NCBI GenBank assembly: GCA_963678065.2
Contig: CAXXVZ010000004.1
Coordinates: forward strand, 1 to 64,000
From: Treponemataceae bacterium
GTDB lineage: Bacteria > Spirochaetota > Spirochaetia > Treponematales > Rectinemataceae
DNA length: 64,000 nt
Reading direction: 5' to 3'
Made by a program: the position numbers and the translations under genes. Positions within the stretch are counted from its first letter, which is position 1; each line of letters begins with the position of its first letter. Positions 1 to 64,000 of the stretch are shown here, one piece after another. The notes below the pieces were generated by a model. The model saw only the letters and a program-made list of their open reading frames with translations, did no database searches and had not been told where the DNA came from.

Positions 1-1
1 T

Positions 2-478
2 GTCGGCGTCGCGATGGCATCCGGCACGCAGACAGCCCGCGAGGCCGGCAACATGGTCGATCTCGACAACAACCCGACGAAACTCCTCGATATCGTCGAA
101 ATCGGGAAGCAGCTCCTCATCACACGGGGCTCGCTCACGACCTTCTCGATAGCCAACGACGTCGCGAAGTATTTCGCGATCATCCCCGCTATGTTCGCGG
201 CGCTCTACGCGCCTGAGGGCGGCACCGGCCCTCTGCAGGCGCTCAATGTGATGGGGCTGCGCTCGCCCGAGAGCGCAATACTCTCCGCCGTCATCTTCAA
301 CGCCCTCATCATCGTCGCCCTCATCCCTCTCGCGCTCAAGGGTGTAAAATACAAGCCGGTCGGCGCCGCCGCACTCCTCAGGCGGAACCTCCTCGTCTAC
401 GGACTCGGAGGCCTCGCCGCACCCTTCGTCGGCATCAAGATCATCGATACGCTCATCCGCGCACTCGGCGCGGCATAA
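2..478 (+). CDS. kdpB: K+-transporting ATPase subunit B, C-terminal part (5' truncated by window edge)
   Basis: Typical KdpB C-terminus: [58 protein letters not shown] ... [13 protein letters not shown]; followed by kdpC. Confidence 0.97.
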
Positions 479-488
479 GGAGGCGGCC

Positions 489-1064
489 ATGAAACTGCTC
501 AGGCCCGCGGCATGCGCACTCGGCTTCTTCGTCGTCGCCACGGCACTCTATACGATTGTCACGGCCGGACTCGGGAATCTTCTCTTCCCCAGGGAGGCGG
601 GCGGGAGTCTCATCGTCGAAGGCGGGAAAATCCGCGGCTCGGCTCTCCTCGGCCAGGGATTCTCCCGTCCCGACCGCTTCCACGGAAGGCCGAGCGCGGT
701 GGACTACGATGCCGCGGCGAGCGGCGCCTCCAACCTCGGTCCGACGAGCGCCACGCTCTCTTTCCAGATCGAGGAACGGTGGAAGGCGCTCGTCGCGGAG
801 AACGGCGAGACGATCGCGGGCGGGCGACCGTCAGAGCTCCTCCTCGCCTCGGGAAGCGGCCTCGATCCCCATCTATCTCCCCAGGCGGCTCTCTATCAGG
901 TGCCGCGCGTCGCGAAAGCTCTCCGTCTCGGGCCGGACGGTGAGCGCGATCTTGCCGCCCTCGTCGCGTCGATGACCGAAGGACGGACGTTCGGATTGCT
1001 GGGTGAGGCCCGGGTCAATGTCCTCGAATTGAACCTCGAACTCGGACGGCGCTACGGCGACTAG
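489..1064 (+). CDS. kdpC: K+-transporting ATPase subunit C
   Basis: AAGGAGG RBS; N-terminal TM helix; FHGRPSA, SGASNLGPTS, ASGSGLDPHLS, QVPRVA and RVNVLELNLEL motifs. Confidence 0.96.
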   Translation: MKLLRPAACALGFFVVATALYTIVTAGLGNLLFPREAGGSLIVEGGKIRGSALLGQGFSRPDRFHGRPSAVDYDAAASGASNLGPTSATLSFQIEERWKALVAENGETIAGGRPSELLLASGSGLDPHLSPQAALYQVPRVAKALRLGPDGERDLAALVASMTEGRTFGLLGEARVNVLELNLELGRRYGD

Positions 1065-1084
1065 CCGCAAAACCAGGAGCGCGG

Positions 1085-3761
1085 ATGATGAAGGAAAGGG
1101 GACAGCCCGATCCGGACGAGATACTCGCGCGGATCAAGGAGGCCGAGGCCGCCGAGGGGCGGGCCCGGTTCACGGTATTCTTCGGCATGTGCGCCGGGGT
1201 CGGCAAGACCTACGCGATGCTCCAGGAGGCGCGCTCCGCGCGCTCTGGCGGCGCGGACATCGTCGTGGCCCTCGCGGAGACACACGGGCGTCCCGAGACC
1301 GAGGCCCTCCTCGCGGGGCTCGAGCAAGTCCCGACGCGCCGGGTCTCATACCGTGGCGTCGCGCTCGAGGAACTCGACGTCGATGCAGTCGTCGAACGGC
1401 GGCCCGAAATAGCCATCGTCGACGAGCTCGCCCACACGAACGCGCCAGGCTCGCGCCATGTGAAGCGCTGGCAGGACGCGCTCGAACTCCTCGACCGCGG
1501 CATCTGTGTCTGGACCGCGATCAACGTGCAACATGTCGAGAGCCTCGCCGACGTCGTCGAAGACTTCGCGGGAACGGCCGTCCGCGAGCGCGTCCCCGAC
1601 TCGGTTTTCGACCGCGCCCGACGAGATCAGACTCATCGATGTCACGCCTGAAGGCCTCATCCAGCGCCTCGAAGAGGGCAAGGTCTACACGGGAGAGTCG
1701 TCGCGCGCCGCGATCGAAGGCTTTTTCAGGCCGCGGAACCTCGGCGCATTCCGCGAGCTTTCGCTCCGTTTCGTCGAGCGCAAGGCCGAGCGCGCCCTCA
1801 GCGCCTACGCGCGCGCGGAAGGCGGACTCCCCTCGGGAGCGAATCTCGGCGGAAACCTTCTCGTCGCCGTGGGGCCCGCGCCGAGTTCGGCCTACCTTGT
1901 GCGCTGGGCCAGGCGCACGGCCTACGCGCTGCGGGAAGGCTGGATAGCGGTGCACGTGGACACGGGAATGATCCTCTCGCGACAGGACCACGAGCGCCTC
2001 GAGGCCAATCTCGCGCTCGCCCGGAAGCTCGGCGCCGAGACCATCGTCGTCCAGGGCGTCGGTGTCGCCGAAACTGTCGTCGAGACGGCGCGGGCGCGGG
2101 GCGCCTCGATGATCGTCATCGGCCGCTCGGGTCTCTCGCACATAGGCCTCCTGCCCCGCCGCGCCACTGTCTCCGACCGTATCGTCCGCGAGGCGGGCGC
2201 GATAGATGTCGCCGTGGTCCAGGACAGCTCGGCCGCGAGATCGGGCCAGAGCGCCCTGCGCCTGCGCCGCTTCTTCGCGGCCCCGCCCCGGCAGTATGCG
2301 CTCCTCGTCGCTGCCGTCAGCGCCGTGACAGGCATGGGCGCCCTCGCCGCGCCATATATCGGATACCGCGGCATCGCCTTAGTCTATCTCGCCGCCGTCC
2401 TTGGCCTCTCCTTCGTGGCCAGTCCGATTCCGCTCGCCGCCCTCACCGTAGTTTCCGCCCTCGCCCTCAACTTCTTCTTCATCCCGCCGCTCTATACCTT
2501 CACGATCGGATCCGCGGAGGACATCCTCTTCTTTGCGATCTATTTTCTCGTCTCCGCGGTGACGGGCGGTCTCGTCGCGCGGCTCCGCTCGAACGAGCGC
2601 ATGCACGCGGAGCGCGAGCGCCGCGCGGCCTTCCTTTTCCGCGCGGCCCAGCGCCTCGCCGAGTGTCGCTCCGCCGAGGAAGCGGCCGACGAGGCGGCTC
2701 TCCTCGTAGAGGAGCATTTCGACACGGAAGCCGCCGTCCTCGTCGCCGACGAAACAGGGGCGCTCGCGAACCGCGCCGCGGGCTCCGCCGCCCCGGCCCT
2801 CGACGAGCGGGAGCGGGCCGCCGCCGCGTACTCTTTCACCGAGAGGGCAGTCTGCGGCGCGGGCACGGATTCTCTCCCGGAATCGCGGTTCCACTACGCG
2901 CCGGCGACGGCCAGAGAGCGGGCATCAGGCGTCATCGCCCTGCGGCTGCCCGAAGATCGCGCCTGGACGCGGAGCGACGACAATCTTCTTTTCTCCCTCG
3001 GACGGATACTGGCCCTCGCCGTCGAGCGCGAGCGCTCGGATGCGAGGAGCCGTCACACTGCTCTCGAGCTTGAGGCGGAGCGGCTATCGACGGCCCTCCT
3101 CAACTCGGTCTCGCATGAACTGAGAACGCCTCTGACGACGATCACCGGCTCTATCTCTGCTCTCCGGGATAAGGCTCTCGCCGAGGACGAGGATGCGCGC
3201 GGACGCATTCTCGAGGACGCCCTCGCGGCCGCGGACCGCCTGGACCGCATCGTCGAAGAAATCCTGTCGATGAGCAGGATCGAGTCGGGCGCGATGCGTC
3301 TGAAGCTCGGGCTCGCCGACCCCTCGGACATCGTTGAGGCCGCCCTCCGCGAGGCGGGGCCGGAGCTGGGCTCCCGCGATACGCGCGTCGTCCTCCCCGA
3401 TAATCCTGAGCCTGTCTTCGTCGACGAAGGCCTTGTCGCCCGCCTGACCGCGAATCTCCTCAAGAACGCAGCCACCTACTCGCGACCCGGCGAACCGATC
3501 GAACTCAGAATCGAGGAGAATGGCGACACATTCGCGGTCGTCGTCCGCGACCATGGCCCCGGCATCCCTCCGGCCGAGATCGACGAGATGTTCGAGCGGT
3601 TCAAGAGAGGTCGCGGCGTTCCCAACGGCGGCATCGGTCTCGGCCTCGCGATCTGCAAGGGGATCGTCGCGGCCCATGGGGGTTCGATCTCGGCGCGTAG
3701 CCTGGCGGACGGCGGCTTCGAGCTGCGCGCGATCTTCCCCAGTCGCGTCGACAAGAAATAA
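1085..3761 (+). pseudogene. kdpD: Sensor histidine kinase KdpD, split by a +1 frameshift at 1617-1619 (real lesion or sequencing error)
   Basis: ORF 1085-1651 carries the KdpD N-domain (GMCAGVGKTYAML, ETHGR, VDELAHTN, KRWQD). ORF 1506-3761 continues with DEIRLIDVTPE, Usp-like region, 4 TMs, GAF, SHELRTPL H-box and GIGLGLAIC. Removing one C from GCCCGAC restores VFDRADEIRLID. Confidence 0.9.
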
Positions 3762-3821
3762 TCGATGGGGGCACAGGGCCGCCGCCAGGTTCCTGGAATT
3801 CGCGGCCGACAGTGCAGCTCT

Positions 3822-3884
3822 CCCGACGGCGGTATCGGTCTCGGTCCCGCGATCGGCAGGATAATCGCCGCGGTTCACGGCGGC
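3822..3884 (+). repeat. Degenerate copy of the kdpD G2-box segment (3621-3683)
   Basis: Ungapped alignment by hand gives 48/63 identical nt; PDGGIGLGPAIGRIIAAVHGG versus PNGGIGLGLAICKGIVAAHGG. Confidence 0.75.
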
Positions 3885-4702
3885 GGACTATTCCGGTACT
3901 CCGAGGGGGACAGGCCCCTGTGCAGCCTGAAGGTCTTCGAAAACAGGAAAGGATCGTCGTAGCCCACCGACGCGGATACCTGCCCGACACTCATGCGCGT
4001 ATGTCTCAGAAGGGAAGCGGCCCTCTTCAGTCTGAATCCGGTCAGGAAGGCCTTCGGGCCGAGGCCGGTCTGCGCCTTGAACAGTCCGGAAAAGTACTTC
4101 CTCTCCAGACACACATACTCCGCCATATCCCGCACCGCGATATCGCGCGAGTAGTTCTTTTCGATGAACCTCACCGCTTTCGCGACATGGTCATTCATTC
4201 TGTCAGTCTTGCCGGAAAACCGCGCCTGCCCGATCAGGGTCGACATGAAGATGTACAACAATCCGACGAGGCGAATTTCCCTGTCCTTCTCGATCTGACT
4301 CGACCTGATCAAGGCCGATAGGTCGCTTTCCACGGATCCGGCGTCGCCGCAGGTCGCGACGGTGTTGGCCGCGTCGAACCCGGCGCGACTCATGTACGTT
4401 CCGGCATTGAGCCCGTCGAAAGCCACCCACGAGTACTTCCACGGATCATCCATGTCCGCCACATACCGGACAAGCGTGTCGGGATAAATGAGGAAAACCT
4501 GTCCCGCGCTCAGTGTCCGGGTCGCGCCGCCCGCGGTGTAGCTCCCCCTGCCCGAATGAATGTAATGGAGCTTGAAGTGATCTTTTACGCCCGGACCGAA
4601 TGCGTGGCCGGGACCGCAGTCCTGAGTCCCGCAATAGTAAAGGTCGAGATCGAGGTTCCGCTCCGGATTTTTACCCTCGTCCTCGTACGCGTAGGAAATC
4701 AC
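3875..4702 (-). CDS. AraC-family transcriptional regulator (cupin sensor + double HTH)
   Basis: LYYCGTQDCGPGHAFGP...PWKYSWVAF cupin; KYFSGLFK and VGYDDPFLFSKTFR HTH motifs; GTG start at 4702 after AGGAGG. Confidence 0.92.
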   Translation of the reverse strand: MISYAYEDEGKNPERNLDLDLYYCGTQDCGPGHAFGPGVKDHFKLHYIHSGRGSYTAGGATRTLSAGQVFLIYPDTLVRYVADMDDPWKYSWVAFDGLNAGTYMSRAGFDAANTVATCGDAGSVESDLSALIRSSQIEKDREIRLVGLLYIFMSTLIGQARFSGKTDRMNDHVAKAVRFIEKNYSRDIAVRDMAEYVCLERKYFSGLFKAQTGLGPKAFLTGFRLKRAASLLRHTRMSVGQVSASVGYDDPFLFSKTFRLHRGLSPSEYRNSPPP

Positions 4703-4886
4703 ACGCCTCCTATGCCGGGACGTGAATCCGCGGCCGCCATTCCCGGCATCTGCCTTACAATACCATAAAGAGACATTTTGCCATATTGTGAAGACAATTG
4801 GACATGGCCGGGGTCCCCCGATCAGTCTAGAATCGCCACAGCCTGTGGCTGTGGCAGGCAACGAACTCCAAAGGAGTGCATCCAGA

Positions 4887-5876
4887 ATGTACGAACCAAG
4901 CGAATCCCGCTATGACTCGATGAAGTACAATCGCTGCGGGGCGAGCGGTCTGAAGCTTCCGGCCATTTCACTCGGACTCTGGCACAACTTCGGCGACTCC
5001 GATTCCTTCGACAACGCCCGCGCCATGGTCAGACGCGCCTTCGACCTCGGCATCACCCACTTCGACGCTGCCAACAACTACGGTCCTCCTCCCGGTTCCG
5101 CCGAGGAGAATTTCGGAAGAATTCTCGGCAAGGATTTCAGGGCCCACCGGGACGAGATGATCATCTCTTCCAAGGCAGGATATGTGATGTGGCCCGGCCC
5201 CTACGGCGACTGGGGCTCGAAAAAGTACCTCGTTTCGAGTCTCGACCAGAGCCTTGTGCGCATGGGTCTCGACTATGTCGACATTTTCTACCACCACAGG
5301 CCCGATCCCTCCACGCCCCTCGAGGAGACGATGGCCGCCCTCGACCTCATCGTCAGGCAGGGCAAGGCTCTGTACGTCGGCATTTCGAATTACCGCCCGG
5401 AAGAGACCCGAAGGGCCGCCCGCATCCTCAAGGATCTCGGAACCCCCTGCCTCATCCACCAGCCCAATTATTCCATGCTGGACAGATGGGTCGAAGACGG
5501 CCTTCTCGACGTTCTGGAAACTGAATCGATCGGCTGCATCGTCTTCTCGCCCCTGCACAGAGGCATCCTCACCGACAGGTACTTCAACGGCATACCGGCC
5601 GGATCGCGGGCCTCGGGGAAGAGCGTTTTCCTGAAATCCGCCGACGTGACGGAAGCCCTTGTAAACAAGGTGAAGCGACTCGACACGGTAGCGCAGGCCC
5701 GGGGGCAGAAAATGGCCCAGATGGCCCTGTCCTGGGTGCTCCGGGATTCCCGGGTTACCTCGGCGCTCATAGGAGCGAGCAGACCGGAACAGATCGACGA
5801 ATGCGTGGCCGCGGCGGCCAGGACGGATTTCAGCGCGGATGAACTGCAGCGGATCGAGGGTATCCTCGCACAGTGA
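4887..5876 (+). CDS. mgrA: Aldo/keto reductase, L-glyceraldehyde-3-phosphate/methylglyoxal reductase type (YghZ/Gpr/MgrA)
   Basis: RYDSMKYNRCGASGLKLPAISLGLWHNFG, FDAANNYGPPPGSAEENFG, SSKAGYVMWPGPYGDWGS, DYVDIFYHHRPD; AAGGAG RBS. Confidence 0.9.
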   Translation: MYEPSESRYDSMKYNRCGASGLKLPAISLGLWHNFGDSDSFDNARAMVRRAFDLGITHFDAANNYGPPPGSAEENFGRILGKDFRAHRDEMIISSKAGYVMWPGPYGDWGSKKYLVSSLDQSLVRMGLDYVDIFYHHRPDPSTPLEETMAALDLIVRQGKALYVGISNYRPEETRRAARILKDLGTPCLIHQPNYSMLDRWVEDGLLDVLETESIGCIVFSPLHRGILTDRYFNGIPAGSRASGKSVFLKSADVTEALVNKVKRLDTVAQARGQKMAQMALSWVLRDSRVTSALIGASRPEQIDECVAAAARTDFSADELQRIEGILAQ

Positions 5877-5965
5877 GAGAAAAGCGATCCGGGGAGGTCG
5901 ACCACCCTCTCCTCCTTCGAGTCGCCCTCGATGCGCGTTCCCTTTTTGCCATTCCGTTTTCCTTA

Positions 5966-7285
5966 TCATTCCGCGCAGGCGAGCTCGTAGAGAGTCTGGG
6001 TCGATATGCGCAGATGCCGCATGAGCTTGTCCATGTCGACATATTCGTCGTTCTGGTGAGCTCCCTCTCCGGCCCCCGGGCCGAAGGCCACGCCCCGGCC
6101 CTGCAGGCAGGACGCGTAGGTCCTTCCCCCCATGGACTCGGTCCGGGCCACCTCTCCCGTCACCTTCTCGAAGGCGAGTTTCAGCTTCAGTACGAGTTCG
6201 CTCTCTTCGTCCACGAAGAGCGGAGGGTTGTCGGAGTGACTGGCAATCGTCACGCCGAACCGGGCGGCCGCAGAGGACAGCGCCTCGAGTATCGGGCCGG
6301 ATGCGCAGGTTACCGGGTAGCGGATGTCGAGACTGGCTTTGCTCAGAGGGCGGTCGGCGTCGACGAGCCCCAGGTTCAGCGTGAGTTCGCCCGAATGAGA
6401 GTCGGAACAGGCTATCCCCAGACTCGCCCCGTCGGTCTCGGATCCTATTTTCGCCGCGAGAAAATCGAGAAGGGAATTGCACGTTTTGATTCCTGTCTCG
6501 CGCATATCGAGCATGGCGAGGGCGGCCGCGTTCACGCCTTCCTTCGGCCAGGCGCCGTGCCAGGATTTTCCTCGGTATACTTTCCCCGCGGCGGGTCCCG
6601 CGTCAGTATCCACGCCCGGACTTCCCGCGAAAAATGTCAGTTCGCAGAGGTCGGGCACCATGTTGACGAGCTGGCCCGCCTTCAGCTTCACCGCGGAGTC
6701 CGGAGTCATCGCCTGAAGCCTTACGTGGAGGCGACCCTTTTCCCTGTTGGTTATGGAGTAGCCCGCGTCGGGGACGATGGCCATGTCGGGCAAGGGCATT
6801 TTCGCGAAATAGTGCGGCATGTCGGAGCTGCCGTTCTCTTCGTCAGTGCCGAAAATAAGGCGGATTTTCCTGCGCGGCACGATACCCAGGTCCGAGAGCA
6901 GTTTTATCGAATAGAGAGCCGCGACCGCGGAGCACTTGTTGTCGGCCGATCCGCGGCCGTAAACCCTGCCCTCCCTGTACTCCCCGCAGAAGGGCGGGTA
7001 GGTCCAGCCCTCGCCGACAGGGACAACGTCCAGATGCGAGAGGACGGCGACGATTTCGTCGCCGCCGCCGAAATCCACGTGGCCCGCGTAATTGTCGACA
7101 TTGGCGCAGGCGAAACCCATGCGCGCGCCCTCGCCCAGCACCCAGGAAAGCGCCGCGGCCAGGGGAAGGCCGAAGGGCATTCCCGCCGCGGGACTTTCCT
7201 TGACGCTCGGTATGCGGACGAGCTCCCCGAGCTTCCCGATTATTTCTTTCCGGTAGACCTCGACCTGATCCTGACTGATAAGCAT
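5966..7285 (-). CDS. M20-family metallo-dipeptidase (PepV/Sapep-like)
   Basis: HLDVVP, YGRGSADNK, GTDEENG, MGGRTYA and GAHQNDEY motifs; AGGAGAGG RBS. Confidence 0.9.
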   Translation of the reverse strand: MLISQDQVEVYRKEIIGKLGELVRIPSVKESPAAGMPFGLPLAAALSWVLGEGARMGFACANVDNYAGHVDFGGGDEIVAVLSHLDVVPVGEGWTYPPFCGEYREGRVYGRGSADNKCSAVAALYSIKLLSDLGIVPRRKIRLIFGTDEENGSSDMPHYFAKMPLPDMAIVPDAGYSITNREKGRLHVRLQAMTPDSAVKLKAGQLVNMVPDLCELTFFAGSPGVDTDAGPAAGKVYRGKSWHGAWPKEGVNAAALAMLDMRETGIKTCNSLLDFLAAKIGSETDGASLGIACSDSHSGELTLNLGLVDADRPLSKASLDIRYPVTCASGPILEALSSAAARFGVTIASHSDNPPLFVDEESELVLKLKLAFEKVTGEVARTESMGGRTYASCLQGRGVAFGPGAGEGAHQNDEYVDMDKLMRHLRISTQTLYELACAE

Positions 7286-7314
7286 GGACTCACCTCTCCT
7301 TGTGTCATTATGTC

Positions 7315-7371
7315 AAAAAAAGGCGCACGCGGTTTCAGTCCTTTCGGATACTGACTAAAGCCGCATGCGCC
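7315..7371 (-). terminator. Intrinsic terminator-like hairpin downstream of the binding-protein gene
   Basis: Minus strand GGCGCATGCGGCTTT...TCCGAAAGGA...AAACCGCGTGCGCC followed by a run of 7 T. Confidence 0.65.
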
Positions 7372-7433
7372 GCCGCTTTGGCGCGCCTTCGAAAGCCTCA
7401 TCCTGCTTTTTTAAGAAGGCGCGCCCGGGAATA

Positions 7434-8666
7434 TTACTTGTCGATCTCGTCGTTCATCGCCGCCTGCATCTTCGCGAGGGCGTCGGGAGCGAGTTTGGGG
7501 CTGTTGAATATCTTGGCCGCGTGCTGGGCGAACACGGTCTCGACCTGATTCATGTTGGTCTTGGCGAAGGGATACATGGTGCTGAAGTTCAGTGTCGAGA
7601 AAATGTTGGCTACGCCCATGGAGGCCGGATAACTCTTCATCCAGTTCGCCGACTGGCCGTTGGGGCAGGGAATGTAGAGTTCGGAAATCGTCTTGGAGGA
7701 GAAATCCCCGGCGAGGAACTTGAGGAGTTCCCAGGCTTCCTTGGGGTGCTTGGTCTTGGCCATCGCGGAGTATCCGTTGTTGTTGACGACGGAGTTCTTC
7801 ATCTTGCGTTTCGGGAGTTCGGCGACGCCGAGATTGTCGACGCCGATCGCATCGGCGTAGGCCTTGATCATCCAGCTGCCGCCGACCTGGATGGCGGTGA
7901 GGTTGTTCTGGAACATGGAGCTGGCGTTGGTCTCGGCGAGCTCGCTCGGAGTCGGGAACACCTGATACTTGTAGATGAGGTCGAGCATCCACTGGAAGGT
8001 CTCGCGGTTTTCCGGAGAATCGATGACGCATCTGGACTTGTCGTCGGAATAGAGCTTCCCGCCGTTCTGGAGTATGAAGTCGTAAATAAAGGTCTCTCCG
8101 GCGATGTCGCCGCCGAGTCCGTACTGCTTCACCTTGTTGCCGTCGCGCTTGGTCAGCTGTTTGGCGAGGGCGAGCATGTCGTCCCAGGTCCACTCCGCCT
8201 TCGGGGCGGCGACCCCGGCCTCTTTGAAGAGCTTCTTGTTGTAAAATACGCAGATGTCGTTGTAGAAGGAGGGAATGCCGTACATGTCGCCCTTGTACCT
8301 GAAGGGAGCCTTGAACTTGTCGTCGTACATGCCGAGATCGAATTTGTCGGCGTTCATGTAGGGCTGCAGATTCAGGAGGGCGCCCTCGGGCATGTACATG
8401 TAGGCGTTCTTGGGATGCATCCAGAAGACATCGTAGCCGGTTCCGGTGGCGAATCCGAGCTGGAGCTTGGTCCAGTAATCGTTTCCGGTGACGACGGAAT
8501 AATTGACCTTGATGTCCTTGTTCAGCCTCTCGAACTCGGCGATCATTCTCTTGAACTGCGGTTCAGAGGTGCCGCCCCATCCAGCCATCGTGAGCGTCAC
8601 CGGCTCGGCGAATACCGACCCGACGAGCGCCGCAAGGATCAGAGCGGTCAGCCATGTTCTTTTCAT
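7434..8666 (-). CDS. Carbohydrate ABC transporter substrate-binding protein (CUT1)
   Basis: Signal peptide MKRTWLTALILAALVGSVFA; YGIPS...FYNKKLFKEAGV...WTWDD motif; GGAGG RBS. Confidence 0.93.
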   Translation of the reverse strand: MKRTWLTALILAALVGSVFAEPVTLTMAGWGGTSEPQFKRMIAEFERLNKDIKVNYSVVTGNDYWTKLQLGFATGTGYDVFWMHPKNAYMYMPEGALLNLQPYMNADKFDLGMYDDKFKAPFRYKGDMYGIPSFYNDICVFYNKKLFKEAGVAAPKAEWTWDDMLALAKQLTKRDGNKVKQYGLGGDIAGETFIYDFILQNGGKLYSDDKSRCVIDSPENRETFQWMLDLIYKYQVFPTPSELAETNASSMFQNNLTAIQVGGSWMIKAYADAIGVDNLGVAELPKRKMKNSVVNNNGYSAMAKTKHPKEAWELLKFLAGDFSSKTISELYIPCPNGQSANWMKSYPASMGVANIFSTLNFSTMYPFAKTNMNQVETVFAQHAAKIFNSPKLAPDALAKMQAAMNDEIDK

Positions 8667-8777
8667 ACAATTCCTCCATGCCACAAGGTATCTTTAAGGG
8701 CTCCACGAGCCGTTTTCCCGATTGGAAGAGACTGCCACCTGATTCAGGATCCGCGCGGCGGAAATCGAATCCGGCTT

Positions 8778-9632
8778 TCAGGCCTTCATCCCCGTGGAGG
8801 CGATGCCGTCCACGAAGTATTTCTGCCCGACGAGGACGATTATCAGAATGGGAAGCGTCGTCAGAACGGAGGCGGTCAAGAGGATGTTGTACTGTATGAA
8901 ACTCACGAACCTGCTCTGGATGAGCGAGAGCACGAGCGAAAGGACATACTTGTCGGAGGAACTGAGGACGATGAGTGGCCACAGAAGGTCATTCCAGGAC
9001 CAGGTGAAAACGAGGATGCCGATCGCCACGAGGCTGGACTGACAGAGCGGCAGGAGGACGGACCAGAAAATTCTGAAGTAGGAGCATCCGTCCAGGATCG
9101 CGGATTCGTCGAGCTCCCTCGGCAAAGTCATCATGTGCTGCCTGATGAAGAAACAGCAGGATATGCTCGGGAGGCTCGGGATGATGACGCCCGCGAAGGT
9201 GTCGAGCCATCCGAAGCTCACGAGAAGGGAATACCGCGGAAGGAGAATCATCTGGAGCGGAACCATCATCGCGGCGGTGAGGCAGACGAAGATCAGGTTC
9301 TTGCCGGGAAACCTGAGCCGGGCGAAGGCGTAGGCGGCGAGCGAGCAGATGAAGAGCTGGGGAATGGTTATGCCCAGGGTCACGATGATCGTATTCTTGT
9401 AGAAGGAGAGGAAATTCATCCTCCACAGCAGTTCATCGTAATTCCCCAGGTAGAGGGATTTCGGAAGCCAGCTCAAGGGGACTTTTATCGTCTCGGGATA
9501 GGTCTTGAACGATGTCAGGAACATCCAGACAAAGGGACAGATCACGATGAGGGCGCCTGAGCCGACGAGGATCGTCGAGGTGACGCTCTTCATGCGCCTG
9601 CGGACGCGGTAGGCGCTCAAGGTTTTACTCAT
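8778..9632 (-). CDS. Carbohydrate ABC transporter permease (MalG-like)
   Basis: AAYAFARLRFPGK; EAA loop LPRELDESAILDGC; WNDLLWPLIV. Confidence 0.93.
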   Translation of the reverse strand: MSKTLSAYRVRRRMKSVTSTILVGSGALIVICPFVWMFLTSFKTYPETIKVPLSWLPKSLYLGNYDELLWRMNFLSFYKNTIIVTLGITIPQLFICSLAAYAFARLRFPGKNLIFVCLTAAMMVPLQMILLPRYSLLVSFGWLDTFAGVIIPSLPSISCCFFIRQHMMTLPRELDESAILDGCSYFRIFWSVLLPLCQSSLVAIGILVFTWSWNDLLWPLIVLSSSDKYVLSLVLSLIQSRFVSFIQYNILLTASVLTTLPILIIVLVGQKYFVDGIASTGMKA

Positions 9633-10539
9633 AGTGTACCCACCATTTTTGGGAAACGAATTGCAGGACCGTGATGACCATGATGAGGAAGAAGAGGACC
9701 ATCGCTTCGGTGGAGGCGTAGCCCATCTCGAAGAACATGAATCCCCTCTGGTAGATCCCGTAGGCCATGTTCCTGATTCCCGCCTCGATGAGGGGCGTGT
9801 CCTTGGAGAAGAGGTAGATCTGGTCGAACATCTTCATCGAACCGATGATGGATACCGTGGTGACGTAGAATATCTGCGGCGTTAAGAGCGGTAGCGTGAT
9901 GTGGAAAAATTTCTGTACCTCGGAAACCCCGTCCATGTCGCAGGCCTCGTAGTAGGACTTGGGTATGCCCTTGAGCCCCGACAGGAGGATGATCGCGTTG
10001 TAGCCGATGCCGGCCCAGATGGCCATGATGATGATCACCCACATCACGAGATTCGGCTGGGCGAGCCAGCGCGGCTGCGGCATCCGCAAGAATCCGAGCA
10101 CCTCGTTGACGATGCCGTACTTGGAGTGGAAGAGAGCCTGGAATATCAGCACCGTGGCCACGGGCAGAGTGATGGAGGGAACGAAATAGGCGACCTGGAA
10201 AATCCCTTTGCCCTTCACGCCTTTATTGAAGGAGTTGGCGAGGAGGATCGAGAGGAAAATTTTGATGGGCACGCTTGCGAAGGTGAAATAGATGGTATTC
10301 AGCAATTCCAGGCTTATGGCTGAATCCCGGAAAATGCGTCTGTAGTTTTTAAGGCCATTGAATGCGGGCTTCGCGATGCCGTTCCACTTCGTGAAGGAGA
10401 CGAAAAACGAATAGAAAATCGGACCTATCAGAAATACCACCAGCAGGGCAACGAGGGGAAATATGAAGGCGTAGCCCCACAGGGACTCCGATATCCTTTT
10501 CCCCGCCAGGGTCTTTCCCGAAGCACCAGTCATGGGCAT
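9625..10539 (-). CDS. Carbohydrate ABC transporter permease (MalF-like)
   Basis: GLKNY; EAA loop GIPKSYYEACDMDG; ITLPLLTP; MGYAS; overlaps the next start codon. Confidence 0.92.
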   Translation of the reverse strand: MPMTGASGKTLAGKRISESLWGYAFIFPLVALLVVFLIGPIFYSFFVSFTKWNGIAKPAFNGLKNYRRIFRDSAISLELLNTIYFTFASVPIKIFLSILLANSFNKGVKGKGIFQVAYFVPSITLPVATVLIFQALFHSKYGIVNEVLGFLRMPQPRWLAQPNLVMWVIIIMAIWAGIGYNAIILLSGLKGIPKSYYEACDMDGVSEVQKFFHITLPLLTPQIFYVTTVSIIGSMKMFDQIYLFSKDTPLIEAGIRNMAYGIYQRGFMFFEMGYASTEAMVLFFLIMVITVLQFVSQKWWVHYE

Positions 10540-10848
10540 GGATATCCCCTCCTGTACAGAACGCAGTTTCAACAGCTTGAGTTTCCGAGCCCCGGAGCGC
10601 AGGCCCTGCGCAGACGCTTTCGCCTGCACCGTTCGTCGGAAACGATAGCTTGAGTCTCTGAAACCCGAAATGAACTAACCTGTCATAATCATGTGAATAA
10701 CCGGATATCGCAGTGCCCGCCTCGGCGACTCCTGCACTTTTTTGCCTTTACTGTCTTTTTATCGTTGATATATCGAGGCCGGAACGGCGGCTTGACCGCC
10801 GCGAAAAAAAGGGAGAGAGTGACCGGCAAAATCGTAGAGGAGGTGGCG

Positions 10849-11961
10849 ATGTCGGTATTCGCGGATCGCTTTGCGAGCCTTTCCGGACTGCTTTCGGATG
10901 AAGGATTCGACGCCGTGGCGCTCAATCCGGGGCCAAGTCTCAGCTATATTGCAGGACTCAATTTCCATCTGATGGAACGCCCGGTTCTGATGCTGCTCGC
11001 GCCGGGGCGCGAATCGGCCATCGTCCTGCCGCGACTCGAGACCGGCAAGCTGGATTCTCTGGATATTTCCGTGCGCGCCTTCCCGTATGCCGAGGACCCC
11101 GCCCTATGGAAAGAAGCCTTCCGCGACGCCTTCCGCTTCATGGGCCTTCCGGGAAAGCGTATCGGCATCGAGGGGCGATCGCTGCGCCTCCTCGAATACG
11201 GCTTCATGGCTGAGGCGGCGGATGGGGCGAGCTTCGTCGAGGCAGGCGAAGTTCTGGGCAGGCTGCGACTGTGCAAGAGTATCGATGAAATCAATACGCT
11301 GCGAAACGCGGTGCGCATCGCGCAGGCAGCCCTGGAAGCGACACTTCCCCAGGTCAGGATCGGCATGACCGAACGCGAGTTCGCATCGGAGTTGACGATC
11401 CAGTTGATCCGCGCGGGTTCGGATCCCGGCCGCACCGGTTCCCCCATTGTGTCCTGCGGCCCCAACGGAGCGGACCCGCACGCCTCCCCTTCCGAGAAAG
11501 AGATGCAAGCCGGCGAACTCCTCGTCGTGGACTGGGGTGCCTCATTCATGGGATACGGATCCGACCTGACACGCACCTTCGCCATCGGCGAAATCGACGC
11601 CGGGAGCGAGAGGATACACCGCCTCGTCGCTGCGGCGAACGCCGCCGGCAGAAGCGCCGGAGGACCGGGCATCAGCTGTCAGGCAGTGGACAGCGCGGCG
11701 AGGAGCGTGATTGCCAATGCCGGATACGGGGCTTTCTTCACTCACCGGACCGGCCATGGCATCGGCCTCGAAGGCCACGAAGCTCCGTATATCAGGGAGG
11801 GCAACCCGCAGGTTCTGGAACCCGGCATGGTCTACACCGTGGAGCCGGGCATCTATCTGCCCGACCGCCTGGGCGTGAGGATCGAAGACGACGTGGCGGT
11901 GACCGAAACGGGGACCGAATGCCTTTCCGACATGCCTCGCGAGGCGCGCGTCATCGGCTGA
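10849..11961 (+). CDS. M24-family Xaa-Pro peptidase
   Basis: Creatinase-like N-domain; DPH, VDWG..YGSDLTRT, HRTGHGIGLEGHE, TVEPGIY and GVRIEDD; GAGGAGG RBS. Confidence 0.93.
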   Translation: MSVFADRFASLSGLLSDEGFDAVALNPGPSLSYIAGLNFHLMERPVLMLLAPGRESAIVLPRLETGKLDSLDISVRAFPYAEDPALWKEAFRDAFRFMGLPGKRIGIEGRSLRLLEYGFMAEAADGASFVEAGEVLGRLRLCKSIDEINTLRNAVRIAQAALEATLPQVRIGMTEREFASELTIQLIRAGSDPGRTGSPIVSCGPNGADPHASPSEKEMQAGELLVVDWGASFMGYGSDLTRTFAIGEIDAGSERIHRLVAAANAAGRSAGGPGISCQAVDSAARSVIANAGYGAFFTHRTGHGIGLEGHEAPYIREGNPQVLEPGMVYTVEPGIYLPDRLGVRIEDDVAVTETGTECLSDMPREARVIG

Positions 11962-12009
11962 ACGTATCGTTCGGGATCATTCAGGATCGCTGTTGCCCGG
12001 CGGGGCCGG

Positions 12010-13314
12010 TCAGCGGAATTCCGCCAGAGCCTTGTCCAGCCGTCCGTAGCATTCCCGGAGCGTCTTGTCCACACCCTGGGAGCCCGTGAAATACGCGGTA
12101 AACTCCTCATCGAGAATCTGTTTCGCGTACGTCGCCCCGAGATTGATCGGCTGGTTCGCGACCACGGGCGTTTCGAAGAACACGATTCGCTCTTTTTCGT
12201 TGAGCCCCATCTGCCTGGCCAGAATTTCTTCCGTTTCGGACGTCAGGAGGGCCGGTTTGCTGCCCGCGGCCGCTATCACTTTCTGCCCCTCGATTCCCGC
12301 GACCCAGGAGAGATAGGTGAAGGCCGCCTCGGGATTCTTCGTGGCGCCATTGACGCAGCCTTTGGTAGCGAGACCAGAGCCCACGTAGCTCTTTTCGTCG
12401 CAGGGAATCCGCGCCATGCCCCAGGGGAATTTGAGCTCCCCGCTTTCCTTCGAGGCGTTCAGCCTCCCGACAAACCATTCTCCCGCCATGACCATCGCGG
12501 CCTTGCCGGAAACGAAGGCCGATGTCGTGGACATGTTGGTGGCTTTGATCTCCGCGACAGTCGGCTGGGAAGCGTCATCGTCGGTCAGTGCCCTGTAGTA
12601 GACGAGGGCTTCCCGGACCGCGGGGGCTCCGATGTCGGTGTGGTATGTGTCGTCGACTATCTTGATGCCCGACTGCAGGGCCTTCAATACCGGCATATGG
12701 TACATCGTGGGCTCCATGAAGGAGCCGTATCGTTTCTGCCTGCCGCTTCCCTTTGTCAGGGCTTTCGCGACCTGCCTGTACATCGACCAGGTATAGGTAC
12801 CGCCGGGATATGGCAGGCCGGACTCGTCGAAAGCATTCTTGTTGTAGAACAGATAGAATCCCGCGCCCCTGTAGGGAAGCGCGTAGGTTTTTCCCTCGCA
12901 CTTGAGCTGCCCCACATAGGGTTCATAGGAACTCATGTCGAAGCCGCGGGCGGCGATCAGGCCGTCGAGAGGATAGGCAAGCCCTTTTCGCACGTAACCG
13001 TAAAAGGCCTCCATTTCGCGCATGAAATACACATCGATGTCCTCGCCTCCTGCGAGGGATACAAAGAGTTTGTTCTGGTATTCTTTCCACGGAATCTGGA
13101 GCAGATCCACATGGATGGCGCCCTGGCGCGCGTTGAAGGCATCCGTGGCGGCTTTGATCGCATACTCGTTGTCCCAGGAATAGACCTTGAGAGTGGTTCC
13201 TTTGCCGGTCTCTTTTGCCGGGGCCGCACCGCGCCCCGGCGAACAGGAAACCGATGCGAGCGCAAGCGCGATCAACAGTGCGCGCAGGACCCATCCCGCG
13301 GTTTTCTCCCACAT
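12010..13314 (-). CDS. Stand-alone sugar-binding protein, probable lipoprotein
   Basis: LALASVSC lipobox-like end; YALPYR...LFYNKNAFDESGL...YTW motif; no permease in its own unit. Confidence 0.88.
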   Translation of the reverse strand: MWEKTAGWVLRALLIALALASVSCSPGRGAAPAKETGKGTTLKVYSWDNEYAIKAATDAFNARQGAIHVDLLQIPWKEYQNKLFVSLAGGEDIDVYFMREMEAFYGYVRKGLAYPLDGLIAARGFDMSSYEPYVGQLKCEGKTYALPYRGAGFYLFYNKNAFDESGLPYPGGTYTWSMYRQVAKALTKGSGRQKRYGSFMEPTMYHMPVLKALQSGIKIVDDTYHTDIGAPAVREALVYYRALTDDDASQPTVAEIKATNMSTTSAFVSGKAAMVMAGEWFVGRLNASKESGELKFPWGMARIPCDEKSYVGSGLATKGCVNGATKNPEAAFTYLSWVAGIEGQKVIAAAGSKPALLTSETEEILARQMGLNEKERIVFFETPVVANQPINLGATYAKQILDEEFTAYFTGSQGVDKTLRECYGRLDKALAEFR

Positions 13315-13623
13315 GCAATCCTCCCGAGAAGCGACAGGCTCGTATTCTAGCGTCCAAATGCGGGATTGTGAATGAAAAACAAAACGAAACACCTCCCCGG
13401 GAAAGCGAATCGCGATCTTCCGCCGGGCACTTCTCTCCGGAAGGACAAAAAAAGACAGGAAAGCGAAGGAAGTGCACGTTCTTCGCATCTCTCCGGAGCG
13501 CGGCCCGACCGAACCCAAAATCTTCCAGTATCCTGCCGGTATTTCTCCTTTCTCCGTCCGCGAAACCGGGTTAGCCTCCTGTCAGCGCGGAACCTCCTCC
13601 GTTTTCCGCGCGGGGAGGCTCCC

Positions 13624-14583
13624 ATGGACAAACGAACTCGTGTTCTGAACGCGCTGGAAGGCAAGGCCGTAGACAGACCCCCTATCAGTTTCTGGCATCA
13701 CTATTCGGGCGCCCGCGCAGAGGGCGAAACCTGCGTCGCGTCCCATCTCGACTATTACAGGACGACAGGCATCGATTTCATCAAAATCATGAGCGACGGA
13801 TTCTTCGGCTATCCCCTGGAATCCGGGATAAAGACGGCGTCCGACTGGAAAGACTTGCGGCCGCTCGCCAAAAACCACCCGTATATAGAAAAGCAGGTGG
13901 AGCGCGTCAGGCGCATCAACGAGGAGCTGGCGGGCGAATGCTGCAGCTTCTACACGGTTTTCGCTCCCTTTTCGATAATTCGTTTCGCGACGAGCGATGA
14001 GCTGGTCATGGCCCATCTCAAGGAGGGCAGGGATTCCGTTCTTCAGGCCCTGCAGGTCATCGCCGAAGGCAACGCGGTACTCGCCGACCGGATCATCCGG
14101 GAGGGCGGCTGCGAAGGCGCCTTCCTCGCGTTCCAGGGGGGAGAGAGGGACAGGTTCTCGGCCGATCAGTACCGGGAGCTGATAGCTCCGAGCGACCTCT
14201 CTGTCGTCGATGCGGCGAACGCCGCCTCATCCCACAATATCGCCCACCTCTGCGCCTGGGCGGGATTCAAAAACCGCCTCGAGGTCTGGCGCGACTATCC
14301 CGTCCCGGTGTTCAACTGGGCGGTCCACATCGAGGGAATGTCTCTGGCCGAGGGACGTCGATACTTCGGCGGGAAGACAGTCATGGGCGGCTACGACAAC
14401 CGCAACGAAGGAATCCTCTACTCCGGCACTGAGGAAGCCATCAAGAAGGCGACGAGAGAGATTCTCGGAGCGAATACAGATACAGGACTCATCCTCGGAG
14501 CCGATTGCTCGCTGCCATCCGATATCGACGAAAATCGCGTGCGATGGGCCGTCGAGGCGGTATCGGATTTTGTCCGGCCGTGA
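13624..14583 (+). CDS. Uroporphyrinogen decarboxylase / MtaA-CmuA fold protein of unknown substrate
   Basis: MDKRTRVLNALEGKAVDRPP, DFIKIMSDG, HLC and ILGADCSLP motifs; GGAGG RBS. Confidence 0.85.
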   Translation: MDKRTRVLNALEGKAVDRPPISFWHHYSGARAEGETCVASHLDYYRTTGIDFIKIMSDGFFGYPLESGIKTASDWKDLRPLAKNHPYIEKQVERVRRINEELAGECCSFYTVFAPFSIIRFATSDELVMAHLKEGRDSVLQALQVIAEGNAVLADRIIREGGCEGAFLAFQGGERDRFSADQYRELIAPSDLSVVDAANAASSHNIAHLCAWAGFKNRLEVWRDYPVPVFNWAVHIEGMSLAEGRRYFGGKTVMGGYDNRNEGILYSGTEEAIKKATREILGANTDTGLILGADCSLPSDIDENRVRWAVEAVSDFVRP

Positions 14584-14697
14584 CCAGCTTTGCGGCCAGC
14601 CGTTCGGGATTCATGGAAGCCCGGACTCGATCCGGAGGTGGACGCCATACAAAGACCGCGCTTGAAGGAGAGAGGAGTCCGCCTATATAGTGGGGCG

Positions 14698-16509
14698 ATG
14701 GGATTATTTACCCTGAACGATCCGAAGAATCCCTTCCGCCCCCGTCTGAGGTCCTTCCTCCACTCCCTGCGTTTCAAGCTTCTCATCTCGCATACGGCTC
14801 TGGCCATTGCGCCGCTCGTCCTCGCGAGCCTCGTGTTTTACCTTTTCCTGATCGACGAGGTGCAGAGAAAGGTGAGCGACTCGACACTCGACAAGCTCTC
14901 GGCCGCGAGCGGCATCATCGACCAGAAGGTCCGGCATGTCCTCGGTTTCGTCGACGGATTCATGTCCGAGGAAGACGTGAACAAAATCCTGAGCCGGCAA
15001 TTCACGGGCTACATCTACAAGGATGTGAACATTGTCAGCGCCGCCCTGGCCAAGAGTTCGGACTCGGGCCAGCTTATCCGGTCCATAACACTGGCGACCA
15101 GGACCGGCCACATCTACCGGAACGGAACATACTCGGGCCTGGATATGGACTCCATCATGCGGGCAGTGCTCTACACTTCCTCCCGCGGCAGCTCATCCCA
15201 CTCGAACATCCGCTGGCTCGGCGTGGGAAAGAGCAGCTCGATGATGCTGCCCGGAGAACCCGTCCTTCGCCTCGCGGGCATAATCAGGAAATTCACGGAT
15301 TTTTCCGACCTTGGAATCCTGTACCTCGAAATATCCTCGAAGGAACTCTACGATTTCAGTTCCCTTGCCGGGAACGGGCGGAAAATATTCCTCGCCGACC
15401 AGAACGGACTCGTGCTCGCGGCCTCGGATGCCTCGTACAGCTCGAAAAACCTGGCGGACTTCGGTTTCGACATGTCCCGCCTCTCGGGCGGGAGCGGCTA
15501 TTTCCGGAAAAAAATCGACGGCGAGAACATGCTCATCTCCTGTTTCAGTTCGTCGCTCACGGGCTGGAAGGTCATAGAATACCGGACAGTCGCTTCCCTT
15601 TTGCCCGAGACGACCTACTTCACCGGTTTTTTCCTCGTCTTCGTCGCCCTCCTTACGATTTTCGTGGGAGTCCTCTCCCTCGTGATCTCATCGAGGATTT
15701 CACGTCCCATCGTGAAGCTCTCGGAGCTCATGCGCTGCGTCGAGGGCGGGGATCTCGACGTGAGCATACGGGTCGAGGGGAAGGACGAAATCCGGCACCT
15801 GAGCGAAAGCTTCAACAGCATGGTGAGCCAGCTCCGGGAGCTGATAGCGCGGATCTACGAACAGGAGAAGGCCAAGAAAAAGGCCGAGTTCGAGGTCCTT
15901 CAGGCCCAGATCAATCCGCATTTCCTGTACAACACGCTGGGCAACATACAGTGGATGGCCATCATCCACAAACTTCCCAGCATAGCGGACATGACATCGT
16001 CTCTCATAAAGCTTCTGAAATTGAGCCTGGCATCCCCGAATCCCATGATCGAACTCGAAAAAGAGGTGGACATGCTCGTCCAGTACGTCCACATCCTGAA
16101 TGTCCGGTACAACAACAGCATCGATTTCATCCACACAATCGGGGAGGGCCTGGAGTCGAGCATGGTACCCCGGCTCATCCTGCAGCCGCTCGTGGAGAAC
16201 GCCATAGTTCACGGAATGGAAAACAGCCACGATCAGGGCCGAATCGAATTGATCTGTGAGAAAGAGGGCGACGATCTCATCCTCCTTCTCCGCGACTCGG
16301 GTTCCGGAATGAGCGAGGAAAAACTCTCAGGCCTCCTCGGCGCGGGGGAGACTCAAAGCGGGCGCAGAGGCATAGGTCTGCGCAATGTCAACGAGAGGAT
16401 CAGACTGTATTACGGCGAAAAGTACGGTCTCGGCCTTCACAGCGAATACGGTGAAGGAACGACGATCACCGTGCGGATACCCATACAGATTTCGTCCGGG
16501 GAAGGGTGA
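14698..16509 (+). CDS. YesM/LytS-like sensor histidine kinase (Cache-HAMP-His_kinase)
   Basis: Two TMs; HAMP (DEIRHLSESFNSM); LQAQINPHFLYNTL, LQPLVENAIVHG, GIGLRNVNERI. Start codon uncertain. Confidence 0.92.
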   Translation: MGLFTLNDPKNPFRPRLRSFLHSLRFKLLISHTALAIAPLVLASLVFYLFLIDEVQRKVSDSTLDKLSAASGIIDQKVRHVLGFVDGFMSEEDVNKILSRQFTGYIYKDVNIVSAALAKSSDSGQLIRSITLATRTGHIYRNGTYSGLDMDSIMRAVLYTSSRGSSSHSNIRWLGVGKSSSMMLPGEPVLRLAGIIRKFTDFSDLGILYLEISSKELYDFSSLAGNGRKIFLADQNGLVLAASDASYSSKNLADFGFDMSRLSGGSGYFRKKIDGENMLISCFSSSLTGWKVIEYRTVASLLPETTYFTGFFLVFVALLTIFVGVLSLVISSRISRPIVKLSELMRCVEGGDLDVSIRVEGKDEIRHLSESFNSMVSQLRELIARIYEQEKAKKKAEFEVLQAQINPHFLYNTLGNIQWMAIIHKLPSIADMTSSLIKLLKLSLASPNPMIELEKEVDMLVQYVHILNVRYNNSIDFIHTIGEGLESSMVPRLILQPLVENAIVHGMENSHDQGRIELICEKEGDDLILLLRDSGSGMSEEKLSGLLGAGETQSGRRGIGLRNVNERIRLYYGEKYGLGLHSEYGEGTTITVRIPIQISSGEG

Positions 16510-16513
16510 TTGC

Positions 16514-18106
16514 ATGCTGCGAGTCCTTATTGTAGAAGACGAGGCCCTGGTCAGGATCGGACTCGTTTCGGCCATCGATTGGGAAGGGAACGGATACAGC
16601 CTCGTCGGGGAAGCTTCGGACGGAGAGGAGGCCCTGGAACTCTGCCGGCGGCTCAAGCCGCACATCGTCATCACCGATATCCGGATGCCCAAAATGGACG
16701 GGCTGGAGTTCGTGCGCAGACTCAAGGAAATCCTGCCCCGGACCAGGGTATTGATCCTGAGCTGCCACGACGAGTTCGGTTTCGCGCGGGAAGCCCTGAA
16801 ACTCGGGGTCGAGGATTACATCCTCAAGATGGATGTATCGCCCGCGACGCTTGTAGAATCGCTCGCTCTGGTCAAGGCGAAATGTCTGGCAGAAAAGCAC
16901 GACGCGGAGGAAGCGGATCGGCCCGGAATTGCGGATCTCTCCGTCGTCGAATCGATCCTGCGCGGCGACCCTTCCGGAATCGCGTCGGCCGCTTCCCTCG
17001 ACCCTGTTTTCGCAGGCGGAAAGCTCGTTGTCCTGTATGTCGCGCCGGACAGAAGTCCGAACGACCGCGAACTGCCCTACAGCCGCAACCGACTCCTCGT
17101 CGATTCCATACTGGGACTTTTCAGGGATTGCCTCAAACGCCATGTGCCGAACCTGTCCCTCATCATGCCCGAGGAATCGATAGCGAGTGTTCTCGCCTTC
17201 GACGAAGTCTGCAGCGATCTGAAAGTGCGCGACGAACTGGAAAACGCCATACGCAAACTCAAGGAATCCATGTCCCGCAGTCTCGGCGTCAGCATCTCCG
17301 TGGGCGTCTCGAGGGCGCGGCGGGGGCTCGAGAACCTCGCCCTCTCGTATGAGGAAGCGCGGCAGGCCTGCGGCATGAAGTTCTTCTACGGTCCGGGCAA
17401 AGTCTTTTTTTCCGGCAGGCCGGACATCGTGGTGACCGGAACCGACGCCTGCTACACGCCCAGACCGGGGACAATCGCCGAGGCCGTCCTGGACTGCGAC
17501 AGGGCGAAGCTTCTCGACATGATTCAGGAAGCCAAACGGCACTTCCTCGAGCATGGGGCGAAAGACCGGGATGTCAAACTGTTTTTCTACCGTCTCACCT
17601 TCGATTACATAGATCAGATCGAGACCATGGGCGGAAATTACAGGACCGTGCTCGCCGATGAGGTCGCGTGGATAGAGCGGATCATGAAGGCGGAAAACAT
17701 CGATGAAATCGCGGACCACGCCGTGGCTCTCACCGAAAGGCTTCTGGAATTCGTCAGAGAGCACAGGACGGAGCACAGGCAAAGAATCATCGGCAAGGCG
17801 CACGCCTACATCGACGCGAATTTCGCCTCCGACATCTGTCTCGATTCCCTGTCGGAACACCTCAACATCAACAGCTCGTATTTCTGCAAGATCTACCGCC
17901 AGACCACGGGGAGCACCTTCATAGAGCGGCTGACGAGAGTGCGTCTGGAGAAGGCGAAGACCTTGCTGCAATCCACCGATTGCATGGTCTACGACATCGC
18001 GGAAAAAGTCGGCTACCGCAACCCCGAATATTTCTGCAGGCTGTTCAAAAAAACTACCGGGCTCACTCCGATGCAATTCCGGGTTTCCTCGCAGCGAGAC
18101 GCATAG
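16514..18106 (+). CDS. YesN-like response regulator (REC + AraC HTH)
   Basis: VLIVEDE, ITDIRMPKMDG, DYILK; C-terminal INSSYFCK and VGYRNPEYFCRLFKK. Confidence 0.93.
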   Translation: MLRVLIVEDEALVRIGLVSAIDWEGNGYSLVGEASDGEEALELCRRLKPHIVITDIRMPKMDGLEFVRRLKEILPRTRVLILSCHDEFGFAREALKLGVEDYILKMDVSPATLVESLALVKAKCLAEKHDAEEADRPGIADLSVVESILRGDPSGIASAASLDPVFAGGKLVVLYVAPDRSPNDRELPYSRNRLLVDSILGLFRDCLKRHVPNLSLIMPEESIASVLAFDEVCSDLKVRDELENAIRKLKESMSRSLGVSISVGVSRARRGLENLALSYEEARQACGMKFFYGPGKVFFSGRPDIVVTGTDACYTPRPGTIAEAVLDCDRAKLLDMIQEAKRHFLEHGAKDRDVKLFFYRLTFDYIDQIETMGGNYRTVLADEVAWIERIMKAENIDEIADHAVALTERLLEFVREHRTEHRQRIIGKAHAYIDANFASDICLDSLSEHLNINSSYFCKIYRQTTGSTFIERLTRVRLEKAKTLLQSTDCMVYDIAEKVGYRNPEYFCRLFKKTTGLTPMQFRVSSQRDA

Positions 18107-18121
18107 GACATCGCGAAAATC

Positions 18122-20416
18122 TCAAAGTTTTCTGATCGCTAACCCCCGGGCTTCGATATCGAAATCGAAAACTTCGCCGTTTTCGCCTTGCACGGTTGTC
18201 GTTTCGCGGTTTTCGCCGTTGTTGACGACCGCGAGCGTGCGTGAGCCGGGGAAGTACGAACACTCCGTCTCGATGTTCGAGGATGTCCAGAGCCCGTACG
18301 AAGCTTCTTCTCCCGCGGCCCAGTGCACGGCGCGCGAAAGAAGACGGCGGCAGGCGGCAGTCGTATCGAAGCCGGAGAAGTAGACTGCGCGGCCGCCCCC
18401 ATAGGGGTGCGCAGTGATCCGGGGGCTGCCCGTATCATCGGCGATGACTTCCGTCGCGGCGTCGGTCACGAATATATCGCCGGTCTCCCGGTTGAAGCGC
18501 GGCGCCAGGCCTGCGGGAGACTCGCCAGCGGGATCCCTCGCAAAATCACGGGCCAGAAAGTGGCGGCCGGTCGGTTTCGCGTAAAGCCGCTTGGACCGCG
18601 CGATTGTCGAGCCGGTCTCCCTGTCGACGCCGAATATCGACGAGAGCCTGAAGAAGTTCATTCCACCGGCGCAGGCGCTCGGCTCGCCGACGCCGATGAG
18701 TCCGCCGCCTGCGGCGACCCAGTCCGCGATTTTCTCGACGAGGACGGGATCGGCCCATTCCGTCCCGCCGGACCAGGCGCTACCCGCGCGACCCGCGTTC
18801 ACGATCACGTCCAGATCTCCAGGAACGCCAGCTGCGCACAGATCGGCGAAGCTGAGGAATTTTACTTCGAAGGGAAGGCCCGCGAGCGCCTCGATGACGC
18901 GCAACAGCTCGAGCTCGGGGTGCTCGTGCAGATGTCCCGAGCAGGACCAGGAGCGCAGGGCCCCCCAGGCGGTGAGCACGCCCACGCGGCAGGGTGCGGT
19001 CCAAGGCGCGCCCGCCGTGTGGAGAGCCTTCAGTGTCCGGAATTCGTCGGCGAGTTTTCCGATGCAGTCGATGAAATCCGGAAAGGGCTCCACGAGGTGC
19101 GGATAGCCGCCCAGACCTATGCGGTCCACACCCGCGCAAAGGAGAGCCCGGCGCGCGACGGTCCAGTAGTTTTTGGCATCGCGGGTCGGATCGCCGCCGG
19201 GGGCGAAAGTCGGCTCCCCCTTGAGGCCGGTCGGGAAGAGGTAGGGGTGGAGGCGGATTTCGCGGGTCGCGACACCCTTCACGCCCGCGCAGAGGCGCAC
19301 TTCGAAGGCGTTGAACACGCATTTGATGATGCCGTCGAATCCGATCTCGGCGAAGCGGCTGGAGTACGGTTCCACGCCTATCCAGTGGTCGTCGTAGAAG
19401 ACGAAGGCCTTCTTGCCGTATCTGTGCACGAGGTCGACGCATTCCCGACCGAAGCCGACCACGAAGCCGTGTACGAAGTCCATCCAGTCCCGGTAGACCT
19501 TCGAGGGCGGATTGTGGGTGCTGTTGTAGCGGCCCGCGACGACGAAATCCTCGGAGCGCGGGCGATAGCCTTTTTCAGCCTCGAATGTGCGGAGCATGCA
19601 GGGATTCACGGCCATGTCGTAGGAGGCCCAGTCGGAATAGACAAAGCGCAAAGCCGGATCGTCGCCCCAGAACCAGCAGAAATTGTAGAAAAGTGAAGTG
19701 AAGCGCACGACGGAGGTGTGCGGATGGGCGATGAGCCAGGCCTCAAGGTACTCGAGGAGGACGGCACGCGTCTCCGGGTAAGCGGGCTCCACGGAGGTCA
19801 GGCGCTCACGGTCGCCCCAGTTGTTCGTGATGTGGTTGTACATGGAAATTTCTTCCCAGACCCGGTAGACGAGGAAGTTGACGGTGTAGGCGTGGCGCCG
19901 CGTCGCCTTCCTGATGCGCAGGACTCCGTCGCCTGAATGGCCGTCAACTCCCGAGACGGCGCTTCCGGCGCTTCCGCGTCCCGGAGCGTCGCGCCCCGAG
20001 CCGTCGGAGACGAACTCCCAGTCGGACGTGGGCACTTCGTTTCCGGTAGTCCGATCGAAGACCTGCCACCACTCTTTCGGATCTTCGTCGGCGTTCACGA
20101 CGAACTGGTCCTTCGAGAAGCCGGCGAGGAGCCGGATTGTCACAGTGGAATCGCTCGCCTCGACGGGAAAGCTCATGAGGTAGTTCTGCTGCACCTTCTT
20201 CGGATTCTTCTTTGCCCAGGCGTTGACCGAGCGCACGAGGCAGATGGTCGAGTAGATCGAGCGGCCGGAGTCGAGGAGCTCATCGGAGAGCTCGGTTCCG
20301 TCGCTGTCGCGGATAGTGTCGGCGCCCCAGGCATCGGCCAGCCTCAGGGTCAGTTTTTCGAATCCGGCCTCGCCGGGCAGGGTAAAATCGCCCCGGGGCG
20401 CTTTCTCGTCGCTCAT
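18122..20416 (-). CDS. gnpA: GH112 beta-galactoside phosphorylase (family of 1,3-beta-galactosyl-HexNAc phosphorylase; possibly the galactosyl-beta-1,4-L-rhamnose type)
   Basis: FTLPGE, WGADTIRDSDGT, MYNHITNNW, VVRFTSLFY, DHWIGVEPY, HPYLFP, DRIGLGGY and GVGEPS; GAGGAG RBS. The symbol is family-level only. Confidence 0.88.
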   Translation of the reverse strand: MSDEKAPRGDFTLPGEAGFEKLTLRLADAWGADTIRDSDGTELSDELLDSGRSIYSTICLVRSVNAWAKKNPKKVQQNYLMSFPVEASDSTVTIRLLAGFSKDQFVVNADEDPKEWWQVFDRTTGNEVPTSDWEFVSDGSGRDAPGRGSAGSAVSGVDGHSGDGVLRIRKATRRHAYTVNFLVYRVWEEISMYNHITNNWGDRERLTSVEPAYPETRAVLLEYLEAWLIAHPHTSVVRFTSLFYNFCWFWGDDPALRFVYSDWASYDMAVNPCMLRTFEAEKGYRPRSEDFVVAGRYNSTHNPPSKVYRDWMDFVHGFVVGFGRECVDLVHRYGKKAFVFYDDHWIGVEPYSSRFAEIGFDGIIKCVFNAFEVRLCAGVKGVATREIRLHPYLFPTGLKGEPTFAPGGDPTRDAKNYWTVARRALLCAGVDRIGLGGYPHLVEPFPDFIDCIGKLADEFRTLKALHTAGAPWTAPCRVGVLTAWGALRSWSCSGHLHEHPELELLRVIEALAGLPFEVKFLSFADLCAAGVPGDLDVIVNAGRAGSAWSGGTEWADPVLVEKIADWVAAGGGLIGVGEPSACAGGMNFFRLSSIFGVDRETGSTIARSKRLYAKPTGRHFLARDFARDPAGESPAGLAPRFNRETGDIFVTDAATEVIADDTGSPRITAHPYGGGRAVYFSGFDTTAACRRLLSRAVHWAAGEEASYGLWTSSNIETECSYFPGSRTLAVVNNGENRETTTVQGENGEVFDFDIEARGLAIRKL

Positions 20417-20593
20417 CGCACTCTCCTCGTCGCTGTCGCAGGTGTACAGGCGCATTCCCGCATCCATGTCCGAATCATGAAGTGATCTCTGTTGCAGTTT
20501 TGCAGACCCGGCCCGGAAGGTCCATGCAAAAATGCCGCCATTTCATGGAAAAAATTATCCGGTAGCGAATACCGCATGGCCGACGAGCGGCAG

Positions 20594-21502
20594 TTACTGC
20601 CCTGTTTTGAGTCCGGCCGCTTTCAGGGCACAGTCCAGCTCAGGATACAGAGCGTTTTCCTCGGCGGAAGAAATGTTCGGAAGCGGCGGTCGAGAGTAGC
20701 TGCGAGCGAGGCCCCTGCGTTCGAGGGTCGCGCGGAGGTAGGAGAAATTCCGCCCGTTGCGCATGAGGGTCGCGAGCCGCGCGATGTGGCGGTCAGCTTC
20801 TCGCGCGGCTGCGAGGTTGCCGGCCAGGAATGCGTCGTAGAGGCGGACGAAGAGCTCGGGGATCGCGTTCGCGTTGCCGGAGATGCAGCCCGGAATCCCG
20901 CAGGCGAGAGCCGCGAGGAAGGCAGTGTCGTGGCCGACTATGATGTCGAAATCCGGCGCGGCGCGGCGCGCGAGTTCGAGTCCGCGGAGAAAATCGGGCG
21001 TACTGCTCTTCACGCCGGCGATGTTCGGAATTTTCGACAGGGCGAGGACTGTCTCCTCGCTCATGTCGTTTCCCGCGCAGCCGGGAATGTTGTAGAGGTA
21101 GATGGGAAAGTCCTGACCGACGGCAGCTGCTATCTCTTCGTAGTAGCCGATGAGGCATTCCTGCGAAAGACCGAAAAAATACGGAGTCACGGCCGCGACG
21201 CCGTCGGCCCCTATGTCCCGCGCGTGCCGGGCGAGCTCGACCGCCTTTCGAGTCGAATTGGCGCCGACGTGGATGTAGACGGGTAGGCGCCCGTCGGCCG
21301 CACTCACGACCAGCTGGGCGACGCGGCGGCGCTCGTCCGGTTCCATCGTAAAAAACTCGCCCGTCGTTCCGAGAGCGAAAATGCCGTGGACGCCTGAGCC
21401 GACGAGGAATTCCAGGTGTTCCCGGGTCGCGGCCTCGTCTATCCCGCCTGAGCGATCGAAATGCGTGAGCATGGCGGGGACTACCCCGCGAAGTCGTTTC
21501 AT
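20594..21502 (-). CDS. DHDPS/N-acetylneuraminate-lyase family class I aldolase
   Basis: GTTGEF, VTPYFF, YLYNIP and Schiff-base Lys in AGVKSS. Confidence 0.9.
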   Translation of the reverse strand: MKRLRGVVPAMLTHFDRSGGIDEAATREHLEFLVGSGVHGIFALGTTGEFFTMEPDERRRVAQLVVSAADGRLPVYIHVGANSTRKAVELARHARDIGADGVAAVTPYFFGLSQECLIGYYEEIAAAVGQDFPIYLYNIPGCAGNDMSEETVLALSKIPNIAGVKSSTPDFLRGLELARRAAPDFDIIVGHDTAFLAALACGIPGCISGNANAIPELFVRLYDAFLAGNLAAAREADRHIARLATLMRNGRNFSYLRATLERRGLARSYSRPPLPNISSAEENALYPELDCALKAAGLKTGQ

Positions 21503-21543
21503 CCCTCTACCCCTTCGGCCGGAACCTGCGCCGCTGCGACAAG

Positions 21544-22317
21544 TCAGAATGCCGATTTCGCATCGCGCATGATGCGCGAAAGATTGCCGCTCACGATCCG
21601 CGCATCCTGGGAAATGACGAGCCACTTCGCGCCGCGCGCGGCCCAGGCCCCGATGTCCTCGGCCGTATAGCCGGTCGCCGAGCCCAGCACGATGCCCTGC
21701 CCGACGAGCCGTGCGCCGATGTCGTCGGCGACCTTCTTCATCTCGGCGGGCTTTTGGTCGGCGGGAATGTCCATGGAGAGCGTCATGTCTCCGGGGCCGA
21801 CGAAAATCGTGTCGACGCCCTCGACCGAGATGATTTCGTCCAGTTTCGCATAACCTTCGAGATTCTCGACCTGAAGAATCTTCCAGATCGAGTCCTTCGC
21901 GCCGCGGATGTAGGCCTGTTCGTCGTCGAGGCCGTACTTGATGGCGCGGATCGGCCCCTGGCCTCGCATGCCGGCCGGAGGATAGGTGCAGGATCTGACT
22001 GCGAGTTCTGCCTTCTCCTTCGAGTCGATGAAAGGGAAGATGATGCCGTCGGCGCCCATATCCATAATGGCCTTCACGAAATGTGGATCCACGCCGGGGA
22101 CACGCACGAAGGCGGCGGCTCCCGCCGACTGGGCCGCCATGATGTGGTGGAAGATTTCGCGGCGGTCGAGGGCCCCGTGCTCAGCGTCGATCCAGACGAA
22201 ATCGCAGCCCGCGTAGCCCGCGATCTCGCTTATCGCGCAGTCCGCGAAGGTGACGAAGATGCCGAAGGCCATTTTGCCCCCGGTGATTTTGGCTTTGAGT
22301 TCTTCAAGGTGTTTCAT
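21544..22317 (-). CDS. HpcH/HpaI-family class II pyruvate aldolase
   Basis: DFVWIDAEHG, FVRVP, DMGADGIIFP, YPPAGMRG, QVE and FVGPGDM; AGGAG RBS. Confidence 0.92.
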   Translation of the reverse strand: MKHLEELKAKITGGKMAFGIFVTFADCAISEIAGYAGCDFVWIDAEHGALDRREIFHHIMAAQSAGAAAFVRVPGVDPHFVKAIMDMGADGIIFPFIDSKEKAELAVRSCTYPPAGMRGQGPIRAIKYGLDDEQAYIRGAKDSIWKILQVENLEGYAKLDEIISVEGVDTIFVGPGDMTLSMDIPADQKPAEMKKVADDIGARLVGQGIVLGSATGYTAEDIGAWAARGAKWLVISQDARIVSGNLSRIMRDAKSAF

Positions 22318-22325
22318 TGTATCTC

Positions 22326-23168
22326 CTATTCTTTTACGGCGCCGATAGTCACGCTCGACATGAATTTGTCCTGAAGGAGGAAAAAAACGATCATCAGCGG
22401 GAGGGTGACGAGGACGCAGCCGGTCAGCACGAGCTCCCAGGGAACCGAGCGGGCGGACTCTTCCGCGTTCAGGGTCGGGAGGATGACCATGATGGGCATG
22501 ACCTTCACCTTGTCCAGCATGATGCGAGGGAAGAGGTAGTCGTTCCATTTCGCGAGGAATACGAGGATGCCGAGGGCGGAGAGGGCGGGCATCGAGGTCG
22601 GAACGACGATGTCGTAGTAGGTGCGCAGGTGGCCCGCCCCGTCGATGTGGGCCGCGTCGATAAGGGAGTCGGGGATGGTCTCCATGTACTGGCGCAGGAG
22701 GAAGAGGGCGAAGACGTTCGCGATTCCGGGGATGATCTGGACCTGGTAGGTGTTGAGCCACTTCATCTTGGAAAAAATCAGGTAGAGCGGCGTCACGTTG
22801 AGCTCAGCTGGGACCATCATGGTCGCGAGGAGAAGGAAAAACATGACTTCCTTGCCGCGGAATTTGTATTTCGCGAAGGCGTAGGCCGCGAGCGACGAGA
22901 TGAGGAGGGTCAGCAGGGTGTAGGAAGTCGCGATGAAGATCGAGTTGAGGTAGGTCGTGGCGATGACGCCGGAATTGTAGTTCATGAGCCGGACGTAGTT
23001 GTCGAGGGTCGGATGCGCCGGGATGCCCCAGGCGTTCACGGCGAGTTCCGCCGAAGACTTGAGCGAACCGGAGATCATGATGAAGACGGGAAACAGCGAC
23101 ACGGCGGCCGTGACGATGAGGGCCGCGTGGACAAGGCTGGTTCTGGCGATTTGCCGAGGACTTTTCAT
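22326..23168 (-). CDS. Carbohydrate ABC transporter permease
   Basis: AAYAFAKYKFRGK; IPDSLIDAAHIDGAG; WNDYLFP. Confidence 0.93.
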   Translation of the reverse strand: MKSPRQIARTSLVHAALIVTAAVSLFPVFIMISGSLKSSAELAVNAWGIPAHPTLDNYVRLMNYNSGVIATTYLNSIFIATSYTLLTLLISSLAAYAFAKYKFRGKEVMFFLLLATMMVPAELNVTPLYLIFSKMKWLNTYQVQIIPGIANVFALFLLRQYMETIPDSLIDAAHIDGAGHLRTYYDIVVPTSMPALSALGILVFLAKWNDYLFPRIMLDKVKVMPIMVILPTLNAEESARSVPWELVLTGCVLVTLPLMIVFFLLQDKFMSSVTIGAVKE

Positions 23169-24100
23169 TGTTCGTCGCCTTTTTTGAAGGAGCTGAACTG
23201 CACCAGCGTGATGAGGAAAATGATCATGAACAGTATCCAGCCCGAGGCGGAAGCCATGCCGAAGTTGCCGCCCTGCAGGTTGCCTACGATGACGTTGACG
23301 AAGGGCGCGGCCTGGGCGGGCGGATTACCGCTCATGTCGCCGGTCATGAGGACGGGTTCGGTGTAGAGCTTCAGAGACGATATCGCATCCATGATGAAGG
23401 CGAACATGAAGATCGATTTCATCATCGGGATGACGATGCGCGTCGTGCGCTGGAAGAAGTTGGCGCCGTCGATCAGTGCGGCGTCCATGATCTCGTCGGA
23501 GATCGTCGTCAGCCCTGAGAGGTAGATGACGAAGAACCAGCCGGTCGAGCGCCAGACGATGAGGGTCGTGACCGGCCACCTGATGATGTCGAGGTTGTTG
23601 AGGAAGAAGATGCGGGTTCCCAAAATTTGGTTTATGACACCGACCTCGCCGCCGAAGATGACCTTGAATACGAGGGAGGCGGCGACGACGGCGCACATCT
23701 GCGGCAGAAAAATGATCACCTTGTAGAACTTCCTCGAGCGGGAGAGGAGCTTCGATTTCACCGCGAGCGCGAGAAGGAAGGACAGCGTCATGACAGGGAC
23801 GAGGTGCGAGAAAAAGTAGAAGAAGGTGTTTCCGAGGCTCGTCCACATCGTCGAGTAGGTGAAGAGCTTCACGTAATTGTCGAGGCCGATGAACACGGCC
23901 TTTCCGTAGCCCTTGAAGCGGAAAAAACTCAAAACGAAGGAGTAGCCGGCCGGAAACAGAAAGAACATCACGTACGATACGAAGAACGGCAGGAGGAAGA
24001 GGAAGGGAACGATTCGATCCTTCTTTCCCCCGATTCTGCTGCCTGCCATCGAAGAACGCCGAGCGCCCATCATTCGTCCTCCTGCCGTTCTTTCAGTCAT
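23165..24100 (-). CDS. Carbohydrate ABC transporter permease
   Basis: FIGLDNY; ISDEIMDAALIDGA; FGMASA. Confidence 0.93.
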   Translation of the reverse strand: MTERTAGGRMMGARRSSMAGSRIGGKKDRIVPFLFLLPFFVSYVMFFLFPAGYSFVLSFFRFKGYGKAVFIGLDNYVKLFTYSTMWTSLGNTFFYFFSHLVPVMTLSFLLALAVKSKLLSRSRKFYKVIIFLPQMCAVVAASLVFKVIFGGEVGVINQILGTRIFFLNNLDIIRWPVTTLIVWRSTGWFFVIYLSGLTTISDEIMDAALIDGANFFQRTTRIVIPMMKSIFMFAFIMDAISSLKLYTEPVLMTGDMSGNPPAQAAPFVNVIVGNLQGGNFGMASASGWILFMIIFLITLVQFSSFKKGDEQ

Positions 24101-24103
24101 GCT

Positions 24104-25402
24104 CTAGCGATTGAAGGGATTGCCGATCTGGTTCTTGAGGTCTTTCTCGGCCTTCTGCAGGGCTTCGGTCACGGTCGCCTTCCCCGCGAGATACTCGTCG
24201 AGATACTGCACGACGATCTTGATCTCCTGCGAAGCTGCCGGGGTGTAGGGGTAGACTTTGATGAGGTTCATGGCCTTGTAGTCCACCGGCGCCATCGTCG
24301 CGCCGAAGTACTTGTTCGGAGCGAGGTAGTAGGGGTCGGTTACGGCTTTCTGCAGGAGGGGAAGGCGGAACTGCTTGTCGAAGAGCTGCTTGAGGATAGC
24401 TTCGTCGAAGCAGAGCTTCGTGAGGATGTCGGCCGCGAGTTCCTTGTTCCTGGCGGACTTCGGCACGATGAAGACGCCGGCTCCCGCGTCGGACCCGGTC
24501 CTGATCTCCTCGGGCCACATGGCGAGCGCCCATTTGCCGGCCTGGTCGGGGGCATAGTTGGGGATGTGCTTCTTGAACCAGTTGCCGATGAGCTGGGACA
24601 CGATCGTTCCGTCCGCGAGGCCTTTCTGCCAGTCGGGAGAGAAGTCGACGATGTTCGCCGTGACGCCGGATTCCTTGAGCTTCTTGATGTTCTCGAAGGC
24701 TTTTCGGACGTTGGGATCGGAGGCGATGTTGTAGTTGCCTTTGGCGTCCGAGAAGCGGCCGCCGTTGCCCGAGAGCTGCATCATGAGGTCGTACTGCTGG
24801 GAGGGAACCGAGTAGTTCTCGATGAATTTGTTGGGGTACTTCGCCTGGATTTTCTTGCCCGCCGCGATGAAATCGTCGACAGTTTTCACGGACGCAGGGT
24901 CTACGCCGCATTCGGCGAAAATGTCCGAGCGGTAGTACCATATCTTCGATTTGACCTCGTAGGGATAGGCTATGAATTTTCCGTCATACTTCATCACCTC
25001 GAGGACGCCGGGTATTATGGAGTTCTTGATCGGCTCGATGTTTTTGCCGAAGTCCATGAGGACGTCGGAGACGGCGAACTCGGGAATCTGGGTGTAGTTG
25101 AGCCGGATCAGGTCGGGAATGTTGTCGTTCGCCGCGAGGGCGAGGCGGAATTTCTGGGCCGAGTCGAAATCGCCGGCGCCGCCGAGGATGATCTCGAATT
25201 TGACCTTGCGCCCGATCTCCGGGTAGGTCGTAGTCAGGATGTTCAGCATGGTCTTGTACTCGTCGGTGCTTCCGAAAACCATCATTTTGAGCGTGACCGG
25301 ATCGCCCGAGTAGAGATTGGCTTCGCCCGCGGAAAATGCGCTCATCGCGGGCAGCGCGACCAGCGCGATCATGATCGCGAGAAATCGGTTCCTGATACTC
25401 AT
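24104..25402 (-). CDS. Carbohydrate ABC transporter substrate-binding protein
   Basis: AGGGGGAG RBS then signal peptide MSIRNRFLAIMIALVALPAMSAFSA; WYYRSDIFAECGV motif. The ORF track extends it spuriously to 26845. Confidence 0.92.
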   Translation of the reverse strand: MSIRNRFLAIMIALVALPAMSAFSAGEANLYSGDPVTLKMMVFGSTDEYKTMLNILTTTYPEIGRKVKFEIILGGAGDFDSAQKFRLALAANDNIPDLIRLNYTQIPEFAVSDVLMDFGKNIEPIKNSIIPGVLEVMKYDGKFIAYPYEVKSKIWYYRSDIFAECGVDPASVKTVDDFIAAGKKIQAKYPNKFIENYSVPSQQYDLMMQLSGNGGRFSDAKGNYNIASDPNVRKAFENIKKLKESGVTANIVDFSPDWQKGLADGTIVSQLIGNWFKKHIPNYAPDQAGKWALAMWPEEIRTGSDAGAGVFIVPKSARNKELAADILTKLCFDEAILKQLFDKQFRLPLLQKAVTDPYYLAPNKYFGATMAPVDYKAMNLIKVYPYTPAASQEIKIVVQYLDEYLAGKATVTEALQKAEKDLKNQIGNPFNR

Positions 25403-25612
25403 TAACTCCCCCTTGTCTGAAATCTGCACGGCTTGCGGCAGGATGCGGAACGTTTGATGAAGGCGCGCGTGACTGCCGAGAGTATAGGGGCAGTCCGCGA
25501 AACCGCACAGTCTTACAGTGGTACCGTTTTTTCCTCTCCGCCAGTACCGCAGTACCATTGTGAAACGCGGTCGTTGCGCAGTTTCTTTTACGCATCTATC
25601 ATGGAAGCGAAT

Positions 25613-26836
25613 ATGAGCCCATCGACTGCCCGATCCATGAAAACCACGATTGTCCTCGTCGTCGGCTGGGCTGTCGCCGTCGCCGTCTTCGCCGCGACGA
25701 CGATACCGCCCGGCGTGAGCCCGTCCTGGCGAGCACAATTCGTCGTCCTTGTCGGGATAGCCGCGCTTTTCCAGACCGCCGCGGTCTGGATTCGCCGCGA
25801 TGGAGTCGCACCCGCCGTTCTCTGCGTCGCGGCGGGATTTCATGTCATGGCCGAAATGCCGTCGGGCGGGGAGATGGCAGTCGTCTACACACTCGCCGCA
25901 GGCTTCGTCTATGTCGCGATGAGCACGATGGGGAAGACCTCCCGCTTCGTCGCATCCGGAGCCTACGCCCTTCTGGTCGCTTTCGCGCGCGGTCCCGTAG
26001 CCGCCTGGGAAACGGATCTGAGAGCTCCCGCTCTCGCCCCGCGACTTCTCTTTCTCCTCTTCGTCGGCCTCGAAATCGCCATCCTCGAGAAGGCCGCACA
26101 GGCCGAGAGGCGGGCGGAAAACCTCGAACGCCGCATCGCAGGGCTGAACCGGAACATAAACGCCCTCACCTCCGTGAACATCGATTTCCAGGAATACGCG
26201 ACGCGGGTCCAGAGGGAGGCACAGGATGCCGAGCGCAAGCGCATCACGAGGGAGATCCACGATATCGTCGGCTACACGCTCATGAACGTGCAGATGATGA
26301 TGGAGGCGGCCCTCGACATGCACGGGAGCGGCTCGCCGGAATTGCCCACCCTGCTCGCGAAAGCCCGTGACCAGACTCAGCGGGGTCTTTTGGAGACACG
26401 CAACGCGATGCGCTCTCTCCGGGCCCTCGCCGAGCCGCAGAGCACGGGACTGCGCGGCCTCTACGAGCTCGCGCGCATTTTCGAGCACGCGACGAAGGTT
26501 GCGGTCGATTTCAATCCCGGCAACTGTCCTGAGCGTTTCGGAGCCGCAACTGAGGATATCCTCAGGCGGCTGGTGCAGGAGAGCCTGACCAATGCCTTCC
26601 GCCACGGCAACGCGGGGACCGTCGTCGTCAACCTGTGGAAGACGGAGAATTCCCTGCAAGTCGCGATCCACGACGACGGCGCCGGTTCCCGGAATTTCGT
26701 GCCAGGCATCGGCATCACGGGAATGCGCGAGCGTCTCGCGAGTGTCGGAGGAGAGCTGACCATCAGGGACGGCGGACGCGGTTTCGGCATCCTCGCCGAG
26801 ATACCCTACCCGCCCAAGGAGAAAGACGATGTCTGA
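25613..26836 (+). CDS. Membrane sensor histidine kinase, NarX/DesK (HisKA_3) type
   Basis: Several N-terminal TMs; ERKRITREIHDIVG H-box; QESLTNAFRHG, DDGAG, GIGITGMRER. Start could be 25601, 25613 or 25637. Confidence 0.88.
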   Translation: MSPSTARSMKTTIVLVVGWAVAVAVFAATTIPPGVSPSWRAQFVVLVGIAALFQTAAVWIRRDGVAPAVLCVAAGFHVMAEMPSGGEMAVVYTLAAGFVYVAMSTMGKTSRFVASGAYALLVAFARGPVAAWETDLRAPALAPRLLFLLFVGLEIAILEKAAQAERRAENLERRIAGLNRNINALTSVNIDFQEYATRVQREAQDAERKRITREIHDIVGYTLMNVQMMMEAALDMHGSGSPELPTLLAKARDQTQRGLLETRNAMRSLRALAEPQSTGLRGLYELARIFEHATKVAVDFNPGNCPERFGAATEDILRRLVQESLTNAFRHGNAGTVVVNLWKTENSLQVAIHDDGAGSRNFVPGIGITGMRERLASVGGELTIRDGGRGFGILAEIPYPPKEKDDV

Positions 26837-27512
26837 AAAGATCACCGTTCTACTGGTCGACGATCAGATTCTTTTCGTCGAGAGCCTCAAAACGGTTCTC
26901 GAAACACGCGCATCGGACCTGTCGATCCAGGACATAGCGCACAACGGGAAGGAAGCGGTCGAGGCAGTCCGGCGGCGCAAGCCGGACATCGTCCTCATGG
27001 ACATCCGCATGCCGGTCATGGACGGCGTGGAGGCGACGAAGATGATCCACCAGGAATTCCCCGGCGTGGCGATAATGATGCTGACGACCTTCGACGATGA
27101 CGAATACGTGACCGAGGCGCTGAAGTTCGGAGCCGCCGGATACCTCCTCAAAGACAGCCCGCCGAACGAGCTCATCGCGGCCATCCACGCCCTTCTCCAG
27201 GGCTCGGTCATCATCTCGCCGCAGGTCGCCAACAAGCTCCTCAGGATCGGCGACGCCGGCAAGAAACGCGGACCCGCCGCCGAAGCCGACGCCGGGGTCT
27301 TGAAGTTCCTCTCGAAGCGCGAAATCGAAATTCTGAGACTCATTGGTCAGGGAGAAGACAATGTCGGCATCGCCGGGCGACTGTTCATCAGCGAGCAGAC
27401 TGTCAAGAACCACGTCTCCGTCATCTATTCGAAACTGAACATCCACAACCGGATCAAGGTCATGCAGCTCGCCGACCGCTTCTCCGGCTATCTGTCCTCG
27501 CTCGGCAACTGA
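26829..27512 (+). CDS. NarL/LuxR-family response regulator
   Basis: LLVDDQ, VLMDIRMPVMDG, LTTFDDDEY; LSKREIEIL...LFISEQTVKNHVS. Confidence 0.95.
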   Translation: MSEKITVLLVDDQILFVESLKTVLETRASDLSIQDIAHNGKEAVEAVRRRKPDIVLMDIRMPVMDGVEATKMIHQEFPGVAIMMLTTFDDDEYVTEALKFGAAGYLLKDSPPNELIAAIHALLQGSVIISPQVANKLLRIGDAGKKRGPAAEADAGVLKFLSKREIEILRLIGQGEDNVGIAGRLFISEQTVKNHVSVIYSKLNIHNRIKVMQLADRFSGYLSSLGN

Positions 27513-27567
27513 ACCAGACGCACCCTTCAGCAAAGCCACCTTTGCGGGACGGAATACCCACAGGACT

Positions 27568-28368
27568 CTAAGAGAGGCAACTGCCGAAGCGACTCACAAG
27601 CGATCGAAAGCCTGCAAGATCGTGGCCGCATACGATCTGCGCATTCCTCTCGGAAGCGATCCGCTCGATACGTGCGAGGGTCGCGATATAACCTTCCCTA
27701 TCCTCGAGGAAACCTGGCATGATCGGGGGTGGGCCGAAGCTCGCGTCGGTATACGCGGCATCAGATACCAGAAGGAAAGAGCCGGACTGCGGTAGATCGA
27801 CATAGAGTCCGAGCATTCCCCAAGAGTGGCCGGGACCGAAATTAAGTATCGAGACGCCTCCAGCGAGTTCGAGTTCGCCGATATCGGATTGCAGAGGTAC
27901 CCACTTCAGGTCTGCATCAAGCCATCCTTCGATATCGGAAGGGACATGGGCCCCCAAGCCTTCTTTCCGAAAAAAGGCGCAAAGGGTCTTCGTGAATTCG
28001 TCGGAGTCCACATAGATCCGCGCTTTGGTAAAGTATTTCAAGCATCCCGCATGATCCAGATGAAGATGCGAAGCCACGACGAAACGCACATCGTCAGGAG
28101 CAATGCCGAGTTCGGCCAGGCGTTCAGGCAGATATCCCCCCTCCTCCACAACATAGGGACAGGCGCGGAACGCCTCGGGCCAGCGTCCAGACATGCCTTC
28201 AGGATCACAGGCTGCATCGAAAAGAATCGCGCCTGCCTCGTGTTCGATCAGGAAGGCCTCGACAGGAATGGTGATCATGGCCTCGGGATCCCGAGAAGCT
28301 TGGTCATCCACGAGTATGTTGCTTCTCGACATGGTAATCGTTCCACAATCCAGTATGTGCATTTTCAT
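27568..28368 (-). CDS. Metallo-beta-lactamase-fold lactonase (AttM/AiiA N-acyl-homoserine lactonase family)
   Basis: SHLHLDHAG (HxHxDH), PGHSWG, LVSDAAY and CGHD. Confidence 0.9.
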   Translation of the reverse strand: MKMHILDCGTITMSRSNILVDDQASRDPEAMITIPVEAFLIEHEAGAILFDAACDPEGMSGRWPEAFRACPYVVEEGGYLPERLAELGIAPDDVRFVVASHLHLDHAGCLKYFTKARIYVDSDEFTKTLCAFFRKEGLGAHVPSDIEGWLDADLKWVPLQSDIGELELAGGVSILNFGPGHSWGMLGLYVDLPQSGSFLLVSDAAYTDASFGPPPIMPGFLEDREGYIATLARIERIASERNAQIVCGHDLAGFRSLVSRFGSCLS

Positions 28369-28461
28369 CTTCGAGCCTCGCTTGTGGTCCTTCGCGGTCT
28401 AGGTAAGCAGCATTTATCTTCTTTTCCGGAGGATGATCATTTAAGTATCATTTCAGTGCTT

Positions 28462-28489
28462 ATTTTAACTATTTTGTAGAACATGTCAA
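28462..28489 (-). promoter_or_regulatory. Putative sigma70 promoter for the lactonase
   Basis: Minus strand TTGACA (28489-28484), 16 nt spacer, TAAAAT (28467-28462). Confidence 0.5.
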
Positions 28490-28624
28490 CCAATTCATCC
28501 TGACATTGATTAACTCAAACACAAAAAACCCCTGATATCTGTCAAGCAATAGTATGGAGATACTCATTATATCATGCATAAAATATGGTCTGATAGAAAG
28601 ATCGGGGCTTGGAAAAACTGCATA

Positions 28625-28653
28625 TTGACAATTCATTAAATGATAAATATAAT
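28625..28653 (+). promoter_or_regulatory. Perfect-consensus sigma70 promoter for the dehydrogenase-transketolase operon
   Basis: TTGACA (28625-28630), 17 nt spacer, TATAAT (28648-28653). Confidence 0.8.
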
Positions 28654-28656
28654 ACA

Positions 28657-28689
28657 CAATATGAAAATGAAATGATCATTTTCATATTG
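28657..28689. promoter_or_regulatory. Operator-like perfect 14-bp inverted repeat at the predicted transcription start
   Basis: CAATATGAAAATGA-aatga-TCATTTTCATATTG. Confidence 0.7.
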
Positions 28690-28781
28690 GTCACAACAGA
28701 TACTTTCGAATTGCTTGACATGTCCTTGTTGATCGCAGCACTTTGCGACCAGACGACAATGTGGGAAAAAGAAGGTAATCC

Positions 28782-29870
28782 ATGGGAATGATGAAGGCCC
28801 TGCTCTATCGAGCCCCAGGCAGAGCGAATGGAAGCATCGCGCACGTGCCGCGTCCGGCCTGCGGGAGCGACCATGTGGTGATCAAGGTGATGGCTTGCGG
28901 AATCTGCAAGCCGGCGGAATCGAGCCACGACAGGAATGGCTCCGTCCTCGGCGCTTATCCTTGCATACCGGGCCACGAATTTGCCGGGGAAGTGGTGGAA
29001 GTCGGGGATCGCGTCCGTTCGGTCGAGGTTGGGGATCGCGTAACGGCCGACAACTCAGTCCCATGCGGCGTCTGCTATTATTGCAAGAAAGGAAAACCTG
29101 CCTATTGCGAGCATTTCGGCTCCCTTGGCCAGAACCTTCCTGGAGGTATGGCTGAGTACGTTCTCGTCGACGAGAGCCGCGTGTTCTTGATCCCCGAGGG
29201 CATCCCCTATGAACATGCCTGCCTTTGTGAGCTTATCGGCTGCTGCATACACTGCGTCGATCGATGCGGCGTCCAGTATGGGGATACGGTTGCGGTATTC
29301 GGTGCCGGGTCGAGCGGTCTCATACTCGCCCAGCTTCTCCTCCGATCGGGCGCATCGGAAGTGATCTCTCTCGACTCGGAAGAAAGCAAGCTTGAGCGAA
29401 TTGCGAAGAAGGGTGCCATCGCGATCAAGGTGGACAGGAACGACTATTCGCTCCACGAAAAAAAAATACTGGCGAGACACCCACGCGGCGTGGATATCGT
29501 CATCGACACGACAGGCTGTGCCGAACTGATGGATCGCAGCGTCGACCTACTGTCCCGCGGCGGAAAGTTCATCTGCTATTCGTTCCCGACCGGCCCCCGA
29601 CGTGCCGTAAGCCTTGATATGTCGAAATTCATCGTCAGGGAGCTCTCCTTCCTGGGCAGCACGTTTCAAAGCTTCTCATTCGACAGAGCGCTTTTGGCCT
29701 TGTCGAATGGGATCGTGGACTGCGGCATCCTGGTGACAGACGAATACCCACTCGACCGGTACTTCGAAGCCCTCGACAAGAACCTGAACGACAATACGAC
29801 GATCAAGGTTGTAATTCACCCGAACGGCAAGACCGAAGGCAGTGCAGAAGAAAAGGATAGGCAGCGATGA
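28782..29870 (+). CDS. Zn-dependent MDR-family sugar/polyol dehydrogenase
   Basis: PGHEFAGEVVEVG, GDRV, structural Zn CxxCxxC...C, GAGSSG; atypical GICKPAE segment. Confidence 0.9.
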   Translation: MGMMKALLYRAPGRANGSIAHVPRPACGSDHVVIKVMACGICKPAESSHDRNGSVLGAYPCIPGHEFAGEVVEVGDRVRSVEVGDRVTADNSVPCGVCYYCKKGKPAYCEHFGSLGQNLPGGMAEYVLVDESRVFLIPEGIPYEHACLCELIGCCIHCVDRCGVQYGDTVAVFGAGSSGLILAQLLLRSGASEVISLDSEESKLERIAKKGAIAIKVDRNDYSLHEKKILARHPRGVDIVIDTTGCAELMDRSVDLLSRGGKFICYSFPTGPRRAVSLDMSKFIVRELSFLGSTFQSFSFDRALLALSNGIVDCGILVTDEYPLDRYFEALDKNLNDNTTIKVVIHPNGKTEGSAEEKDRQR

Positions 29871-30904
29871 AGAATCAGGCGATCGTGATGACCGACGTAA
29901 GGAAATTCGAGATTCGGGATATCGAGATGCCAGTCATCGGCGACGACGAGGTAGGCATCAAGGTGGAGAGCGTAGGAATCTGCGGCTCCGACATGCACTT
30001 CTTCGAGGGAAAGGCCTTCCACATATTCCCGAACTCTCTGCCCTTCGTCCTCGGCCACGAGTGTGGAGGCGTAGTCTTCGCCAAGGGCAGGAATGTCAAG
30101 AAGCTCGAGATCGGGGACCGCGTAGCGATCGAGCCGGGCGTCCCTTGCGGCACCTGCGAGTTCTGCCACTCGGGCAAGTACAACCTCTGCCCGAGTGTCG
30201 TCTTCCTCGCAACTCCCCCGCACGAAGGAGCGCTGAAGCGCTACATCTCCTTTCCCGCACACAAGACCTTCAAGCTCCCCGACAACGTCTCCACCCTGGA
30301 GGGCGCTCTCATCGAACCCCTTTCCGTCGGGATACACGCCGTCGTGACGGGAGGGGTTTCTCTCGGCACGACCGTTGCGATACTGGGCGGAGGCTGTATC
30401 GGGCTATGCACAATGCTCGCGGCTAAAGCCTGGGGAGCCTCGAAGATAATCGTTTCCGACCTCTTCACAAACAGACTTGAGAAAGCCCTCGAACTCGGCG
30501 CGGACTGTGTGGTGAATTCCTCGAGCGAAGATGCGGTCGCAAGGATTCTTGAGCTCACGGACGGCCAAGGTGCCGACATTGTCTTCGAGACGGCCGGGAG
30601 CAACGTTACAGCTGCCCAGACGAGTTTTCTCGTCAAGCGCGGTGGGACAATCGTCATGGTGGGCAATGTTTTCGGGGACACGGCCTTCAACTTCCGCAAC
30701 ATGTACAAAAAGGAAGCACAGCTCAAAAGCGTATTCCGCTACCGAAACACGTATCCGGTCGCCATCCAGGCGGTTTCGGGCGGCAAGATACCGGTCGGGG
30801 GAATAGTCAGCGCCCAATTCGATTTCGAGCATGCACAGCAAGCTTTCGAGCTCGCAGTCGACGACAAGCAGAACTGCATCAAGAACATCATCAATCTCTC
30901 ATGA
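29867..30904 (+). CDS. Zn-dependent sorbitol/YdjJ-like dehydrogenase
   Basis: GICGSDMH, LGHECGG, EPGVPCGTCEFC..GKYNLC, EGALIEPLSVG, GGGCIG and SVFRY. Confidence 0.92.
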   Translation: MKNQAIVMTDVRKFEIRDIEMPVIGDDEVGIKVESVGICGSDMHFFEGKAFHIFPNSLPFVLGHECGGVVFAKGRNVKKLEIGDRVAIEPGVPCGTCEFCHSGKYNLCPSVVFLATPPHEGALKRYISFPAHKTFKLPDNVSTLEGALIEPLSVGIHAVVTGGVSLGTTVAILGGGCIGLCTMLAAKAWGASKIIVSDLFTNRLEKALELGADCVVNSSSEDAVARILELTDGQGADIVFETAGSNVTAAQTSFLVKRGGTIVMVGNVFGDTAFNFRNMYKKEAQLKSVFRYRNTYPVAIQAVSGGKIPVGGIVSAQFDFEHAQQAFELAVDDKQNCIKNIINLS

Positions 30905-30954
30905 CGGACCTGACTCACGTTCTCACCACGTACATTCAAGAGGAGAGAAGCACT

Positions 30955-31791
30955 TTGAACGATCAAGTAAAGGAAATGAAAAAGCTCGCACTCCGGATCA
31001 GGATCGAAACCCTCCACATGCTGGCAGTCCATACCCATGGGCACGTCGGAGGGTCGCTTTCGGTGGCCGATGCCATCGCCGTGCTCTACGGCGGGCAGCT
31101 AAAACACGACCCCAATAACCCCAAATGGGAAGGCCGAGACTATTTGGTCCTTTCCAAGGGCCACTGCGGGCCTGCCCTCTATTCAGCCCTCGCCCTCAGG
31201 GGTTTCTTTCCCCTCGATACACTCATGACGCTCAATCATCTCGGCACGATACTTCCGAGCCACAGCGACAGGAACCTCACTCCAGGCGTCGACATGACGA
31301 CCGGCTCCCTCGGTCAAGGCGTGTCCTGCGCACTCGGCATGGCACTCGGCCTCAAGATCGACGGTAAAGAAAACTACGTTTACTCGATCATCGGCGACGG
31401 CGAAGCCCAGGAAGGCCAGGTATGGGAAACGATGCTCATTGCCCCTGCAAAGAAGCTTTCACGTTTCATCGTGATGATGGACAACAATAAGCAGCAGCTC
31501 GACGACTTCACTGACCAGATCAGCCCTCTTGGCGATGTACGCAAGAAAGCCGAGGACTTCGGGTGGAACGCCCTCTCGGTTGACGGCCATGATGTCGGGG
31601 CCATCAATGAGGCCATTGAGGCTTGCAAAAAGTCCGGCAAGCCCGGCTTTATCGAACTCAGGACCGTGAAGGGCAAGGGCTGGAAAGAGAAGGAAGCCGT
31701 CAACGGCAACCATGGCGTGAAGGGCATTACGCTAGACTTGGTCAAGGACGCGATCGGGCTGCTCCAGCGCGACCTTGACGATTTGTGCTAA
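30955..31791 (+). CDS. Split transketolase, N-terminal (ThDP-binding) subunit 1
   Basis: GHVGGSLS, LSKGHCGP, TTGSLGQG, GDGEAQEG...DNN and TVKGKG; TTG start after GAGGAG. Confidence 0.92.
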   Translation: MNDQVKEMKKLALRIRIETLHMLAVHTHGHVGGSLSVADAIAVLYGGQLKHDPNNPKWEGRDYLVLSKGHCGPALYSALALRGFFPLDTLMTLNHLGTILPSHSDRNLTPGVDMTTGSLGQGVSCALGMALGLKIDGKENYVYSIIGDGEAQEGQVWETMLIAPAKKLSRFIVMMDNNKQQLDDFTDQISPLGDVRKKAEDFGWNALSVDGHDVGAINEAIEACKKSGKPGFIELRTVKGKGWKEKEAVNGNHGVKGITLDLVKDAIGLLQRDLDDLC

Positions 31792-31822
31792 TACGCTGAA
31801 TGGAACGAGGAGGCTACACACC

Positions 31823-32797
31823 ATGATAAATCTGGCGAAAGAAAATACAATCGAGGCGATCGACCTTAAAGGCGCCTATATGAACGAGCTGATCCGACAG
31901 GCCGAGAAGAATCCGAACATCGTAGATGTCGAAGCGGACCTCGCGAATGTCATCAACGGTCCCGACTTTAAAAAAAGGTTCCCGGAGCGCTTCTTCGATA
32001 TAGGCATCGCCGAGCAATCGCTTTCGAGCATCTCGGCGGGCCTTTCAGCTGTCGGCAAAGTACCATTCTGCCACAGCTTCGCGTCCTTCGCCTCCCGGCG
32101 CATGTGCGACCAGAACTACATCTCCTGCGCCTACGGGCAGAACAACGTGAAGATCGTAGGCACCGACCCTGCGATTTCGGCGGGTGAGAACGGCGGCACG
32201 CACCAGGCCAACGAGGATCTCGCCCTGTTCCGACCCATCGCGGGCATCACGATCATCGAGCCCACCGACGTCGCGCTGATGACCTGGGCTATCCAAAAGG
32301 CGGCACAGAAGCACGGCGTGTTCTACATCCGGGTGCAGCGCGTCGGCAACGTGAAGATCTACGAGGAGGGCTCGACCTTCGAGCTCGGCGTGGCCAACCT
32401 CGTGCGCGAAGGCAAGGATGCGACCTTGATCGCGACCGGGAACCTCATGCTGAAGACCTGTCTCGAGGCGCGGGAACTTCTTGCGAAGGAGGGCTTCTCC
32501 GTTCGCGTGATCGACATGTTCACCGTGAAGCCCATCGACGCCGAATGCATCCTGAAGTGCGCCGCTGAAACCGGGGCCATCGTGACGGCGGAGAATCACA
32601 ATATCGTCGGCGGCCTCGGGAGTGCCGTCGCCGAAGTCCTCGCGGAAGGCGCCTGCGGAGCGCCACTGAGGCGCATTGGGGTACCTGACCGCTTCGGCGA
32701 AGTGGGCACGACGGACGAACTCCAGCGGGCCATGCACATGACCGCGGAAGACGTGGCCGACGCGGCGAAAAAGGCGATCGCGGCCAAGAAGCGCTGA
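31823..32797 (+). CDS. Split transketolase, C-terminal subunit 1
   Basis: FFDIGIAEQ, NGGTHQ, YIRVQR, FTVKPID and AENHNIVGGLG; GAGGAGG RBS. Confidence 0.93.
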   Translation: MINLAKENTIEAIDLKGAYMNELIRQAEKNPNIVDVEADLANVINGPDFKKRFPERFFDIGIAEQSLSSISAGLSAVGKVPFCHSFASFASRRMCDQNYISCAYGQNNVKIVGTDPAISAGENGGTHQANEDLALFRPIAGITIIEPTDVALMTWAIQKAAQKHGVFYIRVQRVGNVKIYEEGSTFELGVANLVREGKDATLIATGNLMLKTCLEARELLAKEGFSVRVIDMFTVKPIDAECILKCAAETGAIVTAENHNIVGGLGSAVAEVLAEGACGAPLRRIGVPDRFGEVGTTDELQRAMHMTAEDVADAAKKAIAAKKR

Positions 32798-32827
32798 AGC
32801 GCCGAGGCGCTTCGAATGCGCGAGAAC

Positions 32828-32866
32828 AGGCGCCGCCGGATCGAATCGGGCGGCGCTTGCTTTTTC
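32828..32866 (+). terminator. Possible terminator or mRNA-stabilising hairpin after transketolase 1
   Basis: AGGCGCCGCC...GGCGGCGCTT followed by GCTTTTT; a second short hairpin GAAGCGCC-GA-GGCGCTTC lies at about 32796-32813. Confidence 0.45.
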
Positions 32867-32912
32867 CCCGCCCGAATAGCCGCGCGCAGATGCCATGACT
32901 GAGAGGAGAGAC

Positions 32913-34052
32913 ATGATGGACCTGTTTTGTGTGAAGCCTAAGATTTGCTATTTCCAAAGTTTCATCGAGTTCCTGAGGGAGTTCAGGCTTTCCGGGACTG
33001 ACCTCATCTTGACCGAATCGATCATTTTCGACAGGTACATCAAGCCGCTCGGTCTTCCCAGCAATGTCATTTTGAAGGACCACTACGATCAAGGCGAGCC
33101 GAACGACGAGACGATCGACCGTATCTTCTCTGATACGGCGGGCATCACGATCGAGCGCATCGTGGCGATCGGTGGGGGCAGCGTCATAGACATTGGCAAA
33201 ATGATGATGATTCGCGGCGCATACCCCTTCCGCGACGTCGCCTCAGGCAAGACGCCGATCGAAACCGACAAGACTCTCATTGTTATTCCAACGACTTGCG
33301 GAACCGGCAGCGAGGTTACCAATGGCGGTATAGTGACGATGAAGGAAACCGGCCTCAAGACGGGAATAATGAGCGAAAAGCTCACGGCAAGCTTCGCAGT
33401 GCTGATACCTGAGCTCCTTGATGGACTGCCTCACAAGGTTTTCATGTACTGCTCCGTGGACGCTCTCAGCCATTCGATAGAGTCCTTCCTTTCGCCGACC
33501 CGCGGCAACGAAATGGCGAGGGCTGTCGGGGCGCGGAGCATAGAGCTGATTCTCGGCGGCTATGCTGACATGATCCGCGATGGGCAGGGAGCCCGGAAGA
33601 GCCTGCACGGCGATTTCATAATCGCGAGCTGCCTCGGCGGAATGGCAGTGAACAACGGGGGTGCAGGCCCGGTCCACGCCCTCGCCTATCCCCTGGGCGA
33701 GAAGTACAAGATGTCGCACGGTGAGTCAATATACCAGTTCCTTACTGCCGTTCTGCAGCTCTATCTTGAAGCCAAGCCCGAGGGCGAGATCCTGCGGAGG
33801 CTCGTCGCGCTCATCCGCGCGCCTCTCGAGAAGGCCGGCTTTCCGATACGCGGCGGTGACGCGTTCAGTCGGCTCGAGGAGATGCTCAACGCGGTCTATC
33901 CCGCGCGGAGGCTCCACGAGTGCGGCATGATCGAGGACGAGATCGGGATTTTCGCAGAGAGTGTCATGCGGACCAAACAGAGGTTGATCATTGCAAGCTA
34001 CATACCTTTCACCGAAGAGCACGCGAAGATCGTTTACAGGCGGCGCTACTGA
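32913..34052 (+). CDS. Iron-containing (group III) alcohol dehydrogenase, 4-hydroxybutyrate-dehydrogenase-like
   Basis: GEP, IGGGSVIDIGK, IPTTCGTGSEVT, DALSH, VHALAYPLG..Y...HGES; GAGGAG RBS. Confidence 0.88.
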   Translation: MMDLFCVKPKICYFQSFIEFLREFRLSGTDLILTESIIFDRYIKPLGLPSNVILKDHYDQGEPNDETIDRIFSDTAGITIERIVAIGGGSVIDIGKMMMIRGAYPFRDVASGKTPIETDKTLIVIPTTCGTGSEVTNGGIVTMKETGLKTGIMSEKLTASFAVLIPELLDGLPHKVFMYCSVDALSHSIESFLSPTRGNEMARAVGARSIELILGGYADMIRDGQGARKSLHGDFIIASCLGGMAVNNGGAGPVHALAYPLGEKYKMSHGESIYQFLTAVLQLYLEAKPEGEILRRLVALIRAPLEKAGFPIRGGDAFSRLEEMLNAVYPARRLHECGMIEDEIGIFAESVMRTKQRLIIASYIPFTEEHAKIVYRRRY

Positions 34053-34053
34053 C

Positions 34054-34920
34054 ATGGGCGGCAGCGCGACGGATTCGAACAATACGGGCGGCGCAGGCGA
34101 CGTGTACCGGTTCGGGATCTGCGAATGGACCCTACCGGCCTGCGGCGCCGCCGCGGTAGAACTCGCGGGCCAAGCCGGCTTCGAAGGGATACAGCTTGGC
34201 GATCTAGGAGGCTCGGCAAAGAGGTACCCCCTGTGTGACGAGAGAGTCCAGGCCGAAATACTCGAAGCCTCAGCCCACACAGGCGTGGAACTTCAGGCCC
34301 TTCACCTCCATACCCTCGTGCGCGAAGGCGGCATGATCCATCCAGCAGGCACTCAAGAAGGGCAATCCGCGATGGAGAGCATCCGCAGGGGCGTCGAATC
34401 CTGCCGCGCTCTGGGGATACCGGTCCTCATGCTCACCTCGGGCTTCGCATGCGAGATCCGCGACGAGGAAGGCTTCTTCGCCTTCTCTCGGATGCTCACC
34501 TACGCCTGCGACATCGCGGACGATTCAGGCGTGCGGATTGTCTTTGAGAGCATCCTCGGAGTACCCGACATCCTCAGGATGCGCCGGGCTACCGGCGGTA
34601 GGATGAGGATCTGCTACGATACCTTCAACATGATACGATTCGGCAGGGGCAATCCCCTCGAGGACCTCGCGCGTCTGGAACCGGACGACATCGACCATTT
34701 CCACCTGAAGGACGCCCCGCCCGACCTGAAGGGTTGTGTCCTCCTGGGCCGGGGCTGTGGCTGCTTCGACGAAGTCGCGCGCAGAATCTGCGAGACAGGC
34801 TTCTCCGGCTGGCTTGTTTCGGAAAACTACTACGCCCAGCCGCCCCTCTGCGAGGGCGGCGATCCCGTCACGCTCGCCCGCCTCGACGCTGAGATGATGA
34901 GGGCCAGCTTCAGGAACTGA
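34054..34920 (+). CDS. Sugar (phosphate) isomerase/epimerase, xylose-isomerase-like TIM barrel (AP_endonuc_2)
   Basis: AGFEGIQL, IVFES, ICYDTFN, HFHLKD, LGRG and GFSGWLVSENYY metal-site pattern. Confidence 0.82.
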   Translation: MGGSATDSNNTGGAGDVYRFGICEWTLPACGAAAVELAGQAGFEGIQLGDLGGSAKRYPLCDERVQAEILEASAHTGVELQALHLHTLVREGGMIHPAGTQEGQSAMESIRRGVESCRALGIPVLMLTSGFACEIRDEEGFFAFSRMLTYACDIADDSGVRIVFESILGVPDILRMRRATGGRMRICYDTFNMIRFGRGNPLEDLARLEPDDIDHFHLKDAPPDLKGCVLLGRGCGCFDEVARRICETGFSGWLVSENYYAQPPLCEGGDPVTLARLDAEMMRASFRN

Positions 34921-34931
34921 GGGCCGGTCCG

Positions 34932-35750
34932 TCAGTGTATGAAGGTGCCGCCGTTCACGAGGAGCGTCTGGCCGATCGTATAGGCGCTTGCGTCTGAGGC
35001 GAGGAAGGCCACCGCGTTAGCTATCTCCCAGGGTGTTCCCAGCCTTTTCAGCGGAGTCCGCGCCACCATCTCATCCAAAGCCGACTTGGCGTACCTGGCC
35101 GCTTTCGAATTCCGATCGGCGCTCGATTCCATTCTTTCCATCCTCGTCGTCCTCGTGAGGCCGGGGGCAACGCAATTCACCCTTATCCCGGCTGGCGCGA
35201 GTTCGACGGCGAGACTTCTGGAGAAAGCGATGACACCGCCCTTGCCCGCGCTGTACATTGTCGACCCCGGCAAGCCCGCCGTCACTCCCGCCTCGGATAC
35301 GATATTCACGATAGCGCCGCTTCCCTGTTTCAGCATGGACCGGAGCACGGCCCTTGTACAGCGGATAGTCCCGTTTAGGATGATGTTGAGCTCGGGGGAA
35401 AAATCTTCGTCCTCCCCGAAGTCCTGGAAGAGTTTCCGCGTCGTCGGATCTCCATCAACATAGACTATGCCCGCATTATTGACGAGTATGTCGATCTTTC
35501 CAAAGCGCTCGATCGTCTGGGCGACCATCGCCCTTATCTCATCCGGATTCGTCACATCGGTTTTCACCGCAAGGGATCCCACGCCCAACGACAAGGCTAT
35601 GTCGGCGACAACCCGGGCTTCTTGGAAATCCAAATCGCTCACCACCACATCAGAACCTTCGCCTGCAAGGGTGAGCGCTGTCGCTTTTCCGATTCCCCTC
35701 GCCGCTCCGGTGATCACCGCTACCTTCCCTTTCAGTTTAAGATCCATCAT
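34932..35750 (-). CDS. Short-chain dehydrogenase/reductase (FabG-like fold)
   Basis: TGAARGIG, DILVNNAG, YSAGK (YxxxK) and IRVNCVAPG; GAGGAGG RBS. Confidence 0.93.
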   Translation of the reverse strand: MMDLKLKGKVAVITGAARGIGKATALTLAGEGSDVVVSDLDFQEARVVADIALSLGVGSLAVKTDVTNPDEIRAMVAQTIERFGKIDILVNNAGIVYVDGDPTTRKLFQDFGEDEDFSPELNIILNGTIRCTRAVLRSMLKQGSGAIVNIVSEAGVTAGLPGSTMYSAGKGGVIAFSRSLAVELAPAGIRVNCVAPGLTRTTRMERMESSADRNSKAARYAKSALDEMVARTPLKRLGTPWEIANAVAFLASDASAYTIGQTLLVNGGTFIH

Positions 35751-35871
35751 GCACCTCCTCGCGGTATCGCCGACGCGCACAACTTCTTAGAGCATCCCAT
35801 CAGCGCCGGAGAAAGAGAAGCGGGGCGCCACTCTCTCACCGGTTCCTTGGCGAGCGCGGGAGTTGTCCAGC

Positions 35872-36372
35872 TTATTTCTTGTAGTATTCCTTAGCCTTAG
35901 GGCCGCCCACCACGCTCCCGCACTCGAGCATGATACCAAGCAGTGAGTTCAGGTTGTACATTGCATAGAGCTTTCCCTGGATTTCACCGTTTGTCATCGG
36001 CACGATGCCTTTTTCCTCCATTGTGCGGATGAAGCCTTCCCTGTCCTCGAGCTTGATGTTGATGTGGTGAATCCCCTCGCCCGAGCTGTTAAGAAAATCG
36101 GAAAAGGGATCCCCTCCCTTCTTTTCCAGGGGTTCGATCAGCTCGAACTCCAGGTCGCAGAGGTTGAACTTGGCGATGCGGATCCAGAACTCAGCGGGTT
36201 TCCCCATGTAATTGTTCGTAAAAAGCCCCGATCCAGCCAGGTCTTTCGTACACTTGTAGGTGATCGTGCTCTCGTCGATCTCGAAGAGCTCTTTCCAATT
36301 CTTGATCTTCTCGTCGATGTCCCTAACGACCATACCAATCTGGAATATGCACTCGACCCTAGTCTTTTTCAT
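35872..36372 (-). CDS. VOC/glyoxalase-family protein (methylmalonyl-CoA epimerase-like)
   Basis: QIGMVVRDI, FELIEP, FL...GEGIHHI and MLE; AGGAG RBS. Confidence 0.85.
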   Translation of the reverse strand: MKKTRVECIFQIGMVVRDIDEKIKNWKELFEIDESTITYKCTKDLAGSGLFTNNYMGKPAEFWIRIAKFNLCDLEFELIEPLEKKGGDPFSDFLNSSGEGIHHINIKLEDREGFIRTMEEKGIVPMTNGEIQGKLYAMYNLNSLLGIMLECGSVVGGPKAKEYYKK

Positions 36373-36385
36373 GAGCCTCGATCTC

Positions 36386-37684
36386 CTACTTCGCCAGATT
36401 CGGCAGGAACATTGCGATGATCGGGAATAGCAGCAGCAAGAGGACATGGAGCGTATCGGATCCAAGGAAGGGCCACAGATTCTTGAAAACCTTGCCCTGC
36501 GGAACCTTCGCCATACCGGATACCACCATGGCGCTGAGGCCCAGGGGCGGGGAGATGCCGCCGATCGTGATCATCCTGCAGCAGATTATCCCGAACCAGA
36601 CGAGATCGTAGCCCTGCTGGACGACGATAGGCGCCAGGATCGGAACAGTGGTCCACAGCATGGCGTTCTCGTCCATCGCGGTGCCGAGGACGATGTAAAG
36701 GAGGATGATGAAGCCCATGATGGCAATGGGCGGGACGTTCATGCGCCCGATCAGGTTGGCGAGCTCCGTGGGGATGTTTGTCGCGGCAAAAAAGCTCGTC
36801 AGCAGTTTGGCGCCAATCAGCATGGCGTAGATCATTCCGGTCATCTTGATCGTCGATTTCAGCGCCTCGACGATCTTCGACCAGTTGAGCCGACCGCGCA
36901 GGAGCGGGATCACAAGGGCTCCGAAGGCGCCGAAGGCGCCGCCTTCGGTCGGAGTGAACCAGCCGACTGTGAGGCCCACGAGGACGAGGCCGAACAGTAC
37001 CCAGACCTCAAGGCTCACGCCGAAGGCCTTAAACCTGTCGGCGAGGGAGAACTTGGGTCCCCTGGGTCCTTTCTCTGGATGGAGGTAGCAGATGATCCTG
37101 ATGGTGATGATGTAGAAGACGGCCTGCAGGATTCCGGGGATATAGCCGGCCAGGAAAAGCTTCGCGATGGAGGTCTGTGTCACGATTCCGTACATGATCA
37201 ACATCGCGCTGGGCGGGATGAGCAGGCCCAGTGTGCCGCCAGCCGCGAGGCTCGCGGATGCGAGCCCTTCGTCGTAGTTCGCCTTCTTCATTTCAGGAAG
37301 CGCCACGAGGCCGATGGTGGACGTCGTCGCGATGACCGAGGCACTCACCGTGCCGAAGGCGGCGCAGCCACCGATCGTCGCCATAGAGAGACCGCCGGGC
37401 AGGTGTCCGAGCCAGGCCCGCGCGGTGTAGTAGAGCTTCTCGCCCATGCCCGAGACGAACAGGAGGTTCGCCATCAGGAGGAACATGGGCAAGGCCGCGA
37501 GATCGTAGCTCGTGAGCATGTCGAACGGCACCGCCCCGGCCTTGACCAGCGCCGCCGGAAGCCCGAGGAGGAACCAGATGCCGCCCAGGGAGACCACTAT
37601 CATGTTGATGACGAGCGGCAATCCTGCGGCGAGGAATACGCAGAAGACGATCATCCCCAGAATGCCAACTTCGATGGGGCTCAT
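36386..37684 (-). CDS. dctM: TRAP transporter large permease
   Basis: LAALPMFLLM, GHLPGGL, ALPEMKK..YD, GGTLGLLIPPS, FTPTEGGA and ISPPLG. Confidence 0.93.
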   Translation of the reverse strand: MSPIEVGILGMIVFCVFLAAGLPLVINMIVVSLGGIWFLLGLPAALVKAGAVPFDMLTSYDLAALPMFLLMANLLFVSGMGEKLYYTARAWLGHLPGGLSMATIGGCAAFGTVSASVIATTSTIGLVALPEMKKANYDEGLASASLAAGGTLGLLIPPSAMLIMYGIVTQTSIAKLFLAGYIPGILQAVFYIITIRIICYLHPEKGPRGPKFSLADRFKAFGVSLEVWVLFGLVLVGLTVGWFTPTEGGAFGAFGALVIPLLRGRLNWSKIVEALKSTIKMTGMIYAMLIGAKLLTSFFAATNIPTELANLIGRMNVPPIAIMGFIILLYIVLGTAMDENAMLWTTVPILAPIVVQQGYDLVWFGIICCRMITIGGISPPLGLSAMVVSGMAKVPQGKVFKNLWPFLGSDTLHVLLLLLFPIIAMFLPNLAK

Positions 37685-38241
37685 TTGTTCCACTCCTTCC
37701 TGATGGCCAACCAGGCTTTGCTGGCGACGATGGTCGTCCAGAGGAGCAGCCCGATCACGAACAGAATCCTGAATGGGATGTAGTTGATCCGCAGCGCGGC
37801 CGAATACTCGCCCACGGCGAAGCAGTCTATCACCTGGGATGCCGAACTCCAGACGAGGACGCCGAGGACGGCGATGTACAGGAGCTGGTTGAATATGAAG
37901 AGTATGATCCTGGGAACCTTGGGGAGCCTGCTGACGATGCCGTCCGACGAGATGTGGCTGGCGCATCGCTCGGTGTAGCTGAACGCGAAGGTCACAGCCA
38001 GGATCATGCTGACCTCGGTTATCTCGTAGAGGCCGATGATGACTTTGCCAGTGAGGGTCCGCCTGATGACATTGGCGGAGATGAGAAGCACGCCCGCGGA
38101 TAAGCCTATTCCTGACAGGACGGCGCCCCAGCCCGCAAGCCTATACAGGACACGCAACAGAGGATTTACCTCCGTATCTTCCTGCAACCCTTCGTACTTG
38201 TCGATGATTTCTAGCACATCCTGCTGATCAGGCACTTCCAT
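37681..38241 (-). CDS. dctQ: TRAP transporter small permease
   Basis: Four TMs, NVIRR...EITE and HISSD; between dctP and dctM; GGAGG RBS. Confidence 0.88.
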   Translation of the reverse strand: MEVPDQQDVLEIIDKYEGLQEDTEVNPLLRVLYRLAGWGAVLSGIGLSAGVLLISANVIRRTLTGKVIIGLYEITEVSMILAVTFAFSYTERCASHISSDGIVSRLPKVPRIILFIFNQLLYIAVLGVLVWSSASQVIDCFAVGEYSAALRINYIPFRILFVIGLLLWTTIVASKAWLAIRKEWNK

Positions 38242-38340
38242 GTAACCCTCCTGGGAATCGTGTACGCACTTCAATCTGTACTTCCATCGCGGCGCAGCCT
38301 GTCGGCGTGCCACGACGGAAGCACAAGTCTTTTTTTCCGA

Positions 38341-39453
38341 TTACTGGTACCTGAATTCCTTCCAGACGTCTTCGTAGGTGAGGCCTTTGTCATTGTACTC
38401 CGCGATGAGATCGCGCAACTGTTTTAAAATCCTCGTGCCGGGCAGTCCCTGGTCGTTGAGCCGTTTGGCGGTGACTTCGGCGACAGGAGCCCAGAGCGCG
38501 TCCCACTTTGCCTTCTCCGCTGGGGACTGGGCAAGAAGTACGACGCCGGCCTTTCTAGCGGCCTCTTCGCCCTTCCTGGTGGCGCTCATCTGCGCCTCAA
38601 GGGCGAACTTATTCCACTCCGTATAGCTTTCTACGATGAGCTTCTGGAGGTCAGCCGGGAGTTTGTTGAAGGAAGCCTTGTTCCACATGCGGTTTGTGCT
38701 CGCGGTGACAGGCGGGGCGTAGAGGCTCTGGTACTTTAAAACCTCATAGAACCTGAATGAGTACACAGCCTCGTAGGGGCAGATGTTTCCCTGAACTATG
38801 TTCTTCTGCATCATCAGGTAGGCCTCGCCCATGGGAACGGTGACAGGCTGGGCGCCGACGGCCTTGAGGACGTCCACGCTCGCGACCGAGGTTCGAATGC
38901 TCAGTCCCCTGAGATCTTCCACGCCGTTGATCGGCTTTTTCGTGGTCCACATGAAGAAGGGCTGAGCCATTTCATGGACCTGGATCGGGATCGTGTTGGC
39001 GGGATATTCCGCCTGGAGTTCGGGGGTGGACCAGAAGAACTTGTTGTGGATGAGAAGCGCTGCGGGGGTGTTGTTGCTGCCCGCCATCATGTTCCGCTCG
39101 TCCCTGAAGATCGGGAAGCCGGTTTTGCCGTAGGCGGGATCCGTGTAGCCCAGGTCGGCCACGCCTCGGGCTATTTCCATGGGACCATTCTCGTTGCTAA
39201 TCAGAGTCGCTCCCCAGTAGCGCTGGAACTTGATCCGTCCATTGGAAATCTTCTCGACATAGTTCATCCACTGCTCGTCTGCCGCCGCGTAGGGATGAGG
39301 CGGGGTCTGGATGGACGCGAACTTGAGGGTGATCACGTCCGCAGCGAAGACTGAAACCGCTGGAAGCAGTATCATGGCCAGGATCATCAGCAAGACCAGA
39401 ATGCCCTTGCGCCCGAGAGTACTCCGGATCATCGATCGACTAGAATTCCTCAT
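38341..39453 (-). CDS. dctP: TRAP transporter substrate-binding protein
   Basis: Signal peptide; SNGRIKF, KPINGVEDLRGLSIRT (conserved Arg), VPMGEAY and FNKLPADLQ. Confidence 0.9.
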   Translation of the reverse strand: MRNSSRSMIRSTLGRKGILVLLMILAMILLPAVSVFAADVITLKFASIQTPPHPYAAADEQWMNYVEKISNGRIKFQRYWGATLISNENGPMEIARGVADLGYTDPAYGKTGFPIFRDERNMMAGSNNTPAALLIHNKFFWSTPELQAEYPANTIPIQVHEMAQPFFMWTTKKPINGVEDLRGLSIRTSVASVDVLKAVGAQPVTVPMGEAYLMMQKNIVQGNICPYEAVYSFRFYEVLKYQSLYAPPVTASTNRMWNKASFNKLPADLQKLIVESYTEWNKFALEAQMSATRKGEEAARKAGVVLLAQSPAEKAKWDALWAPVAEVTAKRLNDQGLPGTRILKQLRDLIAEYNDKGLTYEDVWKEFRYQ

Positions 39454-39562
39454 CTTCTTCCTCCTTGGTACTTGAAATGCAGAGGCATTCCTATGAACAC
39501 CTCACGATCTACCACGGCATCACGCCGCATATCGCACCTTCAATGGACCATCCATCCGCCAA

Positions 39563-40612
39563 CTACTCGTTGGGATGAATAATCACCTTCACAGCGGTCT
39601 TGTCCGTCTTATTGACCTCGAGGGCTTTGAAATAGTCATCGAGGGGAAACATATGCGAGACCATGTTGTCAAGCTTGACCTTCCCGTTCGCGATGTACTC
39701 GATCGCTTGCGGAAAGCAATAGGTCTGAGCCGAGCAGGAAATATACTGTTGCTCCCTATAGTGAAGCTGATTGAGCATGCCCGACGTGATATCGAGGGTT
39801 TCAGCAGAATGGAAGCTACCGTATTGCAGGTACCTGCCTCCCTTGCGCAGGAACTTGAAGAGGCTCTTCACCATCGGCCAGGACCCGGCTGAATCGATCA
39901 CGGCGTCGACGCCGTGGGGGAACATCTGGGCAATTGCCTTCTCGTGCACCGAGAAATCATCGCGCGCGGCCAGGATCGCAGGCACCCCACAGGCCGCGAG
40001 CCAGTCAAGTCTGTCCTGTCTGAGGCCGATAGCCGCCACTTTCTCGGCGTCGGAGAGATGCGCCAATTGGGATAGTATGAGCCCGTGAGGGCCCATACCG
40101 GTTACAAGGATGTTCTCGCCGAGCTTGGGCTTCAAAAGCTTCATCGCATGGACCGCGCAGGCGACCGGTTCGGTGATGGTCGCGTTATCGAAGGAAATAT
40201 GATCGGGTATCGCGAAGACCTTGGACTTCTCGACGAGGACATATTGCGCGAAACCGCCGTTGATATTATGGCCGAGCGAGCCGAAGTTTTCGCAGTAGAG
40301 CGAGTTGTCGTGCTGGCACTCGTAGCAGTCGCCACAGAGCACGGTATTGTCCGCCGTGACCCTGTCTCCTGTCTTCACCTTCGTGACGTTTTTGCCTATC
40401 TCCTCGACGTAGCCGGCGAACTCATGCCCAGGGACTACAGGATACTTCGCCAGGCCGGTACCCGTCGTGTCGTGGCCGATCTCAGCCCACTTGCAGATGC
40501 CGGCGGCCATCACTTTGATGATCACCTGATCGTCTCCGCAGGTGGGGTACGGGATATGACGGACGCTTCCCTTGCCGGGCGCATCGTAGACTAAAGCTTT
40601 CATCACTCGCAT
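39563..40612 (-). CDS. Zn-dependent MDR-family dehydrogenase (paralog of 28782-29870)
   Basis: GICKWAE, PGHEFAG, GDRVTADN, CGDCYEC...C, GMGPHG and KVIIHPN. Confidence 0.9.
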   Translation of the reverse strand: MRVMKALVYDAPGKGSVRHIPYPTCGDDQVIIKVMAAGICKWAEIGHDTTGTGLAKYPVVPGHEFAGYVEEIGKNVTKVKTGDRVTADNTVLCGDCYECQHDNSLYCENFGSLGHNINGGFAQYVLVEKSKVFAIPDHISFDNATITEPVACAVHAMKLLKPKLGENILVTGMGPHGLILSQLAHLSDAEKVAAIGLRQDRLDWLAACGVPAILAARDDFSVHEKAIAQMFPHGVDAVIDSAGSWPMVKSLFKFLRKGGRYLQYGSFHSAETLDITSGMLNQLHYREQQYISCSAQTYCFPQAIEYIANGKVKLDNMVSHMFPLDDYFKALEVNKTDKTAVKVIIHPNE

Positions 40613-40647
40613 GCGCTAATCTCCTCAGAGATGATTGATGATTTGGC

Positions 40648-41097
40648 TTATACGAGCCTTTCGAGTTCATCCGCTGGTATATCGTATTGGTCAATGCGGG
40701 ATTGCGCTCCCGAAGCGGATACAAGGAGCATATTCGAGCATGGCGAATCCTCGCCCGTGCGGATGAAGAACTTGGCATCGGCAGCCAGGTCCCTAAAGTT
40801 CTCGAAACTTGCATAGGTAAGGTCTTGGCGCCTAAAGACGGCCTTCACCGCGGTATCGAGCCTTGGATTCGACTTCGGCGCGGTGTCCATGAGCGTTACG
40901 CTCTGGACGATGACTTCGCCGCAAATCGCCTTGAGCGTCTGCATGAATCCCGGTACTCCGCGCGTGAGAGCGAGGTCGATTTTGCGGGCATTTTTCGGGA
41001 TCGGGAAGCCTATATCGCAAATGACGAACGAGTCAAAATGGCCGAGACGGGTTACTTCGAACATTAACGCCGCGTTTAGAATTCCGTGCTTCTTCAT
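40648..41097 (-). CDS. rbsD: RbsD/FucU-family pyranase/mutarotase
   Basis: MKKHGILN, LGHFDSFVICDIGFPIP, IDLALTRGVP and IRTGE. Confidence 0.88.
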   Translation of the reverse strand: MKKHGILNAALMFEVTRLGHFDSFVICDIGFPIPKNARKIDLALTRGVPGFMQTLKAICGEVIVQSVTLMDTAPKSNPRLDTAVKAVFRRQDLTYASFENFRDLAADAKFFIRTGEDSPCSNMLLVSASGAQSRIDQYDIPADELERLV

Positions 41098-41201
41098 CAG
41101 GAGTCATTCCCCTCGCTGAAGGAGCGCGAACCGACGTCTACGCGATCTTGCGCTTGCCCGAGACTCGCGGCGCGGAGCGGCCCACCCGCGCCTATATCCG
41201 C

Positions 41202-41951
41202 TCAGGGCCCCGCTATCGTGATCTCGACGCCTGCGGCCTTGAGATTGGCCAGAAGGACTTTGTCCGTGATGGGGCGCGAGGTGATCAATTGGTGTATCTG
41301 ATCGAAGCGCGCAAAGAGGACGACCGCCGATACGTTGAATTTGCTCGAATCGCACAATAGCACGACGCGCTTCGCGGATTTTATCATCGCTTTCTTGATG
41401 CTCGCCGAAAAAGGCGATACGCAGGTGAGGCCGTTTTTCGGGTCGATACCCGTCGTTGACAGGAACAGCGTTGAGGCCTGGATATTGCTGAGGAAATGCT
41501 CGGCATCCGGGCCGATGATCGTCTGTTGCCTGCCGATGAGCACGCCGCCCGTCAAGATGGTCGTCACATCGGTTACGGCGAAGGTGTTCGCTATCGCTAT
41601 GGAATTCGTGATTACCGTCAAATCCTTCTTGCTTACCAGTTGGTTCGCCAGGGAGAGTGTCGTCGTGCCGGAATCCAGGATGATCGACATCCCATCCTCT
41701 ATGAGCTTGGCTGCACATTTGGCTATCGCCATCTTTTCGTCCGAGAACAGGATATTTCTCGTGGGGAAGGGATTGACGATCTTCGCGGCCCCATGCGTGC
41801 GCATGATGGCGCCTGACTTCTCCAGATAGGAGAGATCTCGCCGAATGGTCGCTGGAGTCACATTGAAGCGCTTGATGATGTCTTCCACCCTCATTGAGGT
41901 CTCGAGGCTCAACATCTTGATGATTTCCTGGCGTCGCAGTTCTGTACTCAA
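41202..41951 (-). CDS. DeoR/GlpR-family transcriptional repressor
   Basis: RRQEII, VTPATIRRDL..LE, RTHGAA, ILDSGTTT, TVITNS and LCDSSKF; TTG start after GGGAG. Confidence 0.93.
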   Translation of the reverse strand: MSTELRRQEIIKMLSLETSMRVEDIIKRFNVTPATIRRDLSYLEKSGAIMRTHGAAKIVNPFPTRNILFSDEKMAIAKCAAKLIEDGMSIILDSGTTTLSLANQLVSKKDLTVITNSIAIANTFAVTDVTTILTGGVLIGRQQTIIGPDAEHFLSNIQASTLFLSTTGIDPKNGLTCVSPFSASIKKAMIKSAKRVVLLCDSSKFNVSAVVLFARFDQIHQLITSRPITDKVLLANLKAAGVEITIAGP

Positions 41952-42058
41952 ATCTGCTACTCCCTGTATATAGTAATGTACAGATAGCAAATGTTACCAT
42001 CATACGCTCCAAATGACAATCATTAGTCAACCATACCTGATTCTTTCATCCCATTCCT

Positions 42059-42090
42059 CTTGATATGAAAAAGAAAAGTATCATATCAAG
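42059..42090. promoter_or_regulatory. 10-bp inverted repeat upstream of deoR (operator-like)
   Basis: CTTGATATGA-N12-TCATATCAAG. Confidence 0.5.
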
Positions 42091-42135
42091 GCTGCTCTCT
42101 GGTCCACATCGCACAGATCTACTGAGTCGAAGTGG

Positions 42136-42612
42136 CTAGCCCTTGAATGCCTCAGCCTCGTAGTGCGCCCACTTTGCGGCACCGGATTCGAGGCGCACCT
42201 TGCGCTCGGGCGTTACACCATACGCGAACTCGGTCTCGAGAAACACGTCGATGATCTCGCAGGCCATACGGATGCTCGTTGTGGTCCCGCCAATCGCGAT
42301 GATGTTCGCGTTATTCACAATGCGGCTCTCGCGCGCTGCCCAATAGCTTTCAACAAGGGCACATCGTGCTCCCATGTTCTTGTTAGCAGCGATACTGATC
42401 CCTACTCCTGTGGCACAAATCACTACCCCACGCGCGGCTTCACCGCTCGTGACGGCCTTCGCCACGTTGCGCCCTACATCCATGTACCACACTGGATGCT
42501 CCGCGTCCCGAGTCCCCAGATCCAGTACATTGTGTCCCTTTCCGATGAGGTGCTTCTTCACTTCCACCTTCAACTCGTAACCACCGGGATCTGCGCCTAG
42601 TGCGATCGTCAT
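42136..42612 (-). CDS. rpiB: RpiB/LacA/LacB-family sugar isomerase (divergent)
   Basis: IALGAD.GG..LK, VLDLGT, GVVICATGVG..IAANK, NNAN and FLETEF; GGAGG RBS. The symbol is family-level only. Confidence 0.88.
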   Translation of the reverse strand: MTIALGADPGGYELKVEVKKHLIGKGHNVLDLGTRDAEHPVWYMDVGRNVAKAVTSGEAARGVVICATGVGISIAANKNMGARCALVESYWAARESRIVNNANIIAIGGTTTSIRMACEIIDVFLETEFAYGVTPERKVRLESGAAKWAHYEAEAFKG

Positions 42613-42712
42613 GCTTCTACCTCCGTTTTTCCAACTAACGCTTCAGTGCATGCATCCTCACGCTCTCCGCAATTTCCAGAAAACGTTCAAATACGTTCTT
42701 TTTGTTCTGAAG

Positions 42713-42748
42713 CTATCATATGATAGACTAGCTATTATCACTTGTCAA
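42713..42748 (-). promoter_or_regulatory. sigma70 promoter for the rpiB unit with a palindrome over the -10 box
   Basis: Minus strand TTGACA (42748-42743), 17 nt spacer, TATCAT (42725-42720); palindrome CTATCATATGATAG at 42713-42726. Confidence 0.65.
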
Positions 42749-42859
42749 GAAAAATGCAAATTTTTTGTTTATACAGAATATACCATAAATACTTATTTTA
42801 TTCTTTATATAATATACAATAATACTATTTCATATAATTCAGTGTAATTCGATAATGGC

Positions 42860-42888
42860 TTGACAGTTCCATAAAATGGTTTCAGAAT
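42860..42888 (+). promoter_or_regulatory. Putative sigma70 promoter for transketolase pair 2
   Basis: TTGACA (42860-42865), 17 nt spacer, CAGAAT (42883-42888), within a very AT-rich spacer. Confidence 0.45.
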
Positions 42889-42989
42889 ACCATATAGATT
42901 TATCATTACATATGTATTTATTATCATTTCAGCTATTTGATGTTCTTTTTTCGAACATTGCACAAATCCAAGAGAAGGTGGACGAAGGC

Positions 42990-43829
42990 ATGAGTAGAAT
43001 GGAAATAGCCCAACTGAAGCTCACGGCCATCAAATGCCGGCAGAACGTGCTCCGCATGATACGAGCGAATCGCTCCGGGCACCTCGGTCCGGCCTATTCC
43101 TGCATTGATATCGTGACTGCCCTCTATTTCCATGGGATGAACGTCGATCCCGGGAACCCGGACAAGCCCGATCGCGACCGCTTCCTTCTTTCTGCAGGGC
43201 ACAAGGGAATGGCGCAATATGCAGCGCTCGCAGAAGCTGGCTTCTTTCCGAAGGATGTGCTCGACACCTTCGGACAGTTCAAGTCCCGGATACCCGGCCA
43301 TCCCGACATGCATAAGCTTCCGGGGATCGAGGCGAATACGGGAGCCCTTGGACACGGTCTTGGCCTCGCATGTGGCATGGCACTCTCGCTGCGCCTCGAC
43401 CGCTACAAGTCGCGTGTATTCGTCCTCCTCGGCGATGGAGAGTTGGCGGAAGGCTCCAATTGGGAGAGTGCGGCGATCGCGGCGCACTATCGCCTCGACA
43501 ACCTTGTCGCCTTCATCGACCTGAACGGCCTGCAGATCAGCGGGCGTACGAAGAACATTATGAGCTTCGAACCCGTCGGTGAGCACTTCGCCGGCTTCGG
43601 CTGGACGACTCGTGATATCGATGGCAACAAGATGGAAGACATTGTAGACGCACTGGACGCTCTTCCCTTTGAAAATGGAAAACCAAGCCTCATCGTTGCG
43701 CATACGATCAAGGGCAAGGGATTTTCGGATGCCGAGGACGCAGCGGCGTATCACTATTGGAACGCGACTGAGTCGGACTTGTCCCGTGCAGAGCGGGAGC
43801 TCGCGGAAGCGATCGGGAAGGTGGACTGA
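42990..43829 (+). CDS. Split transketolase, N-terminal subunit 2
   Basis: GHLGPAYS, DRDRFLLSAGH, PGHP, NTGALGHG, GDGELAEGSNWE...DLNGLQ and HTIKGKG. Confidence 0.93.
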   Translation: MSRMEIAQLKLTAIKCRQNVLRMIRANRSGHLGPAYSCIDIVTALYFHGMNVDPGNPDKPDRDRFLLSAGHKGMAQYAALAEAGFFPKDVLDTFGQFKSRIPGHPDMHKLPGIEANTGALGHGLGLACGMALSLRLDRYKSRVFVLLGDGELAEGSNWESAAIAAHYRLDNLVAFIDLNGLQISGRTKNIMSFEPVGEHFAGFGWTTRDIDGNKMEDIVDALDALPFENGKPSLIVAHTIKGKGFSDAEDAAAYHYWNATESDLSRAERELAEAIGKVD

Positions 43830-43830
43830 A

Positions 43831-44772
43831 ATGAACTACGAGATGATCGATGCCAAGAAAGTGATGGGTGAAGCCGTCTACGAGATGGCGCGGGACCACG
43901 AAAATATCGTCATGATATCGACGGACAGCGCGAGCCGCTCCGGGTTCTCCGCATTCATCAAAGATTTCCCGGACCGCTACTTCGAGCTGGGAATAATGGA
44001 GCAGTCAGCCCTGAGCGTCGCGTCGGGCTTCGCGACGACAGGGAAAATACCCATATTCTGCGCACCGGCTCCCTTCGTGACTGGCCGGCCTTTCGAGATG
44101 TTCAAGGTAGACTTGGGCTATATGCGGCAGAACGCCAAGATCATCGGGAGAAATTGCGGCTTTAACTATTCGGACCTTGGCCCGACGCATTATGGGTTGG
44201 AAGATTATGGCCTCATCAGGATGATACCAAAGGTCGTCATCCTCGCTCCGCAGGATGCCTCGGAGTTAAAGGCTGCGATAAAAGCAATGCTGGAATACGC
44301 TGGGCCTGTCTACCTCCGGTTGAGTGCGGGACCGATACCGAGGATCTTCGACGAAAAACCCTTCCAGATCGGCAAAGGGAATGTCATCCGCGATGGCAAA
44401 GACATTGCGATAGTGACAACCGGGGAAATCACCTTCAACGTTCTCGCGGCAACAGAAGCTCTGGTAAGCTACGGGATCGACCCCATGGTGATCGGGATGC
44501 CCACAATAAGACCCATCGACGAGGCGCTCGTGATCGAGGCCGCGAAAAAGACCGGCAAAGTCGTCACTGTCGAAGAGCACTTCGATATCGGCGGACTCGG
44601 TACGATCGTCTGTGAGCTTTGCAGTGCATCCTGTCCAGTACCAGTACTGCGACTAGGAGTCCCAAGCGACTACATAAACTCCGGGCCTTATAAAGACCTA
44701 ATGGCGGAGGTCGGCCTGGATACCGATCACCTGGTCGCGAAAATTGCGGAGTTTGCGAAAAGAAAGCTTTAA
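43831..44772 (+). CDS. Split transketolase, C-terminal subunit 2
   Basis: YFELGIMEQ, LGPTHY, GPVYLRL, TIRPID and VEEH...GGLG. Confidence 0.93.
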   Translation: MNYEMIDAKKVMGEAVYEMARDHENIVMISTDSASRSGFSAFIKDFPDRYFELGIMEQSALSVASGFATTGKIPIFCAPAPFVTGRPFEMFKVDLGYMRQNAKIIGRNCGFNYSDLGPTHYGLEDYGLIRMIPKVVILAPQDASELKAAIKAMLEYAGPVYLRLSAGPIPRIFDEKPFQIGKGNVIRDGKDIAIVTTGEITFNVLAATEALVSYGIDPMVIGMPTIRPIDEALVIEAAKKTGKVVTVEEHFDIGGLGTIVCELCSASCPVPVLRLGVPSDYINSGPYKDLMAEVGLDTDHLVAKIAEFAKRKL

Positions 44773-44895
44773 CGCCAATCGCTTCGCCCGAAGTCTTCAG
44801 TTGAGCATCAGGATGGTCATAAAGGTATTCTTTGGAGGCTGAGAGCATCCCACCTGATAAGCTGGACAAGCTTCCCCGCCCGGTCCCGCCGAAAA

Positions 44896-46173
44896 TCATG
44901 GCGACGGGGATCCCCGCCCTGCGCGTAGGGGCAGGCTGTCATCCTCCCTCATGTGGACGGCCAGCGGCAGACCTGAGTTCCTTACGGCCGAGGCGACGCA
45001 GGCGGCGAGCCACATGGCTCCGAACTCGTTGTGGTGGGTGTAGTCCCCCGGCATCGCGAAGGCACGCGGAGTCTGGTCAGGCCCCATCGACTCGTAGAAG
45101 TCGCGGCTCATTTTCTCGAGATCGATGAGGGAGACCCCCTCTTCGGCCGCCAGCGCGCGGACGGCGTCGGGATAGCGGCCGTGCGAGGGAATGATCCTTC
45201 GGCCGGAATCGAAGCGGCAGCGTTCGCAGGAGGTGACGAGGACGGGAATCGCGCCTCGCTGCCGCGCCTCGGCGATGTAGACGGCGAGATAGGCGCGATA
45301 GGTCGTCTGTGCATCGAGATAGGTCTGCGGCCACTCGGCCTTCTGGTCGTTGTGTCCGAACTGGATGAAGAGATAGTCGCCGGGCTTCATCCTTTCCAGA
45401 ACCTTGGCGAGCCTCAGTCCCGAGATGAAGGATTTCAGTGTTTCACCGGACTCGGCGTGGTTGGCGACGACGACTCCGGGCCCGAAAAAAGCCGGCAGCA
45501 TCTGGCCCCAGCTCGCGTAGGGCGGACTTTCCTGGTCGGCCACGGTCGAGTCTCCCGCAAGATATATGACGGGGAGTTCGTCGGCCGCCTCGATTTCCAG
45601 GGCCGACACGCGCGGATGTGGGCCTGAAAACAGAAGGCTGAGCCTGTCAGCCCAATCCCTGCCGGTCTTTTCCGAGTCTTTCAGCACGACACAGTCGGCC
45701 CCGGGTGCGGTCGGCGGAGGCGGCATCAGGCGGGCCGTCCGCAGGTTCACGGCTATGGCCGCTTCGGCGAATTCCCCCGGGCCCGTCAGGACTTCTCCGA
45801 GCATGAGCCTCCGACCCTGAGAAAAAACCCTTGTCGACGATTCCGATCGCGCATCGCCGAAGCAGATCCTCACGCGGTAGCTTCCCTCGGGCAGCGGCCG
45901 GGAAAACCGGAAGGGCCTTCCCGGCTCGGGCGCGGCCGCGCGAGCGGGGACGGAGCCCGCATTGCGGGATCCCGTTTCCAGGGAAACCGATTCCGGGGAT
46001 TCAGGAACCGGAAACTCAGCTTCCGAAAAGGTCCATCCGGATTCCGCCGAACCCGGTTCGCAATCGAATCTGAATCTCACAGGATCACTCCCGAAGGCCG
46101 CACCGCGCATGGGGGCTGGGCCACACAGAGGCTGGACTGCGCGCGGCGGCGTCGCCGCGCACAGCGCGCTCAT
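44896..46173 (-). CDS. Rhamnogalacturonan acetylesterase-like SGNH hydrolase (CE12; RhgT/YesT/YesY type) with N-terminal beta-sandwich
   Basis: IYLAGDSTVADQ, SWGQML, NHAESGE, IQFGHNDQK and DYTHHNEFGA. Start uncertain (46110, 46173 or 46209). Confidence 0.88.
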   Translation of the reverse strand: MSALCAATPPRAVQPLCGPAPMRGAAFGSDPVRFRFDCEPGSAESGWTFSEAEFPVPESPESVSLETGSRNAGSVPARAAAPEPGRPFRFSRPLPEGSYRVRICFGDARSESSTRVFSQGRRLMLGEVLTGPGEFAEAAIAVNLRTARLMPPPPTAPGADCVVLKDSEKTGRDWADRLSLLFSGPHPRVSALEIEAADELPVIYLAGDSTVADQESPPYASWGQMLPAFFGPGVVVANHAESGETLKSFISGLRLAKVLERMKPGDYLFIQFGHNDQKAEWPQTYLDAQTTYRAYLAVYIAEARQRGAIPVLVTSCERCRFDSGRRIIPSHGRYPDAVRALAAEEGVSLIDLEKMSRDFYESMGPDQTPRAFAMPGDYTHHNEFGAMWLAACVASAVRNSGLPLAVHMREDDSLPLRAGRGSPSP

Positions 46174-46233
46174 TTTCCGGAGACACGGGCCGGCGGGGCC
46201 CCGAACCATTTCGGAGCCGCGGCCGACCGAACT

Positions 46234-47775
46234 TTATTTCTTGTGCTCGGCGTCGTAGGCCTTGAGCATGTCTTCCTTGACCTGCCTGGCTCCGAGATCG
46301 AGCCATTCCTTGAGGTAGGCATCGAAGAGGGCGTCAAACTCGGAAGGTTTGCACATGATGAGCTTCTTCTGCATCTCTTCCGCCTTGTCGATGAGCATGC
46401 GGCTCATATTGGCGAGAGAGTCGGGAGGATTCGCGATGCGGACAGGCGGGATGCCGTCTTTATCGACCATCTTGTAATGCTCGACGAACACGCTCGAGGG
46501 GTACTTCGCGTCGACCCAGCCGATGGTCTGAGCCTTGATGGCCTTTTCGATGGAATCGTAGGGCCGCCCGTTGAGAATGATGACGCGGTCGAGAATGTTG
46601 CCCGCCTCCCAAACCTGGTTGCCGGAGAGCTTCCGCGGGATGATGATTCCTTCCTTGTTGAGGTCGTAGTGCACGCCCTCGTCGCCGAACATGATCTTGG
46701 TCATATTCTTGAGGTCGGCCATCCAGTTGAGGTACTTCACGACGAGGTCGGCGTTCTTGGACGTTGCGGGGACGAAATTGAAGATGCCGATGGGGTTGTA
46801 AACGTATTTCGCCGTCTTGCCCTCGGCGTTGGTGAAGGGATCGCAGGGCGCCCAGACGCAGTCGGGATCGTTCTTCTGGATCGCCGGGATGAGGTTGTAG
46901 AACCAGGGATAGGCCAGGTTGTTGGTGAAGGTTCCCACATAGCCGTTGGAGATGGCCGACTGCAGGTTGAGCATGTCGTTCTTGGGCCACAGAGCCCAGT
47001 CTTTCTGGACGAGACCCTCATTCTGCAGCATGTTTGCGAACCTGAGCGCGTCCTTCATGCCGGGGATGGCGAGGTCGCGGCAGGGCCAGGTGATCGAGGC
47101 GCCTATCCAGGCGGCGCGTTCGCGCTCGGTGCTCGGTTTGTAGAAGGAGTAGATCAGGTTCGCGTCGGCGGTGGCCCCGAAGCCGCCGATGGGCGCGAGG
47201 TTGGCTCCCTTCTTGCCCGGATCCTTGTCGCGGAAGGCGCGGACCGCGGCGAGCCACTGATCCCTCGTCTTGGGAACGGGGAGACCGAGCTTGTCGAGCC
47301 AGTCCTTGCGGATCCAGGTGCCGGAGATTCCCATCATCTGGCGCTTGCCGGGGATGGCGTAAATCCTGTCGTCGAAAGTTCCGTACTCGAGGACATCCGG
47401 TCCGAGGAAGGCCTTGAGCGTGGGCGCCGATTTGTCGATGAGACTCGTCAGGTCGGTGAGTCCGCCCTTGTTCGCGTAACTCGCGACGAGAACGGAGTCA
47501 TAGGTGAAGCAGAGGTCGGGCGCGTCGCCTGCGGCCATCATGAGATTGAGTTTTTCGACTTCTTGCGGGCGGGGCACGAGAACCCACTCGATTTTGACAT
47601 TGTTGGGGTCGCCGAAAGTCTTCTGAATCCACTGCGCGGGCGGTCCGTTCTCGAGGACTCCCGGCTGGAGGTTCAGCCTGTCAAAGATTTCGATCCGGAG
47701 AGTCCTCTGAGGCGCTCCGAAACATGGAAGTCCAACGATGAGCAACGCGGCGAGAATCAACATGAGTCTCTTCAT
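46234..47775 (-). CDS. Oligosaccharide ABC transporter substrate-binding protein (LplA-like)
   Basis: Signal peptide; NLMMAAGDAPD, WIRKDWLDKLGLPVPKT and FGDEGVHY; AAGGAG RBS. Confidence 0.92.
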   Translation of the reverse strand: MKRLMLILAALLIVGLPCFGAPQRTLRIEIFDRLNLQPGVLENGPPAQWIQKTFGDPNNVKIEWVLVPRPQEVEKLNLMMAAGDAPDLCFTYDSVLVASYANKGGLTDLTSLIDKSAPTLKAFLGPDVLEYGTFDDRIYAIPGKRQMMGISGTWIRKDWLDKLGLPVPKTRDQWLAAVRAFRDKDPGKKGANLAPIGGFGATADANLIYSFYKPSTERERAAWIGASITWPCRDLAIPGMKDALRFANMLQNEGLVQKDWALWPKNDMLNLQSAISNGYVGTFTNNLAYPWFYNLIPAIQKNDPDCVWAPCDPFTNAEGKTAKYVYNPIGIFNFVPATSKNADLVVKYLNWMADLKNMTKIMFGDEGVHYDLNKEGIIIPRKLSGNQVWEAGNILDRVIILNGRPYDSIEKAIKAQTIGWVDAKYPSSVFVEHYKMVDKDGIPPVRIANPPDSLANMSRMLIDKAEEMQKKLIMCKPSEFDALFDAYLKEWLDLGARQVKEDMLKAYDAEHKK

Positions 47776-47820
47776 TCCGATCTCCTTTGACCAGAAATAT
47801 CAAAAACCCGAAAAGGGTTT

Positions 47821-48690
47821 TTATCCTTTGACCGAGCCGATCATGACGCCTTTGATGAAATAGCGCTGGAGCCGCGGATAGATGAGGAGGATGGGAAGAG
47901 TCGCGATCATGACCGTGGCCGCAGTGAGGGCGGCGGGCACGACGGAAAGTCTCGACTCCGCTCCCTCCATCATGAAGACCTCCGGAGAGTTGTTGTTCAT
48001 GATGAGATTGGAGAGCTTGAGCTGCAAAGTGGCCATGCCCGTCTTCGTGATGTAGAAGAGGGCGTCCTGGAAGGTGTTCCAGCGGAACACGGCGTAGAAC
48101 AGGCTCAGGGTCGCGATGATGGGCATGGACAGCGGCAAGATGATGCGCACCAGTATCTGGAAGTACGAAGCGCCGTCGAGGAGAGCCGACTCGGTGAGCG
48201 ACTCCGGCAGTGTGGCGAGCGAGGTGCGGAGGATGATCACGTTGAAGGGGCTGATCGCCACCGGCAGGATGAGGGCCCATATCTTGTTGAGGAGCCCCAG
48301 CGACTTGACGAGGATATAGAGCGGGAGGATCCCTCCCGAGAAGTACATCGTGATGACGACGAGCGTCATGATGACTTTTCTGCCCTTCAGTTCCGGGCGC
48401 GTGAGCGGATAGGCGCAGGCAGTCGTGAGCGCCATGGCTATCGCGGTGTACAGGGTCGTGAGGACCACGCTGAACACGAGGGCCCGCATGACCGAGCCAT
48501 CTTTCAGGATTTCGCGGTAGGAGTTGAGCGTCAGCCCCACGGGCAGGAGTCCCACCTGGCGGGAGATGACCGCGTCGTTCGAACTCAGCGAGAGCGAGAT
48601 TTCATATATGAGGGGAAGTATGCAGGCCGCCGCGACGAAGATGAGAATGGCGCCAATCAGCGTACTTTCCGCTTTCCGGCGAATGTTCAT
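47821..48690 (-). CDS. ABC permease (LplC/YtcP-like)
   Basis: AYPL, TMYFSGGILP, LPESLTESALLDGAS, YAVFRWN and YPRLQRYFIKG...GSVKG. Confidence 0.93.
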   Translation of the reverse strand: MNIRRKAESTLIGAILIFVAAACILPLIYEISLSLSSNDAVISRQVGLLPVGLTLNSYREILKDGSVMRALVFSVVLTTLYTAIAMALTTACAYPLTRPELKGRKVIMTLVVITMYFSGGILPLYILVKSLGLLNKIWALILPVAISPFNVIILRTSLATLPESLTESALLDGASYFQILVRIILPLSMPIIATLSLFYAVFRWNTFQDALFYITKTGMATLQLKLSNLIMNNNSPEVFMMEGAESRLSVVPAALTAATVMIATLPILLIYPRLQRYFIKGVMIGSVKG

Positions 48691-48699
48691 GATGCCCCC

Positions 48700-49602
48700 T
48701 TACCAGATTCCCGTGTCGCTGTATTTGCTCGCCAGGGTGTTGGCTCCGAGGAGGAAGGCCATTCCGATGACGGACTGGAAAAGTCCCACGGCTGTACCGA
48801 CATTGAAGCGGCCGGACACGATGCCCACCTGGTAGACATAGGTGCTGATGACCTCTGCGAAATCCTTGACCAGCGCGTTGCCGAGAATGTAAGGCTGCTC
48901 GAATCCGATGCTGACGATCCTTCCGACCTGCAGCACGAGGAGGACGATCATCGTGGGAGCGATTCCCGGGAGGGTGATGCTCCACATCTTGCGCCAGCGT
49001 CCCGCGCCGTCCACATCGGCGGCCTCGTAGAGCTCCGGGTTGATGCCGGTGATGGAGGCGAGGTAGATGATCGTGCCCCATCCGGCGTTCTGCCACACCG
49101 CGATGCCCTGGTAGGTGAAGAGCCAGTGCCACTTCTCCGAAAGGAAGGGAATGCGCTGGCCGCCCAAGCGGGTGATGAGAACGTTGATGATGCCTGTGTT
49201 GTCGGCGAATATCTGGAGCGCGAGGGAGCCTATGATCGCCCAGGAGAGGAAGTGGGGAAGGTAGAGCGTACTCTGGAGGAGTTTCTTGAGCTTTTTCCCG
49301 CGGAGCTCGTTGAGAAGGAGGGCCAGTATGATGGGAGCGGGGAAGCCGACGATAAGGTTCAGCGCGTTCAGCATCAGAGTGTTCTTGACGGCCACCCAGA
49401 AACCTTTCGTCCTGAAGATTTCCTCGAACACGCCGAAGCCGATCCATTTCGAGTGGAAAAAACCCTTGAAAATATTGTAATCCTGGAACGAGATGAGAAC
49501 TCCCGCCATCGGTATGTACGAAAAAACCAGAAGAGAGATCAGAGGAAGCATCAGAAGCAGATAGAGCTGGATCTGTTGTCCCGTCTTGTGATTTCGCGCC
49601 AT
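48700..49602 (-). CDS. ABC permease (LplB/YteP-like)
   Basis: FSYIPMAG...FQDY, YLPHFLSW, GWGTIIYLA...INPELYEAA and AVGLFQS. Confidence 0.93.
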   Translation of the reverse strand: MARNHKTGQQIQLYLLLMLPLISLLVFSYIPMAGVLISFQDYNIFKGFFHSKWIGFGVFEEIFRTKGFWVAVKNTLMLNALNLIVGFPAPIILALLLNELRGKKLKKLLQSTLYLPHFLSWAIIGSLALQIFADNTGIINVLITRLGGQRIPFLSEKWHWLFTYQGIAVWQNAGWGTIIYLASITGINPELYEAADVDGAGRWRKMWSITLPGIAPTMIVLLVLQVGRIVSIGFEQPYILGNALVKDFAEVISTYVYQVGIVSGRFNVGTAVGLFQSVIGMAFLLGANTLASKYSDTGIW

Positions 49603-50649
49603 TCACTCGCCGCCTTCGATCCCGTCGAGAAGGGCGGCGAGGAAAGCGAGAGTCAAACCCTGTCCCCATCCCTGCACCCGTTTTCGGGGAATCTGCCTGT
49701 AGGCCTCGGCGTCCGGCATGACAGCCGTACCGCCTGAAACGTTGAGCACGGAACCGTCCGCGCTGACATTTTCGCGGATCCCCGAGTAGGCTCGAGCCAG
49801 GTACTTCCCGTGCAGGGGGAGCCGGTAGGTCGCGATCGCCGCCGCGATGCCGGCGGAGGCCGATGTCTCGCAATACGAAGTATCGTCGTCGAGAATGGTA
49901 TGCCAGAGACCTTCGGGGGACTGGAGCCGGACGAGGGCCGAAAGCTGATCGCGCAGCGAGCCGTCGATGCGCATGAACATGGGATAGAGGTAATCGATGT
50001 AGCGCAGGGCGCGGGACATGGTGTACGCCGCCCAGGCGTTCGCGCGGCCCCAATAGATGCCCGACATGTGGTCGCGCCTCGAGTTGTCCCATCCGTGGTA
50101 GTAGAGATTGGTCACGGGGTCCTGGAGGAGATCCTCATGCCAGTACCACTGGTTGAGCGCGTCGTCGATCCAGACCCTGTTGCCGGTCTTGAACCCCATG
50201 CGCAGAAGGAAATAGGCCGCCATGAAAAGCGTATCCGCCCAGGCTTGCCCGGGAAAGTCATTTTTCGGAGAGACTGTGTGCTGAAGAACCCCCTCGCCGA
50301 ATCGGAGGGCGTCTTTTTGCAGGTAGCCCGCCTTTTCGAGGGCGAGATCGAAATAGCGCGCGTCTCCCGTAGCCTCGTGCAGACTGATGAGGCAATGCCC
50401 CATGGCCATGGTGTTGACCGTGAAGGGGGGCAGGCCGATGTCGATGTACTCGTCCACCCACGATTTTACCCGATCGAGGTACTCCGCCTTTCCCGTCGCT
50501 TCCCATGCGCGGCAAACGCCGTAGAAGGCGACTCCGCTTGGCCAGTTCCAGGTAAAATCGATGTCCATCGTCCGCGCGACGAGGCGGTCGATGAGTTCGC
50601 GGATTGCGGGCTCTTCAGCCTTGCCGATACGCGTACCGGAATCAGGCAT
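49603..50649 (-). CDS. GH105 unsaturated rhamnogalacturonyl/glucuronyl hydrolase (YesR/YteR-like)
   Basis: WNWPSGVAFYG, QAWADTLFMA, LYYHGW, WGRANAW, GLWHT, ETSASAG and VSGGT...GWGQG; AAGGAG RBS. Confidence 0.9.
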   Translation of the reverse strand: MPDSGTRIGKAEEPAIRELIDRLVARTMDIDFTWNWPSGVAFYGVCRAWEATGKAEYLDRVKSWVDEYIDIGLPPFTVNTMAMGHCLISLHEATGDARYFDLALEKAGYLQKDALRFGEGVLQHTVSPKNDFPGQAWADTLFMAAYFLLRMGFKTGNRVWIDDALNQWYWHEDLLQDPVTNLYYHGWDNSRRDHMSGIYWGRANAWAAYTMSRALRYIDYLYPMFMRIDGSLRDQLSALVRLQSPEGLWHTILDDDTSYCETSASAGIAAAIATYRLPLHGKYLARAYSGIRENVSADGSVLNVSGGTAVMPDAEAYRQIPRKRVQGWGQGLTLAFLAALLDGIEGGE

Positions 50650-51640
50650 GGTCTCTCCTTGTGGCCCCGCAGGATTCACGTATGACCAGTTCATGTTTGA
50701 GGAAGACGTGGATGGCCGCCTCGTTGGGGTTTTCCAGAAGCCGCAAGAGGACATCCACCGCCGTGGACCCGGCCTCGCGGAAAGGAATGCGCACGCTCGT
50801 GAGCGGGGGCGAAAAGAATTTCGAAGCCTCGAGATCGTCCATACCGACCAAGGCGATGTCCTCGGGAACCTTGAGCCCGAACTCCCGCACGACGGTGCCG
50901 AGCCGCATGAGGTGGGTATCGGAGAGCCCGAACCACGCGTGGGGGCGCGAATCGGAGGAGAAGAGGGTCCGCGCGATATCCTCGAGGTCGCCATCCTTTT
51001 CGAAGGTGTACAGCGAGGCGGGAACCGGAAGTCCCCTCGCAGCAAAGGCATCCCGGAAGCCATTCATCTTGTCGCGGTCGAGGCGGTAGTCGACGGGTCT
51101 TCCCCAGGTGGCGATATCGGTGTGCCCGAGCGAAATGAGGTGATCGACGGCCTCTCGCGCGGCGTTGCGCAGATCGACGGAGACGAAACTCCGGTCGGAG
51201 TCCGTGAAGACGCGGTTCACGAAGACGTGGGGTATCCCCAGCCGCCTGAGCTCGGCGGATTCGGCGTCCTCTTCTTTCTCGTTTTTTCCGATGAAGATGA
51301 CGCCGACTCTGGTCGACAAATTTGCGCGCTTCTTGCCTGGCGGGAGTATGGGGCCATGGTCGGCGTGCAGCTTGACGTGAAGCCCCAGGCTCGCCGCCCT
51401 GTTCATCACGCCGGACACCATCTCCCCGTACGCGTTCGCGCCCTCGAAGTGTTCGCGCACGGAAACTACGAGAAGGAGGTCCGATCGCGGCGGACGCGGA
51501 TTGTAGAAGTAGTTGACTTCCTTCATGGCTGTCTGGATCGCCTCGCGCGCCTCGGTCCGGACTTTGCTGCCATTCAGGAAGCGGAATACCGTGCTGCGGG
51601 ATACGCCAGAAATTCGGACTACATCGTCGATTGTCGGCAC
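50642..51640 (-). CDS. LacI-family transcriptional regulator
   Basis: PTIDDVVRISGVSRSTVFRFLN; VPEDIALVGMDD...PPLTSV; ELVIRES; GTG start. Confidence 0.93.
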   Translation of the reverse strand: MPTIDDVVRISGVSRSTVFRFLNGSKVRTEAREAIQTAMKEVNYFYNPRPPRSDLLLVVSVREHFEGANAYGEMVSGVMNRAASLGLHVKLHADHGPILPPGKKRANLSTRVGVIFIGKNEKEEDAESAELRRLGIPHVFVNRVFTDSDRSFVSVDLRNAAREAVDHLISLGHTDIATWGRPVDYRLDRDKMNGFRDAFAARGLPVPASLYTFEKDGDLEDIARTLFSSDSRPHAWFGLSDTHLMRLGTVVREFGLKVPEDIALVGMDDLEASKFFSPPLTSVRIPFREAGSTAVDVLLRLLENPNEAAIHVFLKHELVIRESCGATRRDHA

Positions 51641-51934
51641 CTTTTCGACCTCTTGAGGGGAGTTTAGCACGGGTTCAAAAAACGGTGTCAAAATTTGCGG
51701 TTATCAGTATCACTTTTTATGGCACTTTAGTGTCAATTGCTGCAAGAACGCCTACCCGATGAGGCGGTGCAAGCCTGTCCACAGCCCGGAATCCGCCTTG
51801 CGGAATACGGAAGAGAATTGCCCTTCCTCGTTGACATGAGGGAAGAGGTAGTCGACGATACACGCGTACGCATGCTTCTACAGGCATGCGCGAAACAGCG
51901 GGCTGCCGAAGGCCCGTCATCCACGGAGAATGTC

Positions 51935-53032
51935 ATGGAACATGAAATCCTCGGCTCCGGCCCCCTCCTCGACTCTTCGGGCAGATTGCGCGAGGCTGGC
52001 TGGGCGCGCCATCCCCTTCTCTCCTACGACCGGAGCGCGGTACGGGTGCCAGCCTTCAGGATCAAGGAATGGGACTACTACTGCATCCTGGCAGGCGACA
52101 GTGGCATCGCCCTCACGGTCGCCGACAACGGCTACATGGGACTTCTCTCGGCGACCGTCTTCGACTTCGCGCGACCCGCCGAAGTCACCGATAGCCTCAT
52201 GACGGCCTTCCCCATGGGACGTACGGGCCTGCCTGTCCGTTCGGAGAGCGGAGTCACGGAGATCCGGAGAAAAGGAGTCAGGGTGCGCTTCGAGTCCGGG
52301 GGCGGGAGAAGGACCCTGAGCTTTTCCTGGCCGGATTTCGGGAAAAAGCGCGCAGGTACGGGCGGAACGGCCTGCGGCCTCTCAGGTGAAATCCATCTGA
52401 CCGAACAGGAAGGCGGCGAATCGATGGTGATAGCCACGCCTTTTTTCCGGGCTCCCCGGTCCTTCTATTACAACCAGAAGATCAACTGCCAGGACGCACA
52501 AGGATCGTTCCGGTTCGGCGGCAAAGAGTGCCGCCTCGAGAAGGGGAAAGCCTTCGGCGTGCTCGATTGGGGACGGGGCGTGTGGACCTACGCCAACACC
52601 TGGTACTGGGGCTCCGCCTCGGGGCTGGCCCGCCTCAGAGAGGATGGGGTGACGGGAAAGACGAAAGATGCGCGTCCCAGGAAGACCGGGCCCTTCGGCT
52701 TCAACATCGGCCACGGCTTCGGCGACACGCGCGCGGCGAGCGAGAACATGGTCTTCTTCGAGGGACGAGCCCACAAGATCGGAGAGCTCGAAATCAGCCT
52801 CGATCCGAAGGATTTCATGAAACCCTGGCGCGCCGTCTCGGCGGATGGCCGCTTCGATATGAAGCTTTCGCCTATCCTTGACCGGGCCGCCACGACCAAG
52901 CTCGGGATACTGGTCTCGATACAGCATCAGGTCTTCGGAGACTGGTCCGGCAGGGCGGTCCTCGACGATGGACGCGAGATCAGGGTTGAAAAACTGCGCG
53001 GGTTCTGCGAAAAGGTAGTCAACCGCTGGTAG
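51935..53032 (+). CDS. DUF2804-family protein
   Basis: GWAR, RIKEWDYY, FYYNQKIN, LDWGRGVW...WYWGS, GFGD..ENM and QHQVFG pattern, as recalled for DUF2804. Confidence 0.75.
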   Translation: MEHEILGSGPLLDSSGRLREAGWARHPLLSYDRSAVRVPAFRIKEWDYYCILAGDSGIALTVADNGYMGLLSATVFDFARPAEVTDSLMTAFPMGRTGLPVRSESGVTEIRRKGVRVRFESGGGRRTLSFSWPDFGKKRAGTGGTACGLSGEIHLTEQEGGESMVIATPFFRAPRSFYYNQKINCQDAQGSFRFGGKECRLEKGKAFGVLDWGRGVWTYANTWYWGSASGLARLREDGVTGKTKDARPRKTGPFGFNIGHGFGDTRAASENMVFFEGRAHKIGELEISLDPKDFMKPWRAVSADGRFDMKLSPILDRAATTKLGILVSIQHQVFGDWSGRAVLDDGREIRVEKLRGFCEKVVNRW

Positions 53033-53164
53033 GCCGGAAGACGGCCCCGACGAGAGACGGCGCCGGATGAGGCGAAACTCAACATCAAACGAGGAGAGCA
53101 CATGAAGAGCGATTTTGCGCTGAAGGCGTCCCGGGCTGCCATGGCCCCGGCGGGAGCCTGAGGC

Positions 53165-54061
53165 ATGGATATCAATACCGGTGCCCTCGCGGCGCTCGCG
53201 ACCGCTTTCGCGTGGACGGTGACGGCCCTCTCTTTCGAATACGCCGGCAAGCGGATCGGGGCGTTTGCCCTCAACTTCCTCAGACTCGCTGTCGGCTGCG
53301 TCTTTCTCGGAATCTACGGCCTCGCCGTCCGGGGACGGTTTTTCCCGTTCGATGCGCCCGCCTCGGCGTGGATCGGACTCGGCGCTTCCGGCCTCGTCGG
53401 GCTCGTCGTAGGGGACCTTCTCCTTTTCCAGGCCTTCATCGACTCGGGCTCCCGTGTCTCGATGCTGATTTACGCGACCTCTCCCGCCATGACCGCCATC
53501 CTCGGCTTTTTCATCCTCGGAGAGAGGATAGCGCCTGCCGGCATCGGAGGGATGGCGCTGACCCTCGCAGGAATCGCGCTCGCCGTTCTGGGCAGAGGAG
53601 AGGATGGAGGCAGGAACAAAAAACCGGCCTATCTGCGCGGGATCCTGCTCGCCTTCGGGGCGACGGCGGGACAGGCTGCGGGGCTCATTCTGGGCAAGTC
53701 AGGCGCGGGGAACATGGATCCTTTCGCAGGGACCCAGATCCGGGTGACGGCCGGGGTTCTCGGCTTTCTCGTCATCATGCTGCTGACACGCTCTTTCCGC
53801 GGACTCGGGGCCGCGCTGCGCGACCGGAAAGCCCTCGCCAGCCTCAGTCTCGGATCATTCTTCGGCCCCTTCCTCGGCGTTTCTCTCAGCCTGCTCGCCG
53901 TCCAGAAGACCTCTGCCGGCATAGCCTCGGCCGTCATGTCGATAACGCCGATCCTCATAATCCCGCCCGCGGCCCTCATCCTGAAGGAGAAGGTCAGTAT
54001 CCGGGAAATCTCGGGCTCGATCCTGGCGGTGGCAGGGGTCTTCGTCCTCTTCCTCGCCTGA
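53165..54061 (+). CDS. DMT/EamA-family transporter
   Basis: About 10 TMs in two EamA-like repeats; ILGERI and LKEKVS motifs. Confidence 0.9.
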   Translation: MDINTGALAALATAFAWTVTALSFEYAGKRIGAFALNFLRLAVGCVFLGIYGLAVRGRFFPFDAPASAWIGLGASGLVGLVVGDLLLFQAFIDSGSRVSMLIYATSPAMTAILGFFILGERIAPAGIGGMALTLAGIALAVLGRGEDGGRNKKPAYLRGILLAFGATAGQAAGLILGKSGAGNMDPFAGTQIRVTAGVLGFLVIMLLTRSFRGLGAALRDRKALASLSLGSFFGPFLGVSLSLLAVQKTSAGIASAVMSITPILIIPPAALILKEKVSIREISGSILAVAGVFVLFLA

Positions 54062-54088
54062 GGGCTCTCGCGGGAGAAGGGATTCGGG

Positions 54089-55378
54089 TCAACTCTCCGG
54101 CGAGGCGTTCTTCCCTATAAGTTTCAACACGAGCCTGTCCGTCGCCAGCATGCCGGGGTCGTTCAGCTCCCCGAGATTCGCGAATGAATCCTCGGCGGTC
54201 GCGCCGACTATCCCCATTCCGGCTGGAATCGACACGCCCTCCATCGCCGCGAAGGCAGCCTGGATCGCGAGCGAGGCCGATGTGCTCAGCTTGTAGGCGC
54301 AGGATTCTTTCGCGCCGTCGCAGAGCATGCCGGCAAGCGTTCCGATCACCGTCTGCATCGCCCGCTCGGCCGCGGAAAAATCGCCGCCGAGGAGGTACAC
54401 AGTGCCCGCCGCCACGCCGGTCGAGGCCGCGACCGCGCAGCCGCAGAACGCCGTCATGCGGTGCACGTGGCTCTTGATCATGATGGTGACCACCGCCCCG
54501 CGCGCGAGCGCCCTCGCGAGGAGAGCCCGCGGAGAGCCGAGGGTTTCGGCCGCCGCCAGGATGCCGAGCGTGACTGTGATGCCGTGATTGCCGCTTCCTG
54601 CGATAGCCATGACCGGGACCTTCAGTCCGGCCATACGCGCCTCGCTCGCCGCGGCTGTCCACACCTGTGCAAAGCTCATGGCGGCAAAGGGCTGAGGCGT
54701 GACCGAGGATCGCCGATCGAGGGAGCGCCCCAGTTTCAGCGACGGGTCCTCAAGTCCGATGTCCGCCGCCCTCCGGTTGACCTGCGCTGCCTGCAGGAGG
54801 AATTCCAGGTCTTCCGCGGTCATGGCATCGATGAGCCCGAACAGCGTTTCGAGCGTGCTGCCCGCGAGCGCATTCTGAACCTCCGAGGCTTTCGCGAAAG
54901 GCGATGAAAGGATGACGTCGCCGTCGCGGACCACTTCGGTGATGTTCGAGTAATCGTTCATGATGACGGCGCGCGCGCGATGTCCGCCCGAGGAGAGCTC
55001 CGCCCGGATGTAAAGGGGATCGGGCGCGTCGGCGTAATGCACCAGCACACGCCCTGCCGATACGAGCTTTCGCGCCTGTTCAAGAAGCCCGGGCGTCACG
55101 GAATCGAAGATCGCGAGACCGGCCTCGCATCGGTCGATCACCGCTCCGAGAGCCGCGGCGATGACGAGTCCGCGCTCGCCGGTCCCGGGGACGCCTACGC
55201 TGATTCCGTTTTTGAACACGTTGGGACTGACGAGGACATCTACTGTCTCGGGCCTCGTTCCCAGCTCGCGCGCCGCGCGGGCCACGGCCAGCGCGACCGC
55301 CCCGGGATCGGTGCACCCGGTCGATCGCTCCAGTTCACTTTTGAGAAGGTTCAGTAAAGATGGTATGTCCACAGGCAT
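54089..55378 (-). CDS. L-cysteine desulfidase / serine dehydratase alpha family (YhaM/CyuA-like)
   Basis: GCTDP, SPNVFKN...VPGT, SEARMAG, GSGNHG, AFCGC and GMLCDGAKESCAYK (Fe-S cysteines). Confidence 0.87.
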   Translation of the reverse strand: MPVDIPSLLNLLKSELERSTGCTDPGAVALAVARAARELGTRPETVDVLVSPNVFKNGISVGVPGTGERGLVIAAALGAVIDRCEAGLAIFDSVTPGLLEQARKLVSAGRVLVHYADAPDPLYIRAELSSGGHRARAVIMNDYSNITEVVRDGDVILSSPFAKASEVQNALAGSTLETLFGLIDAMTAEDLEFLLQAAQVNRRAADIGLEDPSLKLGRSLDRRSSVTPQPFAAMSFAQVWTAAASEARMAGLKVPVMAIAGSGNHGITVTLGILAAAETLGSPRALLARALARGAVVTIMIKSHVHRMTAFCGCAVAASTGVAAGTVYLLGGDFSAAERAMQTVIGTLAGMLCDGAKESCAYKLSTSASLAIQAAFAAMEGVSIPAGMGIVGATAEDSFANLGELNDPGMLATDRLVLKLIGKNASPES

Positions 55379-55427
55379 TCTCCGATAGATGGGTGAGTGT
55401 CGCCGCAGGGCAGCGGGCAGGAGAGGA

Positions 55428-56867
55428 TCAGGAGCGCAGGGCCTGCCAGGCGGCTCCCAGCCTGAGCTCGGCGACTCTGCCCCTTTCTTCCGCATCGCCG
55501 AGAATCCTCTCGATCCGCGCGACCGCGCGCTCCAGTTCCCCGTAGACCGGGGTCATTCCCGCCGGGGCCGGCCCGCCGGGGACCTCGCGGACCGCTACGA
55601 AGTGGGCGGGCGCCAGTATGGCCGCGATCCGGTCGTCGTCGAAAGGCAGTTCCCTCCCCGTGCTGGAGCTGAAGGCCTCCCGCATAGCGCCAGGGGCGTT
55701 CCCCGAGCGCACGAAGGCCGACGAGACCGCGTGCGCCGTGCGGAAGCCGATGCCTGCCTCCCTCACCATGGTATCGGCGAGTTCGGTCGTGGTGACACCG
55801 TAGGCGAGAGCGATACGGCGGACCGCAGATTCGTTCGACGTGACGTTGGAGATGATTTCGGCGACGAGGGCCGTGGCCGAGCCGGCCGGGCCGAGGGTCT
55901 CGATGAGCGCGCTCACAGGAGCGTCGGCGGCTTCGTTGACGTCCTGGAAGGGCACGTTGCGGTACAGAGTGCGCATCGCGGCGCAGGCGCCCATAGCCAT
56001 CCCCGACTGTATCCGCGCGTGTTCGAGGATCACGGGGTTGCGCTTCTGCGGCATGATGCTGCTCGCCTGCACGAGCGAATCGGGGAAATCGACGAGGCCG
56101 ACCTCGCAGCTCGCCTTGTGCAAAAGGTCCGCGACGAAGCGCGCGTAATCGGAAAGGAGCTCTTCGAGCGCGGCCGCGGGTCGCGTGAGCCAGTGCGAGG
56201 TGGAGATGGCCTGGTAGGTGTTGCAGACGAATCCGGGAAAGCCGAGAAGCTCGGCGACGCGGGCGCGGTTCAGGGGGAAACCCGTCCCCGTGATGGCGCA
56301 GGCTCCCATCGTGGAGCGGTCGAGTCGCCCGAGGGCGGCGCCCAGATCCTCCAGATCCTCGGCGAGTTCCGAGGCGAAAGCCGTGAGGTAATGCTCCATC
56401 GTCGACACGTTCGCCGGCTGGCCGTGGGTGTACAGCACGGTGAGCTCTTCCCTGCCCGCCTTCGCGCGCGCGATCGTCGTCGTCAGCAGGCGGAGAACTT
56501 CCCGGCAGAACGCGACTAGCGCGCGCCGGAGCGCCATGCGGAATACGGTCGTGTCCATGTCGTTCCTGCTCCGGGCGGTGTGCAGGAAGGCCGCGAGATC
56601 CGCCCCTATCCTCCTCTCGAGTTCACGCTCGAACACGAAGTAGAGGTCCTCCACGCCGTCCGGGATCGACTCGGGGTATTCGAAGTCCTCCCCGATCGCG
56701 TCGACGGCCGCGGCTATACGCGCGGCCGTCTCCTTCGTCAGGATGCCGCTCTCGGCCAGACCGACGAGGTGGGCGCGGTGCACCGCCATCGCGTCTTCGG
56801 CGTAGAGCCTCTTCCAGTTGCTGTATGCGGGGTCCAGAACCCTCTGGGTGTATACGGGAGAAAACAT
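55428..56867 (-). CDS. Argininosuccinate-lyase-like C-N/C-S lyase (fumarase/aspartase superfamily)
   Basis: EDLYF, LHTARSRNDM, YTHGQPA, signature SSIMPQKRNP, TTELAD and FRTAH; AAGGAGG RBS. Confidence 0.9.
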   Translation of the reverse strand: MFSPVYTQRVLDPAYSNWKRLYAEDAMAVHRAHLVGLAESGILTKETAARIAAAVDAIGEDFEYPESIPDGVEDLYFVFERELERRIGADLAAFLHTARSRNDMDTTVFRMALRRALVAFCREVLRLLTTTIARAKAGREELTVLYTHGQPANVSTMEHYLTAFASELAEDLEDLGAALGRLDRSTMGACAITGTGFPLNRARVAELLGFPGFVCNTYQAISTSHWLTRPAAALEELLSDYARFVADLLHKASCEVGLVDFPDSLVQASSIMPQKRNPVILEHARIQSGMAMGACAAMRTLYRNVPFQDVNEAADAPVSALIETLGPAGSATALVAEIISNVTSNESAVRRIALAYGVTTTELADTMVREAGIGFRTAHAVSSAFVRSGNAPGAMREAFSSSTGRELPFDDDRIAAILAPAHFVAVREVPGGPAPAGMTPVYGELERAVARIERILGDAEERGRVAELRLGAAWQALRS

Positions 56868-56926
56868 CGTGCCTCCTTGCGCGGTATTCGGTGGGCGGGG
56901 TTTTGCAGGACGGATCGTCCCACCTC

Positions 56927-57943
56927 TCACTCGATCCGGAGAAGACCCGCGATGTTCCTGTAGAGAACCGCGTCCACCTCGGACTCGTCGAAGCCGTTGT
57001 CGAACATCTCGCGGACCTGGACGTCGAGGTAGGCGTCCGCGAACCCGCGGGGGAACCAGCTCGAGTCGGTTCCGAAAATGATGCGCGAGGCGCCTATTGT
57101 CTCGCGGTATTTGCGCAGGAGCGAGGCGAGGTCGACCGGATAGGGCATCCAGCGCATCCACTGGTTCGATCCGGATGTGTCGATATAGACGTTGGGGCAT
57201 GCCCAGCAGAGGTTGAGGGTCTCGAAGATGTAGCCGCAGCCGAAGTGCGGGATGATGATGGGCATGCGGGGAAAGCGCTTCGCGACGTCGTGGATGACGA
57301 TCGGGTTGATGTTGATGTGGTTCGCGATGCCGCCCGCCCCGCCCATGATGCCGAAGTGGATGAGGACAGGTATCTCCCGCTCCGACGCGACCTCCCATAT
57401 CGGGTAAAAGGAGGGATCGTCGAGGCGGCGGTCGATCTTCGGACCGAGAAGCTTGTAGCCGCGCAGATCCCCCTCCGTCACCGCTTTCTCGAGGCGGCCG
57501 GCCGCGTCGGGCAGCAGCGGATCATGGTGGGCGTAGGCGTAGAACTTCCCGGGATTGCGCGCCGCGAGAGCCGACGCGAAGTCGTTGCTGCCCGCCGTGA
57601 CGAAGACGACGGCGCGCAGGTACTCCCGCCTGTCGACCTCACCCTGCCAGAGGCGCTCGCCCTCCTCCTTCGAGACTGACGTGGCGGCCGGAAAGCGCCA
57701 GGCGGCCTCCCAGCGGGCCTTCTCGGCCTCGAGCCAGGGGTGCTCGGCTTTGCCGGAGCGGCCGCTCGTGTAGCCAGTGCCCTTGTCCGCGCCGGAGAGG
57801 TCGCTGGTTGTGGCGTCGCTGGCTGCGGCGGCGGCATTTGGCGCTCCGCCGGGCGCTTCGGCGCCGGCAGAGGCGGGAGCGGGGCTCCCGTCGTCGATGA
57901 TTCTGTCTTCGGGGAAATGTACGTGCGAATCGATTACGCGCAT
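56927..57943 (-). CDS. Amidohydrolase_2-family metallohydrolase
   Basis: IDSHVH, RGYKL, PVLIHFG, IPHFG, NVYIDTSG and IIFGTD. Confidence 0.9.
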   Translation of the reverse strand: MRVIDSHVHFPEDRIIDDGSPAPASAGAEAPGGAPNAAAAASDATTSDLSGADKGTGYTSGRSGKAEHPWLEAEKARWEAAWRFPAATSVSKEEGERLWQGEVDRREYLRAVVFVTAGSNDFASALAARNPGKFYAYAHHDPLLPDAAGRLEKAVTEGDLRGYKLLGPKIDRRLDDPSFYPIWEVASEREIPVLIHFGIMGGAGGIANHININPIVIHDVAKRFPRMPIIIPHFGCGYIFETLNLCWACPNVYIDTSGSNQWMRWMPYPVDLASLLRKYRETIGASRIIFGTDSSWFPRGFADAYLDVQVREMFDNGFDESEVDAVLYRNIAGLLRIE

Positions 57944-57947
57944 GGGC

Positions 57948-58775
57948 CTATCCTTTGAGTCCGGTCATGGCGATGCCCCGGACGATCTGTTTCTGGAACA
58001 GAAGGAAGATGACGACGAGGGGCAGCATGGAGACGGTAGCCCCTGTCATGATGAGGTGCCAGTCGCTGCCGGCTTCGCCCGAGAAGTTGGCGAGCCCTAC
58101 CGGCAGGGTGAACATCGCCGGCTTGGAGGCGATGATGAGGGGCCAGAGGAAGGCGTTCCAGTTGCCGATGAAGTTGAAGATCGCGAGGGTCGCGAGAGCC
58201 GGCGTCACGAGGGGCATGACGACGGTCAAAAAAATGCCGAGTTCGCCCCGCCCGTCGATCCGCGCCGCGTCGATGAGATCGTCGGGTATCGTCGACATGA
58301 ACTGGCGCATCAGGAAGACGCCGAATGCGCTGATCATGCCGGGAAACATGATGCCCCAGTAGGTATTTCCCCACTTGAGCGCGCGGGAGAGGGCGTACCA
58401 GGGGATGACGAGCATCTCGGTGGGTATCATGAGTGTGCTGATGATGAGGAGGAAGATAGCCTTCTTTCCGGGAAAACTGAACTTCGAGAGGGTGTAGCCC
58501 AGGAGCGAATCGAAGAAGAGGACGGAGCATGTGGTGCATACCGCGACGATAGCGCTGTTGAGGAACCAGTGCGGGAAGCGGGAGTGGCTCGACAGGAGGA
58601 TGAAGGAGTAGTTGTCGAGGGTCGGCCTTTCCGGGAAGAGCCTGAGCTGGAATATCTGCGTCGCGTCCTTGAAGGACGACAGGAGCATCCAGATGAAGGG
58701 GAAAACCATGGTCACGGAGAGAAGAATCAGGATGGCGTAGGAGGCCGCCATCGTGGCCTTTTTGTCTGTCGTCAT
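57948..58775 (-). CDS. Carbohydrate ABC transporter permease
   Basis: GYTLSKFSFPGK; IPDDLIDAARIDG; WNAFLWPL; AGGAGG RBS. Confidence 0.93.
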   Translation of the reverse strand: MTTDKKATMAASYAILILLSVTMVFPFIWMLLSSFKDATQIFQLRLFPERPTLDNYSFILLSSHSRFPHWFLNSAIVAVCTTCSVLFFDSLLGYTLSKFSFPGKKAIFLLIISTLMIPTEMLVIPWYALSRALKWGNTYWGIMFPGMISAFGVFLMRQFMSTIPDDLIDAARIDGRGELGIFLTVVMPLVTPALATLAIFNFIGNWNAFLWPLIIASKPAMFTLPVGLANFSGEAGSDWHLIMTGATVSMLPLVVIFLLFQKQIVRGIAMTGLKG

Positions 58776-58783
58776 GCCGCCTC

Positions 58784-59671
58784 CTAATAACTCGCCTTGC
58801 GGTCGAAGAACTTGAGCTGGAGGAGGGTGACGGCCATGATGATGGCGAAGAGGATGAGGCTGGCCGCGGCCGCCCTGCCCAGCTCGAACTTCATGAAGGC
58901 CGACTGGTATATGTAGAGGGCCGCCGACTTGGTCGAATTGAGGGGGCCTCCCATGGCCTGCGTCGACATGTTGTAGACGGGCGTGAATATCCTGAGGAAC
59001 TGGATACCCTGCATGATCGCGAGAAAAAGGGTGATCGGAAGGAGGAGGGGGAGGATGATGCGGAAGAGAACCGTCCTGCCCGTGGCCCCGTCGATCTTCG
59101 CGGCCTCGATGCAGTCGGAGGGGATGGTCTGGATTCCCGCGAGGAAGACCGTCACGCAGTAGCCGAGCTCGACCCATACGTTGACCGCGAGGATGGAATA
59201 GAGGGCAGTTTTCGGACTGTTCAGAAATTCCTGCGCAGGAAGTCCGAGCGATCCGAGAACATTGTTGATGAGACCGAGCGGCGGCGTCTGGAACATCCAG
59301 CGCCAGACCCAGCTCACCGCGACGATGGGCGTGATGTAGGGCAGGACGTAGATGAGCCTGAAGAGTCCCTTTCCGCGCCCGATCCCGTTGAGCAGGAGCG
59401 CTATCGCGAGGCTGATCACGATGACGGCCGGCGCGCCGATGAGGGAATAGCGCGCCGTATTCCCGAGCGAAGAGAGGAATGCGGGGTCGCCGAAGACGGC
59501 TTTGAAGTTTTCCAGGCCGATGAACGCGTTCGTCTTGCGCAAAAGGCTCCAGTCCGTCAGGCTGCGCCCCATCATGTAGAGCATGGGGCCGAATCGCACG
59601 CCGAGGAAGAAGATCAGCGGCAGGACAAGAAAGAGGTATGCCGTCACGGCTCGTTTCTTTGCCAGAGTCAT
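58784..59671 (-). CDS. Carbohydrate ABC transporter permease
   Basis: FIGLENF; IPSDCIEAAKIDGA; GGPLNST; GRAAA. Confidence 0.93.
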   Translation of the reverse strand: MTLAKKRAVTAYLFLVLPLIFFLGVRFGPMLYMMGRSLTDWSLLRKTNAFIGLENFKAVFGDPAFLSSLGNTARYSLIGAPAVIVISLAIALLLNGIGRGKGLFRLIYVLPYITPIVAVSWVWRWMFQTPPLGLINNVLGSLGLPAQEFLNSPKTALYSILAVNVWVELGYCVTVFLAGIQTIPSDCIEAAKIDGATGRTVLFRIILPLLLPITLFLAIMQGIQFLRIFTPVYNMSTQAMGGPLNSTKSAALYIYQSAFMKFELGRAAAASLILFAIIMAVTLLQLKFFDRKASY

Positions 59672-59701
59672 CCAGAATCCTCCGTCGGGAATCCGTGTTG
59701 C

Positions 59702-59746
59702 GCCGCAGGTCCCCCCCGCGCGTGATGCGACCGGGGGCCTGCGGCA
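59702..59746. other. GC-rich stem-loop between the binding-protein and permease genes
   Basis: GCCGCAGGTCCCC...GGGGGCCTGCGGC inverted repeat with no T-tract. Confidence 0.5.
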
Positions 59747-59761
59747 TTGTCGTCCGGTCGA

Positions 59762-61015
59762 TTATTTCCAGAAATCGTCGATGAGTTTCTGTTCCTTGGC
59801 AGCGGTCTGCTTCAGGACGTCGGCGACCTTCGCGCCTTTGAGGTTGATCTCGTCGACCATGTCCACGAAGAGAGTCCTCTGGCCGGCTTCGTCGACATAG
59901 GCCGTCGCCTTGGCGTAGGGAAGACCTTTGAGGAAGACGCTGACGTAGGGGTCGTTCTTGTGAGCTTCGCCTATCTTCGGATTCGCGGGCAGTTCTCCGA
60001 CTTTTGCGAGCCAGAGCTCCATGACCTCAGGAGAGGTGATGAACTTGAGGAACTTCACGGAGGCTTCGAGCTTCTTGCCGCTCACGCCCGAGACGATGCC
60101 GTGGGTCCAGAAGGAGGCGAAATTCGACTTGATTCCCTTGTTCGTCGGGAGTTCGGCGGCGCCCCACTCGAGGTCCTTGACCGCGTTGAGGGTGGCGATG
60201 CGGAAGGAGCCGTCGATGTTCATCGCGGCTTTCTGGGCTTTGAAGGCGGTGACATCGTCCGTCGCGAAGTTAGGGTACCCGACCTTGTCTTTCATGATGC
60301 GGTCCATGTACCACTGGAGGGCCGCGGCGGCCTCGGGGGTGTTGTACTGCACTTTCCTGTAGCCGGCGTCGTAGGGTGTGTTGCCGAACTGCCTGAAGAG
60401 AACCTCGCGGATCCAGCTGTGGCCCTGGCCGTTGGGCTGCATCGCGAGTCCGGCCTGGATGAGGTTGCCCTGGGCGTCGTACTTGGACAGCTTCTTCGCG
60501 AAGGCCGCGAGCTCGTCGAGGGTCTTGGGCGGAACGTTCGGGTCGAGCCCGGCCTCTTTGAAGAGCTTCTTGTTCCAGATGAGGGCGAGGGTCCGCACGG
60601 CGGTGGGCACCGAGTACAGTTTTCCGTCGAAGTCCACATTCTCCACGACGAAGGGATAGAAGGTGCTCTTCATGTAGTCGGCGGAGAAATCGGTCTTCGG
60701 GAGCTCCTGGATGTAGCCGGCCTTCACGTACATCGGCAGCCAGCCGCAGAAGAGGTTGATGAGGTCCGGACCTTCGCCCGCGGGGATGGAGGCCGCGACC
60801 TTCTGGTTGTAGCTCTCGTAGGGGAAGGTCACCTGCTCGACCTTGATGTCGGGGTTCTTCTGCATGAACTGCTTGATGAGCTCGTCCATGAGCTCCACCT
60901 TGGACTGGTAGTAATACTGCCAGTAGGTGATGGTCACCTTCTGCGCGGATGCGGAAACCGCGGAGAAGGCCACAAGCGCCACCAGAACGAGCGCTATGCC
61001 ACGGAATCGTTTCAT
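59762..61015 (-). CDS. Carbohydrate ABC transporter substrate-binding protein
   Basis: Signal peptide ending ASA; GKLYSVP...LIWNKKLFKEAGLDP..PPKT. Confidence 0.93.
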   Translation of the reverse strand: MKRFRGIALVLVALVAFSAVSASAQKVTITYWQYYYQSKVELMDELIKQFMQKNPDIKVEQVTFPYESYNQKVAASIPAGEGPDLINLFCGWLPMYVKAGYIQELPKTDFSADYMKSTFYPFVVENVDFDGKLYSVPTAVRTLALIWNKKLFKEAGLDPNVPPKTLDELAAFAKKLSKYDAQGNLIQAGLAMQPNGQGHSWIREVLFRQFGNTPYDAGYRKVQYNTPEAAAALQWYMDRIMKDKVGYPNFATDDVTAFKAQKAAMNIDGSFRIATLNAVKDLEWGAAELPTNKGIKSNFASFWTHGIVSGVSGKKLEASVKFLKFITSPEVMELWLAKVGELPANPKIGEAHKNDPYVSVFLKGLPYAKATAYVDEAGQRTLFVDMVDEINLKGAKVADVLKQTAAKEQKLIDDFWK

Positions 61016-61177
61016 GCCTTGCCTCCTTCTTGCCTTGGGTCGACGCCGGCGATCGGCGCCGGGACAGCCCTCAGGCGTATTGCAGGCGGCTGAAGCGGCC
61101 GGGCCCGGCCCGGTGACGCTCCTCGCCGCGAAAAACCTGATTCTAGAGGGTTCCGCCTATCCGGAATCCCCCTCCGC

Positions 61178-62287
61178 CTAGCCGGAGAAGACAGCCTTCA
61201 GCCAGGATTCCATCGCGAGAGCCGCCGCTCCGGCCACGCCGGGTTCGGACGACTCTGGCGGTTCGCACGAGACCTGCATCGGGCAAAGCCGCCCGAGCCA
61301 GTCGCGCAGCCGCTCGAGAAGGGCCGGCCCGAATCGCTCACGCCCCGCGCGCCCGATCACCACCCGGTCGATATCGAGCGCGACACAGATGTTCGCGAGG
61401 GCGAGGGCGAGCAGGGACGCCACACGGTCGAGGGAGGCCAAGGAGAGCCCGCCTTCACTCTCGGCCTCGTCCCAGAACGAGGTGAGATCCATCCGCCCCT
61501 CGAGCCAGCCCGGTATCCCGGCGGAAGACGTGCTTCCTCCCTCAAGGACCATGTAGCCGATCTCGCCCGCGCAGGAGCGGGGCCCGCTCCTGAGTCTTCC
61601 ATCCAGGACGAGCCCTGCGCCGACTCCGCGTCCCAACTCGACGAAGACGAGGTCGCCTCCCTCGCCGGGCCCGCGCGCGGCGAGCTCGCCCAAGGCGGCG
61701 GCATTCGCATCGTTCACGACGAGGACGGGGAATCCGAGCTCCGCCTCGAGCCCGGCCGTCAAGGGCGCGTAGTCGATGTCATCCTTGATTCCGACGAGGG
61801 GTGCACGCTCTATGACGCAGCGAAGGGGATCCACGACGCCCGGCACACCGACGCCGACGCCCCGGACGAGATTCCGCGGCACGCCGGACTGTTCGATGAG
61901 CGCTTCGATCTCGCGGGAGAGAAGGGAGCCGAGAAGAACGCGCAGATCGGGCGGGGCCGGGGAGCGCCGGAGAGTGTGGATTCTCCCCGAGAGGTCTACG
62001 AGGCCGACGCTCAGGTGCAGGCCGTCGTATTCTGTCCCCACGGCGTAGGCCGCGCAGGATTCGAAGCGGATGAGCATGGGCTTCCTGCCGAGGGCGGACT
62101 CGCCCTCGCCTGCCATGCCCACAATGCCGAGCGCGGAATAGTAGTCGATTATCTTGATGACCGTCGGGGCGCTGACGCCGCAGAGGCGGGTGATCTCCGC
62201 CTTGGAGATTTCCCCCTCGGACCGGATCAGGTCATAGACGACCTTGCGGTTGTGCTCTTTCAGGTCGGAAGCGACATGGGACCGCAT
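61178..62287 (-). CDS. ROK-family transcriptional regulator
   Basis: N-terminal HTH ISKAEI...GVSAPTV, GRKP; GVGVPG, VNDANAAALGE, GVGAG and AGEIGY. Confidence 0.93.
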   Translation of the reverse strand: MRSHVASDLKEHNRKVVYDLIRSEGEISKAEITRLCGVSAPTVIKIIDYYSALGIVGMAGEGESALGRKPMLIRFESCAAYAVGTEYDGLHLSVGLVDLSGRIHTLRRSPAPPDLRVLLGSLLSREIEALIEQSGVPRNLVRGVGVGVPGVVDPLRCVIERAPLVGIKDDIDYAPLTAGLEAELGFPVLVVNDANAAALGELAARGPGEGGDLVFVELGRGVGAGLVLDGRLRSGPRSCAGEIGYMVLEGGSTSSAGIPGWLEGRMDLTSFWDEAESEGGLSLASLDRVASLLALALANICVALDIDRVVIGRAGRERFGPALLERLRDWLGRLCPMQVSCEPPESSEPGVAGAAALAMESWLKAVFSG

Positions 62288-62314
62288 TCGATTCGCTCCT
62301 CTCGGGGGATTAAT

Positions 62315-62357
62315 TAACTAACTTAGTTATTTAATAGGGAGTATTTCGAATTGTCAA
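62315..62357 (-). promoter_or_regulatory. ROK promoter/operator region
   Basis: Minus-strand TTGACA at 62357-62352; perfect inverted repeat TAACTAA-C-TTAGTTA at 62315-62329 in an AT-rich patch. Confidence 0.55.
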
Positions 62358-62467
62358 GTAAAAAACGATACCACTGCCCCGATTTTGACAAAATCCGGAA
62401 TGTGCGTGTGAGAAAAACACTCTGACGACGCCGGACACATGGCTCGCGGGAGCCGCAGGACCGGAGT

Positions 62468-63079
62468 CTACCGGAGAACCGGCGCCGGGCCCGCCGGCCC
62501 GCTTCCCCCAATGAGTTCCTCCCAGCCTTCCCGCGACGCCAGTTCGAGGACGGGTATGACGGGGGAAGGAAGTCCCTCAGGCCCGAGCCGGATTTCGTAG
62601 AACGCGATGTCGCGCCACTCGCCTGACTTGAAACCGACGCCCCGGTGGGTTCCGGCGAGGGACATGCCCACGGACTCGTGGAGGGCGATGCTCTCCGGGT
62701 TCGGCAGCGCGATCCCCGCCACGGCGTAACGGAAGCCCTGGGCCGAGAGCACGCGGAAGAGGGCCGCGTACAGCGTCCTTCCGAGGCCGCGCTGTCTGTG
62801 CCCGGGGTGGACGTAGACCGAGCTCTCGCAGGACCAGTCGTAGGCCTGCCTGTCCCTCCAGCGGCCGGCATACGCGTACCCGGCGATCCCGGCCCCGTCT
62901 TCCGCCACCAGCCAGGGGTAGCCGTGCCCTGCCTTGTCCCGGATGCGGCCGCGCATCGCGGACTCGTCGGGCGGATCGTACTCCCAGGATATGGCAGTGT
63001 CGCGCACGATGGGCGCGTAGATTTCGAGAATGCCTGGCGCATCCTCTTCGCGGGCGAGTCTTATTCGGTATTCCTTCAC
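62468..63079 (-). CDS. GNAT N-acetyltransferase, phosphinothricin-acetyltransferase (Pat/YncA)-like
   Basis: IYAPIV.DTAISWE, GYAYA..WR.R.AY, SVYV..RQRGLG, PNPESIALH and VGFK. Confidence 0.9.
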   Translation of the reverse strand: MKEYRIRLAREEDAPGILEIYAPIVRDTAISWEYDPPDESAMRGRIRDKAGHGYPWLVAEDGAGIAGYAYAGRWRDRQAYDWSCESSVYVHPGHRQRGLGRTLYAALFRVLSAQGFRYAVAGIALPNPESIALHESVGMSLAGTHRGVGFKSGEWRDIAFYEIRLGPEGLPSPVIPVLELASREGWEELIGGSGPAGPAPVLR

Positions 63080-63098
63080 ACTCCCTTCCTTTGCCGGT

Positions 63099-64000
63099 TT
63101 ACAGATCCGTTATCGTTCCGTTCGCGGCCTCGGCCGCGAGCCCCAGGGTTTCCGACAGGGTCGGATGGGGGTGGATGCTGCGGCCGATGTCTTCCATGTC
63201 GGCGCCCATCTCGATCGCCAGAGTGGCCTCCGCGATGAGCTCGCCGGCGTGGGGGCCGACAAGGGCCGCGCCGATTATCCGTTTCGTTCTCGCGTCGAAG
63301 AGGGCCTTGGTGAAGCCCTCGATGTTTCCCATGCTCAGGGAGCGCCCGCTCGCCTTCCAGGGGAAGGATCCGAGGATATACTCAATCCCCTTCTCTTTCG
63401 CCTCCTTCTCGGTCAAGCCCGTCCAGGCGAGCTCCGGAGAGGTGTAGGCGACAGAGGGGATGGCGAGGGCGACGAAGGCTGACGCGCGGCCGCAGGCGAC
63501 TTCCGCCGCCACCCTGCCCTCGTGGGCGGCCTTGTGCGCGAGCTGGGGGCCGGGCACGATGTCGCCGATGGCGAAGATGTTCGGCACCTTCGTTCTCATG
63601 CACTCGTCGACGGGAATGCGACCCTTTCCGTCCGCCTCAAGCCCAGTTTTTTCCAGGCCGATGAGGTCGGCGTTAGTCCTGCGGCCGACAGAGATGAGGG
63701 CCGCGTCGAAGAGCTCCTCCGCCTCGCCCCAGGAGACGCGTATGCCGCCTTCCTCCGCCCGCATCGCCGTCACCTTCGCGTTCAGAAAGACGCGCCAGCC
63801 TGAGCGCTTGTACTTCCGCTGGAGGACTTCGGCCAGATCGGCGTCGGCGGGCGGAACGAGGTGGTCCATCATCTCGACGATGGTGATCTCGCTGCCGAAT
63901 GCGCTGTAGACGGTCGCCATCTCGAGCCCGATGATTCCCCCGCCGAGAATGAACAGGCGTTTCGGGATCGAGTCGAGCCTGAGGGCGTCCGTCGAGTTCC
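63099..64000 (-). CDS. lpdA: Dihydrolipoamide dehydrogenase, C-terminal part (truncated by window edge)
   Basis: GGGIIGLE, IFAIGDI..GPQLAHKA, IPSVAYTSPE and IHPHPTLSE. Confidence 0.95.
   Translation of the reverse strand, partial: NSTDALRLDSIPKRLFILGGGIIGLEMATVYSAFGSEITIVEMMDHLVPPADADLAEVLQRKYKRSGWRVFLNAKVTAMRAEEGGIRVSWGEAEELFDAALISVGRRTNADLIGLEKTGLEADGKGRIPVDECMRTKVPNIFAIGDIVPGPQLAHKAAHEGRVAAEVACGRASAFVALAIPSVAYTSPELAWTGLTEKEAKEKGIEYILGSFPWKASGRSLSMGNIEGFTKALFDARTKRIIGAALVGPHAGELIAEATLAIEMGADMEDIGRSIHPHPTLSETLGLAAEAANGTITDL

Follow-up and report, generated by a model that had tools for sequence, protein, structure and literature searches.

Does a group of 18 genes at positions 27,568..44,772 of the analysed window (the whole 64-kb stretch of Treponemataceae DNA) encode the breakdown of an anionic sugar without a kinase? 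A sequence-only reading had proposed this, describing one block with two different split transketolases, TK1 and TK2, and a logic like that of the sulfoglycolytic transketolase (sulfo-TK) pathway. We propose that the block probably encodes a fermentative pathway in which an unphosphorylated sugar acid would undergo two cuts without a kinase. Every gene listed in that reading has Pfam support. The 18 genes form four transcription units, with RpiB on the minus strand, rather than one block. The idea of an island was checked by composition alone; GC per gene is 0.51–0.63, against 0.61 for the contig. The genes, with their presence in 15 related loci, are as follows.

27568..28368, minus: metallo-beta-lactamase-fold lactonase, AhlS-like below cut-off, accessory (Pfam; HLHLDH motif; 2/15 loci)
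28782..29870, plus: ADH1, Zn-dependent dehydrogenase (Pfam; 43% to its paralogue ADH3; unusual C-G-I-C-K; 10/15)
29867..30904, plus: ADH2, sorbitol-dehydrogenase-type Zn enzyme, core (49% to E. coli YdjJ; 15/15)
30901..31791, plus: TK1 N-terminal subunit, core (Pfam; 13/15)
31823..32797, plus: TK1 C-terminal subunit, core (site K/V/D/N/R)
32916..34052, plus: Fe-ADH of the 4-hydroxybutyrate (4HB) dehydrogenase clade, core (carboxylate Arg present; 14/15)
34054..34920, plus: AP_endonuc_2 TIM barrel, epimerase/isomerase-like, accessory (Pfam; without a characterised near relative; 9/15)
34932..35747, minus: short-chain dehydrogenase, SDR (Pfam; 0/15)
35872..36360, minus: VOC protein (Glyoxalase_4), accessory, start codon uncertain (Pfam; 8/15)
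36386..37684, minus: TRAP DctM (Pfam; 7/15)
37681..38241, minus: TRAP DctQ (Pfam)
38341..39453, minus: TRAP DctP with Arg187 (at most 28% to DctPs in related loci)
39563..40612, minus: ADH3, Zn-dependent dehydrogenase of an uncharacterised clade, core (15/15)
40648..41097, minus: RbsD-family pyranase/mutarotase, accessory (Pfam; above the NCBIfam cut-off; 1/15)
41202..41990, minus: DeoR-family regulator, core, start codon uncertain (Pfam; 14/15)
42136..42612, minus: RpiB-family isomerase, core (catalytic Cys present, G-G-R-H and two His gone; 15/15)
42990..43829, plus: TK2 N-terminal subunit, core (Pfam; 15/15; the ORF opens at 42876, and the ATG was chosen behind a ribosome-binding-like GAAGG)
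43831..44772, plus: TK2 C-terminal subunit, core (site K/R/N/L/A)

The 15 related loci, nine found via TK2 and six via ADH3, come from Clostridia, Anaerolineaceae and metagenomes and represent about 10 lineages in three phyla. Their core consists of ADH2, ADH3, RpiB, TK1, TK2, Fe-ADH and DeoR, mostly with an MFS transporter as well (12/15). The presence counts of TK2 and ADH3 hold partly by construction, since the loci were found via these two proteins. Core proteins are mostly 55–75% identical across the loci, with Fe-ADH and DeoR lower. Judged from the sequences, the gene set is conserved across three phyla and not a product of chance. The sequence-only reading had asked whether homologous clusters consistently hold an FGGY or PfkB kinase; neither family was found in any of the 15 loci, nor was another sugar kinase. 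The cluster is rare: samples of about 150–400 genomes per group yielded none beyond the starting genomes, so it probably matters little ecologically. A plasmid search with TK2-C gave a best match of 46%.

The two transketolases are indeed different, being 35% identical in their N halves and 32% in their C halves. At positions 358, 385, 461, 469 and 520 (E. coli numbering), where ChTK-C has R/S/H/D/R, four of the five residues differ in TK1 and all five in TK2. Neither enzyme has the canonical phosphate site of the pentose-phosphate transketolase, R-S-F-H-R plus Asp469. Arg358, present in 38 of the 39 members of the next tier, is kept by 1 of 62 in the TK1 clade, where 35 of the 62 read T-C-A-N-R, with a single Arg left. 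TK2 reads K-R-N-L-T/A in 14 of the 15 loci, its Lys and Arg being invariant; its sister clade reads R-S-N-L-N (8/8), thus retaining Arg358 and Ser385, and has a kinase in 7/8 loci. TK1 and TK2 may still bind phosphate, given the two cationic residues of TK2 and Lys358 and Arg520 in the TK1 of the window. In a quick tree without bootstrap, TK1 joins the genome's own R-A-D-N-R sulfo-TK-type enzyme at SH-aLRT 99; the nearest outgroup of TK1 comes from inositol loci with a malate racemase. With Arg358 gone, TK1 may bind GAP poorly, which would speak against the model. A structure model of TK2-C was dropped, its mean pLDDT of 62.5 being too low for a reading of the pocket.

The Arg of G-G-R-H is absent from all 16 RpiBs of the cluster and present in 8/8 kinase-linked RpiBs. 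The window RpiB is 35% identical to the genome's SqwI-like gene and groups with it at SH-aLRT 91, on a long branch of a quick tree built without bootstrap. The change of His10 to Pro was discarded as evidence, being found in kinase-linked RpiBs too. By alignment, canonical phosphate-site residues have been lost from TK1, TK2 and RpiB and the sites are remodelled. Together with the 0/15 count for sugar kinases and the tree placement of TK1 and RpiB, this supports the kinase independence and sulfo-TK-like logic claimed earlier.

From the gene content, its conservation, the kinase not found and the remodelled sites, we infer all the reactions and their order. The Zn-dehydrogenases would convert the substrate to a 2-ketose whose far end carries a carboxylate, ADH2 being predicted to make the 2-ketose donor. 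TK1 would take off two carbons, RpiB would isomerise the aldose left by TK1, and TK2 would take off two further carbons, the C2 units passing to GAP or another acceptor of central metabolism. Fe-ADH would reduce the aldehyde acid that remains, and the resulting hydroxy acid would be exported. We put TK2 last since Leu in place of Asp469 suits a product aldehyde that has no 2-hydroxyl and could not be isomerised further.

The best PDB match of Fe-ADH is the 4HB dehydrogenase Cvir-Hbd2 (269 bits; next match 89.5), and the SarD model scores 98 bits against a cut-off of 700. Arg348, the carboxylate Arg of 4HB dehydrogenase (PMC13495136), is present in all 16 Fe-ADH rows. Fe-ADH also has an added Lys two residues ahead of it. 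Like the Cvir-Hbd2-type enzymes, the cluster Fe-ADHs keep the Asp/His3 iron site, Tyr256 and Arg348. In contrast, they have Glu instead of Asn34, Ile, Val or Asn (mostly Ile/Val) at Asn270, and G-G, G-A or S-G for the tunnel-region I-S, and the cluster is without a GABA transaminase or GABA-fermentation context. Asn at both 34 and 270 occurs only in an unrelated Fe-ADH copy of locus L017, adjoined by a class III aminotransferase.

The E. coli ydj cluster (YdjE-L) resembles the block in having DeoR, two Zn-dehydrogenases and MFS transporters, but TK1, RpiB, TK2 and Fe-ADH stand where ydj has a kinase, an aldolase and an aldo-keto reductase. In the ydj operon, the preferred substrates of the kinase YdjH and the aldolase YdjI are long-chain sugars that end in a carboxylate (PMC9602453); no match to YdjH, YdjI or YdjG was found among the 18 window proteins. 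ADH2 is sister to YdjJ at 90 in a quick tree without bootstrap, and is 49% identical to it, while the genome's true YdjJ is 65% identical and lies in a true ydj cluster elsewhere in the genome (50–65%). YdjL is only 27–28% identical to ADH1 and ADH3. The ADH3 structure model (pLDDT 89.8) gave only generic MDR matches in a fold search, the top one, at 30%, being an uncharacterised protein of S. meliloti.

As to transport, Arg187 of DctP, in GLSIRT, had been read as anion-binding. It does align with the Arg of the TRAP structures 4n6d and 5im2, but as a sign of an anion it is weak: the cluster DctPs fall into three unrelated families, and the Arg is missing in 7 of 10 others. DctP was rejected as a cluster marker: in 60 kin genomes no relative exceeded 37%, and a protein search gave only five clusters above 50%. 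The MFS proteins of related loci come closest to SfMCT, a lactate transporter, at 216 and 254 bits, below the cut-off of 320; the genome of the window has no homologue of them. A ribose-type ABC importer occurs in 4/15 loci, its binding protein matching ribose-type proteins only at 1e-5 to 1e-8. Given this importer and the 7/10 DctPs without the carboxylate Arg, the imported compound may be neutral. Two lactonase families recur in related loci. The TIM barrel had no PDB match at 1e-4, and Atlas matches of it and of VOC were to generic families. The front end from aldose through lactone to aldonate is not supported in that form: the lactonase is found in 2, RbsD in 1, SDR in none and DctM in 7 of the 15 loci. 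SDR, RbsD, the lactonase and the TRAP importer are accessory, so that an oxidative front end is at best putative.

Several signs favour a carboxylate over a sulfonate, namely the 4HB-type Fe-ADH with its Arg, the monocarboxylate-type MFS, the YdjJ-like ADH2 and the TK1 relatives in inositol loci; of the original "carboxylate or sulfonate", the first part gains and the second loses. It is also conceivable, though unlikely, that the same kinase-free chemistry serves a neutral sugar (deoxy, O-methyl, anhydro or polyol) whose far end does not allow phosphorylation, and ends in a diol. T-C-A-N-R with its single Arg in 35/62 TK1 members, the existence of Arg-less DctPs and ribose-type ABC importers, and the sorbitol-dehydrogenase type of ADH2 would suit such a sugar, but the retained Arg348 and added Lys of Fe-ADH, the type of MFS, the invariant Lys and Arg of TK2 and the recurrent lactonases point the other way.

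The absence of a kinase or PTS from the window, claimed earlier, was borne out: six-frame searches of the whole genome gave no FGGY or PfkB match in the 64 kb, and Pfam scans of 76 ORFs, chosen from the 120 of at least 150 aa, found no PTS or other sugar kinase. An ROK gene at 61178–62287 reads as a repressor, given its N-terminal extension. All 21 FGGY and 24 PfkB matches lie outside the window, and about 40 kinase genes in 5.27 Mb amount to about 0.13 per 17 kb, so that 17 kb without a kinase is expected by chance. By N-terminal inspection, an FGGY kinase lies no more than about 7 kb from only 3 of the 12 split-TK pairs in the genome. In a genome with this many split transketolases and, outside the window, about 40 FGGY/PfkB matches, the absence from the window is weak evidence when taken alone. 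A kinase encoded elsewhere could feed both TKs with unusual sugar phosphates, many being available in trans; the sister clade of TK2 is kinase-linked, and in Faecalicatena contorta (L012) the ADH3/ADH1 front end is joined to an FGGY kinase and a class II aldolase. We regard such a phosphorylated route as quite unlikely, since no sugar kinase was found in 15 loci from three phyla and three enzymes are without phosphate-site residues kept by kinase-linked or canonical relatives.

The block appears, from its genes, to work like the sulfo-TK pathway (SqvD, SqwGH, SqwI, SqwF/SqwDKL; PMC11659671, PMC12890257) without being a member of it. Common to both are the lack of a kinase, a split TK, an RpiB-type isomerase, a metal-dependent ADH and, as predicted for the block, two C2 removals; moreover, in quick trees TK1 and RpiB fall in with the sulfo-TK-type genes of this genome. 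In the sulfo-TK pathway, however, one TK does both cuts, whereas the block has two, 32–35% identical. The block also has Zn-dehydrogenases in place of the SQ isomerase and glycosidase, and an Fe-ADH of the 4HB clade, with monocarboxylate-type MFS in related loci. The head-group motif of the SF transketolase is R-A-F-D-R (PMC11659671); at four aligned positions TK1 has K-V-D-R or T-C-A-R and TK2 K-R-N-A/T, while the genome's TK at C4:84 kb has R-A-D-R. No glycosidase or SqvD-like SQ isomerase (SqvD judged by description) was found in the 18 genes or the cores of the 15 loci, which agrees with the earlier view that this is not the classic SQ locus. The other split TKs of F. contorta, by N-terminal inspection, do not resemble a sulfo-TK locus.

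It is very unlikely that the block is a sulfo-TK offshoot acting on some sulfonate or phosphonate sugar, sulfoquinovose aside. Such a role would fit the 99-supported TK1 clade, the isethionate-binding DctP 8t9t among the top four PDB matches of the window DctP, and the NMT1/TauA-type ABC system adjoining the loci of two lineages (L095 and L106), but R-A-F-D-R is not conserved, no sulfoquinovosidase or TauE-type exporter was seen, Fe-ADH is much nearer 4HB dehydrogenase than SarD, and a separate sulfo-TK-type cluster is already in the genome.

The D-apiose transketolase route AptAB uses the kinase AplK. The genome's FGGY-linked TK at C5:575 kb, which shares Leu469 with TK2, is tentatively read as AptB-like. 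The D-apiose route (PMC13753588) resembles the block in its split TK, but the block lacks a kinase, and Arg358 and Arg520 are replaced in TK2; no adjacent AplK-like FGGY kinase was found in the window or the 15 loci. Both TKs occur together in 13/15 loci, the exceptions being L099, with broken genes and no TK1, and L096, on a cut contig; among eight GTDB loci selected by ADH3 at 55% identity or more, without regard to TK, six have both and none is a TK1-only cluster. Given this pairing, it is highly improbable that the block holds two separate routes, each making one cut in one of two related substrates (ADH2 with TK1; ADH3/RpiB with TK2; Fe-ADH and regulator shared), although the common gene order, ADH3-RpiB-TK2 then ADH2-TK1, and the different transcription units of the window TKs would suit this.

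Within the proposed two-cut route for a sugar acid, the leading candidate is, tentatively, a C8 3-deoxy acid such as KDO (3-deoxy-D-manno-oct-2-ulosonate, of LPS and pectin RG-II) after C2 reduction and C7 oxidation, with 2,4-dihydroxybutyrate as end product. It is tempting, if doubtful, to propose that the cluster catabolises KDO or its lactone or anhydro forms. Two dehydrogenases would exchange the C2 ketone for one at C7; the product, a 6-deoxy-6-substituted D-fructose analogue, would have the configuration of sulfofructose, and TK1, RpiB and TK2 would harvest four carbons from it without ATP, 2,4-dihydroxybutyrate being excreted. Such a route would do with transketolases what the ydj route does with a kinase and an aldolase, and would let anaerobic scavengers feed on Gram-negative cell remains. 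A C6 keto-uronate, perhaps cyclitol-derived, ending in glycolate or a tetronate, is likewise a tentative candidate, and some other acid is about as likely as either. The example offered earlier, from 5-keto-hexonate to glyoxylate/glycolate, may still apply but suits the C4-type Fe-ADH less than a longer substrate would. On chemical grounds, we set aside isosaccharinate (no C3 hydroxyl beside the ketone), apiose and hamamelose (which do not account for RpiB or the 4HB-type ADH) and the assimilation of tetronates by the reverse route (uphill and without a use for TK2).

If correct, the proposal would widen kinase-free transketolase catabolism, known from sulfosugars, to include sugar carboxylates, with a separate enzyme tuned to each cut. 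It would also offer a defined 9-gene core for reconstitution, and identifying the substrate may help to find what the E. coli ydj operon naturally acts on. Natural TKs preferring unphosphorylated keto acids are a goal of engineers, as for tartrate from 5-keto-gluconate. TK cleavage of 5-keto-D-gluconate gives tartaric semialdehyde (PMC12016104, PMC13527115); this too uses an unphosphorylated keto acid, but as an engineered or side activity of a full-length TK, with one cut then oxidation and no dedicated cluster. The E. coli TK changes R358I/H461S/R520Q improved activity on 5-keto-gluconate (PMC12016104), and those at 358 and 461 parallel natural TK1.

We propose that the genes between 27568 and 44772 of the window probably encode a kinase-free, two-transketolase route acting on a sugar acid, and that this route is likely undescribed. 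ORF calls and Pfam/NCBIfam scans agree with the sequence-only reading on the set of 18 genes. The genes form a contiguous region but are arranged as four units rather than the single block described there, with gaps inside the units of mostly <150 bases, as follows.

Unit 1, (−) strand: lactonase
Unit 2, (+) strand: Zn-dehydrogenases ADH1 and ADH2, the N and C halves of the first split transketolase (TK1-N, TK1-C), iron alcohol dehydrogenase (Fe-ADH), TIM barrel
Unit 3, (−) strand: RpiB, DeoR, RbsD, Zn-dehydrogenase ADH3, DctPQM, VOC, SDR
Unit 4, (+) strand: halves of the second split transketolase (TK2-N, TK2-C)

The named members of the 90% protein clusters shared with block proteins are Rectinemataceae. 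The window also contains a separate sugar unit at 18122–27512 (lacto-N-biose-phosphorylase-like gene, DHDPS-family and HpcH-family aldolases, ABC importer, two-component system) and a pectin-type unit at 44896–51691 (GDSL esterase, ABC importer, GH88 hydrolase, LacI regulator).

The claimed lack of a sugar kinase in the 64 kb was borne out for FGGY and PfkB kinases by six-frame searches of the genome, in which all 21 FGGY and 24 PfkB matches lie outside the window. The ROK gene near 61 kb appears to encode a repressor. On its own, kinase absence is weak evidence, because ~40 FGGY/PfkB kinases in 5.27 Mb predict only ~0.13 per 17 kb.

Related clusters were sought in two ways. An alignment scan of GTDB with ADH3 covered 25 of 64 parts, and among the 80 of 557 relatives kept, eight loci have ADH3 at ≥55% identity. 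Both transketolases are present in six (Suipraeoptans, two Clostridia MAGs, an Oscillospiraceae, an Anaerolineaceae and Flexilinea); in a seventh, F. contorta L012, an FGGY kinase and a class II aldolase replace them, and the eighth ends at a contig edge in a genome without a TK2-level match. A metagenome scan with TK2-C gave nine loci among 600 stretches. The resulting 15 loci represent ~10 lineages, with five pairs that look near-duplicate. The sequence-only reading would have been undermined by an FGGY/PfkB kinase found consistently in homologous clusters; BLAST of all ORFs against FGGY, PfkB and ROK references found no gene of these three families in any of the 15. Of 100 unassigned ORFs of ≥180 aa, 70 were Pfam-scanned and include no sugar kinase; the other 30, judged on N termini only, are V-ATPase genes, translation-operon genes including adenylate kinase, transporters and regulators. 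One aldolase fragment lies ~13 kb outside the cluster in genome G063.

The cluster is real and cross-phylum. ADH3, ADH2, TK2-N, TK2-C and RpiB occur in 15/15 loci, Fe-ADH and DeoR each in 14, TK1 in 13, an MFS transporter in 12 and ADH1 in 10. Less constant are the TIM barrel (9/15), VOC (8/15), DctM (7/15), an ABC binding protein (4/15), the lactonase and a phosphotriesterase-type hydrolase (2/15 each), RbsD (1/15) and SDR (0/15). The cluster is also rare. At E 1e-110, TK1-C matched 1/401 genomes of the window's phylum and 1/151 of the Flexilinea family, each time the starting genome; at E 1e-95, TK2-C matched 6/301 and 3/301 genomes of two clostridial families, all of the type of TK2's kinase-linked sister clade except the starting genome G065. 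One copy (L099) lacks TK1 and another (L093) has lost the MFS; both have broken or missing genes, and the losses may reflect decay or assembly error.

The transketolase sites were read at positions 358, 385, 461, 469 and 520 (E. coli numbering), anchored on ChTK-C (6yaj). According to PMC11659671, phosphate-using transketolases have R-S-F-H-R and the SF transketolase R-A-F-D-R. TK1 has K-V-D-N-R and shares a clade, with a support of 99, with the R-A-D-N-R enzyme of the same genome. Arg358 is kept in 1/62 TK1 clade members (two rows are gapped there) and in 38/39 of the next tier; T-C-A-N-R is found in 35/62. The TK2 site is K-R-N-L-T/A in 14/15 rows. Its sister clade has R-S-N-L-N in 8/8, with an FGGY or DhaKL kinase in 7/8 fetched loci. 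RpiB keeps the catalytic Cys and has lost the G-G-R-H Arg, a residue with a phosphate role, in 16/16, whereas kinase-linked RpiBs keep it in 8/8. Set against their kinase-linked or canonical relatives, these changes suggest that TK1, TK2 and RpiB moved away from phosphate in step with kinase loss.

The sister-clade loci (L100, L108–L114) always have RpiB and mostly a kinase, together with aldolases of DeoC-like, DHDPS-like or transaldolase-like type and dehydrogenases for lactaldehyde or glycerol; they possibly cleave a tetrulose phosphate. The window's genome has 12 split-transketolase pairs and one full-length transketolase; the pairs show at least nine different substrate-site motifs and offer a natural panel for specificity studies.

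Of the two substrate classes first entertained, carboxylate is favoured by several sequence signs and sulfonate is disfavoured. The best solved relative of Fe-ADH is Cvir-Hbd2 (269 bits; next 89.5), for which PMC13495136 reports C4 selectivity and a ~50-fold rise in Km with R348A. The Arg348 equivalent is present in 16/16 aligned rows, and in the cluster copies a Lys is added and most residues around the tunnel are smaller; the substrate may be a hydroxylated omega-oxo acid. For both MFS types tested the best match is the SfMCT lactate transporter, with scores below the cut-off, and MFS types of the related loci have no homologue in the window's genome. ADH2 shares 49% identity with E. coli YdjJ; the published activities are those of the cluster partners of YdjJ, of which YdjH and YdjI prefer long-chain sugars with carboxylate ends, an octuluronate being best (PMC9602453), and PMC11194214 mentions the same aldolase reaction. 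From the nearest TK1 outgroup, 12 loci were fetched and 32 ORFs scanned: 4/12 combine a pair of type II GAPDH-like and PGK-like genes with one for LarAH6 malate racemase, three of these adjoining inositol genes, and 3/12 have an IolD-like hydrolase. These outgroup transketolases would cleave 2-deoxy-5-keto-gluconate, a carboxylate; PMC12016104 and PMC13527115 describe transketolase cleavage of 5-keto-gluconate, improved by R358I/H461S/R520Q. Counting against carboxylate import, the DctP Arg is missing in 7/10 related DctPs and some related loci have ribose-type ABC importers; an NMT1/TauA-type ABC system, which counts against carboxylate, adjoins the cluster in two lineages. What enters the cell may thus be a lactone or a neutral precursor.

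By sequence, the block appears to be neither the sulfoglycolytic transketolase pathway, the E. coli ydj cluster, the apiose AptAB system nor a housekeeping transketolase. It resembles the first in working logic but differs in transketolase motif, number of transketolases and entry enzymes, and on these points the earlier view that it is not the classic SQ locus stands. No description of the cluster was found in the literature searched, which was mainly non-subscription; supplements of the sulfoglycolytic papers could list such clusters. The same genome has a sulfoglycolytic-type cluster at C4:83275-91275 (L115:3150-11276), with an R-A-D-N-R transketolase, two RpiBs, a SauS-like dehydrogenase (below cut-off), a SucCD-like pair and a DASS transporter, a gene set matching the sulfoacetate variant of PMC12890257. 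It also has a ydj-like cluster at C3:2288523-2297667 (YdjL 52%, YdjG 60%, YdjI 62%, YdjJ 65%, YdjH 50%) with an extra FGGY kinase and aldolases.

In the proposed route, ADH3 and/or ADH1, together with ADH2, would form a 2-ketose acid, TK1 would transfer C1–C2 to an acceptor, and RpiB would convert the aldose to a ketose. Asp469 binds the acceptor 2-hydroxyl; TK2, with Leu469, would yield an aldehyde without a 2-hydroxyl and so would have to act last. Fe-ADH would reduce this final aldehyde, regenerating NAD+, and the acid would be exported. A C6 route ending in glycolate, as first suggested, is an alternative candidate. Should the final aldehyde be C4, which the Fe-ADH family suggests, it would be malate semialdehyde or a similar compound, and TK1 would then have a C8 3-deoxy-7-keto acid as its donor. 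On chemical reasoning, KDO after reduction at C2 and oxidation at C7 is such a compound, though a candidate of low probability. A Fischer-projection check gives it the D-fructo configuration of sulfofructose, and its longer tail would also account for the loss of Arg358 in TK1; KDO can be cleaved more simply by an aldolase.

The same front-end genes are joined to a kinase/aldolase back end in L012 and to a PDH-like E1/E2/E3 complex in L023/L127 and L024/L126. This suggests three different means of cleaving a single class of substrate. L012 and L128/L017 (genome G068) share RbsD, ADH3, ADH1, TIM barrel, phosphotriesterase-type hydrolase and ABC importer, accompanied by a 2-hydroxyacid dehydrogenase and an aldo-keto reductase; the FGGY kinase and class II aldolase were seen in L012. 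In L023/L127, L024/L126 and L025, genes for ADH1, the TIM barrel, VOC and a DctP lacking the Arg are present in multiple copies, and the PDH-like complex, a lipoate ligase and a lactonase take the place of the transketolases.

Four clostridial loci (L132, L133, L134 and L140; genomes G1447, G1449, G1384 and G1239) combine a split transketolase (R/K-S-D-N-R) with type II GAPDH-like, PGK-like and LarAH6 genes, and two have malic enzyme. IolG, IolD, IolB and IolE are among their neighbours, three of the four lying beside inositol genes, and no IolC-type kinase or aldolase was seen nearby. They likely represent an undescribed transketolase route that would convert inositol to malate by way of malate semialdehyde. 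Another kinase-free arrangement of cyclitol type (L139, L141, L142) has an IolD-like ThDP hydrolase and a split transketolase, with an RpiB-like protein in two loci and a malonate-semialdehyde-type dehydrogenase in two.
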